Positions 1-64,000 of a stretch of 64,000 nt of DNA are shown piece by piece. Where the stretch lies: assembly GCA_048938895.1 (NCBI GenBank), contig JBHLLU010000007.1, forward strand, positions 32,001 to 96,000, read 5' to 3'. Made by a program: the position numbers and the translations under genes. The DNA is from Promethearchaeota archaeon (GTDB lineage: Archaea; Asgardarchaeota; Lokiarchaeia; Sigyniarchaeales; SOKP01). Under the pieces are notes generated by a model. The model made no database searches. It was not told the origin of the DNA and worked only from the letters and a program-made list of their open reading frames with translations. Every line of letters begins with the position of its first letter. Within the stretch, counting starts at the first letter, position 1.

Positions 1-195
1 GATTCTTTTAATATTAATAGAATGATTTTGCTTTTATTATTATTTATTAAACTTTTATGATACTAGTTAAAAAGGCTTCGATATAAATTTTCACAACTTA
101 ATTTTAAATAGATTAAACTTAAATATTTATTAGAGGATGTATTTTATACTAAAAATGAAAATTTCCATTACTAACCTTAACTATCACAAGTAATT

Positions 196-1119
196 ATGCC
201 CTCTTATTTTGAAGACAATGAATTTTTTGAAGATAATGGGGAGGAAGGCCCACATTGTTGCGATAGTCCTAAAATTAGCGAAGAAGACGGATTTTATGTT
301 TGTTTAAACTGTGGATTTGTGTACTCCAGGATACTTGATGATAGTCCTCGAAGAGCATTTACTCAGGAGGAAATTCAGAAACGGAAGAGTAGTGAACGAG
401 TATATAGTCCAATTGGTCCAAGAACAATCATCCGAGGATCAAGAGACGCCAGGGGCACGTTACTGAGTCCGAAATATAAATCAAAGTTTAATAGATTAGC
501 TAAAATTCATAGATCTTTGACAACTAGTTATGAGAGAAACTTGTGGATAGCATTACCTAACTTACAGCGTTTACAAAAAAGATTGAGTATACCAGATGCC
601 GTAGCTGATGATGCACTTAGAATTTATACTCAAACAGTCAAAAAGAAATTGACGATGGGAAGGAGCATCGATACTCTATTATCTGCTTCGATTTTTGCAG
701 CTTTAAAGGTTCATGGAATACCGAGAACCGCTGAAGAGATAACAAAAGTTGCTCAAATTCCTAAAAAGAAAGTAATAAAGAGTTATCGATTAATTTTGAT
801 GGAAGTTCTTCCAAAACTTGGAATGAAAGTACAACATTTTTCAGCGGATAGATATGTGGATAAATTCAATGAAGAACTTAAACTTTCAATGCAGTGCCGG
901 AACATAGCAGTAAAATTAATCGAAAAGGCAAGAGAGAGTGGTTTTAATTCAGATGGTAAAGACCCAAAAGGAATTGCCGCAGCCTCAATCTATATAGCAT
1001 CAAAAATTTGTAATGAAAATAGAACTCAAAAGGAAATTAGTCAATTAGCTAAAGTTACTGAAGTAACTCTCCGTATGCGAGTTAAAGACCTACAAAATTA
1101 TGCAAATATTGTTGATTGA
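196..1119 (+). CDS. tfb: Transcription initiation factor IIB (TFB), divergent paralog
   Basis: N-terminal Zn ribbon (CCD...VCLNCG), two cyclin repeats (GRSIDTLLSASIF; GKDPKGIAAASIY), C-terminal HTH RTQKEISQLAKVTEVTLR. Confidence 0.93.
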   Translation: MPSYFEDNEFFEDNGEEGPHCCDSPKISEEDGFYVCLNCGFVYSRILDDSPRRAFTQEEIQKRKSSERVYSPIGPRTIIRGSRDARGTLLSPKYKSKFNRLAKIHRSLTTSYERNLWIALPNLQRLQKRLSIPDAVADDALRIYTQTVKKKLTMGRSIDTLLSASIFAALKVHGIPRTAEEITKVAQIPKKKVIKSYRLILMEVLPKLGMKVQHFSADRYVDKFNEELKLSMQCRNIAVKLIEKARESGFNSDGKDPKGIAAASIYIASKICNENRTQKEISQLAKVTEVTLRMRVKDLQNYANIVD

Positions 1120-1121
1120 TT

Positions 1122-4100
1122 TTAAATATCTATTAGCTCTAATTCTTCCTCAAATAGGGGTAAAATTTCTAACATCCCTTTAACTTTTGGCAGATAATTT
1201 TCTAACTTGTATTCTTTTACATCTATTATAAAAAGAATTAACATGATATCATATGTATCTTCAACCAATTTTTTATTGACACCTCGTCTATTTAAATACT
1301 GATTAATACTTTCTCTGATGTGTGAGTATGGTTCTTTTAATTTAAATAAACAGAGTGCGTGTAATAGGATAAGAAGTGCACTAGTTTTAAAATCTCCTCT
1401 TCTAGAAACCATTGTTTCAGCTAATTCATAATATTTCATAGATGCTTCTTGGAAATTTTTTGTTTCTAATAAGGTGAAAATTGGTTTATAAAAAATTCTT
1501 TTTGTTTTTATGCGTTTACTAAGATCTTCTTCCTTCTCTCTTCGAGTTTCCCCAATTTTTGATTCAATTTTTCCATATCTTTGATCAATTTCTATTGCTT
1601 GACTTTTGGTTAACTCTTCGCTAGTTTCTGATCTTGGTGTTATTATTCGATTTTCAATATGATCTTCACCTAAAAATTCATGCAAAAGGTCAATTTCTTC
1701 ATTAAACAGAGGAAGATATTCCATAAAAATCAATGCTTCATTGAATTTGCGTTCATCTTGAAATTTTTTGGCTTGAAGCATGTATTTAACTAAGGTAACA
1801 GGAAATGTTTCAGAAAAAAGTTTTCCTAATCCTAATAAACTATTTTTGATCTCTTCTAATAGATTTCTAATATCTTTTACTTCATCCTGTTTAAATAGTA
1901 ATAAACTAACAACTGCTAATGAGACACCAGCTAAATTATATTTTTGAATTTTATTGAACCCGATAATGCTCCTTTTGTATAAATCAATCGCTTTATTATA
2001 TTCTTGTGAGGTAATATAGTCTAAAGCATCCATAAAGTATCTTGTCTTTCTAGCATTTCTCTCCATGAATTGCCTTTTTTGATCTAAACTTCTATATTCT
2101 CTAGCTTTATTTTCAATTATTGAATGCATCTCTTCCAATTCTTGTCCTTCCCTCGTTTCCCTTGCTTCTTCTGAACGTAAAATACTTCTTTTGGCTTCAA
2201 GTTCTTCGATTCTTCTGTGGATTTCTGACCTGTATTCTCGATTTATAATGCGGTCATTATATGCATGAGCATTTGCTAAATCACCTATGTTTATATATAT
2301 CTCAGCAAGTTTTTTGTAAATTTTATCATACTTGATTTTTACAATATCTTCTTTTTCTAAATATGCGGATACGACATTAATTGCCTTTTTTAGGAGTTCA
2401 TTTGCTTTTCTAATCCCAGATTCGTTTTCTTCCTCTTGTAGTAACTTCAAAGCCTGATTTTTAATAATTTCAATATATGTCAAAATAATTTCTTTAGATT
2501 CATCATATAGAGAATGGTTCCGATATAATCTATTAGAATCTTCCATAATGTTTGCTTCTCTTTCAAAGTTCTCTAATTTTTCAATTTCTTTTAATTTTTC
2601 AAGGAAAATCGGAAAAATTCTAATTAGATACATTTTTCTTGCATCTATTGATAAGCTATTAGAAATGATGAAAAATTCTTCGAATTCGTTCCCTTCTAAT
2701 AAGATATCTAAAGATTTAGTAAGAATTTGATCGCCAATATCCTCCCGACCTAACTTTTTGAGATAATCTGCTTGATCTATTAGTAATTTTGAACTTTTAA
2801 GAAATTTTTCTTTATCTTTTAGTTCATTTGCTAATAGAATTTTTTCTTTGTTCATATCTATTACTATATCTAGTTCAGCTTTAACAAAATCACTTAAAAC
2901 AACAATCCCCTTTTTAATTGTATCTTCCATTTCTTTCTTTATAGATGCTCTATATTTATCCTCACTCTCTGCACTAAAGTTTGTTAATTCTTGTTTCAGC
3001 ATTAATGAATTCAATTTATTAATAAGTATTGTAGCTACAGTAAAATTTTTCTTCTCAATAAATAGGTTGATTAATATTTTTAAAATGGAATCAATATTGG
3101 TTCTTTTTACATGATATGATTCCCACATATTTTCAATTTCTTCATAAGTGGACCTCGCAGCGTAGATTTCCTTAGCCTCAACTTGATGTTTAAAGATTTC
3201 GAGTAATATATTAGTTAATTTATTGGTTAACTCTTTGAGTTCCTCTGATAGAGCTTCTCGTTGATATTTAAATATAGCTGTATACAATTGTTCTCTTGCT
3301 AAGTCAAATCTATTATTTTCTACTAAAAATTCAGCAGCATTTCCTATTTTCCCTGTTAATTCTTTTAATATCATCTGTGATTCTTGATGAGAGAGACTTT
3401 CAAGAATTCTGAATGCTTTCTCAACTTTACAAGCAGATATCCAGGAAGTAATTGCTAGCCTAAAAGCTTCATCAATTATCTTTTTATCTAATAGTTCAAT
3501 ACTCGCCCATTGACCAGCTCTTTCGTATTGTTTAGCTGCCGTTTCATAATCTCGCTTATTAAAACAAAAATTACCCTCTCTTATCATTGCTTCTACATAA
3601 AGCGTTTTAAAATTTACAGATTTCTTCTTATCAATATTTTCCAATATTTTACTAGCTTCAAGATACAAATTTATTTTGGAATATAAATAGGCTGCTTGCT
3701 CTAAAATAATAAAGTAATCTTCTTTATTGTAAATTTCTGCAATCATAGCAGCATTTCTCACTGCTTGAGCAGCGTAATAATAATTTTGATTGCTGAAATA
3801 TACATTTGCCATTTGTATAAATATAGGAAACCTCATCCAAGCATTTTCTATGTTTAATGGGGTCTCTCCGCCAATCATTGCTAAACAGAGTGATTGAAGT
3901 GCTTGATGGAAATCTTTTGGATTAAGGTTGGCAAATGCTTCAAGGCTGGGATAATTCACCCATAAATTTGTTAACAATTCATTTACAGACAGAGGAAGAA
4001 TTCCATTCTGGTCATAAAAGATTACAATAGTTGGGATATCTCTTTTAATTGAAAAAATGTCTGGTAAGACCATTTCAAATAGTTCATACTCTTCCTTAAG

Positions 4101-4340
4101 TAAAGGATTTATAAAAAATATAATTCCATCGACAATCGGGATAATTTCGTCTAAATCAGCTGAAATGTCTGTGATAGCATCAATTTCTAAATCACAGATA
4201 TCTTCAAGGATTTTTACTTCCTTATACCATTCATAATAAGTGTCTTTATCTTCTCCAGGTTCACTAAAAGCTCTTGAAGTATAGAAATGTGCGGCAACTG
4301 GATTTCCTGATAGGATTAAAACTTTGAAGATATAATGCAT
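1122..4340 (-). CDS. Large protein: degenerate Rab-like G-domain followed by TPR/SNAP-like alpha-solenoid
   Basis: 1072-aa ORF; N-terminal YIFKVLIL...DGIIFFI...IPTIVI follows the small-GTPase strand pattern without GxxxxGK; remainder is helical with AAxxYxxA-type repeats. Confidence 0.6.
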   Translation of the reverse strand: MHYIFKVLILSGNPVAAHFYTSRAFSEPGEDKDTYYEWYKEVKILEDICDLEIDAITDISADLDEIIPIVDGIIFFINPLLKEEYELFEMVLPDIFSIKRDIPTIVIFYDQNGILPLSVNELLTNLWVNYPSLEAFANLNPKDFHQALQSLCLAMIGGETPLNIENAWMRFPIFIQMANVYFSNQNYYYAAQAVRNAAMIAEIYNKEDYFIILEQAAYLYSKINLYLEASKILENIDKKKSVNFKTLYVEAMIREGNFCFNKRDYETAAKQYERAGQWASIELLDKKIIDEAFRLAITSWISACKVEKAFRILESLSHQESQMILKELTGKIGNAAEFLVENNRFDLAREQLYTAIFKYQREALSEELKELTNKLTNILLEIFKHQVEAKEIYAARSTYEEIENMWESYHVKRTNIDSILKILINLFIEKKNFTVATILINKLNSLMLKQELTNFSAESEDKYRASIKKEMEDTIKKGIVVLSDFVKAELDIVIDMNKEKILLANELKDKEKFLKSSKLLIDQADYLKKLGREDIGDQILTKSLDILLEGNEFEEFFIISNSLSIDARKMYLIRIFPIFLEKLKEIEKLENFEREANIMEDSNRLYRNHSLYDESKEIILTYIEIIKNQALKLLQEEENESGIRKANELLKKAINVVSAYLEKEDIVKIKYDKIYKKLAEIYINIGDLANAHAYNDRIINREYRSEIHRRIEELEAKRSILRSEEARETREGQELEEMHSIIENKAREYRSLDQKRQFMERNARKTRYFMDALDYITSQEYNKAIDLYKRSIIGFNKIQKYNLAGVSLAVVSLLLFKQDEVKDIRNLLEEIKNSLLGLGKLFSETFPVTLVKYMLQAKKFQDERKFNEALIFMEYLPLFNEEIDLLHEFLGEDHIENRIITPRSETSEELTKSQAIEIDQRYGKIESKIGETRREKEEDLSKRIKTKRIFYKPIFTLLETKNFQEASMKYYELAETMVSRRGDFKTSALLILLHALCLFKLKEPYSHIRESINQYLNRRGVNKKLVEDTYDIMLILFIIDVKEYKLENYLPKVKGMLEILPLFEEELELIDI

Positions 4341-4543
4341 ATTAATATTTTTTTTAGTCTCTACTTTTCTATTAATTTTTCTCTTTTTTTATTTTATGAT
4401 TAATGAAAATTTCTTTACGAATAGATCATATAAAATTGATAGTATATAACGTATGAAATGATTTTAAAAGAATAGAGATCTTTAATTATTCAATTGAGTT
4501 TGAGAAATTATAACTATGTTTTGACCCATTCGAGGATAAAATC

Positions 4544-5206
4544 TTGGATTATCTAGAAAGAAATTATCATCTTATAAAAGATAGAATGATTCAACAGATG
4601 GAAGAATCTATTATAAAAGGGAGAAAACTTATCGATTCAGAATTAGATACTGGAATTTTAAATTTAATTGTAAAACCTCTTGTTAAACTTTTCTATGATA
4701 ATTGGGCAAAAAATGATGTAAGAGATAATACACTGAAGCAGATTAACCTTACTTTGGATGCCGGTTTAAAATTACTAAAAATTGGGATATCTACTGATAA
4801 TTTTACTAAAATTCTTGAGGAGAGCTTACCAAAATATATTCAAGCAGATCAAACATCATTGCAGTGCATTAAGCACCATAAAAATTACGGTAAAATAATA
4901 GAAGTAGCAAAAGAAACTTTTACAAATTATTTAAAAGAAGTGACAAAACTTTTAGACATAAAAGAGGATGTAGACGATTATGGTGATTTATGTAGGGCTG
5001 CTTTTAAATCAATAGAAGAAGCGGAGGAAAATTTGATGAAACAATTAAATTTTACAGAGAGAGGTATTAAAATAGTTGAAGAAGATCCTTCTATTTTAAA
5101 AATTCCAGTGGGAAGAAGAATTATAGTAAAAACTCTTAGAAAAGGTTTTTTACAAACAAAGAAGGAGTTTATTAAGTCATTGAATGAAACTTACAATCAG
5201 AAATAA
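4544..5206 (+). CDS. Hypothetical helical protein, tandem paralog 1 (TTG start)
   Basis: 220 aa, colinear with next ORF (LERNY, LIDSELDTGI, DQTxxQC, RAAFK, LRKGF); GAGGA upstream. Confidence 0.8.
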   Translation: MDYLERNYHLIKDRMIQQMEESIIKGRKLIDSELDTGILNLIVKPLVKLFYDNWAKNDVRDNTLKQINLTLDAGLKLLKIGISTDNFTKILEESLPKYIQADQTSLQCIKHHKNYGKIIEVAKETFTNYLKEVTKLLDIKEDVDDYGDLCRAAFKSIEEAEENLMKQLNFTERGIKIVEEDPSILKIPVGRRIIVKTLRKGFLQTKKEFIKSLNETYNQK

Positions 5207-5270
5207 TTAAAAATTAAACAAATAAAATATTCAATTAATTAATCGTGAATTATTTTGTGGAGATTTTACT

Positions 5271-5933
5271 ATGGATAACCTAGAGAGAAATTATAGAATC
5301 TTAGAAAAGAAAATGATTGAACAAATGGATATTTCCCTAAATTATGGGAAGAATTTAATAGATTCAGAATTAGATACGGGAATTTTTAATGTTCTAGTAA
5401 AACCTGTTGTGAAATCTTTTTATAAATATTGGTCTGATAAAGATGCTCGTGTAGGTACACGAGAACAGATAAAACTAACTTTAAATTCTGCAAGGGAATT
5501 AATTACGAATGGACAATTATCAGAAGAACAGGTTAATAAAGTAATTAATAAAAATTTTCCAAAATATCTAGAAAATGATCAAACTGATCGCCAGTGTAAA
5601 AAAAATCACCGAAATTATAAAACTTTAAGAGAAGTTACAAAAAAATGTTTTATCACACAAGTTGAAGAGAGTATACTTTTTTTAAAGGTAACTGATAATG
5701 TTAATGATTATACTGCTTTATCGAGAGCAGCATTTAAAACAAAAGAAAAAGCATATCAAGCATTGAAACGTCAACTTGATTATAATGATGAGGGAATAGC
5801 AATTGTAGAAAAAGATGATACAATTTTAAATGTACCTAAGGTTGCGAAAAAAATAATTTTAAATATCCTCAGAAAAGGTTTCGAGTTAACTAAGCTACAG
5901 TTAATTGAAGAACTTGATGAAATTTTTAATTAA
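5271..5933 (+). CDS. Hypothetical helical protein, tandem paralog 2
   Basis: 220 aa, paralog of 4544..5206; GGAG upstream. Confidence 0.8.
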   Translation: MDNLERNYRILEKKMIEQMDISLNYGKNLIDSELDTGIFNVLVKPVVKSFYKYWSDKDARVGTREQIKLTLNSARELITNGQLSEEQVNKVINKNFPKYLENDQTDRQCKKNHRNYKTLREVTKKCFITQVEESILFLKVTDNVNDYTALSRAAFKTKEKAYQALKRQLDYNDEGIAIVEKDDTILNVPKVAKKIILNILRKGFELTKLQLIEELDEIFN

Positions 5934-5982
5934 TCAGAATCTAATTTAATACGTAAGAAAGTATAAAGTGTAAATTATTACT

Positions 5983-7044
5983 TTGAATAAAGCGGCTCAA
6001 AAATCAGAAAAAAAGGACTATTCACGTTTAGTTTTTTTAAATTTGTTAATTAATTTCTTTATTATTACATCTTATGTCTATTTTGCTGAGACTTTTGGAT
6101 CAATCTCAACCATATTTATTGAATCCCAGGAATTTAACATAAGATTTGGGTTCACATTATTATTATTTGTTTTTCTTTCAGAGTTAGCTGGTTTTTTACA
6201 TGGTTTAATAGGGGGATTTTTAGCTGAACTTCTATACCAATTTGCTTTTTACCATGAGATATATCTTGAGTGGTGCCTGATTGTTGCGATTTTAGGATTT
6301 TTAGTTGGTCTTTATAAATATAAACCCCAAAAATATCAAGTAAGAAAGAACGTCTTTTATACATTTATATCTCTTGTTATAACTAGCTTTGTGACGACAG
6401 GGATTATTATTCTCTTTCAAGTACTAATTCACCCAAATACATTTGCTCCAGAAATTGTTATCATAAATTATGGGTTGAAGTTCCTTCTCCAAGCAATGAT
6501 TTCAATAGTTATTATCATTCCGTTTTTATTAGTTGTTTATGACAGAATTTTAGCTACCGAAGAGAATGATTTGTATTATATGATACTAACTCATCATCCT
6601 ACTTCTGCCAGTGATCATACATTTTATCTTAAATTTGGAAGAACAAGAATCTATTTTTGTTCTAGATGCTCAGGGGTCATTCTAGGAGGTTTATTTGCTG
6701 TTTTTTTCACTCATATGTTAGAACTTATTTTTCAAACCCAATTTAATGGTTTTATTGCATTGCTTCTGATAATCATACTCCCAATCCCTGGTATTGTTGA
6801 TTGGGGAACTCAACGACTCCTCTTAAGAAAAAGTACTACAGGATCAAGGATTTTCACAGGTTTCATCATTGGTAATGCCCTCCATTTTATGTCATTCACT
6901 TATAAATACTATTTATTTACTTTTTTGATTCTTATTTTATATTTCACCATATTCGGGATTTTAATCTACCTTGGACATAAAAAAGAAATGAAATTATTAA
7001 GGATGAAGGATTATCCATATCTAACTGAAGAAGATGATGAGTGA
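5983..7044 (+). CDS. Membrane protein: ECF S-component-like domain plus DUF2085-like domain
   Basis: About 9-10 TM segments; N-half GFLHGLIGGFLAELL pattern; C-half HHP..DHTF..FCSRCSG..PGIVDWGTQ..RIFTG. Confidence 0.6.
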   Translation: MNKAAQKSEKKDYSRLVFLNLLINFFIITSYVYFAETFGSISTIFIESQEFNIRFGFTLLLFVFLSELAGFLHGLIGGFLAELLYQFAFYHEIYLEWCLIVAILGFLVGLYKYKPQKYQVRKNVFYTFISLVITSFVTTGIIILFQVLIHPNTFAPEIVIINYGLKFLLQAMISIVIIIPFLLVVYDRILATEENDLYYMILTHHPTSASDHTFYLKFGRTRIYFCSRCSGVILGGLFAVFFTHMLELIFQTQFNGFIALLLIIILPIPGIVDWGTQRLLLRKSTTGSRIFTGFIIGNALHFMSFTYKYYLFTFLILILYFTIFGILIYLGHKKEMKLLRMKDYPYLTEEDDE

Positions 7045-7047
7045 AAT

Positions 7048-7554
7048 ATGCAGAATACTATTTTTGTGCATGGTCTTGAATCTTCAGGTTCCGGCTTTAA
7101 GGCTAGATTGTTGAAAAATATATTTCCTAATATCTACACTCCTACTTTTACGAAATCCACTCCGGACATATTAATGTATGATCTATTAGAAATTAGAATG
7201 AAAGAACTCAATTCGATTTTAGCTACTAAAAACAATTGGATTTTAATTGGATCAAGTTTTGGTGGGCTTATGAGTGCGCTATATGCTCTACAAAATCCTT
7301 CCAAGGTAAAGCAATTGATATTATTGGCTCCATTTTTGGAATCTCGTAAGCTTAAGCCACACATGTATAATCCAATAGATATTCCAGTTATCGTTTTTCA
7401 TGGGATCAGGGATAATGTTGTACAGTATAAGGGTTCTAAAAAGAGAGCAGAAATTTTCTTTACAAATTTATATTATAATCTTGTAGATGATGATCATTTT
7501 CTCCACCATACTGTTAAACAATTAGATTGGAAAAAATTAATCATAAATGATTGA
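7048..7554 (+). CDS. Alpha/beta hydrolase (YqiA-like esterase)
   Basis: FVHGLES, nucleophile elbow GSSFGG, HGxxDxVV, DDDH. Confidence 0.85.
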   Translation: MQNTIFVHGLESSGSGFKARLLKNIFPNIYTPTFTKSTPDILMYDLLEIRMKELNSILATKNNWILIGSSFGGLMSALYALQNPSKVKQLILLAPFLESRKLKPHMYNPIDIPVIVFHGIRDNVVQYKGSKKRAEIFFTNLYYNLVDDDHFLHHTVKQLDWKKLIIND

Positions 7555-7684
7555 ATTTAGAGAAGGATGAAGTTTCCTTAATTAAATTTTTCATATAAAT
7601 CTTATAAAAACTGGACTCCATTTTTTTTAAAATTAATAATGAATGTCTCACAATTAAGGATAATTTACAATTAAAGTGTGAAAA

Positions 7685-8152
7685 ATGGAGTGGGAAGATA
7701 TAATAGATAATCTTTACTTATGGTATAATGAATTTATTGAATGGTATTCGGTCCAACCGATTTATGGACAGATTTTAAGCATCATAGGAATTATCGCATT
7801 ATTAGCTTTATTGGTTACCCTAATTTATTATGTAATTAAAGGGATAGCGTATTTAGTATATTATATCTTAAAAGGAATCTACCTTTTACTAAAGTATATC
7901 GGGCTAGGGATATTTAAATTATGCGAGGGTTTCTATAAATTGGTTTCAGGAGAAATGAAAATAGACAATACTAATGATTCTAATTTAATTCAACCAGCCA
8001 TGACTCAAACGAATGTTCTTTTTTGTAATGAATGTGGAAGAAAATTTTCTGAAAAGATGATTAGGAAAATTAGATTACATGGGAATGTATTTTGCGTTCA
8101 CTGTGGAAAAGAATTTACTTTAAAAGAATATCAAATTTCACTAGCTTATTAA
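7685..8152 (+). CDS. Membrane protein with C-terminal zinc ribbon
   Basis: Hydrophobic N-half; CNECG...CVHCG. Confidence 0.7.
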   Translation: MEWEDIIDNLYLWYNEFIEWYSVQPIYGQILSIIGIIALLALLVTLIYYVIKGIAYLVYYILKGIYLLLKYIGLGIFKLCEGFYKLVSGEMKIDNTNDSNLIQPAMTQTNVLFCNECGRKFSEKMIRKIRLHGNVFCVHCGKEFTLKEYQISLAY

Positions 8153-8228
8153 CATTTTTACATTTTTCAAACAAAAATAATTAAAGGAATTATACAAAAA
8201 CATAATTATTAAGGTGTAACTAAAAAGT

Positions 8229-9818
8229 ATGTCGAAAATATATGTTTGTAGAGAGTGTGGTTATGCGTTTCCGGTTGAACTCTCTAATTTAATTGAACAA
8301 AATATTCAAGTTTATTGTGAGCAGTGTGGATCTCCTTTTATTTTGGAAGGAGTAACATTTAGACCGGCTCAAACACCAGTTAGAAGGAAAATAACACCTC
8401 CAGTTAGTCTAAGTAAGAAAGATTCTACTAGTTTAAATAAATTAATTCAATTTTTAAATAAAATATCATTTCTCCCAATTTTTATATTTACTATCATCTC
8501 ATTTGGTTTTATTGCCGAACTAACCTTCAATTTCGAAAATTGGCCAAACATTCTTTTTAATCGAGGTCTTCTAGGTTTAATTGGCCTATTCCTGATAATA
8601 TATGATAGGGCATATATTTCCCCAAAAATAAAAGAAGAAAAATATAATGAGATATTCATTGACTCTATCTGTTGGGGGATATTAGCTTGTATACTATATG
8701 GGACAGGAGTAATTATTCTCATCAAGGGAATTTTTATTTTCATTTATGTTATTACTGATGAACAAAACAAAAACCTAAAAGTTTACCATTACGGATTACT
8801 TGCAAAAAATTCTCTCTCTTATCTTTCTGCAAAAGCGGGATTTGTGATTATTTTAATGGGAATTTTTAGGATTTATGCCGATAAGATTTATATCCCATCA
8901 AGTTATTCTAAGACAATATTATTTCCTATTGGTGACCCTCCTCTTGAGATTCCTGTAATCATTCTAATATTTCTTTGTTATTTACTCATCGCAATTATAA
9001 CTTTAAGCATAGATAGCAGACAAAAATCAGAACTCAAAGACAAAGTTGGATTTGGAATTGTAGACTCAATCAAATTTATAATAATGGGGGTACTAGCGAC
9101 TCTTTTCTATGCTTCTGGGATCTTTATTATACTGAAAGGAGCATTGATTTTTTTCCTTTTTGTTGGCAAACCTTCAGAAAATCTTGAAATACCTTCAAGA
9201 GAGGAGAGCCCAATACCTTCTCCTCAGAAATTTACATTAGTGGAACCTCCCTTAAAACCAGAGGTTAAACAAATTGAAGAGGCAGAAAAAGAACCAATTT
9301 TGGAACCCACTCCAATAAAGACAGAATCTAAAGAAGAAGGGCCAATTTCTGAACCAGAAATAAAGATTGAAGAAGAACCAAGTGTCATTGAAGAAATAGA
9401 GGAGAAACATATAGAGAAGGAAAAAGAATTAACAGAGGAGGAATTCGAATTAAGACTTCACGAATCTCTTCTACCAGTAAAAGATGAAAAGGACAAAAAA
9501 TTAGTAAAAGAATATTTTACCAAGATTTTTTCTCTTCTATCAAAAGATTTGAGACAACAAATTAATGATCTAAAAATCTCAAAAAAGGAAAAAAGGGAGT
9601 TATTGGAAGAACTTGCTTTCTTAACTAAGGAAGAACAAATAAAATATGTCGAAGTTTTGATTGATTTATATAAAGAGATTCCTAAAAAATTAATAGAAAG
9701 AATTCGAAAGTTACCGAATGTTAAACTACAACATATTGACAAATTAATAGAACAATTGAAATATATGGATTCTCAAGAGCAGATTAGATTTATTCAATTC
9801 TTAGAGGAAAACGCCTAA
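8229..9818 (+). CDS. Zinc-ribbon membrane protein with Pro/Glu linker and helical C-terminal domain
   Basis: CRECG...CEQCG, several TM helices in two repeated units, P/E-rich linker, duplicated C-terminal helical motif. Confidence 0.7.
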   Translation: MSKIYVCRECGYAFPVELSNLIEQNIQVYCEQCGSPFILEGVTFRPAQTPVRRKITPPVSLSKKDSTSLNKLIQFLNKISFLPIFIFTIISFGFIAELTFNFENWPNILFNRGLLGLIGLFLIIYDRAYISPKIKEEKYNEIFIDSICWGILACILYGTGVIILIKGIFIFIYVITDEQNKNLKVYHYGLLAKNSLSYLSAKAGFVIILMGIFRIYADKIYIPSSYSKTILFPIGDPPLEIPVIILIFLCYLLIAIITLSIDSRQKSELKDKVGFGIVDSIKFIIMGVLATLFYASGIFIILKGALIFFLFVGKPSENLEIPSREESPIPSPQKFTLVEPPLKPEVKQIEEAEKEPILEPTPIKTESKEEGPISEPEIKIEEEPSVIEEIEEKHIEKEKELTEEEFELRLHESLLPVKDEKDKKLVKEYFTKIFSLLSKDLRQQINDLKISKKEKRELLEELAFLTKEEQIKYVEVLIDLYKEIPKKLIERIRKLPNVKLQHIDKLIEQLKYMDSQEQIRFIQFLEENA

Positions 9819-9820
9819 AA

Positions 9821-10714
9821 ATGTCGCTGGAAAGAAGAAGAGAAGTTAAAAAACCGAATGAGAAAGATGTTTTGGAAGATAGTTCATTTAGGCGTTTGAA
9901 TTTTAAACCTTTAAAATATGGGGAAGATATAAAGGAAAAGAAAGTAAAAGAAAAAGATCTGGTTGAAGAATTAACTGAATTAGAAAAAGATGTTTTACAA
10001 ATTGCCAAAAATATCCTTAAACTGAAGCGTTATGAAGTGGAATTTGAAATTGAATCAATGTCTCAGATACAAAGATTTCCAATAATTGAAAAATTATATG
10101 CAAAATGTATTGCGAAATTGTCTTATAAGAAAGGATATAGCAAAGAAGAAATCTTTCTTGCAATAAGATCGTTAGAAGAAAAGAATTGGATTGTTACAAG
10201 CGAAAGGCGTACAAAACTAGAGATACTCACTAATGAGAAACTTAAAAAAATACTTAATTTTATTAAGGAGAATCCAGGGATTCATGCAAGAGATGATAAA
10301 ATTGAGAAGGAATTGAATATTACCCGTACTCCTTTTCTTAAGCACGTAATGACTTTAGAACGGTTTAATCTTATAAGATCAAAAAAAATTGGAAAATCTC
10401 TTCATTACTTTTTATCTGAAGTTCCTGAAGATTATGATAATCTAAAAATCATTTTTTTAAATCCTCTAATCCCTCAAATATTAGAAGAAATTTTCAGAGA
10501 TGAGTTGGTGACAATCACTAAAATAGGAGAAGCTTTAGATATTTATAGTGGAACGATACTCTATCATATAAATAAATTAAAAGAATTAAACCTAGTAAAA
10601 TCAACCAAGAATAAATCAGATAAGAAAATATTCTTAGTAAATTTTGAATTATTAAAAATTTATAATGATTTTTTTAAAGAACCTGATTTTAGTAGGCTAT
10701 TGCGAGGGCTTTAG
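9821..10714 (+). CDS. Multi-wHTH (ArsR-like) DNA-binding protein
   Basis: ILNFIKENPGIH...KHVMTLERFNLIRSKKIG; ITKIGEALDIYSGTILYHINKLKELNLV. Confidence 0.7.
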   Translation: MSLERRREVKKPNEKDVLEDSSFRRLNFKPLKYGEDIKEKKVKEKDLVEELTELEKDVLQIAKNILKLKRYEVEFEIESMSQIQRFPIIEKLYAKCIAKLSYKKGYSKEEIFLAIRSLEEKNWIVTSERRTKLEILTNEKLKKILNFIKENPGIHARDDKIEKELNITRTPFLKHVMTLERFNLIRSKKIGKSLHYFLSEVPEDYDNLKIIFLNPLIPQILEEIFRDELVTITKIGEALDIYSGTILYHINKLKELNLVKSTKNKSDKKIFLVNFELLKIYNDFFKEPDFSRLLRGL

Positions 10715-10754
10715 ACTAGTATACATGTTATATCTTCTTCATTTCAGATTTAAA

Positions 10755-11630
10755 TTAAGTTAATTTCCTTATTTCCGGTAAACTATTTATTAAAACTTTA
10801 ATTGCCCAATCAATTCCATTTTCCATATCCGGATGGATTTCTTTCGAATGAAGTAAATCATATTTCAAATTTCCAGGTAAATCTGTGACAGAAAGAATTG
10901 ACGCAGTTTTTAAATTATATAATTTTCCTAATAAGAATAAAATTGAAGATTCCATATCAATTCCCTGAATTTTGATTGATTGTAATGCACGGATAAAGTC
11001 TAAACTCTCACAAAATAGGGCATCAGTAGTCCATAAATCCCCTAACAATAATTTGTTGGGCATTAATTTTCTACCAGAATTTATCAAAATCTCTTTTAGA
11101 TTTGGATTTGGATGTGATATGAAAATCGTTTGATTTCCTGTTTGGAGGTTTTGAAATTTTGAAAAGGGATTTGTTATAGCTTTTAAATTATTAGAAAGGG
11201 ATGGATTTTCTCTTATGTATTGTGGACTCGTTCCATCATCGCAATATGCCAATTTAGGTATTAGAATTTTCCCTATATCAACATTCATATCAGGTAACTC
11301 AATTCCACCACATGTATCTAATCTTATTATTATTTTTGCCTTGCATCTTCTCAAACATTCGATTGTCATAGCACAATTTGGAGCCCCTACTAATGAACGA
11401 ATAACACTGACTCTAATATTATTAATTTCACCATTATATACTCTCCCATAATTCCGTTTGTTTTGTAATTTTTGTAATACTTTTTTCATTACAATTTTGA
11501 TAGCGGGAAGAATTACAATTTCATTTACATTTGAAGGGCTTGTTTCGAGAAATATCCGTACAATTTTCTCGTCGACACTTATAAATTTAAGTCCTACATT
11601 TCGCAACTCGCTTTTTATTTTATTCAGCAT
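10755..11630 (-). CDS. Nucleoside phosphorylase (PNP/UDP family)
   Basis: GAP, IRLDTCGG, DDGTSxQY, WTTDA, DMESS, SVTD motifs. Confidence 0.8.
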   Translation of the reverse strand: MLNKIKSELRNVGLKFISVDEKIVRIFLETSPSNVNEIVILPAIKIVMKKVLQKLQNKRNYGRVYNGEINNIRVSVIRSLVGAPNCAMTIECLRRCKAKIIIRLDTCGGIELPDMNVDIGKILIPKLAYCDDGTSPQYIRENPSLSNNLKAITNPFSKFQNLQTGNQTIFISHPNPNLKEILINSGRKLMPNKLLLGDLWTTDALFCESLDFIRALQSIKIQGIDMESSILFLLGKLYNLKTASILSVTDLPGNLKYDLLHSKEIHPDMENGIDWAIKVLINSLPEIRKLT

Positions 11631-11776
11631 CTTTATTTCAGTTTTTATTTATGCTAATTAAAAGATAGTTTAGTTTTTCTTATTCTCTAAAAGTACGATA
11701 CTAATTATTCAAATACTTATATTTTTTAAGAATATAGTTTAATATCTAAAGTAAATACATTTATTTATATAAACTA

Positions 11777-13099
11777 TTGAGTATTTCACGTTTAAGTGGC
11801 GCTTTTATGAAGAATCGGTTCATCGTCGATAACAGAATTACTAATGAATTTATTGAGGCATATACAAAAACAACTTACAGAATTGTTGGCAAGAATAAAC
11901 ATTCTTCCATCAAACCTTGTCATTGGTTAGAACAGAGACTTTTGACGGGTAGAGATAACCGAAATTGTTATAAAGGTGTATTTGGGATAAAAAGTAATAG
12001 ATGTTTACAAAATACCCCTTCATTACCATTTTGTAATCATCAATGCGTTTTTTGTTGGCGAGATATAGAAAAAGGTTCAGTAGGGAGCGAGTTTAGTGTT
12101 GAACCAGATGAACCAAAGGAGATCGTAGGTGAAATGGTTCGTCATCATCAAGATATTATCCAAAATCATTTACCTTTAAGAAGATATTTGGATAATTATG
12201 AGATAATGTTAGACATCCTTTATTATATGTTAATACATGGCGAGGCATTCTACAATATAAATTCTTTAATGAATAAAGTCCATGTTTCGAAAAATAAAAT
12301 TGAGAGAGCTGTAAATCTGCTTAAAAATCAGAATTTCATTAAGTCAAAAAATAATGGATTTACAAATTTTGGACTCGATGATGATATTAGCTGTTGCATT
12401 AATTCTAGAGTGGAATTAGAGATATTACTCAACCGAGCATTAACAACTCCTGATGAAATAATGCAAGCTCATAGTGAAGCAATGCACCCAAATCATGCTG
12501 CAATATCTCTTGATGGAGAACCGTTATTATACCCAAGAATGTCTGAACTAATTAAGGAATTCAAAAATCGTGAGATGACTACATTTATAGTAACCAATGG
12601 TACCCTCCCTGACAAAATTAATGATTTGAATTACTTACCAAGTCAGTTATATATTACTTTACCAGCACCAAATGAAGAGATATACAAGAAACTCTGCCGA
12701 CCAATGGTAAAAAATGGGTGGGAGAAAATAAATGAGAGTTTATTAATGTTAAATTCTCTTTCTTGTAGGTCATTAATTCGATTAACTGCTATTAAAAATT
12801 TAAATATGCACGAAAAATATATTAATACCTATAAAAATATAATTGAAAAAGCAAATCCGAACTTTTTTGAGATAAAAGGATTCACTCTCCAAGCAAAAGC
12901 ATTAGCAATAAAAGAACGTTTAAGAAGCAATAAACCACTGCATTATTTTTTTCCAGATTTTGAATATTTAGAAGATTTTGCTCTTAAGTTTGAAAAGATG
13001 ACCGGATTTCCTATTATATATAGGAATAGGACAAGTAGAGACTTTTTATTTGCCGTGAATTGGGACAAAGATAAAGATCCAAGAATTACGGAATTATAA
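11777..13099 (+). CDS. taw1: 4-demethylwyosine synthase Taw1/TYW1 (radical SAM) with internal insertion
   Basis: HSSIKPCHW, CYK..FGIKSNRCLQNTP, CNHQCVFCWR, HAAISLDGEPLLYP, TTFIVTNGT. Confidence 0.92.
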   Translation: MSISRLSGAFMKNRFIVDNRITNEFIEAYTKTTYRIVGKNKHSSIKPCHWLEQRLLTGRDNRNCYKGVFGIKSNRCLQNTPSLPFCNHQCVFCWRDIEKGSVGSEFSVEPDEPKEIVGEMVRHHQDIIQNHLPLRRYLDNYEIMLDILYYMLIHGEAFYNINSLMNKVHVSKNKIERAVNLLKNQNFIKSKNNGFTNFGLDDDISCCINSRVELEILLNRALTTPDEIMQAHSEAMHPNHAAISLDGEPLLYPRMSELIKEFKNREMTTFIVTNGTLPDKINDLNYLPSQLYITLPAPNEEIYKKLCRPMVKNGWEKINESLLMLNSLSCRSLIRLTAIKNLNMHEKYINTYKNIIEKANPNFFEIKGFTLQAKALAIKERLRSNKPLHYFFPDFEYLEDFALKFEKMTGFPIIYRNRTSRDFLFAVNWDKDKDPRITEL

Positions 13100-13183
13100 A
13101 TGCAAATAAAAAGAAAATACATTTTCAAAGTGGTCCTATCTCTCATAAAATTCATATAGATCCCTTCTATTCTTTAAAATAAG

Positions 13184-13798
13184 ATGTATATAATTTGCTT
13201 AGATCTTGAAGGAGTTCTTACTCCCGAAATTTGGGAAGAAGTTGCTACAACTACTGAAATTGATAAACTCAAGCTAACTACTAGAGATATTCCTGATTAT
13301 GATGTTCTTATGAAACAACGATTGAATATCCTAAAAACAAATAATATTACCTTAGATGATATCCAAAAAATAATTGCAAACATAGAACTTTTACCAGGAG
13401 CATTAGATTTTATAGAATGGCTTCAATCAAATTCTCAAGTACTAATTGCTACCGGTAGTTTTATAGAGTTCATTCAACCAATTGCAAAGAAACTTGGTTA
13501 CCCCTTAATTTTCTGTAACAATCTTGAAGTTAGCAATACAAGGATAATTACAAACTATCATTTAAGATTAAAAGACATGAAAAAGAAAACAGTAAGAGCG
13601 CTTAAGAAATTGCAATATAATGTTATAGCTGTTGGTGATTCTTATAATGATATTAAAATGCTAAAAGAAGCTGATTTTGGAATTTTATTTAGACCTTCTG
13701 AAAATGTAAAAAGAGACTATCCCCAATTCACTGTTGCTACTGAATACTCTGAACTAAAAGATCTAATTGGAAATATTTTACATTCAGGATCAATATAG
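13184..13798 (+). CDS. thrH: Phosphoserine phosphatase/homoserine phosphotransferase (HAD)
   Basis: CLDLEGVLTPEIW, LTTRDIPDYDVLMKQRL, AVGDSYND. Confidence 0.9.
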   Translation: MYIICLDLEGVLTPEIWEEVATTTEIDKLKLTTRDIPDYDVLMKQRLNILKTNNITLDDIQKIIANIELLPGALDFIEWLQSNSQVLIATGSFIEFIQPIAKKLGYPLIFCNNLEVSNTRIITNYHLRLKDMKKKTVRALKKLQYNVIAVGDSYNDIKMLKEADFGILFRPSENVKRDYPQFTVATEYSELKDLIGNILHSGSI

Positions 13799-14428
13799 TT
13801 ATTTATTTGAGTATTGTCGAATGGCATACTTCAATTCTTTTAAATTGATTTTTTTTAATGCTGAGAATTCTAAATAGGGGATAGAAGTTTCATCATTATT
13901 CTGATAATTACTTAAGTGAATTAAATTAAGATTAAATTCTTTTGCAGACGTTAAAAATATATTTATTTTTCTATCTTTATCATAATTAGAAATTTTGTCA
14001 ATTTTATTTAAGAGGATCAAGATGGGAATCTTAAATTCGTTTAAAAATTGAATAAGTTCAAAACTTAAGGGAATTGTATTTCTATCTTCTATAAAATATT
14101 TCTTTATTTCATCTTCTATTCTTAAAATATTGAGCACCACTAATCCTAAAAAATAATTATCATGATTTCTTTCAATATGAATGACAATCTGCTTTTTTAT
14201 GTGTTCTACACGTCTATGGCTAGAATGCTTAGCAAATCCAAATCCAGGAAGATCAACGATATTATAGTTTAAACCAGGTTGGGTTATTGGTTTTATCAAC
14301 AAAGTGCTACCGGGGGATTTCCCTATTTTCCCTTTGAATAAACTAGGGTTGGGTAATAAAAGTCTTGTAATTGATGTCTTACCGACATTTGAATTTCCAA
14401 TTATTAATAAAGAAGGTTTTTCATTCAT
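13799..14428 (-). CDS. engB: EngB/YihA-family GTPase
   Basis: GNSNVGKTS, GKSPGST, DLPGFG, NKID, SA. Confidence 0.85.
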   Translation of the reverse strand: MNEKPSLLIIGNSNVGKTSITRLLLPNPSLFKGKIGKSPGSTLLIKPITQPGLNYNIVDLPGFGFAKHSSHRRVEHIKKQIVIHIERNHDNYFLGLVVLNILRIEDEIKKYFIEDRNTIPLSFELIQFLNEFKIPILILLNKIDKISNYDKDRKINIFLTSAKEFNLNLIHLSNYQNNDETSIPYLEFSALKKINLKELKYAIRQYSNK

Positions 14429-14459
14429 TTTCTTTTTTATCTTGTTGATTCAGCGATAT

Positions 14460-15344
14460 TCAGATATCAAGGAAATCATCATTTAAAAAATCTTTGAACA
14501 TTTTTTTCTTTTCTTGTTCTTCAATTACAGGACGGGTACTTATTGGTTCACCTGCGATTTCTAACATTTCCTTTAGAGTATCAACATTAATGTTTATCTT
14601 AAACATTCCATCTTTTAAAAAGCGTACTACTTGTTTACTATTCAAACTCAATCGTAAGATATAACCTAATCCGAAATAAAATTGATGTTCTGGAATTGGA
14701 TCTATAGGTGATTTACTTGTAACTTCTTTCAAAACATCATATAATAACATTTTTGAGGCAATATGATCCTCAACATTAAATACAATATAGTAGAGGGCAT
14801 GATACCATATTTTATCTCGCTTATTTTTGATGTAATCTAAAAATTGATCTGGAGATACAACTTTTTCTTCTGTTTCTTTTCTTTTTAATAACTCCTGTTT
14901 AATTCGTTCCTCTAGCTCTTTGGAGACTTCATGAGTTGGCTGAGGCAATTCCTCTCCTTCAGAAAGTTCTGTTATTTCTTCTTGTTTAACAGATTCTATT
15001 GCATCTTGCATATCTTTTAATTCTTCGAAGTCGATTTCATCCATATCGGAAAAGTCAGTTACCATTGTCTCTTTAAACTCTTTTTCTTGTTGCAATTCTT
15101 CCTCAATTTTTAGGGCTATAGACTCTTCATCTGTTATCTCAATTTCGGATGATTCCTCAATTTCTTTAACTTGAGCTATAGCATCTTGTATTTCTTGAAG
15201 TTCTTCCATATCTAGATCCTCTAAATCAGAAAAATCGGTCTCTAGTGCTTTCATTTCTTCTAGATAAATTTTAAGATCGTCTTCCTCTATTGATTCTTCT
15301 TCATTTTCAATAAGTTCGGTTTCCTCTTCTTTATTCTCATTCAT
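14460..15344 (-). CDS. Acidic hypothetical protein with internal repeat
   Basis: 294 aa; E/D-rich N-half with two TDFSD...QDAIxxVK units; globular C-terminus. Confidence 0.7.
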   Translation of the reverse strand: MNENKEEETELIENEEESIEEDDLKIYLEEMKALETDFSDLEDLDMEELQEIQDAIAQVKEIEESSEIEITDEESIALKIEEELQQEKEFKETMVTDFSDMDEIDFEELKDMQDAIESVKQEEITELSEGEELPQPTHEVSKELEERIKQELLKRKETEEKVVSPDQFLDYIKNKRDKIWYHALYYIVFNVEDHIASKMLLYDVLKEVTSKSPIDPIPEHQFYFGLGYILRLSLNSKQVVRFLKDGMFKININVDTLKEMLEIAGEPISTRPVIEEQEKKKMFKDFLNDDFLDI

Positions 15345-15445
15345 TTTAAACTAATATACTAGTATTTATGATTGTTGATACATATTTAATTAAAATATTG
15401 CCTTTCGTATAATTAAAATTGTCCTAAATATTTATTCACTTTAGT

Positions 15446-16159
15446 ATGGATGAAATTAACTTAGATAAGTATAAAGGAATCATCTTTGATATGGATGGTG
15501 TGATCTATAACATATCAGAAGCAATTGAAAAAGCAGTTGATGATTCTGTAGATAAGTACAAGATGAATGTCAATACTTCTGAGATAATGGAAGAACTTGC
15601 TCATCTCATTGAAGAAATCCAGAATTATCCCGTTCCCAAAATTATTCTTAACTCATATGATCTATTACAAGTAAAATTTTTGGAGGGTTTAAGCTATTTT
15701 AAGAAACTTCGTATTGCTATTTTTCTATTTAATCAGTTTAATAAATATAAAGATGCTGAGTCTTCGATTTATCCGGGGATAGATGATTTGATAAAGAATA
15801 TTTATGATAAAAAATTGAAGTTAGCAATATTAACCAATAATAAAAGCCAATATGCTGAAGAAGTCTTAGAAAAGTTTAATTTAACCAAATTTTTCAAGAC
15901 GATCATAGGATTTAATGAAGTATCAGAAGTAAAACCTAGCCCTGAAGGTATTTTAAAAATCATCGATGTCTGGAAGATTAAACCATCAGAAACAATTTTT
16001 ATAGGGGATATGACCACAGATGTAGATGCGGGAAAATCCGCAAAGGTCAAAATGATATGTGTCGCTTCTGGTCTGGCTAAAAAGGAATCTTTACTAGAGC
16101 ATAATCCAGACATTTTGGTTGACAATACAGAACAATTAATCAAACTTTTCGGATTTTAA
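15446..16159 (+). CDS. HAD-superfamily hydrolase (phosphoglycolate phosphatase-like)
   Basis: IIFDMDG, LTN, KPSPEG, IGDMTTDV. Confidence 0.88.
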   Translation: MDEINLDKYKGIIFDMDGVIYNISEAIEKAVDDSVDKYKMNVNTSEIMEELAHLIEEIQNYPVPKIILNSYDLLQVKFLEGLSYFKKLRIAIFLFNQFNKYKDAESSIYPGIDDLIKNIYDKKLKLAILTNNKSQYAEEVLEKFNLTKFFKTIIGFNEVSEVKPSPEGILKIIDVWKIKPSETIFIGDMTTDVDAGKSAKVKMICVASGLAKKESLLEHNPDILVDNTEQLIKLFGF

Positions 16160-16277
16160 TTTTATTATATTATTAATACCCTTTATAATAATAAGCAAGA
16201 GATTAGTGCTTCATCAGAGTAACAAACTGCCTTAATGGAATTTTATTGTTATTAATTTTTTAAATTTTTCTCATATT

Positions 16278-16305
16278 GTAAAAATTTAAAACACCTAATT
16301 TTTAC
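16278..16305. promoter_or_regulatory. Inverted repeat overlapping BRE/TATA of Rab paralog 1
   Basis: GTAAAAATT-N10-AATTTTTAC; includes TTTAAA; conserved upstream of paralog 2. Confidence 0.5.
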
Positions 16306-16345
16306 TATTTAGGAAATAGATTCATTAAATTAGACGTTGAATCAT

Positions 16346-16897
16346 ATGAGTGATGCTTTCAAATTTAAAATTGTAGTAGTGGGGAATGCTGCTGTTGGGA
16401 AAACTTCGCTGATTAAGAGATATACCACAGATACCTTTGAAAAGGATTATATTTCAACTTTAGGAATGCATTTTTCGAAATTTGATGAAGAAGTTGCAGG
16501 AGAAAAGGTAGAATTATTACTTTGGGACTTAGCCGGTCAAGAATCGTTTAGTACTTTACGTGACAGATTTTATGCTGGTAGTAGTGGTGCTATTATTGTT
16601 TTTTCTCTTGCTCCAGAAGAAATTGAAACCTATAATCAGATTAATAAATGGTATTCGGATGTAAAAGAAGCATGTGGTAATATTCCAATTATATTATTTG
16701 GAAATAAAGCTGATTTGGTTGATCAAGAGGCTTTAATAAACAGTCCAGACTATGCTACTTCTGATATTCATGTTGAAAAGTTTGCTCAAGATCATAAATT
16801 TATTCGGTATTTCAAAACAAGTGCTTTATCAGGTCAAAATGTCAAAGAAGCATTTCAAGCATTAGTAGTAAAATTATATCAAAGAGCTACAATTTAA
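16346..16897 (+). CDS. Rab-like small GTPase (paralog 1)
   Basis: GNAAVGKTS, YISTLG, WDLAGQE, GNKAD, KTSA; ATG at 16346 preferred over TTG 16337 by alignment to the paralog. Confidence 0.93.
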   Translation: MSDAFKFKIVVVGNAAVGKTSLIKRYTTDTFEKDYISTLGMHFSKFDEEVAGEKVELLLWDLAGQESFSTLRDRFYAGSSGAIIVFSLAPEEIETYNQINKWYSDVKEACGNIPIILFGNKADLVDQEALINSPDYATSDIHVEKFAQDHKFIRYFKTSALSGQNVKEAFQALVVKLYQRATI

Positions 16898-16948
16898 TTT
16901 CTTCAATTTTAACGCTTTTTCGATTAGATATTATTAGCATTTTCTTTT

Positions 16949-16976
16949 GTAAAAATTTAAAATATGAAATTTTTAC
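16949..16976. promoter_or_regulatory. Inverted repeat overlapping BRE/TATA of Rab paralog 2
   Basis: GTAAAAATTT-N8-AAATTTTTAC. Confidence 0.5.
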
Positions 16977-17019
16977 TAAATAAGAAAGAGTATTTTCAAC
17001 TAAAAGGAGATTGGTATAA

Positions 17020-17589
17020 TTGAGTGATGTTAAAGGTTATGGATTTAAAATTACTGTTATCGGGGATGGTGCTGTGGGAAAAACTTCATTAATCAAAAAA
17101 TATACTCAAGGATCCTTCCAGAATGAATATATCGCTACGTTGGGAACTCAATTTTCTAAATACGAGGAGATCATTGATGGAGATAAGGTTGAACTATATC
17201 TTTGGGATATTGCAGGTCAGGATTCATTTGATGCATTACGTCAAAGATTTTATATTGGCAGTAGTGGAGCTATTATTGTATTTTCTCATGCGTCTGAACA
17301 ATCTGCAAGTTTTGATCATATAACGAAATGGCTGAGTGATTTAAAAAAGCATTGTGGAAACATACCAATTGTTCTTTTCGGAAATAAAATTGATTTAATC
17401 GAGAATGGTGAATTAAAATCGGATTCGAACAATCCAAAATCAGACGGTAATCTAGAAAAATTTGCAAAAGATAATCGGTTTGTTGGTTATTATAAGACCA
17501 GTGCTCTTACAGGTGAGGGAGTTACTGATGCGTTTAAAGCTTTGGTTAGAAAACTCTATATGATCGCTAAGGTCTCAAGCTTTTCATAA
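17020..17589 (+). CDS. Rab-like small GTPase (paralog 2, TTG start)
   Basis: GDGAVGKTS, YIATLG, WDIAGQD, GNKID, KTSA. Confidence 0.93.
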   Translation: MSDVKGYGFKITVIGDGAVGKTSLIKKYTQGSFQNEYIATLGTQFSKYEEIIDGDKVELYLWDIAGQDSFDALRQRFYIGSSGAIIVFSHASEQSASFDHITKWLSDLKKHCGNIPIVLFGNKIDLIENGELKSDSNNPKSDGNLEKFAKDNRFVGYYKTSALTGEGVTDAFKALVRKLYMIAKVSSFS

Positions 17590-17652
17590 ACTCTTGCTTT
17601 AATTATTATTTATAGTTGTATAGTAAAAACTTTAAAAAAAAAAATTAAAAGT

Positions 17653-19911
17653 CTAAGTACGCTTATAGATAAATCGTTCCCAACTTTTTCTGTTAGGCAT
17701 TTCTAATGGCATGTCCTTTCTTTTACGGATTTCAAGAATAAGGTCTTCTTCTAAAGAGCCAGGCACCTTTTCAAAACCTAAAAATTCATAACCAAAGAAA
17801 GCCCTTCCTTGTGTTGAGCCTCTGATATCATCAGCAATTCCAATTGTTTCTGCCGCAGGGATTTGACCTTGCACTCTTACGTATTCCCCTTCAGGTATGA
17901 CATTGGTTATTCGGCCTCTTCTCTTAGTTACAGTTGTGGTTACACCTCCTTCAGTGCCTTGAGGTGTTTTTATGTCTATTTTCTGAACTGGTTCATAAAG
18001 ATGAGGTCCTGCTTCTAACATCGCTAATGATACAGCAGAAAAGAACATTCCGGCAATTTGCCCATATTGTGTATGCCTGGGGTCTTCGTGAATGGTCATG
18101 TCTGTAAAAACTACTTTTATTCCGGCTGCGGGTTCTTTTGCTATAATACAATTACCTAACCAGTCTCTAAATGCTGCGCTTAAATAAGATCTAACACGAT
18201 CGAATCTTTGTAGCCCCGTGGTACCGTTAACGAGTAAACTACCATGATAGACATCAACTATTCGTCTTGCTTCTTTTGCATCCCACCCTGCTTCTTCTCT
18301 GAGGATCTGAGCTCTATCTTTATCGTTTTGTAAATCATTTATTTTTCCTGTTTCTATTAATCTTTCTGTAGTCTCATCTAAGGGTTCTATATATAATAAG
18401 ATACGATTATGTGTATTTGCAGACTTAGTATAATATTCTGGACTTTTTTGTGTTATTTTTTCTCTGTAAATAATAATTGGTTCCCCAATGTTTATTTGTA
18501 CTTGATTGTTGATTCTCTTTGTAAGGATTTCTATCTGGAGAGGATCAATACCACTTAGTATAAATTCACCAGATTCGTCGTCTCTTCTATATTCTGCTTC
18601 TGGGTTTGCCTTGAGCCATTTACTTACTACTTCATCCAATTTATCTATCTCGTGAGGATCTTTCGGTTTGATACTTCTTGATACGACCGCTTCACAGGCA
18701 TAATTAATTTTTTCGAATGCAATTTTTGCCAAATTTTTCTTTTCTTCTTTATCCCTCGGAACATTATTCGTCAGCATAAATGTTTCTCCAGCAGGACATA
18801 CGAAACCAAATAAAGCAAAGAGGTTTCCAGCAGGAATCTTAGGAATATCTAAGATATCTGTTATTTCCATAACCCCTAATCGCTTCACACGATTACTTGA
18901 ATCACTGTTTATTAGATAAATTGAATCTGATTGGTCAAATGTACCCGAAAATACACGTCCAATAAGCGTTGCTTGATAATTCCTCTTAGGGTCAAGGAAA
19001 ATTTTTGTAATCATTCCCAGCAATCTACCATTTGGGTCACTCTTAATTAAAGACTGCCCTAGTTCTGAATTTATATTTCCCCCCCAGATATGAGGTATTC
19101 TATATTCAGAAGCTGTGATTGGATCAGGAAGATGATCTACTATCATTCTCAACATTGGCTCATCTAGGGGAAGATTATCCCGTAGCCATTGAATGTCTCC
19201 TTCATTATACTTAGCAAAGACATCTTGAGGTTTCAAACCTTTTTCCAATAATATTTCATATGTAAAACCCCAACCATGTTTAGCAGAACCCACTGCTACT
19301 GAATTCTTCGCAAAATCAATAGACCAATCTGAACCTTCAGGTCTAACTTTTTTAATTAGATCATTAACTTCCCGAGTAATTTTATCTATTTTTGCAAAAG
19401 TATCTTGAGGGCTTAACTTAAGTTCACTTATCAATCTATCAACTTTATTAATAAATAAAACAGGCTTACAGAGTTCTTCTCCTACGGATAAACGAATATT
19501 GGTTTCTGTTTGCGTCATAACTCCTTCTAGAGCATCAACTAAAATAATAGCACCATCGCTCCCTCTAAGCGCTCTTGATACTTCTCCTGTAAAACTAATA
19601 TGTCCCGGGGTATCATTTAATTGAATGATATAGGGTTCAGGATCCTCTGGCTTTCTTGGGTCATTAAATGCAAGGAGAACAACGCTTGTAAATATTGTAA
19701 TGCCCCTTTCTTGTTCTTCATCATCTGAATCAGTCATTTGAAGCTGACCTGCATCTTCAGGTCTCATAAGTCCCGCACGCCTTAATAAGTAATCTGTTGC
19801 TGTGGTTTTACCATGATCAATGTGTGCAGTGATCGAAAATATTCTCTTCTTCTCGTAGGAACCCTCGGTGACTAATTTGGCTATAGTTTCAGGATTTTTT
19901 ACCTTAACCAT
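17653..19911 (-). CDS. fusA: Elongation factor 2 family GTPase, probably the aEF-2 paralog lacking the diphthamide motif
   Basis: AHIDHGKTT, EQERGITI, DTPGH, NKVD; domain IV HEDPRHTQYGQ instead of HEDxxHRG; not next to ribosomal protein genes. Confidence 0.9.
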   Translation of the reverse strand: MVKVKNPETIAKLVTEGSYEKKRIFSITAHIDHGKTTATDYLLRRAGLMRPEDAGQLQMTDSDDEEQERGITIFTSVVLLAFNDPRKPEDPEPYIIQLNDTPGHISFTGEVSRALRGSDGAIILVDALEGVMTQTETNIRLSVGEELCKPVLFINKVDRLISELKLSPQDTFAKIDKITREVNDLIKKVRPEGSDWSIDFAKNSVAVGSAKHGWGFTYEILLEKGLKPQDVFAKYNEGDIQWLRDNLPLDEPMLRMIVDHLPDPITASEYRIPHIWGGNINSELGQSLIKSDPNGRLLGMITKIFLDPKRNYQATLIGRVFSGTFDQSDSIYLINSDSSNRVKRLGVMEITDILDIPKIPAGNLFALFGFVCPAGETFMLTNNVPRDKEEKKNLAKIAFEKINYACEAVVSRSIKPKDPHEIDKLDEVVSKWLKANPEAEYRRDDESGEFILSGIDPLQIEILTKRINNQVQINIGEPIIIYREKITQKSPEYYTKSANTHNRILLYIEPLDETTERLIETGKINDLQNDKDRAQILREEAGWDAKEARRIVDVYHGSLLVNGTTGLQRFDRVRSYLSAAFRDWLGNCIIAKEPAAGIKVVFTDMTIHEDPRHTQYGQIAGMFFSAVSLAMLEAGPHLYEPVQKIDIKTPQGTEGGVTTTVTKRRGRITNVIPEGEYVRVQGQIPAAETIGIADDIRGSTQGRAFFGYEFLGFEKVPGSLEEDLILEIRKRKDMPLEMPNRKSWERFIYKRT

Positions 19912-20123
19912 CGATTAATACACTTTGTTTTCTATTGTTTTTTTATCTATAATGAAGAAGGAAGTATACAAAATCATAAAAATTTTATGAATTTAAGCTA
20001 TAAATTCGTGATTTTTAGCGATTATTTGATTAATAATTAAATAAAATTAAAGGTAAATTTAAAACCACTAACTCTATTACTATTTTAACAACTGAAATTA
20101 GGGACATTTTAAGGTTCTTAAGA

Positions 20124-21431
20124 ATGAATATTTATTTCGTCTTTAAGCTCTCAACTACATGTTTAATTATTCTTGGAACTATAATTTTTGCGGGAGTGTG
20201 CTTCAAACGACGAGATTTATTTTCTTGGCTGATTGCTTTTATTGCTGGTTCAATCTCAGAATTTTTTAGGCTCCTTTCTCAGGAAGATTATGATCTTTAT
20301 TATTTAACGGGATTAATTTTTTCAACATTAACTTTATTGTTAATAATAATAGCAGTTTCTCATGAATATTACACAACATTTATGCATCCTAGTAAATCTG
20401 GACCTGTTTCTATCGTTCTTTTATCTGTTATTCAAATGATCCTTTCAGTTGGTCTCCAAATTATTATTGGAGTCCTATTATTTGTGGCATTATTTCTAAG
20501 TCTGAGGATTTATTTAAAGAAGAAAACACCTACCCATGCATTTTTATGTTTGATTCTAATAAGTGGAATTATAAACATGATAGCTATATCCTTAAGAGAT
20601 GCAGGTATTGAAGGCGCGGAAGAATTTTTTCTTTTTTCTTCAGCTGTAATGGCTACAAATATATTTCTTACCGGAATAGTTGCTCTTATCGAAGATAGGA
20701 TGGTAAAGTCGGAATATAAGTTCCGGTTAGCTTATAATAGAGCTGAATTATATAAAGATCTATTTGTACATGACATCAATAATATACTCCAAAACTTAGA
20801 GTTTTCTTTAGAAATTATATCTCAACAATGTGAAAAGCATGAAATTGAAGAGGATATTAAAGAGCTACTAAGCCTAGCCAAAAAACAGGTAAATAGAGGT
20901 GCTGAACTCGGTATTAACGTGAGAAAACTCTCAGATTTAGAATTGGGTAAAGTTAATTCTATCTCGATTGACTTGAATGGCGACTTAGAAAAAGCAATAG
21001 CATTTGTAAAACCAAGATTTCCAGAAAAAGATGTAAGAATTATAATTGATTCAAAGGAAGAAGGCTTAAAGGTAATTGCAAATGACTATTTATATGATAC
21101 TTTCAGAATAATTATAAACAACGCGATTCGATATAATAATAGCCCTGAAGTAGAAATAAGAATTAATATCATTCCCATACATGAAGAAGGGAATAATTAT
21201 ATAAGAATGGAATTTATAGATAATGGTACAGGATTGCCAGATGCAATGAAACAAAATATTTTTCATAGAAATTATGATGGACCTAAAAATTTTAAACGGT
21301 TCGGACTAGGGCTTCTTCTTGTAAAAGAAGTTGCTCAGAGTTTTAATGGAAGAGTATGGGCAGAAGATAGAGTAAAAGGAGATTTTGAAAAAGGATGTAA
21401 AATAATTATGTTAATCCCTGAAGCTCAATAA
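20124..21431 (+). CDS. Membrane sensor histidine kinase
   Basis: About 6-7 TM; H-box DLFVHDINN; N-box NNAIRYN; DNGTG; GLGL. Confidence 0.9.
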   Translation: MNIYFVFKLSTTCLIILGTIIFAGVCFKRRDLFSWLIAFIAGSISEFFRLLSQEDYDLYYLTGLIFSTLTLLLIIIAVSHEYYTTFMHPSKSGPVSIVLLSVIQMILSVGLQIIIGVLLFVALFLSLRIYLKKKTPTHAFLCLILISGIINMIAISLRDAGIEGAEEFFLFSSAVMATNIFLTGIVALIEDRMVKSEYKFRLAYNRAELYKDLFVHDINNILQNLEFSLEIISQQCEKHEIEEDIKELLSLAKKQVNRGAELGINVRKLSDLELGKVNSISIDLNGDLEKAIAFVKPRFPEKDVRIIIDSKEEGLKVIANDYLYDTFRIIINNAIRYNNSPEVEIRINIIPIHEEGNNYIRMEFIDNGTGLPDAMKQNIFHRNYDGPKNFKRFGLGLLLVKEVAQSFNGRVWAEDRVKGDFEKGCKIIMLIPEAQ

Positions 21432-21433
21432 CC

Positions 21434-22888
21434 TTAAATATAAAAAGGTAGTATTATTTTTGTAAGTAAAGTCAGAGCTTTCTTCCCAGAAGATAATCTA
21501 GCATTCATACAATTATCAAGATTTAGGATATCAAAGTTATCGGGAATCTTAGGCTTAATAAATTTCTTTAAAAAATCAAGAAAATTAGTAAAATCTCTAT
21601 GAGTTTCAGTCCATAAATACCCCTCTTTCTCAAAGAAGCGTGGATTTTTTCTTTTAAATTTTTCTACATGGTCTTTTTCTTTAATTGGTGGTCCCTTGCG
21701 AATATAAGTTTCTGAAATATTTGGATTTTCACAATATATTACGAGATTATACTCATTTATATCATCTTCAAAATAGACTTCAAATAGAATCTTACCGAAC
21801 CGTTCTATGTGTGTAAACTCTTTTTCTCCATTAGCTATGATCTGATCGCCTAAAGAATACAGTTTATCGCGGTTTATTGTATAGTGAATCTCATTATCAA
21901 GGTTTTTTAACTCTATAAGAAATAACTTCTTAAGCAGATTCTCTTTTTCAACATTGAAATCCATCTCTGGAATAGGTTTGAGTTCAAAAAAATCAACACT
22001 TGATTTTTCTAGAAATAGTTTTATTCTGTATTTACAATATCTATAAGACCGTTCTGATATAGCTGATGCGACATTTCTATTTTTGTCTATAGGATCAATA
22101 ATAAGTAAACAATCTTTTTGAAAATGGGTAATTTTTTTTAAGTCTTTTTTACTTCTTTCATAATAATCTAGGGGATTTGAAGCAAGCTTATCAAAATTTT
22201 CAAAAAGATTAATAATGTTCTCAAAATAATAAATAAGTAATTCTGCACTATATCCAATAAATCCTACTTTACCTACAGAACTCTTATCTCCATAGCTATA
22301 GTTTGCTTTAAAAAATTGCTTTAAGAGTCGAACGTCATTTTTCTGGACTTCTGATAAATTATCTCGTATAAAGCGTCCATGCCAAGGTGAACGATCAACC
22401 GCAGTTATTGGTCCCGTCTTTTTAATGACAGCTAAATCTAAATCAAAGTAGAGCACAATATCTATTTTTATTTTTACATTTTCTTGATAAAAATCCACAG
22501 TGACATAGGGATGTTCTGCATATAATAGTCTTGGATTTTGAAATTCTTTTAAATTCAAGCTCGGAATGATCCATCTATTACAGAGATCTAAGAAATCATC
22601 TTTTGACTCTCTCTTTAGCTTATTTTTACTTAATCCCTCATACTTGGGCGCAAAAGAATTATAATCTAACCCAATAAAGAGATCTATATCATAATCCCCC
22701 CTTAATTGTGTTTGTTTTATCCCTGTTGAGCCTTGTGGTTCTATCTTTGTATACTCAATTCCTAATTCTTTCGCTTTCGTAGCTAGAAGGGCTCTTAATT
22801 GATCAGTTATTTTGCTGATTATATCAATTTCAGTTGGAGTTGGGGTAATTTTTTTTAAAACTTCTTCGAAGATATCATCATATGGCAT
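21434..22888 (-). CDS. cca: Archaeal (class I) CCA-adding enzyme
   Basis: GSTG..TQLRGDYDIDLF, YAEHPYV, TAVDRSPWH, GYSAELL, IDPIDKNRNVA. Confidence 0.93.
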   Translation of the reverse strand: MPYDDIFEEVLKKITPTPTEIDIISKITDQLRALLATKAKELGIEYTKIEPQGSTGIKQTQLRGDYDIDLFIGLDYNSFAPKYEGLSKNKLKRESKDDFLDLCNRWIIPSLNLKEFQNPRLLYAEHPYVTVDFYQENVKIKIDIVLYFDLDLAVIKKTGPITAVDRSPWHGRFIRDNLSEVQKNDVRLLKQFFKANYSYGDKSSVGKVGFIGYSAELLIYYFENIINLFENFDKLASNPLDYYERSKKDLKKITHFQKDCLLIIDPIDKNRNVASAISERSYRYCKYRIKLFLEKSSVDFFELKPIPEMDFNVEKENLLKKLFLIELKNLDNEIHYTINRDKLYSLGDQIIANGEKEFTHIERFGKILFEVYFEDDINEYNLVIYCENPNISETYIRKGPPIKEKDHVEKFKRKNPRFFEKEGYLWTETHRDFTNFLDFLKKFIKPKIPDNFDILNLDNCMNARLSSGKKALTLLTKIILPFYI

Positions 22889-22897
22889 CTTATTTGG

Positions 22898-24706
22898 TTA
22901 CATCCCCCACCAAGGATGGTTTGTTTTACGCATTAAAGAGATAAATTCTCTAAGGACTTGTCTTTGATCAGTAGTCAATTCATCCAAAAATTTTCCCATC
23001 AATTGTCTTGCATGAGATTCTGGAACATTAACAAATAATGTTTCATCCTTTCCAATTTCTCTTCCAATTTCAATACCTCGAATAGAAATTGCGACCTCAG
23101 AGTCTTTTTCAGCCTTTTCTAATGTCTCCCCCTTATCTTGAATTTGATGAATTCTTCTAACCCTCTTACCTTCATCAGTTATTAAAGGAACTTTAGGATA
23201 TAAGGTACCAGCTTCAACTTTTACTCCAAATACTGCAGGATCTGAATTCCTGAATATATATTCAGGAAACATTTTTAATTTAGCAGGAAGGATCAATTCA
23301 CTTAAACCTTTTGCGGTATCTTCAGCTTTTCTTGTCTCTGAATATTCAATATAATCCTCCAGCAATCTGTAAATTACATTATTAGTAAAAATTCTTATGT
23401 TATCAATAAATGCCTGTTCATTGGCTTCAGGTAAAATTGGGACATTAAATCCTAGCACAACGGCAGAATAGGGATCAAAAGTTTTTACGATATTAGCATT
23501 AATTACATCTTCTTTTTTTATCGGTCCAACATCAGCAATACTAATTTTTACCCCATTTTTAGTGAAGTGGTTTTCTAAGGCTTCTAAAGAACCCAGGGTA
23601 TCGGCTTTTAAAACCACTCCTGCTTTTTCAGTTTTTATACGGATACTTTCTACTTCAGATTCTATTTCGCTATATACAGCTTCTTCATCAGATGGGCCCC
23701 CGATACCCCTAAAAGGTGATCCTGCGACAACATCATCTATATTTGGGGAGAGAATTTTAATTCCTGCTGCTGCTGTAACCACCTCAACAGAATCGAATTT
23801 CTGTCGGGGATCTCTAATTTCATCTAAAGGTTTGGGTGTAAGTAACGCTCTTACTTTTGATTTTATTGGTTTTTCCAAACCACCAACTATAAATTCGTCC
23901 CCTTTGTGTATAACTCCATCATAAATTAATACATCCATTGTTTTTCCTTGTCCTTTCTCTTTTTTAACCTCTAAAACTACTCCACGTGCGGGACCTTCAG
24001 AAAATTGAATATTTGTAGTTAAATATTGTTGAACTAAACCCATCAATACCAGTAATAAAGTTGAAATTCCCTCTCCGGTTTTACCACTAGTAGGTACAAT
24101 AGCTACTTTCTTGGTAAAATCATTGATTTTATCATAACGGTCTATTCCTTTAAATCCTTCTTCTAAGAAATTACCCATTATTTGAAGAATTTTTTCATCT
24201 AAAAACTCTTTTACATGTGGTTTTTGGGAATTATAAGAATCTTGAAAATCAGCATCTTTTTGAGATTTCCAACCAGATAACCTATCAATTTTATTTGCAG
24301 CTATGACAAATGGAGTTTTTCTCTCTCTTAGTATTCTTACAGATTCCCATGTAATCGGCATCGTACCTGCGGTTACGTCAATTACTAAAATCGCTATGTC
24401 CGCCACAGCACCCCCTCGCTTTCTTAAATTCAAAAATGCTGCATGCCCCGGTGTATCTACCACTAATATTCCAGGAAGTTTAATATCCATCTTACCAAAT
24501 TCCTGTTTGGATTTGCTTAAAAATTCCTTGACATCCTCAGTAGGGAAATAAGAAGCACCAATATGTTGAGTAATACCTGCAGCTTCTCTTTGTTGAACCA
24601 CTGTTCCTCTAATATAATCTAATATAGTAGTTTTTCCATGGTCAATATGCCCCAAAATACAGACAATTGGGGCTCTGATTGTCTTTTCAGTATCTGATGT
24701 TGTCAT
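22898..24706 (-). CDS. infB: Translation initiation factor aIF5B (IF-2)
   Basis: RAPIVCILGHIDHGKT, GITQHIGA, DTPGHAAF, KADTLGSLEAL. Confidence 0.97.
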   Translation of the reverse strand: MTTSDTEKTIRAPIVCILGHIDHGKTTILDYIRGTVVQQREAAGITQHIGASYFPTEDVKEFLSKSKQEFGKMDIKLPGILVVDTPGHAAFLNLRKRGGAVADIAILVIDVTAGTMPITWESVRILRERKTPFVIAANKIDRLSGWKSQKDADFQDSYNSQKPHVKEFLDEKILQIMGNFLEEGFKGIDRYDKINDFTKKVAIVPTSGKTGEGISTLLLVLMGLVQQYLTTNIQFSEGPARGVVLEVKKEKGQGKTMDVLIYDGVIHKGDEFIVGGLEKPIKSKVRALLTPKPLDEIRDPRQKFDSVEVVTAAAGIKILSPNIDDVVAGSPFRGIGGPSDEEAVYSEIESEVESIRIKTEKAGVVLKADTLGSLEALENHFTKNGVKISIADVGPIKKEDVINANIVKTFDPYSAVVLGFNVPILPEANEQAFIDNIRIFTNNVIYRLLEDYIEYSETRKAEDTAKGLSELILPAKLKMFPEYIFRNSDPAVFGVKVEAGTLYPKVPLITDEGKRVRRIHQIQDKGETLEKAEKDSEVAISIRGIEIGREIGKDETLFVNVPESHARQLMGKFLDELTTDQRQVLREFISLMRKTNHPWWGM

Positions 24707-24786
24707 TTAGGATCACTTACTCTATATTTCTATTATTAGTTAATAAAAAGTAATAAGAAAATTAGAAGTTTTTTGATTTTTTCCTT

Positions 24787-27657
24787 TTAACTGTTTACAA
24801 GATATTTTTTAAGATATTTTGCGGTAAATGAGGTTTTTGAGTCAAGGATTTGTTCGGGAGTACCTTTGGTGACAATTTTACCACCTTTTTCCCCACCTTC
24901 GGGGCCTAAATCAATAATATAATCGACAGATTTTATAATATCCATATTATGTTCAATAATAATTACTGTATTTCCTTTATCTACTAATCTTTGGAGTACT
25001 TGTAATAAAAATTTAATATCATACATATGTAATCCTGTAGTAGGTTCATCTAAGATATATAATGTATTTCCTGTACTTGTTTTTCTCAACTCTCTTGCAA
25101 TTTTTAATCTTTGGGATTCTCCACCACTTAAAGTGGTTGAAGATTGTCCTAATTCCAGATAACCTAAACCGACATCTACCACAGTTTTTAAGGTTCTTTT
25201 CAAATTAGGAATATTGTCAAAAAATTCCAAGGCTTGATTGAAGGTCATTTTCAAAACTTCTGAAATTGATTTCCCCTTATATCTTACTTCCAAGGTCTCT
25301 GCATTATATCTTTCCCCTTTACACAGATCACATCTGATATAAACATCAGGTAGGAAATACATTTCTTTAAGGATATAGCCAGTCCCTTTACATTTTTTAC
25401 AATGCCCTGCTTTGGTATTAAAGCTAAATCTACCTTTATTATAACCTCTTTCTTTCGATTTTGGTAATTGAGCAAATATATCTCGAATATAATCTAAAGC
25501 TTTTGTATAAGTTGAAGGAACAGACCTAGGGGTTCTTCCTATTGGAGATTGATCAATGTTAATAATTTTATCTATTTTATCATAACCTTTTATAGTATCA
25601 AAATCTCCTTGTCTAATTTTAGAACTGCGACTATTAATGAGATTATGTAATCCTTTATAAAGACAATCTATAATTAAACTTGTTTTACCCGCCCCTGAAA
25701 CACCAGTTACGCATGTGAATACGCCTAATGGAATTTCGATTTCAATATCTTTTAAATTATTTTCTCTTGCGCCGAAAAGTTGCAAAAAATCATTATCTGA
25801 TTTACGTCGTTTTTTAGGGATTTCAATTTTTTCCATCCCTGATAAAAATTTTCCAGTCAAGGTATCAGACTTTATTATTTCATCTAATGAACCCTCAGCA
25901 ACGATTTCTCCCCCTTTAACACCTGCTAAAGGTCCTAGATCTATAATGTGATCAGCATTCTCCATTATCGCTTCATCATGCTCTACAACAATAACTGTAT
26001 TACCAAGATCTCGTAATTTTTTTAACATTTTTATAAGTCTATTAATATCCCTTTGATGTAAACCAACACTTGGTTCATCCAAAACATATAACACCCCCAC
26101 TAGACTAGAACCTAATTGAGTCGCTAATCTAATTCTTTCTGCTTCTCCAACTGATAATGTATCTGAACGTCGGCTTAAAGATATATAATCTAATCCTACA
26201 TTTTCTAGAAAAGATAATCGATCATTAATCTCTTTTAGTATTTCTTTTGCAATCGTTCTATCAGTCTCATTTAATTGTAGTGATTTAAAAAATTTGATTG
26301 AATCTTTTACAGATAAATCAGTTAATTGAGCGATATTCATATTATTTATAGTTACTGCCAGACTCTCTGGTTTTAAGCGTTTCCCATCACACTGAGGACA
26401 TGCAATCCGATTCATAAAACTTTCATAATTTTCTCGTGCCCATTCAGACCGTGTCTCCATATATCTCCGATGTAGCAATGGTATTATTCCCTCAAATGGT
26501 CTTATAACATCCCAAGAAGATTTATATTCCTCGTGATTATTTCTATATTCATTTCCATTGCTTTCAAAGTGAAATTGAATTGCTTCATCTTCTGTACCAA
26601 ATAACATTTTATTTAATTTCTCAGGCTCTATTTCCTGTAATGGAGTTTTATTAGCACTGAATCCATAGTGTTTAGCTACCTGAACTATGGTTTGCCAAGA
26701 ATATCCCGTTAAAGAGTTAAATCCTGGAATGTCTCTTATTGGTGTATCTATAAGCGGTACTGATAAATCATCGCCTAATACAAGTCCATAATCGAATTCC
26801 ATCACGGTACCAAGACCACTACAATATCTACAACTCCCATGAGGGATATTGAATGAAAACATCTTATGGTCTAATTGTGGAAAAGAAATGCCACAATCTA
26901 TGCAAGCAAGGTGTTCAGAATAAATTTGTTCTGCATCATCAACAACTTCGACTATAACTAATCCTTCTGCGAGTTCTAACGCGTTTTCTATTGAATCTGC
27001 TAATCTTGTTTTTATATCTTTACGCATTACTAACCTATCAATTATGACATTAATATTATGTTTAACATTCTTTGGCATTGTTATTTCTTCATCTAAAGTA
27101 TATTGAATCCCATCAACTTCTACTCTTACATATCCTTGCTTTCTTAAATCTTGTAGAAGATCTTTATACTCTCCTTTCCGGTCTCGAATTACTGGAGATT
27201 TAATTATAAATTTTTGATTTTCCTTTATAGAATCGAGAAGAATTTGAATAATTTGTTGCGGGGTTTGTGGTCTTATTTCTTTTCCACAATTAGGACAATG
27301 TGGAACACCAATATTTGCGAAAAGAAGCCGATAATAATCATAAATCTCCGTAACCGTTCCTACTGTACTTCTAGGATTTTTCGAGAGTGGTTTTTGTTCT
27401 ATCGCAATTGCCGGTGATAAACCTTCAATGGAATCTACATCTGGTTTATCCATTTCGCCTAAAAACTGACGGGCATAGCTTGATAGTGATTCTAAAAATC
27501 TTCTCTGTCCTTCTGCATATAAAGTATCCATTGCTAGACTAGATTTACCACTTCCACTTATTCCTGTTATAACCACTAGTTTATTACGAGGGATAACAAC
27601 ATCAATGTTTTTAAGATTATTTTGTCTAGCCCCTTTTATTACTATAAATTCACTCAT
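24787..27657 (-). CDS. uvrA: Excinuclease ABC subunit A
   Basis: GARQNNLKN, TGISGSGKSSLA, EGQRRFLESLS, zinc fingers, second ATPase GVSGAGKT/LSGGE/LDEPTTGLH. Confidence 0.97.
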   Translation of the reverse strand: MSEFIVIKGARQNNLKNIDVVIPRNKLVVITGISGSGKSSLAMDTLYAEGQRRFLESLSSYARQFLGEMDKPDVDSIEGLSPAIAIEQKPLSKNPRSTVGTVTEIYDYYRLLFANIGVPHCPNCGKEIRPQTPQQIIQILLDSIKENQKFIIKSPVIRDRKGEYKDLLQDLRKQGYVRVEVDGIQYTLDEEITMPKNVKHNINVIIDRLVMRKDIKTRLADSIENALELAEGLVIVEVVDDAEQIYSEHLACIDCGISFPQLDHKMFSFNIPHGSCRYCSGLGTVMEFDYGLVLGDDLSVPLIDTPIRDIPGFNSLTGYSWQTIVQVAKHYGFSANKTPLQEIEPEKLNKMLFGTEDEAIQFHFESNGNEYRNNHEEYKSSWDVIRPFEGIIPLLHRRYMETRSEWARENYESFMNRIACPQCDGKRLKPESLAVTINNMNIAQLTDLSVKDSIKFFKSLQLNETDRTIAKEILKEINDRLSFLENVGLDYISLSRRSDTLSVGEAERIRLATQLGSSLVGVLYVLDEPSVGLHQRDINRLIKMLKKLRDLGNTVIVVEHDEAIMENADHIIDLGPLAGVKGGEIVAEGSLDEIIKSDTLTGKFLSGMEKIEIPKKRRKSDNDFLQLFGARENNLKDIEIEIPLGVFTCVTGVSGAGKTSLIIDCLYKGLHNLINSRSSKIRQGDFDTIKGYDKIDKIINIDQSPIGRTPRSVPSTYTKALDYIRDIFAQLPKSKERGYNKGRFSFNTKAGHCKKCKGTGYILKEMYFLPDVYIRCDLCKGERYNAETLEVRYKGKSISEVLKMTFNQALEFFDNIPNLKRTLKTVVDVGLGYLELGQSSTTLSGGESQRLKIARELRKTSTGNTLYILDEPTTGLHMYDIKFLLQVLQRLVDKGNTVIIIEHNMDIIKSVDYIIDLGPEGGEKGGKIVTKGTPEQILDSKTSFTAKYLKKYLVNS

Positions 27658-27961
27658 ATTCTACTATGTTTTCTAATTCTTGAAATCAAAAAAGTTTTTC
27701 TAGGATATTATAAAACCCAATACTTATATTGAAAATTAAAAAATAATATACAAAATCTGGGTATACGATTTATGAATTATTAAAGGAATATTAGAAAAAT
27801 TCAGCACTCAAAGATTTAAAATAATTTGTATCTATAATTATCCTATCCAATTATAAGACAAGAATTGGTAAAGGTAATATTATATCTAATGATGATCTAT
27901 TGAGTGAGATAATCCCCTACGTTGGTTTATTCAAGATCATGCAACTATCTATTTCGGCCAT

Positions 27962-28264
27962 TTGAATATAGTTAAAGAGCGTGAGGATTCAAAATCATTA
28001 ATACGAAGGCTCTTCACTAAACCACGGGAACTTGATAATAAAAAGATTGAGCCTTTATTTAAGATACTGGATGAAATTGCAAAAGCACATAATAAAACTC
28101 TTGCACAAGTGGCAATTAATTGGCTTATAACAACAGAACAGATATGTGTTATACCAATTCCAGGAATTAGAAATATACGACAAATAAATGATAATATGGG
28201 TGCACTCGGTTGGCACATTACGAAAGAAGAACGTGCTCATATCAACAAAACCGAGATTAGTTGA
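27962..28264 (+). pseudogene. 5'-truncated aldo/keto reductase remnant
   Basis: Only the AKR C-terminus is present (EIAKAHNKTLAQVAINWL...VIPIPG.RNIRQINDNMGALGW); in-frame TGA at 27905 upstream. Confidence 0.75.
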
Positions 28265-28305
28265 AATTATAAGTTCAGAAGAATGCAATTAATGAACTTA
28301 GGTTC

Positions 28306-29049
28306 TTATTTATATTCAGATTCATCTACAACCAAATTGGGATCAAGTAATCCTTTTTGAATTTTCCTTAATACATAATTCCTAAATTCCTTGCTTGTGA
28401 AATTTCGAGTTTCAAATTGATTAAATTCCTCTACTTTTTCTCCTGATTTATTATTAATTGTTTCAACATCCCGCATGACATATTCAACCATCGTTGCGCC
28501 TAATAATATACTAAATAAAAAGGATGAAATTAAAGCAGCATCTTTTTCTTTGATCTCTCCTTTATCAATTGCTTTTTGAATTACGCGAGTAGTTCCTTCC
28601 AGATATCTAAAGGGCTTATATTCTTTTTCAAATGGTCCTTTTTTTTCTGAGGGAGGAGATCGGATAATGTGCATCATTCGAAAAGCCGCATAATCTTTTT
28701 CTGCAAATTCAAAAAAGTGTTTAAAAATTTTTAGTAATAAATCAACAGTTGAACCGTTAAAATTCTTAATGATCTCCCGGTTTTCATTCCTGTATTGTTC
28801 ATAAAACTTTTTCCTTATCGCAATCCATAGTTCTCGTTTGCTTTCTACATAATTATAGAGATTATTTTGGCTCATACCTAATTTTCTTGCGAGACCACGT
28901 AGTGTGAAACCATGAAGTCCTTGTTCTTGAAATAATTGTTTTCCTACTTCAAGAATTTCATCAAATTGTTGAGCTTTCTTCTCAGGAGACCTACTTCTTG
29001 TTTGTTTTTTACTATTAATATCGCTTTTTCCATCAATCATTGATTTCAC
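28306..29049 (-). CDS. TetR/AcrR family transcriptional regulator
   Basis: ILEVGKQLFQEQGLHGFTLRGLARKLGMSQNNLYNYVESKREL HTH. Confidence 0.92.
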   Translation of the reverse strand: MKSMIDGKSDINSKKQTRSRSPEKKAQQFDEILEVGKQLFQEQGLHGFTLRGLARKLGMSQNNLYNYVESKRELWIAIRKKFYEQYRNENREIIKNFNGSTVDLLLKIFKHFFEFAEKDYAAFRMMHIIRSPPSEKKGPFEKEYKPFRYLEGTTRVIQKAIDKGEIKEKDAALISSFLFSILLGATMVEYVMRDVETINNKSGEKVEEFNQFETRNFTSKEFRNYVLRKIQKGLLDPNLVVDESEYK

Positions 29050-29067
29050 AGAATTTTAAAATGAGTC

Positions 29068-29088
29068 TAAATTCACATAATTAATTTA
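29068..29088. promoter_or_regulatory. Putative TetR operator (degenerate) in the tetR/activase divergent region
   Basis: TAAATTCAC-ATA-ATTAATTTA, two mismatches to the consensus palindrome. Confidence 0.5.
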
Positions 29089-29159
29089 AAATGATTTATT
29101 GTTCAAGTACTTTATGAATTTATTTTCAATTTTTCTAAAAAATATGATGGTGTCTACTT

Positions 29160-30104
29160 ATAGCATCAAAATCTAAAGGTTTAATCTTCAAAATTGAGAG
29201 AATGGCTACTGACGATGGCCCTGGTATTCGTACGACAATTTTTTTTAATTATTGTCCCTTAAATTGCATTTGGTGTCATAATCCAGAATCCATTCCAAAG
29301 AAACCTCAACTTCAATGGATAGATCGTAAATGTATTGGTTGTAATAGTTGTGTAGATGCTTGCCAAGAGAATATCCTATTTTTTGAAGAAGATGGTTTAC
29401 ATATTAATAGAGAGAAATGTACTAGTTGTGGAGATTGTGCAGAAGCCTGTCCAAGTACGGCATTAACTATGTGGGGTAAGTGGTGGGATCTAGATATTCT
29501 TTTTCGCGATATTGAGAAAGAAAAAATATTTTTTGATAAAACAAGAGGAGGTATTACCGTTTCTGGTGGTGAACCTACATTTCAAGCAGATTTTCTCTTA
29601 CAGTTATTAAAATTATGTAAGGAAAATGACATTACTACTGCTTTAGATACTTGTGGATATTCAAGTAAAAAAGTTTATCAAGATTTATTACCCTACGTTG
29701 ATATTGTCCTTTTAGATATAAAAGTCATTGATCCTAAAAAACATGAAGAATATACGGGTGTTCCAAATAAAATAATTTTAGATAATGCTAAATGGATTTC
29801 ACGTTATATCAAAGAAAATGGAAAAGTTATGTGGATAAGAACACCAATAATTCCTCACTATACTGCAACTAAAGAGAATGTTAAAGGAATTGGAGAATTC
29901 ATTGTAAATGAATTAAATAATATTCCTGATCAATGGGATCTATTAAGTTTTAATAAACTATGCGAAATTAAATATTCAAGGTTAGGTCAACCATGGCCTT
30001 TAAAGGATGAGCCCTTAATGACAAAAGAAGAGATGGAAAATTTTCTTGAAATTGCTAAAAATACAGGTGTCAAAAACGTTAAGTGGTCTGGTTTAACTCG
30101 TTGA
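29160..30104 (+). CDS. Glycyl-radical enzyme activating enzyme (radical SAM with 2x[4Fe-4S] insert); probable ATA start
   Basis: DGPGIRTTIF..CPLNCIWCHNPE, CxxCxxCxxxC twice, GGITVSGGEPT, DTCGY, IRTPIIP; conserved GLIFKIER continues in frame upstream of ATG 29202. Confidence 0.92.
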   Translation: MASKSKGLIFKIERMATDDGPGIRTTIFFNYCPLNCIWCHNPESIPKKPQLQWIDRKCIGCNSCVDACQENILFFEEDGLHINREKCTSCGDCAEACPSTALTMWGKWWDLDILFRDIEKEKIFFDKTRGGITVSGGEPTFQADFLLQLLKLCKENDITTALDTCGYSSKKVYQDLLPYVDIVLLDIKVIDPKKHEEYTGVPNKIILDNAKWISRYIKENGKVMWIRTPIIPHYTATKENVKGIGEFIVNELNNIPDQWDLLSFNKLCEIKYSRLGQPWPLKDEPLMTKEEMENFLEIAKNTGVKNVKWSGLTR

Positions 30105-30256
30105 ATCGAAAAAAAACGAATTGCAAATCCTCTATTTCTTATATTTTATATTAAAATATCATTCTCATTTCACATCTTAAACAAGAATATGATCTTGAGT
30201 TTTTTAATTTAAGATTGAAAAATAAAATAGAAAAAATTAAAAAAGTAAAATAAAAT

Positions 30257-32695
30257 TTATATTTCATTGAATACTGTTCTTGCGATAATATCATCCTGAA
30301 GTTCTTTTCTTAGATCTATGAATCGAGCAGAATAACCTGAGACTTTAACGGAAAGATCAGGATATTTCTCTGGATGAGCTTGAGCGTCTCTTAATGTTTC
30401 TGAACTTATTGGATTTATCTGAAGCTCTCGACCTCCCATCTCTAAATAAGCCTCCACTATAGAAGTTAAATGTTCGAGTCCCTCATCTGTTTCTAGTATA
30501 TTCGGATTGATTCTAATATTCATAGTTGCTCCATTCGTTAAATGAGGGTCAGCTGTAGCATAGGCTACTGATCGAAGTGTCATAGTAAGCCCATTCTTTT
30601 CCATACCGTTTGCAGGAGAAATACCATTTGATACAGGTTCATAGGCTAATCTTCCATCTGCAGTCGCCCCCAATGCTTTACCTTCCATAACTTGTGTTCC
30701 GGAAGATACAAGACAATTATGATATATACCATCACCGCCTCTTGCTTTATATTTTCTTGTAATATCACATATAGTAGATGCAACCCATTTTGCTAACTCG
30801 TCTACCTTTTCATCACCATTACCGTATTTGGGAGCTTTATTTCGTAATTTTTCTCGAAGTTCTTCCGCCCCCTTGAAATTATTATTCATATGGTTAACTA
30901 ATTCTTCCATGCTCACTAATTTCTCTTCAAAAACTGCCCATCGAATTGCTGCTAAGGAGTCTGCGACACCACCAAGTCCTTGAGACCCCATTGGGTTGTT
31001 GTTATATTTAGCTCCGTTTCTAGTTGCATCCATTCCGCTTTCGAGACATCCTTCTATCGTAGATGATAGCAATGGGGAAGGTAGGTAATCTGCAAATGCT
31101 TTATCCTTTAACTCAGCCTTTTGTACCGTGAGATCTATAGCAAATTTAAGCTGTTCTACATAAGCTTTCTTGACATCTTCAAAAGATTTAAAAGTTTTAG
31201 CTGGGGGTGTTTTCACTCCAACAGTTTTATTTCCTGAAAAAATAGTGCGTCCTTCATTTAATGCCATGTTAAGAAGGATTGAAATCTGAATAGCATTCCC
31301 TGCAGTATAAGAGAAATCATTACCAGTACCATGGGGTTCCACGCATCCCACAAGTGAATAATCTCTAGCATCCTCTAATGAATATCCAGTATTATGAAGT
31401 TGTGGGACTAGAACTTCATCATTATGAATGCCCATTCCAGCTGTATATTTAAAAGCTTCAATTGTCCTTTTCAGAAAATTATGGGGTGTCTTGGAAGAAA
31501 TTCGTATTGATATTGTATTTAATAAGCTTTTTACATTTGCAACAGCCTCAAGAAACATGTATGATACATCATTAGTAGCGTCATTTCCATCCTTGTCTAG
31601 TCCACCGATAGTTACATTATTCTGTCCTGCGATAACGACAGAAGCAAGTTTAACTAAATACTCCTCAACGAGTTCTAAAGCTTCTTCATAAGTAATACGG
31701 CCTTCGGCTAAATCAGCGGCATAATATGGGTAAAGATATTGGTCAACGCGTCCTTGAGAAAATATATTTCCTTCACCATAACTCATTTCCATGACGACAT
31801 TAGTCATCCATATTGATTGAAGTGCTTCTATAAATGTTCTTGGTGGAAGGGCAGGTACTCGTCTTGTGCGTTCAGCAATTTCTAAGAGTTCAGCCTTTCT
31901 TGTTTCTGAAGCATTTTCTGCCATTTCCACTGCAAGATCAGCATAACGATTGGAATAATCGCAGGCAGTTCTTGCTGCAACTACGACTGATTCATAAAAA
32001 TCCTTGCGTTGGTCATATTTTTCATCAGTCTCCCTGAGTTTCGTAAGCCCTTCTTCTGCCATTTTTTCAATTCCTCTAAATCCCATTTTAAGAACTCGTC
32101 TATATCCAGGAATAACATGTCCTTGACCACTAGCACCTGCAAATATATCAGTGCCGCCCCGAGATCTACCCATAGGACTTAGTTCAGACTCTGCTGTAGT
32201 TAAACCTGCTTTTTCCCAATATTCTCTTTTCCGAGCTGCTACTGTTCTTCCTTTCCAGAAGGGGACGATTTCATTTTTCAACTCATCCATTTCTTCCTTT
32301 GGTAAGGGAAGATATCGATTAAGGAAAGTAAATTTTTTGGCAAACCCATCTCTTATTCTTTTATCTATTGCATCATTAAAGATAAACCCAAAAATACTAG
32401 CACGCATTCCACGTTCTATTTCAATTGGATCGGCTCTTACCTTACTAGATTTTACACCCACAAGAAGCTCATCGTTCTCAATCCTAATCGGTAAGCGATG
32501 TAAGAATTCCTCTAATGCTTTAGCATTCTTCATACAGGGCGGAGCATCTTCCATTTGTTTATATATTATTGTATAACACCGAGCTCGTTCAATATCAAGT
32601 TCTCTAGGCATAGAAAGCATTCTATCTCTAATCTTTCGAACCCTCTCGGAAGGAATCCCTTGAAGAGGGGTCATTTTAATACCTTGAACAACCAT
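30257..32695 (-). CDS. Glycyl radical enzyme (PFL superfamily, eliminase-like), copy 1
   Basis: GRVDQYLYPYY, VGCVEP Cys loop, APKYGNGD, ATADGR, Gly loop VKVSGYSARF. Confidence 0.93.
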   Translation of the reverse strand: MVVQGIKMTPLQGIPSERVRKIRDRMLSMPRELDIERARCYTIIYKQMEDAPPCMKNAKALEEFLHRLPIRIENDELLVGVKSSKVRADPIEIERGMRASIFGFIFNDAIDKRIRDGFAKKFTFLNRYLPLPKEEMDELKNEIVPFWKGRTVAARKREYWEKAGLTTAESELSPMGRSRGGTDIFAGASGQGHVIPGYRRVLKMGFRGIEKMAEEGLTKLRETDEKYDQRKDFYESVVVAARTACDYSNRYADLAVEMAENASETRKAELLEIAERTRRVPALPPRTFIEALQSIWMTNVVMEMSYGEGNIFSQGRVDQYLYPYYAADLAEGRITYEEALELVEEYLVKLASVVIAGQNNVTIGGLDKDGNDATNDVSYMFLEAVANVKSLLNTISIRISSKTPHNFLKRTIEAFKYTAGMGIHNDEVLVPQLHNTGYSLEDARDYSLVGCVEPHGTGNDFSYTAGNAIQISILLNMALNEGRTIFSGNKTVGVKTPPAKTFKSFEDVKKAYVEQLKFAIDLTVQKAELKDKAFADYLPSPLLSSTIEGCLESGMDATRNGAKYNNNPMGSQGLGGVADSLAAIRWAVFEEKLVSMEELVNHMNNNFKGAEELREKLRNKAPKYGNGDEKVDELAKWVASTICDITRKYKARGGDGIYHNCLVSSGTQVMEGKALGATADGRLAYEPVSNGISPANGMEKNGLTMTLRSVAYATADPHLTNGATMNIRINPNILETDEGLEHLTSIVEAYLEMGGRELQINPISSETLRDAQAHPEKYPDLSVKVSGYSARFIDLRKELQDDIIARTVFNEI

Positions 32696-32721
32696 AATTC
32701 TTATATTGTTTTTTTATTATT

Positions 32722-32750
32722 TAAATTAACTATGTTAATTTATTTATAAA
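32722..32750 (-). promoter_or_regulatory. TATA box plus palindromic operator upstream of GRE copy 1
   Basis: Perfect TAAATTAAC-TAT-GTTAATTTA (32722-32742) abutting TTTATAAA (32743-32750). Confidence 0.7.
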
Positions 32751-32893
32751 TTATTGTAATAATGTATAATCTTTTATAAAAAATTTTGTAATAAAGTTAA
32801 TTTTATTTAGTTTTAGCAAGTAAGTTAAAAGAAAGAATTTCTTTAAGGCTATTTAAAAATATTAATAAAAATTAAAAAAATGAAAACTAAATT

Positions 32894-35323
32894 TTATAAT
32901 TCATTAAATACTGTACGGGAAATGATGTCATTTTGAAGACTTCTACCCACTTCTATAAAACGAGCAGAATAACCTGTAACCTTAACTGATAAGTCAGGGT
33001 ATTTTTCTGGATGAGCTTGAGCGTCTCTTAATGTTTCTGAACTTACTGGATTAATTTGAAGTTCTCTTCCTCCTATTTCTAAATAAGCTTCAACAATAGA
33101 AGTTAACTTATCTACACCCTCTTCTGTTTCTATTAAACTGGGATTGATCCTTATGTTCATTGATGCTCCACCGGTTAGGAGGGCATCTTTTGTCGCGTAA
33201 GCTACTGATCGGAGCGTCATAGTAAGCCCATTTTTCTCTGTTCCGTTTGCAGGAGATATGCCGTTAGAAACAGCTTCACCAGATAATCTTCCATCGGGAG
33301 TAGCTCCTAACATTTTACCCTCAAGTATATTAAGTCCTGAAGATACAAAATATGTGCGATAAATACCAGCACCACCTCTGGCAGGATATTTTCTCACAAT
33401 ATCACATAAAGTATTCGCAACCCATATTGCTAGTTCATCTGTCCGTTCATCACCATTACCGTATTTGGGAGCCTTATTTCTTAAAAGTTCTTTAAGTTTC
33501 TCTGCTCCCTTGAAATTATTATTCAGATGCGTAACTAATTCTTCCATTGTTAACAACTTTTCTTCGAATACAGCCCAACGAATTGCTGCTAATGAATTGG
33601 TTACGGTTGCTAATGCTTGACAGCCAATAGGGTTGTTATTATAGAGCGCTCCATTTCGAGTTACATCTTTTCCACTCTCTAGACATCCCTCTATTGTAGA
33701 TGAAAGCAAGGGGGAAGGAAAATAATCTGCATATACTTTATCCTTTAGTTCAGCCTTTTTCACCACTAAATCTACTCCAAAGGAAAGCTGGTCTACAAAA
33801 GCTTGTTTCACATCTTCGAAAGTTTTAAATGTACTTGGATGAGGGGTTTTTGCTCCAAATTGGCGGTTCCCTGCTATAATCATTTGTCCTTCGTTTAAAG
33901 CCATATGTAAAACGGTTGACAATCGAACACCATTACCTGCAGTGTATGAAAAATCAAAACCTGTACCATGAGGTTCTACACAACCTACAAGTGAGTAATC
34001 TCGGGCATGTTCTAGTGAATAGCCATCTTCTTGAAGCTGTGGTACTAAGATTTCATCATTATGAATGCCCATTCCACCTGTGTATTTAAAAGCTTCAATA
34101 GTTCTTTTCACAAAATCCCGAGGTGTCTTGGAAGAAATCCGTATTGATATTGTATTCAATAAACTTTTTACATTTGCAACAGCTTCAAGAAACATATAAG
34201 ATATATCATTTGTGGTATCATTTCCATCCTTATCTAATCCTCCAATAGTTATATTATTCTGTCCTGCGATAACAACAGAAGCAAGTTTAACTAAATATTC
34301 CTCAATGGCTTCCAAAGCTTCCTCATAAGTAATCCGTCCTTCTGCTAAATCAGCTGCATAATAAGGATAAAGATATTGATCTACTCGTCCTTGAGAAAAT
34401 ATATTACCATTACCATAGCTCATTTCCATGACGACGTTGGTCATCCATACCGATTGAAGTGCTTCCATGAAACTTCTGGGTGGGAGGGAAGGCACTCTTC
34501 TTGTCCGTTCAGCGATATCTAAAAGTTCTGCTCTTCTATGTTCTGGTGCATTTTCAGCCATCTCTATTGCCAGATTTGCGTAACGATTAGAATAATCACA
34601 AACAGCTTTGGAACAAACTTGAACTGCTTCATAAAAAGTCTTGCGATTTTCGTAATCCTCATCATCTTCTTTAAGTTTTTCAAGTTCTTCGATAGCTCGT
34701 TTTTCTATTCCTTTAAATCCTATTTTAAGAACTCGTTTATACCCTGGAATGGTATGACCCTGCATATTTGCATAAAATGGGTTAATCCAACTCTCAGCTC
34801 GTTCCATAGAACTCTTTTTCTCCTTGAATAAGCCTGCTTCGATCCAAAGTTTTTCTTTCAGGTCCGTTAATGTCTTCCCTTTCCAAACTGGGATAATATC
34901 ATTTTTCAATTCGTCAAGTTCTTCTTCTGTAAAAGGGACATAACGTCTAAGGATGGGATTACGCCTGCGGAAATAATCTTTAGTTTTTTCGTCTATTGAA
35001 TCATCTAAAAGAAAATCATATGTTCGAACATGCCTTCCAAGTTCTATTTCAAAAGGATCAGCTCGTATTTTACTGGATTTTACTCCTACAAGAATTTCAT
35101 CAGTGTCAATCCTAATAGGGAGGCAGCGCAAAAATTCTTCTAATGCTTTAGCCTTTTTCATGTAGGGATGAGCATCTTCCATCTGTTTCCAAATCCTTGA
35201 ATAGCATCGTGCTCGCTCAAGATCATATTCGAAGGGTTGGGATAACATTTTGTCCCTAATTTTACGAACCCTTTCTGTAGGAATACCTTGAAGTGGAGTC
35301 AATCTGATATCTTGAACTACCAT
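32894..35323 (-). CDS. Glycyl radical enzyme (PFL superfamily, eliminase-like), copy 2
   Basis: GRVDQYLYPYY, VGCVEP, APKYGNGD, ATPDGR, VKVTGYSARF; colinear paralog of copy 1. Confidence 0.93.
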   Translation of the reverse strand: MVVQDIRLTPLQGIPTERVRKIRDKMLSQPFEYDLERARCYSRIWKQMEDAHPYMKKAKALEEFLRCLPIRIDTDEILVGVKSSKIRADPFEIELGRHVRTYDFLLDDSIDEKTKDYFRRRNPILRRYVPFTEEELDELKNDIIPVWKGKTLTDLKEKLWIEAGLFKEKKSSMERAESWINPFYANMQGHTIPGYKRVLKIGFKGIEKRAIEELEKLKEDDEDYENRKTFYEAVQVCSKAVCDYSNRYANLAIEMAENAPEHRRAELLDIAERTRRVPSLPPRSFMEALQSVWMTNVVMEMSYGNGNIFSQGRVDQYLYPYYAADLAEGRITYEEALEAIEEYLVKLASVVIAGQNNITIGGLDKDGNDTTNDISYMFLEAVANVKSLLNTISIRISSKTPRDFVKRTIEAFKYTGGMGIHNDEILVPQLQEDGYSLEHARDYSLVGCVEPHGTGFDFSYTAGNGVRLSTVLHMALNEGQMIIAGNRQFGAKTPHPSTFKTFEDVKQAFVDQLSFGVDLVVKKAELKDKVYADYFPSPLLSSTIEGCLESGKDVTRNGALYNNNPIGCQALATVTNSLAAIRWAVFEEKLLTMEELVTHLNNNFKGAEKLKELLRNKAPKYGNGDERTDELAIWVANTLCDIVRKYPARGGAGIYRTYFVSSGLNILEGKMLGATPDGRLSGEAVSNGISPANGTEKNGLTMTLRSVAYATKDALLTGGASMNIRINPSLIETEEGVDKLTSIVEAYLEIGGRELQINPVSSETLRDAQAHPEKYPDLSVKVTGYSARFIEVGRSLQNDIISRTVFNEL

Positions 35324-35350
35324 AATTCAATTATTGTTTTTTTATTATTT

Positions 35351-35379
35351 TAAATTAACTATGTAAATTTATTTATAAA
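35351..35379 (-). promoter_or_regulatory. TATA box plus palindromic operator upstream of GRE copy 2
   Basis: TAAATTAAC-TAT-GTAAATTTA (35351-35371) abutting TTTATAAA (35372-35379). Confidence 0.7.
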
Positions 35380-35483
35380 TTATACATCACTAATTTTATA
35401 GAAAATTGGGATTTAAATTAATAGTTTTTAAATTAATAGTGCTGTCATAAATAAGTACAAGAATAAAAGACGTACTTTGCCCA

Positions 35484-37232
35484 TTATTCCACAGATAAAC
35501 TCTCTTTAGGTTCTTGAATTTCTGATCGTATCGACGTAGGAGGATTTACACACCAAATATAATGTCCCTCCTCGACTTTTATCCTATGAGGTAATTCAAA
35601 TTCACATTCTTTAGTACGTGCATCTGAAGAGCAGCGTGGATTAAAAGTGCATCCCGGTGGGGGTGCTATAGGACTTGGAACTTCTCCTTTAATAACAAAA
35701 CTGATTTCTTGATTGTATGGATCAATGTCAGAATGTGAAGAAAGAAGTGCTTGAGTATACGGATGAGTGGGTCTTTTAAAAACTTGTTCTTTACTTCCAA
35801 CTTCTACAATTTTTCCAAGATACATGACAGCAACACGATCAGCAATATAATTTACAACAGCTAAATTATGAGTAATAAACAGATATCCATACCCATATTG
35901 TGCTTGTAACTCTCTAAGAAGATTGAGTATTTGTGCTTGAACTGATACATCTAGTGCCGAAGTTGGCTCGTCTAAGATAATTAATTCAGGATTACATGCC
36001 AATGCTCTCGCAATAACAATTCTTTGCTTCTGACCACCAGAAAATTCATGCGGGTAGCGATCCATATGCTCTCGTTTTAAGGAAACTTCGTCCAGCAATC
36101 TTAATACACGTTTTCTGATTTCTATTTTATCTGTAACAGCAAGTAAATTTCTGAGCGGTTCTGCTATTATATCAACTATTTTCATACGTGGATTTAAAGA
36201 TGCATCTGGATCTTGAAAAACCATTTGTATCTTATGTCTTAAATAAGCAGAATAATCTGGAGGGATTGATTTATTTTGGAACAACATTTCTCCTTCGGTC
36301 TTATCTACCAAACCTAGAACAGCTTTAGCAACTGTTGTTTTCCCACATCCACTTTCTCCTACTAAACCCAATGTCTCACCAGTTTTTATGCTAAAAGAGA
36401 TTCCATTAACTGCCTTCACAGCACCAATTTGCCTTTTAAGGGTTCCTTTATAGAGGGGATAGTGTACTTTAAGATCTTTTACGTTAAGTAAAGCTTTATC
36501 TTTCTCAAGAACAGTTAAACCTCTGAGTTCTGTTAGTTCTATGGTTTGGTAAGCTATGAATTTCACAACCACGATAACAATAATTGCTATAATAAAACTA
36601 AATAAGATATTACTAAAAGCATTCTTAAGAAATTTGTCTTGTTGAGTAATAAAGGTTAATATTAAATAATAGACTCCAGGTGCTATGCTACCAAAAGCAA
36701 GAGGTATCCTATGTTGCACTAATTGTATTTTATTGCCCCAATAAGCCAGTAAAATAGATAATCCGAAAAGAAAGAGAAAACCTAGAGCAAAAGTAAATTT
36801 TGACCCATCTAAATCATCATTTCCTTCAATTAGCCAGATATTAAGGATCTTAGGAAGAGCATTTAAAAACAACGATATTACTAGTAAAATACCTTGAATG
36901 AATCCAATAATTTTGATGGACTCAAAAAAATTTTTATTATAAAATCCCCATAAAACTAATACACCAATAGGGATAAATAGTATTGCATTTACAAAAATCA
37001 GTATTAAAGAGGAATCAATGATAGAATTCAATATAATAAAAGTGAAGACCAATAAAAGTGAATAACCTAATTGAATCAAAGTGAAAAGTAACCAAATAGA
37101 ATTTATTACGAGAGCAATCTTCGTTGAATTCTCCCACATCTTCGATCTTATATAACTTCTCATGATAAAAAATCCAATTATGAATAGAATAACTGGAAAA
37201 ATAATAATTTCAGATATATCAACCATGATCAT
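35484..37232 (-). CDS. OppF/DppF-type ABC ATPase fused to N-terminal multi-TM domain
   Basis: GESGCGKTT, FQDP, YPHEFSGGQKQR, DEPTSALD, HPYT, C-terminal Cys motif; first ~225 aa strongly hydrophobic. Confidence 0.88.
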   Translation of the reverse strand: MIMVDISEIIIFPVILFIIGFFIMRSYIRSKMWENSTKIALVINSIWLLFTLIQLGYSLLLVFTFIILNSIIDSSLILIFVNAILFIPIGVLVLWGFYNKNFFESIKIIGFIQGILLVISLFLNALPKILNIWLIEGNDDLDGSKFTFALGFLFLFGLSILLAYWGNKIQLVQHRIPLAFGSIAPGVYYLILTFITQQDKFLKNAFSNILFSFIIAIIVIVVVKFIAYQTIELTELRGLTVLEKDKALLNVKDLKVHYPLYKGTLKRQIGAVKAVNGISFSIKTGETLGLVGESGCGKTTVAKAVLGLVDKTEGEMLFQNKSIPPDYSAYLRHKIQMVFQDPDASLNPRMKIVDIIAEPLRNLLAVTDKIEIRKRVLRLLDEVSLKREHMDRYPHEFSGGQKQRIVIARALACNPELIILDEPTSALDVSVQAQILNLLRELQAQYGYGYLFITHNLAVVNYIADRVAVMYLGKIVEVGSKEQVFKRPTHPYTQALLSSHSDIDPYNQEISFVIKGEVPSPIAPPPGCTFNPRCSSDARTKECEFELPHRIKVEEGHYIWCVNPPTSIRSEIQEPKESLSVE

Positions 37233-37252
37233 AAATAACCTCTAATTATTCT

Positions 37253-39136
37253 TTATTCTGATAACCTTTCTGCCTTTTGTATAGAAATTCTAGCTAAATC
37301 TTCATATTCTGGATCATAAAGATGACATGCTACAAAATATCCAGTCTCAACCTCAACTTGGATTGGAATTTTTGAATCACATGGCTCAAAACAATAACGA
37401 CATCTAGGATGATATCTACATCCTGAAGGGGGGTAAATTAGATTTGGTACCATTCCAGGAATTACTTCAAGTTTTTGTTGTCTTTTCTTCATAACAGGAA
37501 CAGAAGCAATAAGTCCTCTAGTGTATGGATGATAAGGTTTAATAAATAATTTTTTTATATCTCCATATTCAACAATGGATCCGCAATACATCACCGCAAC
37601 TCGATTACACATTTTAGAGATAATTCCAAGATCATGTGTAATAAATAATATAGTTGTATTATATTTCTTACGAAGATCTTTCATCAGTTTCAGAATTTGA
37701 TTTTGAATTGTGACATCAAGTGCTGTGGTAGGTTCATCAGCAATTAATAGCTTGGGTCTACATGCAAGAGCCATCGCAATCTGGACTCGTTGGCGCATAC
37801 CACCACTTAACTCATGTGGGTATCGATCAATAATTACATGAGGAAAGGGGATATTCAATTCCCTTAAAAGATCTATACTCCATTCTCGAGCAATACCGTA
37901 AATAGTTTTATCAGGAAATTTGGAAGCTTCAGCAAGCATTTCATTCTCCATATGTAGTAAGAATACTTCTGAAATTTGCTTACCAATTCTATAAACAGGA
38001 TTGAGAGAATTTAGTGGATCTTGAAAAATCATAGTAATTTCTTTACCACGATATTTTAACATTTCATTTTCAGGTTTTATTATTAGATTTTCCCCACCAA
38101 AAATAACACTGCCTTTTTCAATTTTTCCTGGAGGTCGAATTACTCGAAGAATTGATAATGCGGTTACAGATTTGCCGCATCCCGTTTCACCCACAAGACC
38201 AAGAACTTCTCCCTCGTATAGCTTAAAAGAAACATTCTCTACAGCACGAACAGTACCCTCTTCGGTGTGGAAGTAAGTAGTGAGATTCTTCACGTCAAGA
38301 ATCGTATGATTCCCTCCTGAAACAAAATCTTGTACAGTTTGCATTTCAGCTTCAACTATTTCAATTGCTCTTTGAACCCTTAACTTGCCTTTTTCCTCGG
38401 CTTTAGGTAAAAATATCTTAATCAAAGATACAAGAAAAATAGCAACATATATATTACTAAAAATTATAAATTCAAAACGAATATCCTGTTTGAATACCAT
38501 TATTCCAAGCCATCTGTTTAAATATAACTCAAAAATTATTAGCTGTATTGACCAGATCCCGAATGCAACAAGTCCACCAGTAAACATAGCGTATCTGAGA
38601 ATTTCCTTAGAAATACGTTTCTCAATTGGAAGAGCGCTATTTATTAAAATTGTGATACCCATATCAAATAAAATAATTAAAGCTGCCCATATAAAACCTA
38701 TGTTGAAAATATCAGGATTACTCATTCTAATTCTCAGAAGAGAAATTGAAAAGAATACACCACAAATTATCCAAGATATTATAATAAAATAATTAAATAC
38801 TTTTTGAAATAGATTACTCAAAAAGGGATCTCCTATTGAACCAAATTTTTCCTTTTTAATTACCAGTTCTTTATAAAAGACATTAAACAGAGTTGCCATA
38901 AGAGCAAACATTAAACTATCATTATTCATCATTAAAAATAGAGTAAAATAAGCCCCTATAGTTTCAAGAAAGCTCCGAATACCAAATATTATGAAAAAAA
39001 CTATGATACAAATTACAAGTGAGCTTTTTCTATGAATTGAACGCAAGATTTTTTTGTCTTCAGGGAGATATTTATGAATTAAATTCGAAATAAAGAACAA
39101 AATGAGCATAGCAACGAATGTTTCAATGAAAGCCAT
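37253..39136 (-). CDS. OppD/DppD-type ABC ATPase fused to N-terminal multi-TM domain
   Basis: [44 protein letters not shown]; first ~245 aa hydrophobic. Confidence 0.88.
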
Positions 39137-39207
39137 CCCATAATTTAATCCTTGACCTCCTTGATATAATATGTTTATAACCTTTTATCCCCTCTTCTCT
39201 ATACTTT

Positions 39208-40203
39208 TTATAAACTTAATCGTGGATCCAATGCATCTCGCAGTCCATCTCCTACAAGCATAAATCCTATAGATGTTACTCCTATTAATAGTCCAGGCCA
39301 AACAGCCGCATTGACATTGCTAAATGTAGCTCTTGCCCAATTAATATCAGTTCCCCAACTGGCAACAGTTGGATCTCCAAATCCTATAAAAGCTAAACCT
39401 GCTAGACCTATTACAGCGACCGCTGCTCCGCCAAAAAATGCTATTATCATAGGGCTAATAGCATTAGGTATAATATGCTTAAACATCACTTTGAACTTTT
39501 GCGCACCACCTGTTTTTGCTGCTTGAATATATTCTAATTGCTTTACTTGTAACACAAGGGATCGCATAAACCTGGTCCTATATGGTATAAAAAGAATTCC
39601 ATAAATTACAAGACTAGTAAATAATGCTTGTCCCAGTATAGGAACGAGTATGACAACCAGAACCAAATTTGGAAATGCATACATTACATCTACAAAACGC
39701 ATCATTAGATAATCTACCGTGCCACCAAAATATGCTGATATCGTTCCTAAGATAAGTCCTCCTCCAATTGAGATGGATACAGGAATTAATGCCATTAAAA
39801 ATGTGGTTCTACCACCCCAAATAATTCTTGCTAAAACATCATATCCATATTTTGTTGTCCCTAAAGGATGTTCGGGTGATGGAGAAGCAAATGCAGTTTC
39901 TCCAGCAGGAATATAAGGTATCACTATCTCTTCTATTCTATAGTGAGTTAACCAAGGAGTATATATTGCTAATACCATAATGAATAGGATCATTACCATT
40001 CCTGATATTGTTAAAGGTCTCAGAAGGCGTCGAAACATTCTCCTTTTAGATTTTATTTTTTCTATCTGATATTCTTGAGCTGAGAATTCAGGATCTCGCC
40101 AACCAGGAGTTAAATAAAATCTTAAGAATCGAAAAAATTGCTTTTTCCTATCTAATTCAGGCTGTATTTGAATCTTATCCTCAATAAAAGTTTGTTCTGT
40201 CAT
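39208..40203 (-). CDS. OppC/DppC-type ABC permease
   Basis: HPLGTTKYGYDVLARIIWG, EYIQAAKTGGA, KHIIPN, GDGLRDALDPR. Confidence 0.93.
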   Translation of the reverse strand: MTEQTFIEDKIQIQPELDRKKQFFRFLRFYLTPGWRDPEFSAQEYQIEKIKSKRRMFRRLLRPLTISGMVMILFIMVLAIYTPWLTHYRIEEIVIPYIPAGETAFASPSPEHPLGTTKYGYDVLARIIWGGRTTFLMALIPVSISIGGGLILGTISAYFGGTVDYLMMRFVDVMYAFPNLVLVVILVPILGQALFTSLVIYGILFIPYRTRFMRSLVLQVKQLEYIQAAKTGGAQKFKVMFKHIIPNAISPMIIAFFGGAAVAVIGLAGLAFIGFGDPTVASWGTDINWARATFSNVNAAVWPGLLIGVTSIGFMLVGDGLRDALDPRLSL

Positions 40204-40227
40204 CTTTAATTACCTCTCGATTTTATG

Positions 40228-41304
40228 TTAAGTATATGTTATTCTAGGATCAATAATAGTATACATGACGTCCGCAACTAAATTCCCTGTAAGAAGTATT
40301 ATGGTAGAAAATACTAAGAGTCCGTTTATAACTAAATAATCTCCTAAAAATATCGACTCAACCATATAAAAGCCAAAACCTTTATATTCAAAAGTTACTT
40401 CAATAAAAAAAGATCCTAGTAATGCCGTTGCGGTCCCCCCGATAATAAGATTGCTAGTGGGTAATAAAGCATTTCGAAGGGCATGTTTATTTATAACATC
40501 TTTTTCTATAACACCTTTAGCTCTCGCAGTTCTAATGTAATCTTGATCTAAAACATCTAACATACTTGATCGGGTTTGCCTAGTAATAGCGGCCAACGAA
40601 ACAAAAGTTACGCATAGAGCCGGAAGAAGTAAATGTTGTAATGTGTCCCATAGATAAATTTGATCATTATAGAGGAAACTATCAATTAAACGAAATCCTG
40701 TTTTATCCCAAGGCCAAACAAGGTCTGGCTCTGGATATCTCAATCCTGGAGTATTAGCGAAAAATACAGGTAAGTCTAATTTAGTATACGTAAACGTTCC
40801 CAAATAATAACCAAATAAGAGCTGAAGCAAAGTAGCAATCCAAAACACGGGAAACCCAGCTCCAAAAATTGCAAGAGCTCTGATGAGAATATCTTTTGAT
40901 TTATCCTTATGGGTTGCTGATGATAGTCCAAGCTTAACTGCAATGATAGGACTTAATACTATCGGAATTATCATTAATTCTATTGTTCTTGGAAATACTT
41001 CTAAAATAAAATCGATAACAGGAACATTTTCTCGAATTACATAAGAATTACCCCAATCTCCTGTAAAAAAATTTTTATAATACAAACCCAATTGAACATA
41101 CCAAGGATCATAGAAACCAGCTCTCTCTAATTCGGCTTTAAGCACGTCAAAATCAACTAAGCCACCTAATTTGTTGGTAATTGGGCTTACTTCCATCAAA
41201 TGCGATAAAATCCAGGCAAAAGTTAGAACAAGAAACAACATTGGGATCATCATTAATATCCGTCTGATGATATATTTTATCATATTTGTCTTTTTTTTAA
41301 CCAC
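40228..41304 (-). CDS. OppB/DppB-type ABC permease
   Basis: YIIRR, GDWGNS, DYIRTARAKG, HALRNA, IIDPRI. Confidence 0.93.
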   Translation of the reverse strand: MVKKKTNMIKYIIRRILMMIPMLFLVLTFAWILSHLMEVSPITNKLGGLVDFDVLKAELERAGFYDPWYVQLGLYYKNFFTGDWGNSYVIRENVPVIDFILEVFPRTIELMIIPIVLSPIIAVKLGLSSATHKDKSKDILIRALAIFGAGFPVFWIATLLQLLFGYYLGTFTYTKLDLPVFFANTPGLRYPEPDLVWPWDKTGFRLIDSFLYNDQIYLWDTLQHLLLPALCVTFVSLAAITRQTRSSMLDVLDQDYIRTARAKGVIEKDVINKHALRNALLPTSNLIIGGTATALLGSFFIEVTFEYKGFGFYMVESIFLGDYLVINGLLVFSTIILLTGNLVADVMYTIIDPRITYT

Positions 41305-41460
41305 TTTTTCTCATCTCCACATGTATCATAACAAAATTTTTACTCTCACTTAAATTCTTCGATCTAAAAATTGAAGATCCTATATTATATTCAATTAACA
41401 TTGATTTTTTAACCAAAGTGATAATTTTCAGAAACGTTTAAATATATAATTATCATAACC

Positions 41461-41487
41461 TATAAATAAATTTACTTCGTAAATTTA
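41461..41487 (+). promoter_or_regulatory. TATA box plus palindromic operator upstream of the solute-binding protein gene
   Basis: TATAAA (41461-41466) immediately followed by perfect TAAATTTAC-TTC-GTAAATTTA (41467-41487). Confidence 0.7.
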
Positions 41488-41535
41488 ATTTAACAAAAAA
41501 ATCGAAATCAAAAAAAAGTAAGGCGAATCAATAAT

Positions 41536-43746
41536 ATGAAAAAATATTCAAAAGGATTAATATTAACTCTTTTTCTTACTTCTATGCTAATACCGTTCTT
41601 TCCTATTGCAAAAGCTCAAGTCACAGATGTTTTTATTGGAAGCTCCGCCGGACCACGTTCTCTTGCTCACTGGGATAGTCCTACTGCTGTGGTTAGTACT
41701 GGCGATTATTATGTGGGTGCCACTCTTGAAACATTGTTTCGACCACGAGAACAGCTTTGGGATGGTGGTAATGATGGCGCTGAATTACTTCCAGTACTTG
41801 CAACAAGCTGGGTACTTACAAATAGACCAGATGAAATGAATGAGGATGGTTTTATGAATTATGACGGTGTAGAATCAGTAGAAATAACCCTTCGATCGGG
41901 AGTTAAGTTCCATGACGGTTCAGATTGGAATGCAACAGTATGCAAATGGAATATCGATAGACTTATGACAATTATTGGGAATATTAGTGGTATTACACCA
42001 GTAGTTGATTCAAATATGGGTTCTAGACGAGATACTTTTTGGTTAGAACAAGCTGATTGGGCACCCTATGAAAGCCCCAGTTGGAATGTCACGCAGTATG
42101 CGGGGAAGCCTGGAGAGTATCCAGGATTTGGTACCTCTACTGAATCAAAAATGATGGGTCGCTGGCCCCGATTTTATAATGTAACCATTACACAAGATTT
42201 ACAATCGGGGGGGACACTTATAATCCATTTTGGTGACTGGGCCTCTGGTATGAATTATTTATGGGGAATCATCATGATCTCAATGTATTCCTATGGAGCA
42301 GACTATTCTGATACTGCTATCTTAGGATATGGTCTGACTCCTCCTTTTCTACAACCAGATATTTCTGGTGGCTATCCTACTACAGGATTCCCCGGACACC
42401 TCATAGGTACAGGTCCTTATGTTTTTGAAGAACATGTATCGGATATTGGTACATTACATAGATGGGATGATTGGTGGAATGCTACTGCTCAACAAGCTGA
42501 GGGTTGGCATACAGTTGAGAACGTTGCGTTAGCTACTTTTGCCCACACAGAAGCAGGATATCAGGCTAGAAATACTGCTATGGTTACAGGAGATATTGAC
42601 TGTGCTTATGACCGTACTTGGGAACCTGTCAATTATAAAGATATGAAAAAAGCTCCTAATGTAAGATATGTACCTCTTGGCGTTGAAAGTTATGGAGAAA
42701 ATATAATTCTCAATTGTATCAATGAAACGTTTATGTGGACTTGGGCTAATGTCTATCACTTAAATATGAGTTCCTACTATCCTACTCTCAAGGGTGCATT
42801 CGTTGCTTCAGGAGTAATGAATCCAGACGGGACTATGAATGCACATGGAATAAATCGTGCTTTTAGAAAGGCGCTTTCTTATGCGTTTGATTATGATACT
42901 TGGATACACGTTGCAATGGAAGACCGTGTAGTACGTTCTGGAGGATATCTTTGCACAACAAATCCATATTATAATCCATCCATACCAATTGCTACTCATA
43001 ACCTCACCATAGCACGCCAAGCTCTTTTAGATGATCCATACTGGGGAGCAAAATGTGCTGCTAGAGGTCTTGATGAAAGTAGTTCAGATAGTGATTGGCG
43101 GACAGTAGCAGAGACCAATCCTATTTATAGCATGGAGTATAGTTGGGATGATGCCCATTTAGAATCTTATAGTGTGATGTCGACAAGTCTTACGGATATT
43201 GGGTGTGATCTGGCTGATACCGAAGCTTGGAAAGATGTACCTGATACATACACTAAAATGTCTGCATACTTCACATTTCCTTGGACCATAACTGATGGAT
43301 TTGCATTAAAATTAGGTTATACCCGAGTAGCCAATCTTGGTTACCTTGAAGCCTATTATAAGAGTCCTGCATCTTCAATCTTTCCATATGATCAGTTTTA
43401 CAATATGGGCTTTTGCTATAATACAACATACGATAATGCAATCAAGAAAGTCTGGTTCCAAAATGAAACTGGAGTTCAAGAATCATATGATTTCCTATCT
43501 GATTGGATTCAGAACTATCAATATCCAACTATTTATTTAGGGAATGATTTGAGGGGGATGGCAATCGCTAAAGACTGGGATTTTAGCTTTTTCTGGGGTG
43601 TGTTCAGGTTTAATTTTATTAAGCCTAGAGAACCGGGTGCGGCACCATTGATCCCAGGTTATTCACTTTGTGTTATTTTACCTGTTGGAATAATGGCTAT
43701 CTCAGGAATCGGTTACACAATTATAAGAAAAAAGAAACATGCATAG
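41536..43746 (+). CDS. Family 5 (OppA/DppA-like) ABC solute-binding protein with Loki-type C-terminal sorting signal
   Basis: Signal peptide; PVLATSW, LRSGVKFHDGSDWNA, IGTGPY, RAFRKALSYAFD; C-terminal IPGY + TM + RKKK. Confidence 0.88.
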   Translation: MKKYSKGLILTLFLTSMLIPFFPIAKAQVTDVFIGSSAGPRSLAHWDSPTAVVSTGDYYVGATLETLFRPREQLWDGGNDGAELLPVLATSWVLTNRPDEMNEDGFMNYDGVESVEITLRSGVKFHDGSDWNATVCKWNIDRLMTIIGNISGITPVVDSNMGSRRDTFWLEQADWAPYESPSWNVTQYAGKPGEYPGFGTSTESKMMGRWPRFYNVTITQDLQSGGTLIIHFGDWASGMNYLWGIIMISMYSYGADYSDTAILGYGLTPPFLQPDISGGYPTTGFPGHLIGTGPYVFEEHVSDIGTLHRWDDWWNATAQQAEGWHTVENVALATFAHTEAGYQARNTAMVTGDIDCAYDRTWEPVNYKDMKKAPNVRYVPLGVESYGENIILNCINETFMWTWANVYHLNMSSYYPTLKGAFVASGVMNPDGTMNAHGINRAFRKALSYAFDYDTWIHVAMEDRVVRSGGYLCTTNPYYNPSIPIATHNLTIARQALLDDPYWGAKCAARGLDESSSDSDWRTVAETNPIYSMEYSWDDAHLESYSVMSTSLTDIGCDLADTEAWKDVPDTYTKMSAYFTFPWTITDGFALKLGYTRVANLGYLEAYYKSPASSIFPYDQFYNMGFCYNTTYDNAIKKVWFQNETGVQESYDFLSDWIQNYQYPTIYLGNDLRGMAIAKDWDFSFFWGVFRFNFIKPREPGAAPLIPGYSLCVILPVGIMAISGIGYTIIRKKKHA

Positions 43747-43769
43747 ATTTAAGAATTAATAACAATTTC

Positions 43770-43783
43770 ATTTTTTTTTTTTT
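43770..43783 (+). terminator. Oligo-T archaeal terminator after the solute-binding protein gene
   Basis: Run of ~14 T about 25 nt after the stop codon. Confidence 0.5.
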
Positions 43784-43919
43784 CCTTCTATTAGCTTAAA
43801 AAGACTAAGTTTTAATAAATTCTAGAAACCTTAAAAGGACTAACAGATTTTAAAATCCGTAAAATCAAGTTTCATTACAAAATGAAAAATTTATAATATA
43901 TATAGCCCTCAATTATTTT

Positions 43920-45023
43920 ATGACTCAAATTGATAATTATGAGATTGTAAGACAAAAATTACAAATTGGAACAATAACTGCTCCTAACCACAAAAAAATA
44001 TTCAAATTGATGAAGATTTTCTGGAATGAAGATGAGATCAAAGTTTTATCTCAATTTAATAATGTGGGGATGAAAACCTCTCGAAAAGAATTAGCGGAAA
44101 AAACAGGTAAATCAGAAGAAGAAATAGAAGAACTGTTAAGAAGATCAGCAAGAAATGGCACCGTTTTGAGATCTGGCTCAGATTATCGATTGCTTCCGCT
44201 TGTACCAGGTATATTTGAAATGTACTTTATCAGACGAAAGGATTCTGAAGAAAATCTTCACAAAGTTGCAGAGATTTATCGATACATTTTCAAAAACAGA
44301 GCACCAGATTTAGAAGATGATAAAAGCATCCGAAGAGGATTCCGTCCTTTACTTCCATATGATTCTGAGGAGAAGTTAATTAAAGTTGATGAATCGTTAG
44401 ATGTTGAGACTAAGGTTCTTCCTTTTGAAGTAGTTAAAGATATGATCGATAAAAATGAATCATTTGCCGTTGTACCTTGTCAGTGTCGGTTAATTGGTGA
44501 ATATACAGGAGAACCATGCAAACATGCATCTGCAGAATTGGGTTGTTTTCTAACTGGAGAAGCTGCGGAAAGGCAGATAGGTTATGGCGCAAAAAGACTG
44601 ACTAAGGAAGAAGCTATTGAGTTTATTAGAGAAACTGAGAAAGCAGGACTTGTTCATAATACTGTTGCAGATACCAGTAAAGACACGTCTCAATGGATTT
44701 GTAATTGTTGTAGTTGTCATTGTGGAGTATTACTTCCCGCCAAATTATATCATTATAAGGGTGTTTTTCAGACTAATTTTACTCCTGAATTTGATATGGA
44801 ACTCTGTACTAAATGTGAAATATGTATGGAAAAATGTCCTAACGAAGCGATTTATCATGTCTGGCCAAGTAAACCAGATTCATCAGATGAGAAGATGAAA
44901 GTTAGAGAAGAAATGTGTATAGGATGCGGAACTTGTGCTGCAAATTGTCCAAATAATGCAATTAAAATGGTTAAAGTAAGAGACGAGCACCCTAAAAGAC
45001 TGAGCATAAATATTTTTGGTTAA
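43920..45023 (+). CDS. Iron-sulfur protein: N-terminal wHTH-like region, PCxCR/CNCCxCxC motifs and 2x[4Fe-4S] ferredoxin domain
   Basis: PCQCR, GLVH, ICNCCSCHC, CTKCEICMEKCP, CIGCGTCAANCP. Confidence 0.85.
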   Translation: MTQIDNYEIVRQKLQIGTITAPNHKKIFKLMKIFWNEDEIKVLSQFNNVGMKTSRKELAEKTGKSEEEIEELLRRSARNGTVLRSGSDYRLLPLVPGIFEMYFIRRKDSEENLHKVAEIYRYIFKNRAPDLEDDKSIRRGFRPLLPYDSEEKLIKVDESLDVETKVLPFEVVKDMIDKNESFAVVPCQCRLIGEYTGEPCKHASAELGCFLTGEAAERQIGYGAKRLTKEEAIEFIRETEKAGLVHNTVADTSKDTSQWICNCCSCHCGVLLPAKLYHYKGVFQTNFTPEFDMELCTKCEICMEKCPNEAIYHVWPSKPDSSDEKMKVREEMCIGCGTCAANCPNNAIKMVKVRDEHPKRLSINIFG

Positions 45024-45133
45024 ATTGATATTTCTAAGTTTAAATTCTTTTTTTTGTAAAAAAGTAATAAATTATTGATTCTCCTTGATTTTCTCGTCAC
45101 TTTCTCCTTCCGAAAATATACAAAAGCGAAAGA

Positions 45134-45895
45134 TTAACGACCTTTAAATATTGGCTTTCGATTTTCACTAAGCGCCTTGATACCTTCCTGCAGGTCTTCA
45201 CTATCTAATTGAGGTTGAATAAACGCATTAAATTCCTCCTGGGCTAAACGTGCTGCTTTTCTTGCTGCAGGTTCCATATTCTTGTAAAGTCCATATTTAA
45301 TCGCTTTTAGTGTTAATGGCGCATTGTCACGTAGTATTTCAGCCATCTTGGTAGCTTCTATCATAAGCTCTTCCTTATTTTTTGTTACATGGTTGACTAA
45401 ACCCACTTCATAAGCTCGTTTACCACTCATTGGTTGACCGCCCATATAAAATTCCATAGCAACCTTAAAAGGCATGTAAGGGGTATATTCTATAATTCCA
45501 CCTACAATTCCGACCCACGCTTCACCAAAGATGAACTGAGTATCTTCAGTGGCATAGGTAATATCGGTACCACGAATCGCAAGTCCATATCCACTTCCCG
45601 CAACAGTTCCATGCACAGCCCCAACAATTGGTTTCAGGATTTTGGTTCCATTCGAGGGAAATGCTTTACGAAGATCGTTTAATAAGCCCCTGACTCTGAG
45701 ATCTGCACCAAAACTAAAGTCTGGACCATTTGCACTGAGAATTCCAACTCTGCTTTCAGGATCATCAGCGAAGCGATCCCATGCTTTTCCCAAGGCTTTA
45801 CATAAAGGAGGATCTAATAAATTTCGCTTTGGATTGTTTAATGTAATATATGCAATCTGATCTTTAACCTCATATATTAATACTTCACTTGACAT
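45134..45895 (-). CDS. Enoyl-CoA hydratase/isomerase (crotonase) family protein
   Basis: YITLNNP, FSFGADL, KPIVGAVHG, GLVN, SEDLQEGI...ENRKPIFKGR. Confidence 0.9.
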   Translation of the reverse strand: MSSEVLIYEVKDQIAYITLNNPKRNLLDPPLCKALGKAWDRFADDPESRVGILSANGPDFSFGADLRVRGLLNDLRKAFPSNGTKILKPIVGAVHGTVAGSGYGLAIRGTDITYATEDTQFIFGEAWVGIVGGIIEYTPYMPFKVAMEFYMGGQPMSGKRAYEVGLVNHVTKNKEELMIEATKMAEILRDNAPLTLKAIKYGLYKNMEPAARKAARLAQEEFNAFIQPQLDSEDLQEGIKALSENRKPIFKGR

Positions 45896-46026
45896 TTTTT
45901 TTACCTTTTTTATGTTTGATTAGATTTTTCAATAGTTATATATGGATTATTTTTATATATAATTTTTTTAACTTTGAAATAACCATGCTTTGAGCAATAA
46001 ATTTAAAAACTTAGGAAATAATTCAT

Positions 46027-47325
46027 TTATTTTCGAGAGAAACCATATTTTTCAAGCGTTTTAGTTACAGCCATAACATTTTCATGTTTCGAACGTTCAG
46101 GAAGACCTACTCCACCATCAAGAATATACCCTCCACCTTCCTTGCAGCCTTCAAGGATTTTTTTCACGTAATCTTCCATTTGAATTGGAGTTCCTGCAAT
46201 AAATAATGTTGCAGGAATATTTCCCAGAATTATTGCATAATCACCCATTCTTTCTTTTACTTTAATTATATCTGTTTTATCAAACCTATAACATACTTTT
46301 CCCTTATGCGATTTAGCAAATTCTTCAAGATAATCAAGTCGATCATTATATGATCCTTCTATGAAAGGTGATGCAATATAACCTTGTTTAATAAAATTAT
46401 CCATGACTTTTGCTAGTGATGGCCAATAAAATTCTGCAAATTGCTCATCACTCATAAATCCATCAGCTCCTCTATGTAAAGGCATAAAAACCATAGGATC
46501 GATCTCTTGATGTACACTTCTGGAACTTAATGTCATTACTTCACTCAATGGTACAATAAACATTTCTATTAATGCTTTTAATTCCTCAGGTCGTTGATAC
46601 ATATCTAACATTACACCCCTCAGACCTCTAAGTTGATCACCGACCATATCAAAGGGAGCAAATGAAAATGCATTCCTTGTATTCAATGAAGGAAAGCCTA
46701 GTTTTTTCATCTCACTTAAATAATTCATACTAGCATTCCTTGATTTCCTCATTAGTTGTCGTACTTCACCAATTTTTTCCACTAGCTTCAAAACATCTGG
46801 ATTCATGATCCACATTGGTATTCCCATTAAACCATTTAATAATTGGAGCCTTGTAAAATTTGGAAACAAGGTAAATGGCTTAAAAAGACCACACAGATTG
46901 GGCAAGACTTTTCGAATTACATACTGAGTAGGATCTGCAAGAATCTCTTTATAATCTTCAGCTTTCATGTATTCACCTTCAATATATTGAACTGTCGAGT
47001 TATCTGGTAATCGAACCTCTGGATTTTCAGCCCCTGCCCATTTTAAAGTCTTTACTTCCAGTAGATCCATGATAGGGCCTGATTGTAAGCCTAAGATGCC
47101 ACTAGAGGCTAAATCCCATTCATATTGTGGTAAAATTTTTAAAGCCGCTTCATACATTTTTTCAGGATTATAATTTGCCTCTTTAACTGTCATCCCATTT
47201 TGAATAGCAGCATAAAGTGTGCCCATTGGAGCATATGGAACCCGATCTGGTTCTCTCATTTTCATTGCATCAATATATCTTTGCTTTCTTATTTCACAAA
47301 GTCGTTCAATTTCTTCTTCATTCAT
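46027..47325 (-). CDS. UroD-fold methyltransferase (substrate:corrinoid, MT1-like)
   Basis: EPDRVP, APFD, RGLRGVMLDMY, PLHRGADGFMS..FYWP, GNIP, GGGYIL; directly downstream of corrinoid protein gene; ATG 47325 preferred. Confidence 0.8.
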   Translation of the reverse strand: MNEEEIERLCEIRKQRYIDAMKMREPDRVPYAPMGTLYAAIQNGMTVKEANYNPEKMYEAALKILPQYEWDLASSGILGLQSGPIMDLLEVKTLKWAGAENPEVRLPDNSTVQYIEGEYMKAEDYKEILADPTQYVIRKVLPNLCGLFKPFTLFPNFTRLQLLNGLMGIPMWIMNPDVLKLVEKIGEVRQLMRKSRNASMNYLSEMKKLGFPSLNTRNAFSFAPFDMVGDQLRGLRGVMLDMYQRPEELKALIEMFIVPLSEVMTLSSRSVHQEIDPMVFMPLHRGADGFMSDEQFAEFYWPSLAKVMDNFIKQGYIASPFIEGSYNDRLDYLEEFAKSHKGKVCYRFDKTDIIKVKERMGDYAIILGNIPATLFIAGTPIQMEDYVKKILEGCKEGGGYILDGGVGLPERSKHENVMAVTKTLEKYGFSRK

Positions 47326-47330
47326 AGTAA

Positions 47331-47969
47331 TTACACCATTGACCACTTTGTAGCTAAATTTACTGCTTCCACAGCACTCTCTCCATAGGCATCCGCACCC
47401 ACATATTCAACAATTCTTTCATCGACAGTTCCACCTCCAATCATAATTTTTATCGTATCACGTAATCCCGCTTCTTCTACTTTTTGAATGATTTCTTTCA
47501 TCGAGTCAAATGCAAGAGTTAGGAATCCACTAAGTGCTAAAACTTTAGGTTTAAACTGTTTTAAGTTTTCGATAAACATGCTCGCAGGAACATCTATGCC
47601 TAAATCTAATACATCAAACCCATTTGCTTCTAGCATGAATTTCACTACATCTTTACCAATATCATGAATATCCCCCGCAACAGTTCCTAAAAGTACTTTT
47701 CCTTTCTTTTCTTCAGAACTTTGAACTTCTTTTAATTTAGGACCTAACTCCTCAAAGATTTGTCGCAAAATTTCTCCCGACATGATCAAATCCGGTAAGA
47801 AGTATTCTTTATTTTGGAATCTATCTCCAATAAGTTTCATAGCAGTCTTTACATCATTCATAATTAATAATAGATCATCTTTATTGGCAAGTCTTTCTTT
47901 TAATAACTCTAAAACTTTACTTTCATTCAAATCCACTATTTCATCAATAAAATTAGACACACGAATCAC
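47331..47969 (-). CDS. Corrinoid (B12-binding) methyl-acceptor protein
   Basis: EYFLPDLIMSGE cap domain; GTVAGDIHDIGK; DLGIDV; IMIGG; GADAY. Confidence 0.93.
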   Translation of the reverse strand: MIRVSNFIDEIVDLNESKVLELLKERLANKDDLLLIMNDVKTAMKLIGDRFQNKEYFLPDLIMSGEILRQIFEELGPKLKEVQSSEEKKGKVLLGTVAGDIHDIGKDVVKFMLEANGFDVLDLGIDVPASMFIENLKQFKPKVLALSGFLTLAFDSMKEIIQKVEEAGLRDTIKIMIGGGTVDERIVEYVGADAYGESAVEAVNLATKWSMV

Positions 47970-48115
47970 TTTAATTTAGTAAATCAATTTAGGATTAGAA
48001 ATTATTTAAATTTGGTTTTGCAATTAGACATATTTTTTCTAGTTTAAAACTAAACCGAAATTTTATTCTTTAGCTTATTTATCAGTAGGAAAATAATTTA
48101 TCCTTTTTGGAATTT

Positions 48116-50131
48116 TTATGCCAGAATTTTATTCTTTTTCTTTATTTCTTGAATTTTATCACGTAAATACGCAGCATCTTCAAATCGAAGTTCTTTAGCC
48201 GCCAGAAACATTTTAGTTTCCAGGTATTGAAGAACTATATCAATATCCCCTTCTCTCTCTAGTTGTTCTATTTTTGATTTAATGCTTTGTTTTAGTCGTT
48301 TAACTTCTTTTTCCTTATATTCTTTCTCATCTGATAAAGATTTTAAGATATTCTTATGGATTGTTTGGGGAGTAATATTATTTTTCTCGTTATATGCGAT
48401 TTGTTTTTTCCTTCTTCTATTAGTCTCATTGATTGCTTCTCTCATTGCTGTTGAAACTCTATCAGCATATAATACTGCTCTTCCTTCTACATTCCTTGAG
48501 GCTCTTCCAATTGTTTGAATCAAAGAACGAGTATCTCTTAAAAATCCTAACTTATCAGCATCTAATATCGCCACTAATTTGACTTCAGGAAGATCAAGTC
48601 CTTCTCTTAAAAGATTAATCCCTACCACGACATCGTGAGTTCCGTCTCTTAATTGTCTTAAGATTTCAAATCTTTCTACTGTATCGACTTCTGAATGGAG
48701 ATACGCTATTTTTACCCCTAGTTCTGTATAATATTCTGCAATATCTTCTGCCATACGCTTAGTTAATGTCGTTATTAGAATTCTACCACCACTAGCTACA
48801 ACTTTTCGTATTTCATTTAATAAGTCGTCAATTTGATTTTTTGCGGGCCGTATTTCAATTTCAGGATCAACTAATCCTGTTGGCCTGATAATCTGTTCAG
48901 CAGAAATTCCTCCGCTTTTTTTCAATTCATAATCTCCTGGAGTTGCACTCATGAAAATAATATATTTAATCTTGTTCTCCCATTCCTCAAAGGTAAGTGG
49001 TCGATTATCAAAAGCACTGGGTAAACGCCAACCGTATTCAACAAGGTTTTCTTTGCGCGATCGATCTCCTCCTATCATCCCATGAATTTGAGGTATGGTA
49101 ACATGGCTTTCATCTGCTACAATTAAAAAATCATCAGGAAAGTAATCAATCAACGTCATTGGAGGAGTTCCAGGCGCTCTTAAAGAAAGAGGTCTAGAAT
49201 AATTCTCGATCCCTTTACACCATCCCATTTCTCTCATCATTTCTAGATCGAATTTTACTCTCCTTTCAATTCTTTGAGCTTCAGCATACCTTTTTTGACT
49301 TTTAAAATACTCAATTCTTTCATTCAATTCTTCTTCAATTAATTCTAAGGCTTTTATTTTGTTTTCTTCTGGAATCATGAAATGGGTTGCAGGAAAAACT
49401 CGAAAATTTGATAACTCTCTTAGTGTACTATTAGAAATTGGATGTATCTCTTGAATTGATTCTATCTCATCTCCGAACATTGATATTCGAATAGCAACTT
49501 CAGTGTAAGCTGGAAATATATCTATAATATCACCTCTTACTCTCACAGAACCAGGCTTGAAATCAGTACTCTTTCGTTCATAATTAATTTTAATTAATTT
49601 TGAGAGGATTTCAGATCTCTTAAGTTTTTGACCTACTTCTAAATATAGGGTCACAGATTCCCAATATTCAGGATCCCCAACACCATATATACATGATACA
49701 GTAGCAACGATTACAACATCTCTCCTGGTCCTTATAGCATGAGCAGATGCTAACCTTAATCTTTCTATTTCTTCGTTTACAGAGAAATCTTTTTCAATAT
49801 ATAATCCTGAAACTGGCATGTAAGCCTCTGGTTGATAGTAATCGTAGTAGGAGACAAAATAATGAACCGCGTTATGAGGAAATAGTTCCTTAAGCTCATT
49901 ATATAATTGAGCAGAAAGGGTTTTATTAGGTGCCATTACAAGTGTTGGTTTTTGGATTTCTTGGATTATATTGGCGATTGTGAATGTTTTACCCGTTCCT
50001 GTAGCACCCAATAATGTTTGAAATCGATTTCCCTCCTGAATATTTCTTGCTAGGGTTGAAATAGCTAAAGGTTGGTCTCCAGCAGGTTTGAAATCTGTTT
50101 GAATTCGGAACTCAGTTGTCATATAAATCAA
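48116..50131 (-). CDS. uvrB: Excinuclease ABC subunit B
   Basis: PAGDQP, GATGTGKT, YFVSYYDYYQPEAY, DESH, GINLLREGLDLPE, C-terminal UVR. Confidence 0.97.
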   Translation of the reverse strand: MIYMTTEFRIQTDFKPAGDQPLAISTLARNIQEGNRFQTLLGATGTGKTFTIANIIQEIQKPTLVMAPNKTLSAQLYNELKELFPHNAVHYFVSYYDYYQPEAYMPVSGLYIEKDFSVNEEIERLRLASAHAIRTRRDVVIVATVSCIYGVGDPEYWESVTLYLEVGQKLKRSEILSKLIKINYERKSTDFKPGSVRVRGDIIDIFPAYTEVAIRISMFGDEIESIQEIHPISNSTLRELSNFRVFPATHFMIPEENKIKALELIEEELNERIEYFKSQKRYAEAQRIERRVKFDLEMMREMGWCKGIENYSRPLSLRAPGTPPMTLIDYFPDDFLIVADESHVTIPQIHGMIGGDRSRKENLVEYGWRLPSAFDNRPLTFEEWENKIKYIIFMSATPGDYELKKSGGISAEQIIRPTGLVDPEIEIRPAKNQIDDLLNEIRKVVASGGRILITTLTKRMAEDIAEYYTELGVKIAYLHSEVDTVERFEILRQLRDGTHDVVVGINLLREGLDLPEVKLVAILDADKLGFLRDTRSLIQTIGRASRNVEGRAVLYADRVSTAMREAINETNRRRKKQIAYNEKNNITPQTIHKNILKSLSDEKEYKEKEVKRLKQSIKSKIEQLEREGDIDIVLQYLETKMFLAAKELRFEDAAYLRDKIQEIKKKNKILA

Positions 50132-50268
50132 TTTATAGAGTATGAATAATGTAATATAAAGATTTAAATGAATATATAAGAGATATGTCTATAGATATTC
50201 TAATTAATAATCGGTTATGATTTTTTCTAAAAAAAGTTATAAAAAATTGGATGATTTAGCGACAAGTA

Positions 50269-53200
50269 TTAGGGAACAACAGTTTCCTCATGATAAATCT
50301 CAGCACCCTCTTCGGTCCGTATAAGGATTACTACTACATCATCTATATCAATAGAAAGTCCGGTAATTGTTTCAAGGTCACTGACTTGGATAGTTATTTT
50401 CATAGAATCTCCAATCCCAACATTAAAAGCAGCCAAATTACTGCCCGTTAATCGTACCCATGAATTATTGAAGTATGCAAAGAGATTATTTAGAGCTACG
50501 TAAGTATCGTTTACATAAACAGAATCAAGTGTGACATTAGCCATCCCATTATTAGTAAAGACCAAAGTCATATTTCTGGAGTTATCGACAATTGTATTGA
50601 CATCGTCGAGAGTTAGATTGTAATACGCAGAATCTACATAAGCATGTAAAATTTTCCCTGCTTTAGCGGTTGAAGTGGTAGTGACATTGATAACTACTTC
50701 ATCCGATTTGTTTATCATCAAATTGGGAATATCAAATGATACTATTGCGCATTCTTGAATATTTAAGGAAGGCTTTCCATATATATACTTCACATTATCG
50801 ACGAGTGTGGAATTTACATAAATTTCGTCAATTGTGACCTCCTTATCTCCTGTATTTTTAATCATTAGTTTTCCTGTTTCATTTGCATAGATAAAGGAAG
50901 TTATAATACTATCAACGCTGTCGATTATTTGTATATCTGAATCATCTCTAATTGTATGGATATACCCGATATCTGAAGTTACTGTTGTACCGAAACTTCC
51001 CGTTACGCAAACTAAAATCTCGTCATTAACTTCAAAATTTCCGTAATCTGTTGCATCTATAATAATAACATCCTCATCATTCTTATCCATAAGGAGACTA
51101 CCACTTTTAGTATAAAAATCTTCATAATCAACTTCGATCAAAGATTCTGTTAGATATATTGAATCTATCCCGAATATTATGTTCCCAGTATTTTTAACCT
51201 TGATTTTTAAAATGGTACTCTCATTATCGTAGGTAAATCCATGACTCAGGTTAAAATCTAGAGGAATGTGATATCTTTCATAACTATTGAGTGCCACCAA
51301 CGCTTCAGGGGATACAATTCTTTCCCTACTTAAAATTGAGAGGGAATAGTTTTCCTTTGTAGATGTAAACAAGACTTCGTCTCTTACATCATTTGGAGTA
51401 GCTACCCCAATTTTATCATAAGTTCGTATTGGATAAAAATTAGTTGCAACATTGGTAATTTGTACTGCGACTTTTTCTCCAGGTCGTAGAATAGAAGAAC
51501 CACTTAGGAATTTAACCTTAGTAGGATCTATTTTGTTTTCTATAATATCCTCGTCAAGATAAAATCTTTCTAATACTTCAACAGTATCTCCGATATTTTC
51601 AACCTCAAGATAAATATCCGAATGAGCAGAATCTTTTTGGATTACTTTACTATTCTCTTTATTGATTTTAATAGCTCCTTCTTTAGGTTCTTTTACAAAG
51701 AAATTTTTTGTGCTATTAGAAAATTCATAAGCTCTCCCTGCTAACCCCACTGACTCCGCTGTTACATTAATATTAACGACATCATCTTTCTGAAAATTTG
51801 TACCTTTTGATTTAATATCTACCCATACCATTTCTGATTCCCCACCTTTCAAAATCGCAGTATCCTGGCTTTCACCCATAACAAAATCATATTCCGTTCC
51901 ATTGATATTTATACTTTTAATAAATAAATCTTTTGTACCTGTGTTTCTCAAATTAAACGTAGCATATCCATTTTCAAAAACCTCGGCATCATTTATGGTG
52001 AATTTAGAATCTAAGATTGTGTAATCAATTTTATAAAGTTTTACTAAGCCTAATGCTGAAATATATGTGGGTATAAATATTTGGAAATTATATATTCCAT
52101 TATCGGGAATATGATCCTTCCAAACACCCCCATCCTGAGTAGGGTTGTTAGGATTGTTGATTAAATTAGCATACGTCTTTCTTATGTCTTGATCTTCAAG
52201 ATCATCCGGATTTGTAGGAACACCATAAAACATTAACCTTACTAGTTGACTCTGGAACCATTTTGCTCCCATCCTTCCATTATTTGGGTTTTGATATGCA
52301 CTTTCATTAAATACAGAATTAGATGCCCAATTATCTTCCTCCATACCTTGTCTCTTATACCTTTCGTAATTATCATTACAAATTCTTATCATCCAAGGCC
52401 ACTTTCCTTCATCTCCACCTAATCCGGTAATCATTAATCCAAAATAGACTAATACATAATCTGCCTTTAATCTACGAAATGCTTTTGCACTATACAGTTC
52501 ACTTGTCTGCATTAATGCCATTCCAGTTAAACCGATTCTAGTGGAATTCATGGTGGCATTATCATTTACAGTCGTTACATTCCCGATCGGGGTAAGCCAA
52601 TATCCATAATCCCACCAGGATACGACAACATCGGTACCTTTCAGGTTAGATCTCATCCAAGTTAACGATTCTTCCCAATCATGAACAACTCCTGCGGGAG
52701 CAATTTGAGTAAAAGAAAACTGGTCAATAGCAATATCTGTTGCATGAACAATCTGGGCGACTCCTAAAAATCCAACAACCATAAAAATGGCTACCGTTTC
52801 AGGAACGCCTACCGATCCTTTTACCTGCCTTCTCCGTTTTCTACTTACCCCTTCTCTCTGTTCACCTATAAAGCTACCAAAGATCTTAAGAACACTTACT
52901 AATCCATATGCTCCCATTAATGATACTGCAGGAGCAAATATTAAGATGATGCGTATCATACTCCCTGTAAAATAAAACATCAGGATTACAAATGCAATTA
53001 AAAATATTTCTGATGCATTTAAAATTTTAAAACAAAAGTATATTCCTAGGGGGGTTAATACTAACGGAATTAACGTATTATAGTAAAATACACTCCAAGG
53101 ACTTGGCATTTGTTCTGCGACTGATGCTACTAAACTTATTTCATCTCTAAATAAAGGATTCAGAATTGTTTGGAATCGTGATCCAAAACCAAAAGGAATA

Positions 53201-54192
53201 AGATCAGGTGCAACCCATAAAATAATCGCCCCAATTAATATTCCGGGTATAAAACCCCATTTTACAAAATTTATAATACTGTTATATAATGCAGGGTGTT
53301 CTGTTTTTTTGGATTGAATTATGTGAAAAATTACTAAGATTATTGTGAATAAAAAGATTCCACCTGTCTCTAATTCAGAAAATAATGCAGAATAATCAAA
53401 CTTAGCATATAAAGAAAAAATAAGTAAACCAATACCCTCAACTCCAGCATAAGTAATAAGGATATTTTCATTGTATTTATCAGAAAGAATCAAAATAATA
53501 CTAAGAAGTGGAATTATTAAATAGACAAACTGATATCCCCCCCAACTTAAAGATAAATATCCTAATGACATACCACCTAGCGCAGAAAACACAAATTTTC
53601 CAGTTCTCATACCTTTTAAAAGAAAGAGAAATGTTAGGAGAGAGGCAAATACTCCTATTGTTTCATTATCAAAAAACCCCGCCATTGTGCGTTGCATATA
53701 TCCTGGATTAAAAGCTAGAAAAAACGCAGCAATTAATCCAGTTCCTCGATCAAGTATTTCTTTTCCTAAAAAATAAATGACTAACACAGTTAATCCACCC
53801 ATTATTGCTGGGAAGAAATAACATACATCATACAATGATATTGGGATCCCTAAAAATGTAAGTGTTTTGTGTGTTACAACAACAGTAAAGGTTAAACCGG
53901 GGCGTAAACTTCCACGGTAGAACCCCGTGGGATACCAGCTTTTATAATCACGCCAACTAAAATACTCATAGAGAGTATGCTTATTTAGATATTCTGAGTT
54001 ATACCATTGCATCCAAGGATCAAATGCTTTAATTAATCGTGGACCTCTAAACATAGGGCTAATACGTAATAATATAGCTAAAAACACCACCAAAAAAACT
54101 GCGAAGAAAAACAATATATTCTGGGTTTTAACACTCACTGATGTTCTAATACGATCACGAAAGTTTCTCAATGAAGCAATGATATTTACCAT
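50269..54192 (-). CDS. aglB: Oligosaccharyltransferase AglB (STT3) with long C-terminal repeat extension
   Basis: AFDPW, GFFDNE, SVAEQ, SWWDYGY, DN, GDEGK; ~580 extra aa with NxG...DxIYV repeats. Confidence 0.93.
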   Translation of the reverse strand: MVNIIASLRNFRDRIRTSVSVKTQNILFFFAVFLVVFLAILLRISPMFRGPRLIKAFDPWMQWYNSEYLNKHTLYEYFSWRDYKSWYPTGFYRGSLRPGLTFTVVVTHKTLTFLGIPISLYDVCYFFPAIMGGLTVLVIYFLGKEILDRGTGLIAAFFLAFNPGYMQRTMAGFFDNETIGVFASLLTFLFLLKGMRTGKFVFSALGGMSLGYLSLSWGGYQFVYLIIPLLSIILILSDKYNENILITYAGVEGIGLLIFSLYAKFDYSALFSELETGGIFLFTIILVIFHIIQSKKTEHPALYNSIINFVKWGFIPGILIGAIILWVAPDLIPFGFGSRFQTILNPLFRDEISLVASVAEQMPSPWSVFYYNTLIPLVLTPLGIYFCFKILNASEIFLIAFVILMFYFTGSMIRIILIFAPAVSLMGAYGLVSVLKIFGSFIGEQREGVSRKRRRQVKGSVGVPETVAIFMVVGFLGVAQIVHATDIAIDQFSFTQIAPAGVVHDWEESLTWMRSNLKGTDVVVSWWDYGYWLTPIGNVTTVNDNATMNSTRIGLTGMALMQTSELYSAKAFRRLKADYVLVYFGLMITGLGGDEGKWPWMIRICNDNYERYKRQGMEEDNWASNSVFNESAYQNPNNGRMGAKWFQSQLVRLMFYGVPTNPDDLEDQDIRKTYANLINNPNNPTQDGGVWKDHIPDNGIYNFQIFIPTYISALGLVKLYKIDYTILDSKFTINDAEVFENGYATFNLRNTGTKDLFIKSININGTEYDFVMGESQDTAILKGGESEMVWVDIKSKGTNFQKDDVVNINVTAESVGLAGRAYEFSNSTKNFFVKEPKEGAIKINKENSKVIQKDSAHSDIYLEVENIGDTVEVLERFYLDEDIIENKIDPTKVKFLSGSSILRPGEKVAVQITNVATNFYPIRTYDKIGVATPNDVRDEVLFTSTKENYSLSILSRERIVSPEALVALNSYERYHIPLDFNLSHGFTYDNESTILKIKVKNTGNIIFGIDSIYLTESLIEVDYEDFYTKSGSLLMDKNDEDVIIIDATDYGNFEVNDEILVCVTGSFGTTVTSDIGYIHTIRDDSDIQIIDSVDSIITSFIYANETGKLMIKNTGDKEVTIDEIYVNSTLVDNVKYIYGKPSLNIQECAIVSFDIPNLMINKSDEVVINVTTTSTAKAGKILHAYVDSAYYNLTLDDVNTIVDNSRNMTLVFTNNGMANVTLDSVYVNDTYVALNNLFAYFNNSWVRLTGSNLAAFNVGIGDSMKITIQVSDLETITGLSIDIDDVVVILIRTEEGAEIYHEETVVP

Positions 54193-54384
54193 GATGGTTC
54201 ATTTACTTTTTTAATAAAATAGTAATTTATTACCCATAATTTAATTTTGAATATAAAAAATATGCTTTAGATTAAAATGTTTTTCTTTAATCAAACACAT
54301 CGTAAAATTCAAGTTTCGTGGATAAAAGAAAAAAATTTATGATTTTTTGCATCTTTAGTTGATTTATTATTAGTTGAAGTTAAG

Positions 54385-55233
54385 ATGATGGAAAAAAGAA
54401 GGTATCTTTTTAAATTATATTATATTGGCAAATCGAAATATCATGGATCTCAAAGGCAGCCCAATTTTTTAACAATTGAAGATTGTCTCATAGACGCATT
54501 GTTGAAAAAAAAGTATATAGAAAACATTAAAGAATCTGGATTTGAATTTGCTAGTAGAACAGATAGATATGTATCTGCTCGTGGTGCATGTTTTACTTGT
54601 ATTATGGAAAAAGAACCGATTTTGATGGAAATAAATTCAGCATTACCTAAAGAAATAGGTATTTGGGCTTATGGGAAAGTTCCAATGCATTTTCTCTCTC
54701 GATATAATGCAGTATTACGGCATTACTTGTACCTAGTTTTGAAACCATATTCATACCTACAAAATTATAGTTCTATTGATGTTGAAATAATGAAAAAAGC
54801 TTGTAAAATTTTAGAAGGGAAACATGATTTCATCAACTTTTCGAAAAGAGAAAAACTTGAAGTAAAATCTATAAGAGATATGGAATCCGCAACGTTAACG
54901 GTCGTAAATGATTATTTATTATTTCAATTTAAAAGCCAAGCATTTCTTAGACAGCAAGTCCGACGTATGGTTAGAAAAATATTGGAATTAGGCTTAGGAG
55001 AAATTTCATTTACAGATTTCAATCAACTGTTTGATCCCACTCGTGAATGGTCCTATCAACCTGTCAATGCTAAGGGATTAATTTTATGGAATATTGATTA
55101 CAGCGAAGAGATAAGATTTATCGAAGATAAAAAATCTAAGGAGAGGATGGAAGCATTTTTTTTAAAAGAGAAACTATCTATTGAGCATAAGGCTCAACTA
55201 TTCCGCCTCTTGCAACATAACGATTTTTGCTAA
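54385..55233 (+). CDS. truA: tRNA pseudouridine(38-40) synthase
   Basis: YHGSQRQP, ASRTDRYVSA, GKHDFINF, AFLRQQVRRMV. Confidence 0.92.
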   Translation: MMEKRRYLFKLYYIGKSKYHGSQRQPNFLTIEDCLIDALLKKKYIENIKESGFEFASRTDRYVSARGACFTCIMEKEPILMEINSALPKEIGIWAYGKVPMHFLSRYNAVLRHYLYLVLKPYSYLQNYSSIDVEIMKKACKILEGKHDFINFSKREKLEVKSIRDMESATLTVVNDYLLFQFKSQAFLRQQVRRMVRKILELGLGEISFTDFNQLFDPTREWSYQPVNAKGLILWNIDYSEEIRFIEDKKSKERMEAFFLKEKLSIEHKAQLFRLLQHNDFC

Positions 55234-56169
55234 AAGTGCTTGTAGCTGAATCTCTTCTGTTCCTCCCTGACTTAATCGATATTCAAATTCGGCTAAAAGC
55301 TTGGCTAACTCTAATTTTACATTTTCCAAGATGTTTAGATCATAGATCTCTCTATGAATATTCTTAATAATATTTTGTCCAGAAAGCCCATAATCATTGA
55401 TTAAATCGTTTAAAAGTTTAATTGATAGTTGGAGCTTAGAATCTAAAGCAGTTATTATAATATCCTTTATTTTTTCTGGAGGTACTTCTCCAGCGACTCT
55501 GAAAACAATATCCTTGTCAATAGTTTTTGAGATAGTACCACAAGATTGTAAATAATTAATAGCTCTCCTACAATCTCCTCGGGATACATCTACCAGGGCA
55601 TTTAATCCTCCAGGTGTTAAGGATATATTTTCTTGTTTTGCAACGAAATTAATCTGTTTTTTGATATCTGTATTATTCAAATATGAAAATCGAAATACAA
55701 CACATCTTGATTGAATAGGAGGAATGATTCTATTAGAATAATTACAAATTAAGATCATTCTACAATTCTTAGTATATTTTTCCATCGTTCTCCTTAAAGC
55801 TTGCTGAGCTGGGGCTGTCATATTATCTGCTTCATCCAATATGAGTATTTTAAAGGGGATATCTGTAGGTGGTCGTGCTTTTGCAAAGTCTTTAATAAAT
55901 GTTCTAATGACATCAATTCCTCTAGCATCACTCGCATTCAATTCTAAATATGTTCTGTTAATTGCCATCTTTCTCCTGTACAGTTCTCTAACCATTGCTA
56001 AGGCTGAAGTTGTTTTACCTGTACCAGCGGGACCTGCAAATATGAGATGGGGCATCGATTTATCTTTTACAAATTGTTTTAAACGTTTAATTATACCTTC
56101 TTGATTCACAATCTCATCTAGAAACCTAGGACGGTATTTTTCAACGAAAGGTCTGTTCTCAAGAGACAT
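55198..56169 (-). CDS. rfcS: Replication factor C small subunit
   Basis: VEKYRP, GPAGTGKT, ELNASDARGIDVIR, LDEAD, IQSRC. Confidence 0.96.
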   Translation of the reverse strand: MSLENRPFVEKYRPRFLDEIVNQEGIIKRLKQFVKDKSMPHLIFAGPAGTGKTTSALAMVRELYRRKMAINRTYLELNASDARGIDVIRTFIKDFAKARPPTDIPFKILILDEADNMTAPAQQALRRTMEKYTKNCRMILICNYSNRIIPPIQSRCVVFRFSYLNNTDIKKQINFVAKQENISLTPGGLNALVDVSRGDCRRAINYLQSCGTISKTIDKDIVFRVAGEVPPEKIKDIIITALDSKLQLSIKLLNDLINDYGLSGQNIIKNIHREIYDLNILENVKLELAKLLAEFEYRLSQGGTEEIQLQALLAKIVMLQEAE

Positions 56170-56270
56170 ATTTTTTAATAGAGAAGTTTAAATTTTAAAG
56201 GAATATATTAAGAATTAAATTTTCTTAATTCCTTATTAATATTCATATCTAGAAAAAAAATTGAATATTT

Positions 56271-57575
56271 ATGACTGATTTCAAAATCACAAATATAAAA
56301 TCAAGATGGATTTTAGATTCTCGAGGAAATCCTACTGTAGAATCAGATGTATATGCGGGAAAATACTTTGGAAGAGCAGCAGTTCCTTCTGGCGCATCAA
56401 CCGGTGTGCTAGAAGCACTTGAACTAAGAGATGGAGGGAAAGCATTTAAAGGTAAACATGTTACAAAAGCAGTGTCTAATGTAAACAATATATTAGGGAA
56501 AAAGCTGATTGGATTTGATGTGCGCGAGCAAACGAAAATTGATGATGAGATGATAAAAATTGATGGAACAGAAAACAAGAGTAGATTAGGTGCTAATGCA
56601 ATCTTGTCGGTGTCTCTAGCAGTAGCTAAGTTAGCAGCAAATTTATCTGAAATACCTTTATATGAATATATTCATAAATTAGCATACCATAAGACAAGAC
56701 AAGATTTTCTCTTACCAATACCTTCTGCTAATATCATCAATGGGGGAGAGCATGCAGGGAATAATTTAGCAATTCAAGAATTTATGGTTTTACCGATTGG
56801 AGCCAAATCATTCTCAAAAGCGATACAAAATGTAGCAGAAGTATATCAGACCTTAAAATCTCTACTTGCTACCAAATATGGTCCTTCAGCGATTAATGTT
56901 GGTGATGAGGGGGGATTTGCACCAAATTTATCACAAACATCCGAAGCCGTTGATATAATAATTGAAGCCATTGAACAAGCAGGATTTATGCTTGGTACAG
57001 ATTTTGTTTTGGGTATGGATGCTGCTGCGAGTGAGTTTTATGAAGATGGTGTATATAACATTGATGGCAAAAAGTTGAACGAAGAAGAATTGATACAATT
57101 TTATCTCGATCTCATTCAAGATTATCCATTTAAATCGATTGAAGACCCTTTTGATGAAAAGGATTTCAGAAGTTTTGCTAATTTAACAGCTAAAATTGAT
57201 AAAACAATGCAAATTGTGGATGATGATTTAACAGTAACTAATATTAAAATTCTAGAAAAAGCTATAAATGAAAGAGCAGGAAATGCTTTACTACTGAAGG
57301 TTAACCAAATTGGTTCTCTTACAGAAGCCATAAATGCTTGTAAAATGGCTTTCAAAAACGGATTTAATGTTATGGTTTCTCACCGTTCGGGGGAAACAGA
57401 AGACCCATTTATTGCAGATTTAGCAGTAGGTCTTTGTACAGGTCAGCTAAAATCTGGTGCTACCTGCAGATCTGATAGATGCTCAAAATTTAATCAACTT
57501 CTTAGAATAGAGGAAATATTAGGAAATAACGCCGTTTATCCAACGCATTTAGATTCATGGAAACAATTTCAATAA
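56271..57575 (+). CDS. eno: Enolase
   Basis: ILDSRGNPTVE, VPSGASTG, GDEGGFAP, LLKVNQIG, SHRSGETED. Confidence 0.97.
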   Translation: MTDFKITNIKSRWILDSRGNPTVESDVYAGKYFGRAAVPSGASTGVLEALELRDGGKAFKGKHVTKAVSNVNNILGKKLIGFDVREQTKIDDEMIKIDGTENKSRLGANAILSVSLAVAKLAANLSEIPLYEYIHKLAYHKTRQDFLLPIPSANIINGGEHAGNNLAIQEFMVLPIGAKSFSKAIQNVAEVYQTLKSLLATKYGPSAINVGDEGGFAPNLSQTSEAVDIIIEAIEQAGFMLGTDFVLGMDAAASEFYEDGVYNIDGKKLNEEELIQFYLDLIQDYPFKSIEDPFDEKDFRSFANLTAKIDKTMQIVDDDLTVTNIKILEKAINERAGNALLLKVNQIGSLTEAINACKMAFKNGFNVMVSHRSGETEDPFIADLAVGLCTGQLKSGATCRSDRCSKFNQLLRIEEILGNNAVYPTHLDSWKQFQ

Positions 57576-57585
57576 ATATTTAGCT

Positions 57586-58236
57586 CTATCTTCTATTTTT
57601 TATAAATCTATAGACATTTACATCAATAGTTTTTACTTTCTTTTTATGGAATTGAAAGGTTCTCTCAAGAGTCATTCTATGGGCGAAGAAATTATCAATA
57701 CGCCAACCGAATTTCTCAGAAAATTTAGATATGAAATTATAAACTTTGTCTCCCGCAAGATGGATAGAGTAAACTACATTTGATATGGAGAATGCTTTTT
57801 CTAAAAAAATGCGATCAGCAGCTCTTTTTTTTACTCCAAATGGGGGATTCATAATTGTGGTGACTTCTAAATTCTTTAAAAATGTACCTTTCGAAAATTC
57901 AAGATAGTTTATATCACAGCAGAAGGGTAATATGACTTTTTCGAGTCCCAACTTAGAAATGTTCATTTTTAAGGTTTTTAAAGCAAGTAGATCTATATCT
58001 ATGCTTAATATAGTTTCGGCATTTAAGAGAGCGCTTGCTACTGACAATCTTCCGGTTCCAGAACCGAAATCAATAACAAATTTGTTTCGGATATCGTTAA
58101 ACTCAAAACCAGCGAAATATATTATATCTACGGCACTATTAGCATCAATACAATATTGTTCTAATTCTACTTTAGGATTAACGAATGGTTCAGTGTTTTG
58201 GATGATAGAAATTAATTGCTTCTTGTTGATATTCAT
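57586..58236 (-). CDS. METTL5-family RNA methyltransferase
   Basis: PKVELEQY, DFGSGTG, MNPPFG, FHKK. Confidence 0.9.
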   Translation of the reverse strand: MNINKKQLISIIQNTEPFVNPKVELEQYCIDANSAVDIIYFAGFEFNDIRNKFVIDFGSGTGRLSVASALLNAETILSIDIDLLALKTLKMNISKLGLEKVILPFCCDINYLEFSKGTFLKNLEVTTIMNPPFGVKKRAADRIFLEKAFSISNVVYSIHLAGDKVYNFISKFSEKFGWRIDNFFAHRMTLERTFQFHKKKVKTIDVNVYRFIKNRR

Positions 58237-58338
58237 CCGTGAAAATGTTATCTCTTTTAAAATTAATTCATTAAATTTATTTATTTTATTTAATACTATT
58301 TATTTAAATTAGAAAGAAATTGGGAAATTAAAAGATTA

Positions 58339-58950
58339 TTGTTGATGTTATTGGATAAAAAATCTATAAAAAATGATGATATCGTTTTAACGGGTCAATA
58401 TCTTGGAGTTGTCGAAGAATTTCTCCCCGATAAGCAATCAACATTTGTTAAAGATGGTCAAATTTATGCAACAAAGACTGGATTAATAAGTATTGATAAC
58501 GAAAAGAGAAAAATAGAGATAAAAACTCATCAAGAAAAAGACCGAAAAACCGTTAAAGTCGGAGATATTGTTATTGGTACTATTTTGTTTTTACGTCAAT
58601 ATTCTGTTGGTTTAAATTTCTACACGATAAACCAGAAAATCCATTTTAATTCAAGTTGTTTTGGCAATATTCATGTATCTCAGATTTCAGAGAAATATAT
58701 AGATAAAATTTCTGATGCATTTCAAATTACAGACATCATTCGAGCTCGAGTCATTAATCTTAATTTTAATGAATATAACTTAAGTACGAGTGAGAAACAT
58801 TTAGGAGTTATTTACGCAGATTGTGTGATATGTGGAACACCTCTTGATAAAATTGGTTATAATAAATTAAGATGTGAGAGATGTGGAAATACTGAAACCA
58901 GGAAGTTAGCGGATGATTACAGAAATGTATCAGAAGCTCTAAAATTTTAA
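58339..58950 (+). CDS. csl4: Exosome subunit Csl4
   Basis: EEFLP N-domain, S1 domain IHVSQIS..DIIRARV, Zn ribbon CVICG...CERCG..ETRK. Confidence 0.9.
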   Translation: MLMLLDKKSIKNDDIVLTGQYLGVVEEFLPDKQSTFVKDGQIYATKTGLISIDNEKRKIEIKTHQEKDRKTVKVGDIVIGTILFLRQYSVGLNFYTINQKIHFNSSCFGNIHVSQISEKYIDKISDAFQITDIIRARVINLNFNEYNLSTSEKHLGVIYADCVICGTPLDKIGYNKLRCERCGNTETRKLADDYRNVSEALKF

Positions 58951-59015
58951 TTTGTTTCACTTTAAATTAATAAAGATTTAAAAAAACCATAGAATCTCTT
59001 AAACGGTGTTTTAAT

Positions 59016-59234
59016 TTGAGGAAAATGGGTAAAAAAGTGATTCATTTTTATAATAATAGTGGTTCTTTAGATAATATTGTTAAATTTCTCGAAAATATCC
59101 AAAAAAAAGTTAATTATCTTAGCTTAAATGTAAATGTTGAGGGAAAGAGCATTAAAATAACTTTATTTGGTTCTCGAGATCTTCAGAACCTTGCAACTGA
59201 AAAATTAAAAGACTTAGCTAATGAGTTTCTGTAA
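59016..59234 (+). CDS. Small hypothetical protein between csl4 and rpoL
   Basis: Co-oriented 72-aa ORF with GGTG SD-like motif upstream. Confidence 0.55.
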   Translation: MRKMGKKVIHFYNNSGSLDNIVKFLENIQKKVNYLSLNVNVEGKSIKITLFGSRDLQNLATEKLKDLANEFL

Positions 59235-59329
59235 AAATTGACTTTTATTTATAAAACCATAAAAAATTTATTTTATTTTAAATATTTTTACTTAGTATTT
59301 TTATTTCTTAATGATTTGGAGTTTTAATA

Positions 59330-59842
59330 ATGGCAAAGAAAAAAGCTGTCAAACCAGAAGTAGAAGAGGATGACGATCTAGAGGACTTTGAAGATGAATT
59401 TTTTGATAAAGAGGATGATGAGATTGCCAGTGAATATCCTAAAGTAAGTGAAAAAGAAGAGAAAAAAGTAATAAGTTCAGTATCAGATGAAGAAGATTTA
59501 GAATCTCTTTCCGAAGAGGAATATGAATTAGAAGAAGAAGCTAGATTTCCAGATTATAAACATTTAAAACTAAAACTCATTAAAACCATTGGAAAAAACG
59601 ATTATGAATTGATGATCGAAGGTCAATCACATGGATTCTGTAATATTCTCGTAAAACATTTACTTAATACTGAAGGTGTAAATGCGGCAGCTTATAAGGT
59701 AACAGGTCTAGTACCCGCCCAAATTTTTATACGTCTTGACGACAGTGATAAGTATAAAATTAAAAAAATTTTACTTAAAGCAATTGAATCTCTGAGAGAG
59801 GAAGTGTTAGAAGTTCAGAACTTGTTTAAGAAATTAACATAA
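59330..59842 (+). CDS. rpoL: RNA polymerase subunit Rpo11 (RpoL)-like with acidic N-terminal extension
   Basis: YELMIEGQSHGFCNILVKHLLNTEGVNAAAY resembles the Rpo11 core; conserved csl4-rpoL-DUF99 neighbourhood. Confidence 0.75.
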   Translation: MAKKKAVKPEVEEDDDLEDFEDEFFDKEDDEIASEYPKVSEKEEKKVISSVSDEEDLESLSEEEYELEEEARFPDYKHLKLKLIKTIGKNDYELMIEGQSHGFCNILVKHLLNTEGVNAAAYKVTGLVPAQIFIRLDDSDKYKIKKILLKAIESLREEVLEVQNLFKKLT

Positions 59843-59897
59843 ATTGCTCTCAATCTTTTATGAAACTTTATAAGAAGCCATAATTCAACTTATCTTA

Positions 59898-60350
59898 ATG
59901 GATTATAAGTTTTTAATTAAGGATTTAGATCTAAATAAATCCCAAAAAGAAATAGGAACAGATAAGGGATTAGCAAAAATCGGAGATGGAATTGTAAATC
60001 TTACATATTCTATGGCTAAATCAATTTATTTAACGAAAAATAGCCCATATAGCAATATAATTAGAACTGGGACAAAAGTTAGTAAAACAATATTAGCCAA
60101 TGCTTTAAAGAATGCCAATTTGAAAAGTTTTGCTAAAAATCGTGCTGATGCACATGATCTTGCTGATACTGCTGAAGCTATAGTCGCCTATCTTTGGTTA
60201 AGTAGAAAAGTTGATATTCACGAAATTATTGACTTCTTATCCAATAATTTTTCCGGAGATTTTAATATTAGAAACGAGGAAATAAAAGGTGCTACAGAAG
60301 CTTTTACTAAATTTTTTAATTATATTGAGGATTTTTTACCTAAGAAATAA
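59898..60350 (+). CDS. Archaeal ribonuclease III-like protein
   Basis: DKGLAKIGDGIVN signature-like helix; ADTAEAIVAYLW. Confidence 0.7.
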   Translation: MDYKFLIKDLDLNKSQKEIGTDKGLAKIGDGIVNLTYSMAKSIYLTKNSPYSNIIRTGTKVSKTILANALKNANLKSFAKNRADAHDLADTAEAIVAYLWLSRKVDIHEIIDFLSNNFSGDFNIRNEEIKGATEAFTKFFNYIEDFLPKK

Positions 60351-60354
60351 TATT

Positions 60355-60915
60355 ATGAAAGATAATCCAATTACAATTGGAATAGATGATTCCACTTTTA
60401 ATTTAAAATCTGGGTTGAAGACAACTCAGTTAATAGGGGTAGTGTGTCAAGGTATTAGGATGGTAAATGTATTAAAAACTGAAATTAATATTGATGGGAA
60501 TGACGCTACCGAAAAATTAATCGACCTTGTTCGCCAAAATGAGAAACATATTCAATTTATATTTACGCATACTATAACATTTGGTGGTTTCAACATTATC
60601 GATCTTGATTATATATTTAGGGAAGTAAAAAAACCAATTATCGCACTTAATGATCGAGAGGTTAATCTGGATTCTGTAATTAATGCGCTTATTAAAAAAT
60701 TCCCAAAAAATTATAAAAAAAAAATTAAATATATATCAAACGCAGGATATTTATATCAAGACACCATCAAGACTGCAGGAGGAGCTTCAACAGTTTATTT
60801 CCATGCTAAAGGTATTGAAATTAATGACGTAAACCTTTTAATACAAAAGAGTAGTATTGATTCAAAGTTACCAGAATGTCTTCGCTTAGCACATTTAATT
60901 GGGAAACTGTTCTAA
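60355..60915 (+). CDS. DUF99 (UPF0215) endonuclease V-like protein
   Basis: IGIDDS, IDGNDAT, ITFGGFNIID, LPECLRLAH; ATG 60355 avoids overlap. Confidence 0.85.
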   Translation: MKDNPITIGIDDSTFNLKSGLKTTQLIGVVCQGIRMVNVLKTEINIDGNDATEKLIDLVRQNEKHIQFIFTHTITFGGFNIIDLDYIFREVKKPIIALNDREVNLDSVINALIKKFPKNYKKKIKYISNAGYLYQDTIKTAGGASTVYFHAKGIEINDVNLLIQKSSIDSKLPECLRLAHLIGKLF

Positions 60916-60923
60916 ATAATTAT

Positions 60924-61406
60924 TTACTTTTTATTCAGCATCTCATATTCTAAAATTCGTTTAATTCTCCCACGTAAGTCTAATCTAATCGCAGACATTC
61001 CGTAAGTGGGGATACCTAACTTTTCTTCGACTTGTTCTGCGCTTAACGCGTTAGGCAAATCTTGTTTATTTGCTATGGCTATCATTTTTGAGCCGATATA
61101 ACGAGAAAATTTTTTATAGATCTCTTTTGTCTTCTCGATATTATCTTCAGTAGAATCACAAACTAATATAGCTAATCCAGCTCCTTTTAAAAAATCTCTC
61201 CACATGAATCTAAAACGTTCTTGACCACCAAAGTCCCAAATGTTTACCTTACTTCCGTTTAACGTTGAATCCTCTATTTCTAATCCAACTGTGGGATTTG
61301 TTTCTTTGTAGATTTTTCTTCCTTGGAGTAAAGATAACAATGAAGACTTCCCAACCCCACTATGACCAACAAAACATATCTTTGCTTTTGTTGTTTGAAC
61401 CTTCAA
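60924..61406 (-). CDS. Small Ras-superfamily GTPase (Arf/Rab-like)
   Basis: GHSGVGKSS, PTVG, WDFGGQERFR, ANKQD, SA. Confidence 0.92.
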   Translation of the reverse strand: MKVQTTKAKICFVGHSGVGKSSLLSLLQGRKIYKETNPTVGLEIEDSTLNGSKVNIWDFGGQERFRFMWRDFLKGAGLAILVCDSTEDNIEKTKEIYKKFSRYIGSKMIAIANKQDLPNALSAEQVEEKLGIPTYGMSAIRLDLRGRIKRILEYEMLNKK

Positions 61407-61611
61407 TCAACCTTTTCTATGTAAAACACCGTTATGTAGAAAAGGCAAATCCGGTTTCAAAAATTAAAATAATATTCGTATAATACGTAAATAACCCAAT
61501 AGATAATAAAGATAATATTGAAACTGAAAATTTTGAAATAACCAAAAGATTTAAAATAAATTTTTAAAACAAAACGATTTAAAATAAAAGTTCAAAAAAA
61601 AAGTTTTTTCT

Positions 61612-62913
61612 TTAGGCTCCTGTGTCGATTTCCTTAACTATTCCAACGGCGACAGTGCGTCCCATGTCCCGTACAGCAAATCGGCCCATCTCAGGGAAAT
61701 CATTATACTTTTCGAGACACATTTTCTTGATGGGTGATAATTCTACAATTGCAGATTCATTTCTCTTGAGGAACTTAGGAGAATCCTCAATTACAGCCCC
61801 TGTTTTCTGATCTAATTTTTTAACCAAGCTTGCAAACCTTGCAGCAACTTGAGCAGTGTGAGCATGAACCACTGGTGTATATCCTTGTGCTACAGCAGTT
61901 GGGTGCCATATAACTATAATTTGCCCCGTCCATTTTCCCTTTGGGGTAATTACAGTAGGAATATTACTTGGATGACCTAAGCAATCACCTCGACTTGCAT
62001 CTTGCATTGTAATTCCACGAATACTCATTCCTATATTATCACCAGGTTCAGCTTGAGGTATTTCTTCATGATGCATCTCAATTGTTCTAATTTCTCCTTT
62101 AAAACCAGTGGGCATTATAACTACTTGATCACCTTTCTTCAAAATTCCTGTTTCTACCCGTCCCACTGGTACAACACCAGTTCCTTTAATTCTATAAGAA
62201 TCTTGAATTGGAACTCTTAAAGGTTTGCCTGTAGGTTTCTCTGGGAGCACGAATTTATCAATAGCTTCAATTAATGTTGGTCCGTCATACCAAGATAATT
62301 TATCGCTCTTCTTCGAGAGATTATCCATTGCCATACCACTCGTTGGAACGAATGGTACATCCTTTACCCGAAAACCGATATTTTTAAGAAGATCTCCAAC
62401 AGATTCTTTTACTTCATTAAAACGGTCCTCACTATAGTCATACACGTCAGCTTTATTCACAGCAACTACAAGCTGTTTTACACCTAGAGTTTGTGCTAAA
62501 TAAGCATGCTCTCTAGTCTGACCATTGGCAGCAATACCTACTTCCATTTCACCTTTCTTGCCAGAAACGACGAGGATTGCGGCGTCAGCTTGGCTGGCGC
62601 CAGTTATCATGTTCTTGACAAAATCGGCATGGCCAGGAGCATCAATAATAGTAAAATATCGATTTGGAGTTTCAAACTTACGAAATGCTAAATCGATTGT
62701 GATACCACGCTGTCGTTCTTCTTTTAGCTTGTCAAACACAAATGCATATGACCAAGATTCTCTATCATATTCTTTTGCAAGTTTTTCCAATTCCCGGGCT
62801 TCTCTTTCAGTGACCGCACCTGTTTCAATGAGTAAAGCACCCATCATGGTGCTTTTGCCGTGATCAATATGTCCTATAATTACTAGGTTTAAATGAGGTT
62901 TATCAGTTGGCAT
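61612..62913 (-). CDS. tuf: Translation elongation factor EF-1 alpha
   Basis: GHIDHGKST, RGITID, DAPGH, GQTREH, VPVGRVETG, GRFAVRDMG. Confidence 0.97.
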   Translation of the reverse strand: MPTDKPHLNLVIIGHIDHGKSTMMGALLIETGAVTEREARELEKLAKEYDRESWSYAFVFDKLKEERQRGITIDLAFRKFETPNRYFTIIDAPGHADFVKNMITGASQADAAILVVSGKKGEMEVGIAANGQTREHAYLAQTLGVKQLVVAVNKADVYDYSEDRFNEVKESVGDLLKNIGFRVKDVPFVPTSGMAMDNLSKKSDKLSWYDGPTLIEAIDKFVLPEKPTGKPLRVPIQDSYRIKGTGVVPVGRVETGILKKGDQVVIMPTGFKGEIRTIEMHHEEIPQAEPGDNIGMSIRGITMQDASRGDCLGHPSNIPTVITPKGKWTGQIIVIWHPTAVAQGYTPVVHAHTAQVAARFASLVKKLDQKTGAVIEDSPKFLKRNESAIVELSPIKKMCLEKYNDFPEMGRFAVRDMGRTVAVGIVKEIDTGA

Positions 62914-63297
62914 AATTCATCAATTTCCTCTATTTTTATTATTTTTATTCAATCTAAATTTTAATTATATATTCAATTTAATTTTTATTAGATGTTAATT
63001 GTAAATGTCGATGAGTTTATATTTTTTACTATATTTAACTCTTAATTTTCGAGGATTTGACCTCAAAATAAATAATATTGCATAATTTAATTCTTTTTAC
63101 TCAATGTTTTAAAGGTAATTCAATTTACAGTAACTTCAGTCAGAGTTCAATTTTTCAAACTATTTATTGTCAAATTTCATAATATGATAATAGTTTTAAG
63201 TACAAGGATAAGAGGATTTTTAATAAAACAAGAAATATAAACGAGTTGAAATTTAACTAAATATTGAAAAAAATTATTGAAAATAAGGGGGATAAAT

Positions 63298-64000
63298 ATG
63301 GTAAATGGATATACTGGTAATATTCTTAGAGTGGATTTAAAGAATGAAAAAACTTCAATAGAAAATCCCGAGGAAATTTTCTACCGTCGATATATAGGAG
63401 GTGAAGGTATTGTAGCCTACTATCTCTTAAAGGAATTAAAAGCAGGTGTAGATCCATTAGGTCCTGAAAATAAGTTAATTTTTGCTACTGGTCCTTTGAC
63501 TGGATATGCGATTCCTGGGACGGGGAGAAATAGTGTTGGTGCTAAGTCGCCTTTGACAGGAGGATTTGGTGAAGCCGAAGTGGGTGGTCATTGGGGAGCA
63601 GAGTTAAAGCATGCAGGAGTTGACGTGATAATAATAGAAGGAAAATCAAAAAGTCCTGTTTATCTATGGATAAATGATGGAAAAGTGGAAATTAAGGATG
63701 CAAGTCATCTCTGGGGCAAAATTACAGGTGAAACAGAAGCAATAATTAAAAAAGAGCTAAACGATGAGTTTATCCGAGTAGCACAAATTGGACCTGGAGG
63801 AGAAAACCTAGTGCGTTATGCTTGTGTTATAAACGACTTAAGAAATGCTGCTGGTCGTAGTGGTTTAGGTGCTGTAATGGGATCCAAGAATCTAAAAGCT
63901 ATAGCTGTAAGAGGACATAAAAAGCTTGATATCAGTAATAAAGAGAATCTAAGAGCAAAAATGAGAGAATTTAACGAGGTGGCTTATAAACCCGTTTCAG
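63298..64000 (+). CDS. aor: Aldehyde:ferredoxin oxidoreductase family (W/Mo), truncated by window end
   Basis: Not in ORF track; MVNGYTGNILRVDL...YIGGEG...DPLGPENKLIFATGPLTG...KSPLTGG...GPGGENLV...GRSGLGAVMGSKNLKAI. Confidence 0.92.
   Translation, partial: MVNGYTGNILRVDLKNEKTSIENPEEIFYRRYIGGEGIVAYYLLKELKAGVDPLGPENKLIFATGPLTGYAIPGTGRNSVGAKSPLTGGFGEAEVGGHWGAELKHAGVDVIIIEGKSKSPVYLWINDGKVEIKDASHLWGKITGETEAIIKKELNDEFIRVAQIGPGGENLVRYACVINDLRNAAGRSGLGAVMGSKNLKAIAVRGHKKLDISNKENLRAKMREFNEVAYKPVS

Follow-up and report, generated by a model that had tools for sequence, protein, structure and literature searches.

Among glycyl-radical enzymes (GREs), a Cys-x-Glu motif is the signature of eliminases. The closest described enzymes are the 1,2-eliminases B12-independent glycerol dehydratase (GDH; PDB 1r8w), propanediol dehydratase (5i2a), choline TMA-lyase CutC (5fau and 9f3w), and hydroxyproline dehydratase HypD (6vxc), which combine a PFL-like with a Gly_radical domain, possess a glycine loop, the Cys-x-Glu motif and a histidine (H164 in GDH), and are served by a dedicated activase with a CxxxCxxC motif and two ferredoxin-like clusters. 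Bacterial GRE loci of the grp/cut/pdu type encode a GRE with its activase as well as aldehyde and alcohol dehydrogenases, the aldehyde formed by the eliminase being subsequently oxidised or reduced. Importers of the Opp/Dpp type (OppBCDF) consist of a family-5 solute-binding protein (SBP; SBP_bac_5), two permeases, and two ATPases with ABC_tran and oligo_HPY domains; peptides are a frequent cargo of family-5 binding proteins, and archaeal members carry sugars as well. In corrinoid systems of the UroD superfamily (MtvB/OdmB/MtoB, and CdmB, 9rui), the gene for a UroD-fold methyltransferase lies beside, and overlaps with, a gene for a corrinoid protein with a DxHxxG motif; according to excerpted text of PMC13222342, CdmB is a chloromethane dehalogenase and UroD-superfamily methyltransferases have Asgard homologues.

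The DNA analysed belongs to an Asgard (Promethearchaeota-type) genome of 4.65 Mb (G000). All coordinates are positions in the window, i.e. the whole stretch of 64,000 nt. An accessory island of 20.4 kb, inserted between the uvrA and uvrB genes, occupies positions 27658-48115. The island and its flanks contained the following features:

24787-27657, minus strand: uvrA, left flank, outside the system (Pfam UvrA_inter and UvrA_DNA-bind)
27962-28264, plus strand: C-terminal fragment of an aldo/keto reductase, 100 aa, at the end of the island next to uvrA (Pfam Aldo_ket_red, 41.4 bits)
28306-29049, minus strand: TetR-family repressor, 247 aa (Pfam TetR_N, 41 bits)
29068-29088, unstranded: operator copy with two mismatches, in the divergent region between tetR and the activase gene
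29160-30104, plus strand: GRE-activating radical-SAM enzyme (Radical_SAM with ferredoxin motifs)
30257-32695, minus strand: GRE-A, eliminase type, 812 aa (PFL-like and Gly_radical; G787, C451, E453, and H193)
32722-32742, unstranded: exact operator, 27-47 nt 5' of the GRE-A ATG
32894-35323, minus strand: GRE-B, paralogue of GRE-A, 809 aa (PFL-like and Gly_radical)
35351-35371, unstranded: exact operator, 27-47 nt 5' of the GRE-B ATG
35484-37232, minus strand: OppF-like ABC ATPase (ABC_tran and oligo_HPY at residues 276-536)
37253-39136, minus strand: OppD-like ABC ATPase (ABC_tran and oligo_HPY)
39208-40203, minus strand: OppC-like ABC permease (BPD_transp_1)
40228-41304, minus strand: OppB-like ABC permease (BPD_transp_1)
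41467-41487, unstranded: exact operator, 49-69 nt 5' of the SBP ATG, in a promoter region common to the divergent permease gene
41536-43746, plus strand: family-5 SBP, 736 aa (SBP_bac_5)
43920-45023, plus strand: Fe-S protein, 367 aa (cysteine-rich N-terminal domain without assignment and two [4Fe-4S] motifs)
45134-45895, minus strand: crotonase-fold enoyl-CoA hydratase-like protein (Pfam ECH_1, 103.5 bits)
46027-47346, minus strand: UroD-fold methyltransferase-I-like protein, 439 aa (Pfam URO-D, 87 bits)
47331-47969, minus strand: corrinoid protein (B12-binding and B12-binding_2; DxHxxG motif, reading DIHDIG)
48116-50131, minus strand: uvrB, right flank, outside the system (Pfam UvrB and UvrB_inter)

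Every island gene that a previous, sequence-only reading had named was recovered in its place with Pfam and NCBIfam models. The island is considered an insertion because uvrA and uvrB are nearly adjacent in four of five genus-mates without the block, the gap measuring 59-297 bp (59 bp in G012, G003, and G017; 297 bp in G018); in the fifth, G005, the gap was approximately 1.7 kb and uvrA was interrupted by a contig end. This junction resembles a hot spot for insertions, other cargo being a class-I methyltransferase-like gene in G024 and a tannase-like hydrolase gene in G002. The aldo/keto-reductase match covered only profile positions 218-288 of 291, and the fragment is probably a gene remnant.

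The operator is a 21-bp palindrome, TAAATTWAC-N3-GTWAATTTA, directly preceded on its 5' side by a TATA-like TTTATAAA box at the GRE-A, GRE-B, and SBP genes. Within the window, six matches with at most three mismatches were found versus 1.39 expected, a number reached by none of 100 shuffles, and allowing one mismatch in the whole genome returned the three exact sites only (reversed-pattern control, one per strand). At two mismatches, the 15 genomic sites were at background frequency (12 for the control), so that the tetR-side site is not significant by itself; it is supported by its position, at which one-mismatch copies occur in G002 and G004 too. Of the 25 genomes with GRE orthologues, 14 carry the operator with at most two mismatches, among them 10 of the 11 that also possess a TetR orthologue, and its distance to the GRE start was constant across the genomes carrying it. 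The operator was further kept before the SBP genes of seven genomes (G002, G323, G367, G150, G304, G324, and G008), and neither operator nor TetR was found in the stretches fetched from G024, G248, and G326, which encode importer and GREs. In 10 other genomes, the GRE or activase genes have a TetR orthologue (at least 68% identity) as a neighbour. The activase scored 297.5 against the GRE activase model TIGR02494 (cut-off 174.35) and possesses the CxxxCxxC and two ferredoxin motifs. Its canonical ORF begins at ATG 29202; the conserved N-terminus begins 14 codons upstream, at ATA 29160, and the peptide upstream of the ATG is kept in 14 genomes.

In the synteny table of these 25 genomes, a GRE gene adjoined ABC ATPase genes in 16. 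The GRE locus included the activase in 20 genomes, and 11 had a TetR orthologue; these counts are not independent since the genomes compared are relatives. The conserved unit is an ABC importer with one to four GREs, an activase, and TetR. The co-regulated catabolic unit proposed earlier is supported, with its shared operator (three exact copies and the two-mismatch copy between tetR and the activase gene) and conserved synteny.

The remaining genes differ in their distribution. Orthologues of the Fe-S protein occur in G002, G323, G367, and G370, and a bacterial relative of the GREs has a full-length homologue of 29% identity nearby; the crotonase is part of the cluster in G002, G015, G367, and G370, and is replaced by MaoC in G008 and G304. 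Both count as accessory within the uvr-island lineage. Among 400 genomes of the phylum, four encoded the UroD-fold/corrinoid pair, whose genes overlap by 16 nt, each time inside the island. According to the sequence-only reading, the whole block serves to import and break down one methylated, hydroxylated compound, with B12-dependent demethylation in addition to radical elimination by the GREs. On such a view, demethylation could, for instance, expose a vicinal diol for the GRE, with the crotonase and Fe-S protein acting downstream. The exclusive presence of the pair inside the island argues for some functional tie with the GREs, the four methyltransferase orthologues (one genus, 86-100% identity) all lying beside uvrB and the other three genomes all possessing GRE-A/B orthologues. 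In addition, the crotonase and Fe-S genes of G367 flank the pair, a gene order unlike that of G000, so that the neighbourhood outlasted rearrangement, and the corrinoid protein has the DxHxxG motif. However, four genomes of one genus with a hot-spot-like uvrA/uvrB junction allow shared descent to account for the co-location. The pair was missing from most cluster-bearing genomes, including G002 and G323 with an otherwise identical island, other cluster versions carrying Fe-ADH (Fe-alcohol dehydrogenase) plus AOR (aldehyde:ferredoxin oxidoreductase), a tannase-like hydrolase, or MaoC instead; in seven genomes (G004, G015, G014, G024, G324, G325, and G326), the best methyltransferase homologue was at most 45% identical and located elsewhere. 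In none of the four genomes did the pair have an operator with at most two mismatches nearby, whereas these same contigs carry one at the SBP and GRE genes; in the window, none with at most three mismatches preceded the Fe-S, crotonase, or corrinoid genes. Finally, unlike in CdmB and O-demethylase systems, the block encodes neither methyltransferase II nor a corrinoid activase, the sole PDB match of the methyltransferase was CdmB, at 99 bits over its C-terminal half (residues 211-435), and the corrinoid protein stayed below the TIGR02370 cut-off (172.6 versus 215.3). The doubt already expressed about the methyltransferase and crotonase half was justified, and the proposed combination of elimination plus demethylation is only partly supported. 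A single pathway is considered improbable, and the pair is best explained as a lineage-restricted add-on outside the predicted TetR regulon, probably optional to the GRE module.

GRE-A and GRE-B are 73% identical (589/812) and are unlike at putative pocket positions. Both retain the radical glycine ('VSGYSA'), the Cys-x-Glu motif ('VGCVEP'), and the histidine aligned with GDH H164, and their best PDB matches were eliminases (364-465 bits, with 465 for CutC), supporting their predicted assignment to the Cys-x-Glu eliminase type, as had been proposed. Yet, unlike GDH, CutC, and HypD, they scored under half of every NCBIfam equivalog cut-off (HypD 489/1100, HpsG 482/1000, CutC 477/1050) and below that of the TIGR01774 subfamily (547 and 505 versus 678). 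In alignments with PDB chains, D216, Y208, and Y506 of CutC were replaced by His, Phe, and Ala, H281/S282 and D447 of GDH by Asn/Ile and Ala, and the active-site loop bearing GDH Y339 and CutC F395 was 13-14 residues shorter. Residues taken to be specific for CutC, GDH, and HypD are missing from both GREs; the presumed roles of active-site residues follow the literature on these enzymes, and their numbering follows the aligned chains. Phylogenetically, the GREs form an Asgard-only clade (100/100 support versus bacterial relatives) with well-supported A-type and B-type subclades; the nearest relatives outside the clade belong to uncultured bacteria (approximately 50% identity), and P0077, labelled Hermodarchaeota, is 68% identical to GRE-A. 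These data support the earlier view that the GREs fall in no characterised class.

The importer has the domains and usual gene order of Opp/Dpp systems, unlike which both ATPases carry an N-terminal membrane domain (approximately 235 aa in the OppF-like and 260 aa in the OppD-like protein, each with approximately seven hydrophobic segments) without any Pfam match; the OppD-like ATPase aligned to relatives over 618-632 positions of the 627-aa query. The SBP, with a signal-like N-terminal segment (residues 7-25) and a C-terminal membrane anchor (residues 712-730), is also unlike them in its length and in its single, weak match among PDB sequences. The frequent transport of peptides by family-5 binding proteins would favour an amino-acid-derived substrate, in which case the GREs would act in a HypD-like way on a modified amino acid or short peptide and form an imine or keto compound instead of an aldehyde. 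This is in line with SBP_bac_5 and oligo_HPY as hallmark domains of oligopeptide and dipeptide importers, with HypD as best equivalog model of both GREs (489 and 482 bits), with H193 and Cys-x-Glu being common to them and the HypD orthologue of this genome, and with the description of Asgard archaea as peptide and amino-acid degraders in excerpted text of PMC8163825. Nevertheless, neither GRE reaches half of the HypD cut-off, Asn310 is aligned with the Asp of 'WDAF' in the HypD orthologue, the loop is 14 residues shorter, and a true HypD equivalog is already encoded elsewhere in the genome (1305.6 versus 1100). Moreover, five sister clusters point to aldehydes, neither peptidase nor pyrroline-carboxylate reductase was seen in the annotated clusters, and sugars are an archaeal family-5 cargo as well. 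A substrate derived from peptides or amino acids is considered improbable.

To our knowledge, a Gly-Cys motif is common to all non-PFL GREs and is therefore no marker of succinate synthases. Although source names of the GREs read 'pyruvate formate lyase family protein' or 'formate C-acetyltransferase', and Hermodarchaeota homologues, with P0077 so close to GRE-A, were named Ass/Bss on 29-33% identity and the Gly-Cys motif (excerpted text of PMC8163825), it is highly improbable that the GREs are pyruvate formate-lyases (PFL) or alkyl-/benzylsuccinate synthases, given the TIGR01255 score (138 versus 994), the PDB matches (PFL 115 and benzylsuccinate synthase TutD 230 bits versus 465 for CutC), Gly-Cys-Val-Glu instead of the Cys-Cys of PFL, and clusters in which neither small BSS/ASS subunits nor fumarate-related genes were seen. 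The five Hermodarchaeota sequences, compared by their description in that text, share a PFL2-like Asgard GRE, the Gly-Cys motif, and a neighbouring activase with the island, whose GREs point to elimination, not fumarate addition.

As to the product, five sister clusters (G015, G014, G150, G304, and G324) encode Fe-ADH and AOR next to their activase, suggesting that the GREs probably form an aldehyde, a conclusion drawn from neighbouring genes in other genomes. The island itself encodes no aldehyde enzyme apart from the 100-aa fragment, and G000 possesses paralogues of Fe-ADH and AOR only, on contig C115 (61% and 71% identity). Such sister clusters resemble grp/cut/pdu-type loci in having Fe-ADH beside the activase, but they have AOR where the bacterial loci encode a CoA-acylating aldehyde dehydrogenase, come with an Opp-type importer of their own as well as a TetR operator, and belong to an archaeal host; microcompartment shell genes were not seen in the Asgard clusters. 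The predicted substrate differs from those of the known enzymes (choline, glycerol/propanediol, and hydroxyproline). A larger pocket and a bulkier, polar substrate are suggested by the shortened loop in the alignment and by the requirement for an ABC importer, and GRE-A and GRE-B probably act on two related substrates.

It is fairly likely that the island combines a TetR-repressed uptake and GRE cleavage core with accessory Fe-S and crotonase genes and a UroD/corrinoid add-on, the product probably being an aldehyde. The conserved core would comprise the importer (a membrane-anchored family-5 SBP, two permeases, and two ATPases with a seven-segment membrane domain), two paralogous GREs, the radical-SAM activase, and TetR. 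At both GRE genes and the SBP gene, TetR would occupy the palindrome downstream of the TATA-like box, as it probably would at its own gene, and transcription would stay off until TetR is released by the imported compound or by a product. The activase would generate a radical on G787 that is passed to C451, whose thiyl radical would take a hydrogen from a carbinol carbon, and E453 and H193 would help to eliminate the leaving group next to it, in the manner of GRE dehydratases and lyases already described. The resulting aldehyde would be processed by Fe-ADH and AOR in the sister clusters.

An island of 20.4 kb was found between uvrA and uvrB (window 27658-48115). All genes named in the sequence-only reading of this DNA were retrieved from it by an ORF listing combined with Pfam and NCBIfam scans, and they are arranged between their flanks as follows.

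24787-27657, uvrA, flank of the island
28306-29049, minus strand, TetR regulator (tetR; PF00440, 41 bits, N-terminal helix-turn-helix)
29202-30104, plus strand, glycyl radical enzyme (GRE) activase (TIGR02494, 297.5 against a cut-off of 174.35)
30257-32695, minus strand, GRE-A (PF02901, 539 bits; PF01228, 87 bits)
32894-35323, minus strand, GRE-B (PF02901, 518 bits; PF01228, 84 bits)
Importer genes: two ATPases with ABC_tran and oligo_HPY domains and two BPD_transp_1 permeases
SBP_bac_5 solute-binding protein (SBP), 736 aa, transcribed divergently from the permeases
Fe-S protein, 367 aa, with two [4Fe-4S] motifs
Crotonase, UroD-fold protein and corrinoid protein, the genes of the last two overlapping by 16 nt
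48116-50131, uvrB, flank of the island

Outside the uvrA and uvrB flanks, Pfam assigned an archaeal IF-2-type initiation factor and an STT3-type oligosaccharyltransferase, and the closest GRE homologues in public data were labelled as Asgard, such as Promethearchaeota and Lokiarchaeota. The spacing of uvrA and uvrB was searched in five genus-mates that lack GRE-A orthologues. It was 59 bp in G012, G003 and G017 and 297 bp in G018, about 120 bp of the latter spacer (L174) matching the uvrA-side edge of the island (window 27658-27780); in G005, the gap was approximately 1.7 kb, with uvrA cut by the contig end. This near-adjacency in cluster-less genus-mates indicates that the whole of 27658-48115 is accessory DNA. 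The GC content was 0.35-0.37 within the block versus about 0.30-0.33 in its surroundings, and searches of the window for tRNAs and Rfam families gave no match. Other cargo occurred at the same junction, namely a tannase-like hydrolase in G002 and a class-I methyltransferase-like gene together with a single GRE-B orthologue in G024, and this site resembles an insertion hot spot whose cargo varies by genome. Furthermore, a 100-aa ORF (window 27962-28264) covered only positions 218-288 of the 291 of an aldo/keto-reductase profile, i.e. its last quarter, and is probably a remnant at the island edge.

The contexts of GRE orthologues from 25 genomes were compared by tblastn of the window proteins. 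The GRE genes adjoined ABC ATPase genes in 16 of the 25 genomes, an activase lay within the locus in 20 and a TetR orthologue was present in 11, with one to four tandem GRE copies per locus. Orthologues of at least 66% identity occurred in 17 of the 301 phylum genomes drawn, 12 belonging to the window's own family and five to family f11. The accessory genes were less frequent. Crotonase was found in five of the 25 genomes (G000, the genome under study, G002, G015, G367 and G370), with a MaoC-type hydratase in its place in two (G008 and G304); the Fe-S protein was found in five (G000, G002, G323, G367 and G370); and an Fe-alcohol dehydrogenase (Fe-ADH) with an aldehyde:ferredoxin oxidoreductase (AOR) adjoined the activase in five according to Pfam (G015, G014, G150, G304 and G324). 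The genome under study carried only paralogues of the latter two, on contig C115 (61% and 71% identity). A tannase-like hydrolase with a PKD domain lay beside the GRE in seven of the 25 genomes, four of them from family f11 and without importer, and was not detectable in the genome under study. Its assignment is based on a sub-threshold Pfam Tannase match (E 0.002) and a protein atlas score of 0.91, while the tannase-like protein X738 had no sequence match in the PDB; the protein may release the GRE substrate from an ester. The tannase-like proteins (L033:3306-5522 in G015; L019:5245-7074 in G002; L068, L070, L071 and L073) were 609-738 aa long and lacked a signal peptide; they had a GGSGG motif and a PKD-like domain.

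Some features of single loci were recorded as well. Four tandem GREs were present in G024 (L021/L022, contig C26) and three in G326 (L100), and downstream of its binding-protein gene, G024 encoded a fusion of a DapA-like aldolase with a formaldehyde-activating enzyme domain. In the window itself, an AOR paralogue running off its end (63277-63999) shared 39% identity with the AOR that is linked to the cluster in G015. Bacterial relatives at least 47% identical to GRE-A and having long flanks were surveyed too (133 ORFs, 18 of 80 loci). These loci were heterogeneous, with the activase family most frequent (Radical_SAM in 11 of the 133 ORFs), ahead of acyl-CoA dehydrogenase (4), SBP_bac_5 (3) and TetR (3), and no pathway was discernible from these neighbourhoods of approximately 50%-identical relatives.

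The upstream regions of GRE-A and GRE-B are alike, which is what tandem duplication would give. They also matched the region upstream of the SBP gene and the spacer between tetR and the activase gene, oriented alike with respect to each gene, and the common core of all was the palindrome TAAATTWAC-N3-GTWAATTTA. The proposal that a shared operator links the GREs, the binding protein and tetR was borne out, with exact copies at three sites (32722, 35351 and 41467) and a copy with two mismatches at the tetR side (29068). Allowing up to three mismatches, the window contained six sites versus 1.39 expected, a number reached in none of 100 shuffles; in the whole 4.65-Mb genome, only the three exact sites were retrieved with at most one mismatch. 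At up to two mismatches, the genome contained 15 sites versus 12 for a reversed control, i.e. background. Eleven of these lay outside the island, none of them on contig C115 with the Fe-ADH and AOR paralogues, and no wider regulon is claimed. Since the two-mismatch frequency equals background, it is the position of the tetR-side copy and the one-mismatch copies at the same position in G002 and G004 that argue for it. Ahead of GRE-A and GRE-B alike, the site is located 27-47 nt before the ATG and abuts a TTTATAAA box, where a bound repressor would presumably block an archaeal promoter. Copies with at most two mismatches preceded GRE and SBP genes in 14 of the 25 genomes; of the 11 that carry a TetR orthologue (at least 68% identity), 10 had such operator copies. 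A helix-turn-helix regulator and an inverted repeat in its own and its putative target promoters occur together, and the importer and GRE genes would be co-regulated by repression at these sites. Among the sequencing runs listed for this DNA, 20 from 10 studies were of DNA and none was of RNA.

GRE-A and GRE-B are 73% identical and are members of the glycyl radical enzyme superfamily, with the barrel domain, a glycine loop reading VKVSGYSARF or VKVTGYSARF (G787 in GRE-A) and a cognate radical-SAM activase encoded nearby. A single thiyl cysteine followed by a glutamate (Cys-x-Glu) is the mark of GRE 1,2-eliminases. Both residues were present in the motif VGCVEP (C451/E453), aligned to C433/E435 of B12-independent glycerol dehydratase (GDH) and C489/E491 of choline trimethylamine-lyase CutC, and were kept in all rows shown of a 120-sequence alignment, the middle residue being V, T or A. 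The best solved relatives were CutC (465 bits) and GDH (421 bits), with pyruvate formate-lyase (PFL) at 115 bits. None of the NCBIfam equivalogs was reached, the best being HypD (489/1100), HpsG (482/1000) and CutC (477/1050), and the PFL2/glycerol dehydratase subfamily TIGR01774 was missed as well (GRE-A 546.6 and GRE-B 504.7 versus 678.2).

The characterised classes were weighed by their active-site residues. The numbers of functionally important residues were checked on the alignments, and the numbering holds because the expected amino acids stood at these numbers in chains 1r8w and 5fay. The choline lyase CutC is the best solved relative, and on its model the two GREs reached 477 and 451 versus 1050 bits. 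Its Y208 and Y506 are replaced by F185 and Ala468 and its F395 falls in a deletion. H193 stands where CutC has D216, which we take to be the residue binding the trimethylammonium group, and the two are therefore no choline lyases. As to glycerol or propanediol dehydratase, H164 of GDH is kept as H193, but H281 is replaced by N310, and the residues that presumably bind the diol are changed, S282 into Ile311, D447 into Ala465 and Y339 into Gln358, the last beside a 13-residue deletion. The same loop, which carries GDH Y339 and CutC F389/F395, is 13 residues shorter in both island GREs and shows a 14-residue gap versus all three other GREs of the genome; it is also short in the bacterial relatives P0097 and P0117 (approximately 50% identity) and not in P0103. 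HypD was rejected at 488.7 and 481.6 versus 1100 bits. One of the other GREs of the genome is a true HypD equivalog (1305.6 versus 1100), to which GRE-A is 32% identical, the Asp of its WDAF motif being aligned to N310; the remaining two reach no equivalog. These three further GREs are L001 (contig C53), L002 (C138) and L003 (C31), L002 scoring 733.3 bits on TIGR01774. Among X-succinate synthases, benzylsuccinate synthase TutD scored 230 and MasD 231 bits versus 465 for CutC. Finally, pyruvate formate-lyase can be dismissed, with Gly-Cys in place of Cys-Cys and 138 and 131 versus 994 bits on TIGR01255.

In a maximum-likelihood tree of 33 sequences, from which four family-f11 sequences and the G008 sequence had been dropped by a motif filter, the Asgard proteins formed a single clade with 100/100 support versus six bacterial relatives. 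Within it, an A-type clade (15 rows) and a B-type clade (4 rows) were each well supported. Differences between GRE-A and GRE-B that are conserved within type were located at positions 185, 190, 194, 459, 468, 660-662 and 667, a pattern that would fit two related substrates. The cluster is a real, conserved GRE uptake island with a previously uncharacterised GRE clade.

The sequence-only reading had joined radical elimination and B12-dependent demethylation in one block. Its import and GRE unit stands; a single pathway that includes the methyltransferase half is not supported, this half being present in a minority of the islands and without operator. The corrinoid protein has the B12-binding domains (PF02310, 79 bits; PF02607, 49.7 bits) and a DxHxxG motif reading DIHDIG, while it scored 172.6 on TIGR02370, under the cut-off of 215.3. 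The sole solved relative of the UroD-fold protein was the chloromethane dehalogenase CdmB (residues 211-435, 99 bits), and O-demethylases and haloalkane dehalogenases form one UroD superfamily with Asgard homologues, according to the paper on CdmB (PMC13222342). The methyl donor of the UroD-fold protein, like the GRE substrate, cannot be named from sequence. Neither a methyltransferase II nor a reductive activase is encoded within the block. Among 400 phylum genomes scanned, methyltransferase orthologues of 86-89% identity occurred in three further genus-mates, all inside the island, and GRE-A and GRE-B orthologues were present in all three (G367, G368 and G370). The order of the pair is as in G000 in G370; G368 reads uvrB-Corr-UroD (Corr being the corrinoid protein) and then ends its contig; and G367 has the different order uvrB-crotonase-Corr-UroD-FeS-SBP-permeases-ATPases-GRE-A, with the pair inside the island. 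In five cluster-bearing genomes, the best UroD-fold homologue was 45% identical and on another contig, and no UroD-fold match came from G323, with its island of almost the same make-up; in G002, the crotonase gene directly follows uvrB. As all three further carriers have the pair in the island, it is an island-specific add-on in a minority of islands. In G000, G367, G368 and G370, the genes for the Fe-S protein, the crotonase and the corrinoid protein have no operator copy ahead of them; the pair is outside the reach of the operator, and the methyltransferase half is an optional neighbour.

The Fe-S protein matched PDB entries through its ferredoxin motifs only, and its N-terminal part resembled only unnamed clusters of the protein atlas. 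A full-length homologue (367 aa, 29% identical), encoded on a deltaproteobacterial contig close to both an activase and a GRE relative, loosely ties it to the GREs rather than to the methyltransferase pair. Altogether, homologues near GRE relatives and activases occurred in two deltaproteobacterial contigs (L131:16014-17117 and L120:168-836). The binding protein gave one weak PDB match over 38 residues. In each of the two Opp-type ATPases, the N-terminus is extended by 235-260 aa that comprise approximately seven hydrophobic segments (window 36528-37232 and 38357-39136) and have no Pfam match. ATPases fused to membrane domains are unusual in Opp-type importers, of which this one has the typical family-5 binding protein, two permeases and two oligo_HPY ATPases; the OppD-like protein is conserved at full length in relatives, extension included.

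The activase gene showed a peculiarity at its start. Upstream of the standard ATG (29202), 14 in-frame codons (window 29160-29201) encode I-A-S-K-S-K-G-L-I-F-K-I-E-R, corresponding to the N-terminal strand that GRE activases usually have. With synonymous changes, the peptide recurs in 14 genomes, of which 11 have ATA at the start position; there, G024 has ATG and G323 GTA, a GTG lies further upstream in G187, and the activase of G298 has no internal ATG. This looks like a conserved non-canonical ATA start, which gene callers would truncate.

Domains, synteny, operator, clade structure and residue pattern were observed, whereas repression, chemistry, the aldehyde product and the substrate's size are inferred. 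The following course of events may be proposed. The anchored binding protein would bind a compound outside the cell, followed by import, and the compound or its product would free TetR from the importer and GRE promoters. The activase would install the glycyl radical, and the thiyl radical would then take a hydrogen from a carbinol carbon, with Glu and His helping a vicinal group to leave. The carbonyl product, probably an aldehyde, would be oxidised by AOR or reduced by Fe-ADH. Crotonase and MaoC hydratases, of two folds, and enoyl-reductase-like genes in some versions give a hint of a hydroxy-acid CoA ester downstream. A bolder proposal, which we put forward as improbable though worth stating, is that GRE-A and GRE-B represent a new, Asgard-confined eliminase reaction class, in which, as judged from alignments, the loss of the loop would open the active site and a large imported conjugate would be cleaved or dehydrated directly, fed by the unusual Opp-type importer with its seven-segment ATPase membrane domains; the substrate would be prepared, in some lineages, by a tannase-like hydrolase of the cytoplasm or by a B12 demethylase. 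If true, the lost loop would be the one closing the active site in all characterised members, and the conjugate would be, for instance, a glycoside, an ester-linked polyol or a methylated cyclitol, not a small diol or amine.

GRE clusters that await characterisation are numerous. A search of a limited body of literature (Asgard and Lokiarchaeota GREs, Asgard pyruvate formate-lyase and uncharacterised GRE dehydratases) returned no description of this cluster; members of these families may be listed in the supplementary tables of PMC8163825 and PMC13222342. Among known organisms, Asgard archaea are most closely related to eukaryotes; almost none have been cultured, and their metabolism is therefore read from genes. 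The PFL-like genes of these archaea are usually taken as pyruvate formate-lyase, and a Gly-Cys motif is, to our knowledge, common to all non-PFL GREs. Hermodarchaeota PFL-like proteins have been called alkyl- or benzyl-succinate synthases, which activate hydrocarbons, on the basis of 29-33% identity and a Gly-Cys motif (PMC8163825). GRE-A shares 68% identity with one protein labelled as Hermodarchaeota. The present analysis argues for a third reading of one widespread Asgard clade, namely repressor-controlled import and radical elimination of an organic compound in anoxic sediments. It also provides defined parts for expression and screening, i.e. the binding protein, TetR and its operator, the two GREs and the activase, which could widen GRE chemistry by a new substrate class and could suggest a growth substrate for enriching these archaea.

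Follow-up and report, generated by a model that had tools for sequence, protein, structure and literature searches.

An uncharacterised KVxGY subfamily of glycyl radical enzymes with a shortened cap region in an Asgard operon

What do two adjacent glycyl radical enzymes (GREs) with an unusual active-site signature do in an Asgard archaeon? In metabolic models of Asgard archaea, which inform ideas on how eukaryotes arose, such genes go under the names 'formate lyases' or 'alkylsuccinate synthases', and the available text of a 2026 review (PMC13450708) presents no archaeal PFL-like GRE with a known function. The window analyzed here comprises 64,000 nucleotides of a Promethearchaeota archaeon (Asgard; GCA_048938895.1 JBHLLU010000007.1:32001-96000), with the two GRE genes at positions 30257..35323. 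An earlier note on this DNA had described both as GREs with a non-canonical signature and proposed a new subclass with an enlarged or remodelled pocket. We compared the encoded proteins with characterized enzymes using curated NCBIfam cut-offs, Pfam, phmmer searches against solved enzymes, and Foldseek with an AF2 model. The two genes and their motifs are as follows (GD, glycerol dehydratase).

30257..32695, minus strand: GRE 1 (P0001, 812 aa); Pfam PFL-like (PF02901) 539 bits, Gly_radical (PF01228) 87 bits
32894..35323, minus strand: GRE 2 (P0002, 809 aa); Pfam PFL-like (PF02901) 518 bits, Gly_radical (PF01228) 84 bits
30332..30349, minus strand: Gly loop VKVSGY of GRE 1 (K784, predicted radical Gly787), aligned to RVAGY of GD and CutC
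32969..32986, minus strand: Gly loop VKVTGY of GRE 2 (K781, Gly784), by coordinate check
31334..31348, minus strand: Cys loop GCVEP of GRE 1 (C451, predicted thiyl; E453 of the CXE motif), aligned to C433/E435 of GD
33971..33985, minus strand: Cys loop GCVEP of GRE 2, by coordinate check
31601..31651, minus strand: shortened pre-β3 segment KLASVVIAGQNNVTIGG of GRE 1, with the cap-helix region deleted
34238..34288, minus strand: shortened pre-β3 segment KLASVVIAGQNNITIGG of GRE 2, by coordinate check
31757..31789, minus strand: β1-strand motif EMSYGEGNIFS of GRE 1 (subfamily signature S305-Y306-G307), by alignment and coordinate check
34394..34426, minus strand: β1-strand motif EMSYGNGNIFS of GRE 2, by coordinate check
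32117..32119, minus strand: His193 of GRE 1, aligned with His164 of GD and invariant in alignment A1
34754-34756, minus strand: His190 of GRE 2, the equivalent of His193 in GRE 1

Both proteins contain the domains of the GRE superfamily, a PFL-like barrel and a C-terminal glycyl radical domain. Foldseek placed the AF2 model closest to GD (1r8w, TM 0.90/0.93), then to the 1,2-propanediol dehydratases (PD) and CutC, with benzylsuccinate synthase (BSS) and (1-methylalkyl)succinate synthase (MASS) at TM 0.83–0.86 and 25% identity. Phmmer scores were 421 bits for GD and 408–465 bits for CutC, against 230 bits for BSS, 231 bits for MASS, and 115 bits for pyruvate formate-lyase (PFL). Identity to any solved GRE was ~32% or less, the best being GD, PD, and CutC. 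All NCBIfam models scored below their cut-offs for GRE 1 and GRE 2, in line with a distinct subclass: TIGR01774 (PFL2/glycerol dehydratase; 546.6 and 504.7 bits, cut-off 678.2), NF043068 (HypD; 488.7/482 bits, cut-off 1100), TIGR04394 (CutC; 477.2/451 bits, cut-off 1050), and TIGR01255 (pyruvate formate-lyase; 138/131 bits, cut-off 994). The models of the sulfonate C–S lyases HpsG and IslA (NF048011/NF048009) gave 482/474 bits against a cut-off of 1000.

GRE 1 and GRE 2 are neighbouring paralogues with 73% identity, both intact and with every catalytic residue kept, which we read as evidence for selection. The available text of the 2026 review describes the fingerprint RVxG[FWY] around the radical Gly as conserved (PMC13450708). 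Here its first residue is Lys instead of Arg, aligned by phmmer with the Arg of RVAGY in GD (1r8w) and CutC (5a0u), while Tyr788 is present and, like C451, E453, H193, and G787, invariant in alignment A1 (64 sequences). The CXE motif reads C451-V452-E453, its Glu being invariant in 64/64 sequences of A1 and in all 91 Asgard-clade sequences (see below); E453 aligns with E435 of GD, in agreement with the earlier reading of GCVEP as a loop that keeps the eliminase Glu. A Gly precedes the catalytic Cys (Gly450 in GRE 1; 91/91 Asgard-clade sequences), so neither GRE has the CC pair of PFL, again as first described. The β1 strand, also correctly read in both GREs as EMSYG(E/N)GNIFS in place of an ESNGHS-type motif, is one residue longer than ESNGHSIS of GD in the phmmer alignment.

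These traits extend across a clade. The Asgard sequences form a group of 91 (support 1.0), nested in a larger clade (123 sequences, support 1.0) together with relatives of higher G+C, apparently bacterial. Lys occupies the fingerprint position in 91/91 Asgard and 116/123 of all clade members, and the pre-β3 loop is short in 118/123 (16–17 residues in 91/91 Asgard sequences). The motif traits are a property of the subfamily and not of a single locus; 43 conserved positions are specific to it. Of the other full-length representatives of GRE clusters (137), 125 carried Arg at the fingerprint position, 11 Lys, and one a gap; their pre-β3 loop had at least 28 residues in 110 and 23 or fewer in 23, with a mode of 30 against 17 residues in GRE 1. 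The non-canonical signature is therefore real and clade-wide, and the Lys of VKV(S/T)GY stands for both enzymes, but the Arg is less near-invariant than had been supposed, and both the Lys and a short loop also turn up elsewhere in the superfamily. We read the Lys as a conservative, lineage-wide swap for the fingerprint Arg, with at most a putative mechanistic meaning. The subfamily-specific Glu748 (Arg/Lys elsewhere) was considered as a compensatory partner of Lys784 and rejected: outside the clade, Glu occurred there in only 2 of 12 Lys-bearing sequences, and Arg-bearing clade members carry Glu or Asp at this position.

The shortened segment lies between the end of the KL helix and the N-x-T-I-G-G strand. 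Phmmer alignments opened gaps of 6+4+3 residues here, both against GD and against CutC, a deletion of 13 residues that bears out the earlier estimate of about a dozen. It falls in the region of the "cap helix" between β2 and β3, which the available text of the review calls conserved across GREs (PMC13450708) and which contacts the substrate in HypD (PMC7077986, in the part available). Residues 351–359 of GRE 1 are coil only in the AF2 model (mean pLDDT 91.8), and a short helix is predicted at this segment in a long-loop relative (P0105). Alignment and prediction thus suggest that GRE 1 lacks the cap helix, and from the deletion and the two AlphaFold models we infer that the pocket may be enlarged or remodelled. 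Because this helix normally lies over the barrel and touches the substrate, its deletion probably makes substrate size, binding, or gating unlike those of all characterized GREs. Two other short-loop lineages (P0165 and P0156) had no close solved structure, their best PDB matches being GD (495 bits) and CutC (490 bits), so no solved GRE is usable as a model of a cap-less barrel. A structure and a substrate for a subfamily that seems to do without an element reported as common to all GREs would extend the known rules of substrate binding and gating.

The enzymes thus appear to belong to an uncharacterized subfamily within the CXE-type GREs, a group of 1,2-eliminases and ring-opening isomerases. 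The proposal of a new subclass holds in that the clade is distinct, uncharacterized, and fully supported; it overstates the novelty, since databases already contain the subclass (matches with at least 65% identity were counted in 42 of 400 Asgard genomes). The subfamily is accessory and patchy (20/53 other genomes of the same genus). Its genes often occur in tandem, in 2–4 copies, which suggests substrate diversification, and the 809-aa type represented by GRE 2 was found in 10 other loci. The two paralogues differ at the predicted pocket strands and probably act on different but related substrates. The higher-G+C relatives are ~50% identical; their contig G+C (0.42–0.65) and one source name (Actinomycetota) suggest that they are bacterial.

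The best structural match, GD of C. butyricum (1r8w/1r9d) together with the GRE 1,2-propanediol dehydratases (5i2a/5i2g, 9rco–9rcr), shares 32% identity, the GCVEP loop with the CXE Glu, the His (His193 for His164), a single large subunit served by a ferredoxin-type activase and, counting orthologous loci, aldehyde-handling neighbours as in diol-dehydratase clusters. Unlike GD, GRE 1 and GRE 2 have Lys for Arg in the Gly loop, SYG for ESNGHS in β1, and 13 fewer residues in the cap-helix region, including the neighbourhood of Y339 of GD; unlike GD and PD, they are linked to an ABC importer and not to microcompartment or dha genes. The substrate contacts of GD are H164, S282, Y339, D447, and Y640. 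Mapped by hand from phmmer onto GRE 1, D447 corresponds to Ala465, S282 to Ile311, and Y640 to Val663, Y339 is paired with Gln358 on the border of the deletion, and only His164 among the five is kept. CutC (5a0u, 5fau, 9f3w) shares the CXE motif, the fold (TM 0.90), and Thr at Cys+13 (T464 in GRE 1), but has Asp in place of His193 and a Phe-containing cap-helix segment before β3 that GRE 1 lacks. HypD (6vxc; relatives HpyG/HpzG) matched at 364 bits and has both the CXE motif and the His, H160 and E436 being essential according to the available text of PMC7077986; its substrate contacts S334 (in a short helix between β2 and β3), D339, and F340, given in the same source, fall within or beside the segment deleted here. 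PFL2/PflD of Archaeoglobus fulgidus (2f3o), in the available text of the review the only structurally characterized archaeal GRE and one of unknown or debated function (PMC13450708), is likewise archaeal with a single Cys after Gly (372 bits, TM 0.88/0.92), but is 31% identical and belongs to another clade. A further GRE paralogue of this genome (C53: RVAGYS, GCVESG, a 31-residue loop) appears from its motifs to resemble the PflD type.

Substrate clues come from the surrounding genes, which we compared across 56 Asgard loci.

28306..29049, minus strand: TetR-family regulator (Pfam TetR_N); same cluster in 21/56 loci
29202..30104, plus strand: glycyl radical activating enzyme (radical SAM with ferredoxin-like insert); TIGR02494 297.5 bits, cut-off 174.35
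35484..37232, minus strand: OppF-like ABC ATPase (Opp/Dpp-type) with a hydrophobic N-terminal extension of ~240 aa; cluster in 21/56 loci
37253..39136, minus strand: OppD-like ABC ATPase (Opp/Dpp-type) with an N-terminal extension of ~278 aa, from NCBIfam/Pfam
39208..40203, minus strand: OppC-like ABC permease; 15/56 loci
40228..41304, minus strand: OppB-like ABC permease; 15/56 loci
41536..43746, plus strand: family-5 substrate-binding protein, 736 aa, very divergent (Pfam SBP_bac_5 80.9 bits); 14/56 loci
43920..45023, plus strand: 367-aa protein with a C-terminal 2x[4Fe-4S] domain, a possible accessory gene of uncertain membership

The activase (Pfam Radical_SAM and Fer4) is divergent from GRE 1, and the gene of the substrate-binding protein is also transcribed divergently. 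Gene order was fixed across the 56 loci, with the GRE cluster present in 54, the activase adjoining a GRE in 38, and the other clusters at the counts given above. In five loci (L004, L006, L008, L024, and L031), whose GREs are 80–84% identical to P0001, a pair encoding an aldehyde:ferredoxin oxidoreductase (AOR; AFOR_N, AFOR_C) and an Fe-alcohol dehydrogenase (Fe-ADH) lies between activase and TetR; both genes are absent from the GRE cluster of this window, and an adjacent Fe-ADH/AOR unit (60% and 72% identity) is found on another contig of the same genome (C115). The binding protein gave only weak nickel/peptide-type matches in NCBIfam and one PDB sequence match (E = 1.4e-05), which is not an informative relative. 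No Pfam or NCBIfam family matched the N-terminal extensions of the two ABC ATPases, or clusters c8 (a 178-aa membrane protein), c9 (738–806 aa), and c14. The cluster of the 367-aa protein also lies beside the substrate-binding protein in L002 and L011, and proteins with a similar domain layout neighbour the GRE in L071 and L084. Around the higher-G+C relatives the genes are heterogeneous (acyl-CoA dehydrogenases, esterases, sugar genes), which makes a single substrate for the whole subfamily unlikely; TetR or MerR-TetR regulators adjoin their GREs too, and enoyl-CoA hydratases also occur beside them. Carboxylesterases and alpha/beta hydrolases were seen near GREs in both Asgard and higher-G+C loci, and two loci (L049 and L053) encode fusions of the activase with SCP2, a lipid carrier, next to acyl-CoA ligases.

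We consider it fairly probable that GRE 1 and GRE 2 are functional CXE-type GREs that act by elimination on an imported hydroxylated substrate, yielding a carbonyl compound that is most probably an aldehyde, and that loss of the cap alters substrate handling. An operon shared with an import pump suggests that the GREs break down an imported compound, and the context of importer, activase, and TetR regulator, with AOR and Fe-ADH in five loci, points to CXE-type elimination with an aldehyde product. The substrate would enter through the co-oriented Opp-like ABC importer directly upstream, with the TetR regulator nearby. The divergently transcribed radical SAM activase would install the radical on Gly787 (Gly784 in GRE 2), from which it would move to Cys451, and the resulting thiyl would abstract H from the substrate carbon that bears a hydroxyl. 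This hydroxyl would be deprotonated by Glu453 with support from His193, the leaving group would be lost from the neighbouring carbon, and the product would be released as a carbonyl compound, in all likelihood an aldehyde; in the orthologous loci the aldehyde could then be taken up by AOR and Fe-ADH. The CXE motif is kept in all characterized GRE eliminases and isomerases covered by the available text of two sources, where its Glu is hydrogen-bonded to the substrate hydroxyl (PMC13450708, PMC7077986).

Several observations count against this reading, among them the equivalog scores far below their cut-offs, the replacement of D447, S282, and Y640 of GD, and the heterogeneous contexts of the higher-G+C relatives. 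AOR and Fe-ADH are missing from the cluster in this window and GRE-linked in only 5/56 loci. An Opp-type importer suggests peptides or oligosaccharides, neither of which is a known GRE substrate. Glu at Cys+2 is also present in HPAD-type decarboxylases, so that CXE alone is no proof of elimination. The conserved operon points to degradation of an imported substrate via an aldehyde, with a bearing on Asgard metabolism, and GRE, activase, and binding protein together offer a defined biochemical target.

A more specific proposal is that the cap-less KVxGY enzymes eliminate bulky amphiphilic or lipid-derived substrates, such as glycerol or diol head groups attached by ether or ester bonds. The leaving group would then be an alkoxide or a long chain, a barrel without the cap helix would be open and leave room for a long chain to protrude, and the fatty alcohol or aldehyde could pass via Fe-ADH and AOR to β-oxidation. 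The SCP2 fusions, the TetR regulators, the esterases and hydrolases, and the acyl-CoA dehydrogenases and enoyl-CoA hydratases hint in this direction. We regard this version as unlikely; it would imply O2-independent cleavage of ether lipids or related compounds by Asgard archaea and some bacteria in sediments.

An arylacetate-type decarboxylase (HPAD, IAD, PhdB, or AAD-like) is distinctly unlikely. Decarboxylases, too, belong to the PFL2-like part of the GRE family, and Glu at Cys+2 is a feature of HPAD. The NCBIfam scores for IAD (333 bits) and HPAD (286 bits) nevertheless lie below those of the eliminase models (474–547 bits), phmmer against the PDB enzymes gave 187 bits for HPAD and 258 bits for AAD, and the neighbouring AOR and Fe-ADH genes agree with an aldehyde as product, not with a hydrocarbon or cresol. 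No small subunit was found near the GREs. In favour of a decarboxylase, AAD functions without one according to the available text of the review (PMC13450708).

We judge it very unlikely that these enzymes are X-succinate synthases (alkyl- or benzylsuccinate synthases) activating hydrocarbons by fumarate addition. BSS and MASS share the GRE fold and an activase with extra Fe-S clusters, and the acyl-CoA dehydrogenases, CoA ligases, enoyl-CoA hydratase, and biotin carboxylase/carboxyltransferase fusion near higher-G+C relatives could process alkylsuccinates. Against this stand the scores (~230 bits for BSS and MASS versus 408–465 bits for eliminases; TM 0.83–0.86 at 25% identity), the invariant CXE Glu, and the stretch behind the catalytic Cys. 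Fumarate is held by Arg508 in BSS and Arg492 in MASS, a spacing of ~Cys+15 counted from Cys493 of BSS; judged by this spacing, Lys and Arg are both absent from P0001 between C451+4 and C451+29 (residues 455–480), and P0002 has one non-conserved Arg in the corresponding stretch. No conserved Cys-rich small ORF lay closer than 3 kb to the GREs across the 56 loci (73 small intergenic ORFs, the biggest cluster covering four loci with 0 Cys), as the earlier note had found for small-subunit genes, whereas BSS and MASS have Fe-S small subunits (beta and gamma, with delta in MASS; PMC13450708, in the text available). Zhang et al. 2021 (PMC8163825) classed GREs of Hermodarchaeota that carry a 'GC' motif as Ass/Bss. 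The motifs KVSGYS, KVTGYS, and VVIAGQNN occurred 0 times in its supplementary sequence file 6, where line wraps could hide some, and the Hermodarchaeota sequences displayed there read RVAGYS with other β1 motifs. The published Asgard 'Ass/Bss' were accordingly rejected as members of the KVxGY subfamily; the missing motifs indicate that the claim is about different paralogues, akin to the C53 gene.

A pyruvate or 2-oxoacid formate-lyase, suggested by the database name 'pyruvate formate lyase family protein' and by the 2-oxoacid-formate lyases that Imachi et al. 2020 invoke in Asgard amino-acid catabolism (PMC7015854, in the part available), is highly improbable given Gly450 before Cys451 and the missing CC pair, the 138 bits for TIGR01255 against a cut-off of 994, and the match to E. 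coli PFL, whose 115 bits cover the C-terminal two thirds only. From their sequences, GRE 1 and GRE 2 thus look like neither PFL nor Bss/Ass, and the KVxGY subfamily seems to fit neither label in current use. That they are dead or decaying paralogues in which the change from Arg to Lys prevents a glycyl radical from forming, as a conserved RVxG[FWY] fingerprint (PMC13450708, in the text available) might imply, is scarcely credible, given that Lys is kept in 116/123 Asgard and higher-G+C clade members with full-length ORFs and complete catalytic residues, recurs in 11/137 other GRE clusters, and is accompanied by an adjoining cognate activase in 38/56 loci.

The glycyl radical enzymes (GREs) P0001 and P0002 are encoded in tandem, share 73% identity over their full length, and lie within the following group of genes (window coordinates).

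28306-29049: TetR regulator
29202-30104, transcribed divergently from the GREs: activating enzyme (activase; TIGR02494 passed, 297.5 vs 174.35)
30257-32695, minus strand: P0001, GRE of 812 aa, Pfam PFL-like and Gly_radical
32894-35323, minus strand: P0002, GRE of 809 aa, Pfam PFL-like and Gly_radical
35484-37232 and 37253-39136, minus (GRE) strand, upstream of the GREs: two Opp/Dpp-type ATPases
39208-40203 and 40228-41304, minus (GRE) strand, upstream of the GREs: two permeases
41536-43746: divergent family-5 binding protein

The DNA comes from an Asgard archaeon. Elsewhere in the window are genes for archaeal IF-2, TFIIB, STT3, and Ras/Arf-type GTPases, and all close GRE homologues are labelled Promethearchaeota, Loki-, Thor-, Odin-, Hod- or Hermodarchaeota. 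Translation and a coordinate check located every motif of the earlier note in both proteins. In phmmer alignments to glycerol dehydratase (GD, 1r8w) and Klebsiella pneumoniae choline TMA-lyase (CutC, 5a0u), the claimed replacement of Arg by Lys was borne out, with Lys aligning under the Arg of RVAGY in both references. The GCVEP loop indeed keeps the eliminase Glu (C451/E453 under GD C433/E435), and EMSYGEGNIFS, said to stand in place of an ESNGHS-type motif, forms a strand one residue longer than GD ESNGHSIS. The segment described as shortened (KLASV-V-IAG-QNNVTIGG) is gapped by 6, 4, and 3 residues (total 13) against both GD and CutC, directly before the β3 strand N-V-T-I-G-G.

This position corresponds to an element with a role in substrate binding. 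The accessible text of a review (PMC13450708) describes the cap helix, a lid element shared throughout the GREs, as part of the substrate channel that hydrogen-bonds the substrate in some GREs. According to the available part of PMC7077986, HypD carries its substrate-binding Ser334 on a short α-helix that lies between strands β2 and β3 and Asp339 on β3 itself, and it needs Phe340 for activity. An AlphaFold model of P0001 (64-sequence alignment, mean pLDDT 91.8) contains a helix at 336-350, only coil at 351-359, and a strand at 360-364. A control model (mean pLDDT 92.0) of P0105, which belongs to the same clade but has a long loop, places a short helix at 379-382 within its 31-residue segment (local pLDDT 69-78). 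From alignment and prediction rather than a solved structure, we conclude that the KVxGY short-loop subfamily lacks the cap helix, and we infer an enlarged pocket. A poorly predicted loop at ~165-190 of P0001 (pLDDT 53-77), which varies between the paralogues, might speculatively act as a lid instead.

We aligned 263 of 275 proteins, leaving out 12 shorter than 700 aa: the 2 window proteins, 3 other GREs of the same genome, 89 Asgard matches, 28 relatives ~50% identical, and representatives of 50%-identity clusters (141 of the 150 best). The exhaustive search behind these representatives gave 8746 matches at E ≤ 0.001 and 2115 at ≤ 1e-30. All 91 Asgard and window GREs carry Lys at Gly-3 and a loop of 16-17 residues before β3. 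The ~50%-identical relatives have Lys in 23/28 and Arg in 5/28, with a 17-residue loop in 24/28. Among the 137 out-of-clade representatives (from the best 150), Gly-3 is Arg in 125, Lys in 11, and a gap in 1; the loop is ≥28 residues in 110 and ≤23 in 23. Lys is also found in another GRE of the window's genome, on contig C31 (VKVGGYN with a normal 31-residue loop). Lys-for-Arg is therefore the less common state and has more than one origin. Short loops likewise occur outside the clade, and the two features coincide in 1/137 of these representatives (P0156). A search for a close solved structure in both of two other short-loop lineages found none.

Phylogenetic reconstruction (FastTree LG+gamma, 791 trimmed columns, midpoint rooted) grouped the 91 Asgard leaves with support 1.0 within a larger clade of 123 leaves (support 1.0), comprising these, all 28 ~50% relatives, and four representatives. 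Lys is present in 116/123 and the short loop in 118/123, with few Arg-bearing or long-loop members (e.g. P0105, P0124) nested inside. Forty-three positions are clade-specific (conserved ≥90% inside, ≤20% outside), including S305-Y306-G307 on the strand bearing ESNGHS in GD, N359 at the β3 start, N459/Y463/T464 after the Cys loop, G666, N690, and E699, and E748, R756, and P762 in the glycyl radical domain. The earlier interpretation thus holds in part: the subclass is a distinct, uncharacterised clade with a deleted substrate-covering element, but neither Lys nor the short loop is unique in the superfamily. In full-text literature searches, no paper on a KVxGY or cap-less GRE subfamily turned up, and according to the accessible text of PMC13450708, the function of archaeal PFL-like GREs has not been characterised in any case.

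Some GRE was detected in 276/400 genomes of the phylum (E ≤ 1e-100). With two candidates scored per genome, which makes counts lower bounds, matches of ≥65% identity to P0001 occurred in at least 42/400 genomes, including at least 20/53 of the remaining genomes in the organism's own genus; the subfamily is thus an accessory one with a patchy distribution. In total, the window's genome contains five GRE genes. The three further ones, on contigs C53, C138, and C31 (L056-L058), are of other types, their motifs being listed as RVAGYS with GCVESG, RIAGYS with GCVEPQ, and VKVGGYN with GCVEPSS, the last with a loop of normal length.

By sequence score, eliminases rank first: phmmer gave 421 bits for GD, 408-465 for CutC, 379-381 for propanediol dehydratases (PD), 372 for A. 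fulgidus PFL2, and 364 for HypD, with lower values for benzylsuccinate synthase (BSS, 230), (1-methylalkyl)succinate synthase (MASS, 231), and PFL (115). The top Foldseek match was GD 1r8w (TM 0.90/0.93, 32% identity), then PD and CutC, followed by BSS and MASS (25% identity, TM 0.83-0.86). No NCBIfam model matched these GREs at its own cut-off. GD D447, S282, and Y640, which we take to be substrate contacts, correspond to Ala465, Ile311, and Val663 in P0001; judged by these residues, the enzyme is not a glycerol dehydratase. The Cys-x-Glu (CXE) motif, common to all characterised C-O, C-N, and C-S eliminases and GRE isomerases according to the accessible text of PMC13450708, is invariant in the subfamily. 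His193 is invariant as well; it occupies the position of GD His164 and of HypD His160, the latter essential according to the available part of PMC7077986. We consider CXE-type radical elimination, or ring opening, of an imported hydroxylated substrate to an aldehyde the likeliest function, with moderate confidence.

Fumarate addition is unlikely. As the earlier note held, small-subunit genes are missing: a scan of 56 loci for ORFs of 40-130 aa, ≤3 kb from a GRE and not within larger ORFs, yielded 73 ORFs and no conserved Cys-rich one; the largest cluster spanned 4 loci with 0 Cys, and the sole ORF with ≥6 Cys was an activase fragment. Zhang et al. 2021 (PMC8163825, accessible text) named Hermodarchaeota GREs Ass/Bss. 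None of three subfamily motifs occurs in its supplementary sequence file, where the sequences shown have RVAGYS loops and several resemble the C53 paralogue; on this material, the published claim is ruled out as applying to the KVxGY subfamily. Formate-lyase chemistry is unlikely too, given the low PFL scores and the missing CC pair, confirmed because Gly450 precedes Cys451. Both also argue against the 2-oxoacid-formate lyases invoked in the available text of Imachi et al. 2020 (PMC7015854) as a label for these GREs. Decarboxylation and loss of function are likewise unlikely.

Across 55 Asgard loci and the window, many on short contigs that make cluster counts lower bounds, a common gene order runs from the binding protein (opposite strand) through a 178-aa membrane protein (missing from the window), both permeases, the two long ATPases, and between one and four GREs to the activase (opposite strand) and TetR. 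At least 54 of the 56 loci have the GRE, 38 the activase, 21 TetR, 21 the ATPases, 15 and 15 the permeases, and 14 the binding protein. In five loci (L004, L006, L008, L024, L031), whose GREs are P0001 orthologues by their 80-84% identity, an aldehyde:ferredoxin oxidoreductase (AOR) and an Fe-alcohol dehydrogenase (Fe-ADH) lie between activase and TetR. This pair corresponds in archaea to the aldehyde-handling enzymes of bacterial clusters for diols, choline, and ethanolamine, and it is the chief evidence that the product is an aldehyde. The window's genome carries the same pair elsewhere, as adjacent genes on contig C115 (60% and 72% identity), and a second pair on C153. An AOR gene at 63277-63999 (+), running off the window end, is only ~37% identical to the GRE-linked AOR, whose true counterpart is on C115. 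The 809-aa P0002 type is encoded in 10 other loci. In some, its gene separates the importer from the P0001 type; in others it is found by itself, adjoining uvrA or in unrelated surroundings that lack an activase. The boldest reading, a lipid- or ether-directed eliminase, is improbable. In two Asgard loci of this subfamily, an activase with a C-terminal SCP2 sterol/lipid-carrier domain (L049:12707-13876 (-), E = 9e-13; L053:2349-3569 (-), E = 4e-13) is followed by AMP-binding acyl-CoA ligases.

Among higher-G+C relatives (30 loci listed, 94 neighbour proteins of 14 annotated), the activase lies directly downstream of the GRE in 10/14 and TetR or MerR-TetR regulators occur in 7/14. Other neighbours include family-5 binding proteins or Opp systems (L061, L063, L074), acyl-CoA dehydrogenases (L061, L071, L083, L107), enoyl-CoA hydratase, CoA ligase, CoA transferase, carboxylesterase, and α/β hydrolases; one subclade (L070, L078, L108) has sugar genes, e.g. 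lyxose isomerase, PfkB, GH31, and dihydroxyacetone kinase. Given this mixture, a single substrate common to the whole subfamily is unlikely.

Both window ATPases have N-terminal extensions (~240 aa in 35484-37232 (-), visibly multi-pass hydrophobic; ~278 aa in 37253-39136 (-)) that matched nothing in Pfam; ATPases of comparable length (~560-660 aa) occur in other Asgard loci. ABC importers do not usually have membrane-anchored ATPase subunits. Cluster c9 proteins (738-806 aa, e.g. L039:3306-5522 (-)), which have no match in Pfam or NCBIfam, adjoin subfamily GREs in 10 Asgard loci outside the window, often together with an HTH_10 regulator. The protein at 43920-45023 (+), of a type ~370-400 aa in size whose N-terminal part has no annotation and whose C-terminal domain is 2x[4Fe-4S], recurs adjoining the binding protein in the Asgard loci L002 and L011; proteins beside the GRE in two higher-G+C loci (L071:7686-8894, L084:8709-9881) resemble it in layout.

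The GRE/ABC cluster shares the ~20 kb between uvrA (24787-27657) and uvrB (48116-50131) with a corrinoid methyltransferase pair and an enoyl-CoA hydratase; G+C in this interval is 0.33-0.37, versus ~0.27-0.32 in much of the remaining window. The uvrA-aIF2-CCA synteny adjoins the GRE cluster in 6 other loci, and uvrA adjoins a GRE in 9. The pair comprises overlapping genes for a URO-D/MtaA-like methyltransferase (46027-47346 (-)) and a corrinoid protein (47331-47969 (-)) whose best matches, below cut-off, are methylamine or glycine-betaine corrinoid proteins; in L070, a URO-D-family gene follows the activase. A 100-aa ORF between uvrA and TetR (27962-28264 (+)) resembles, by eye only, the C-terminus of an aldo/keto reductase and is possibly what remains of a gene. 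The window also has genes for three small GTPases of the Ras/Arf family (16337-16897 (+), 17020-17589 (+), 60924-61406 (-)) and a 1307-aa STT3 oligosaccharyltransferase (50269-54192), which are typical eukaryote-like Asgard genes.
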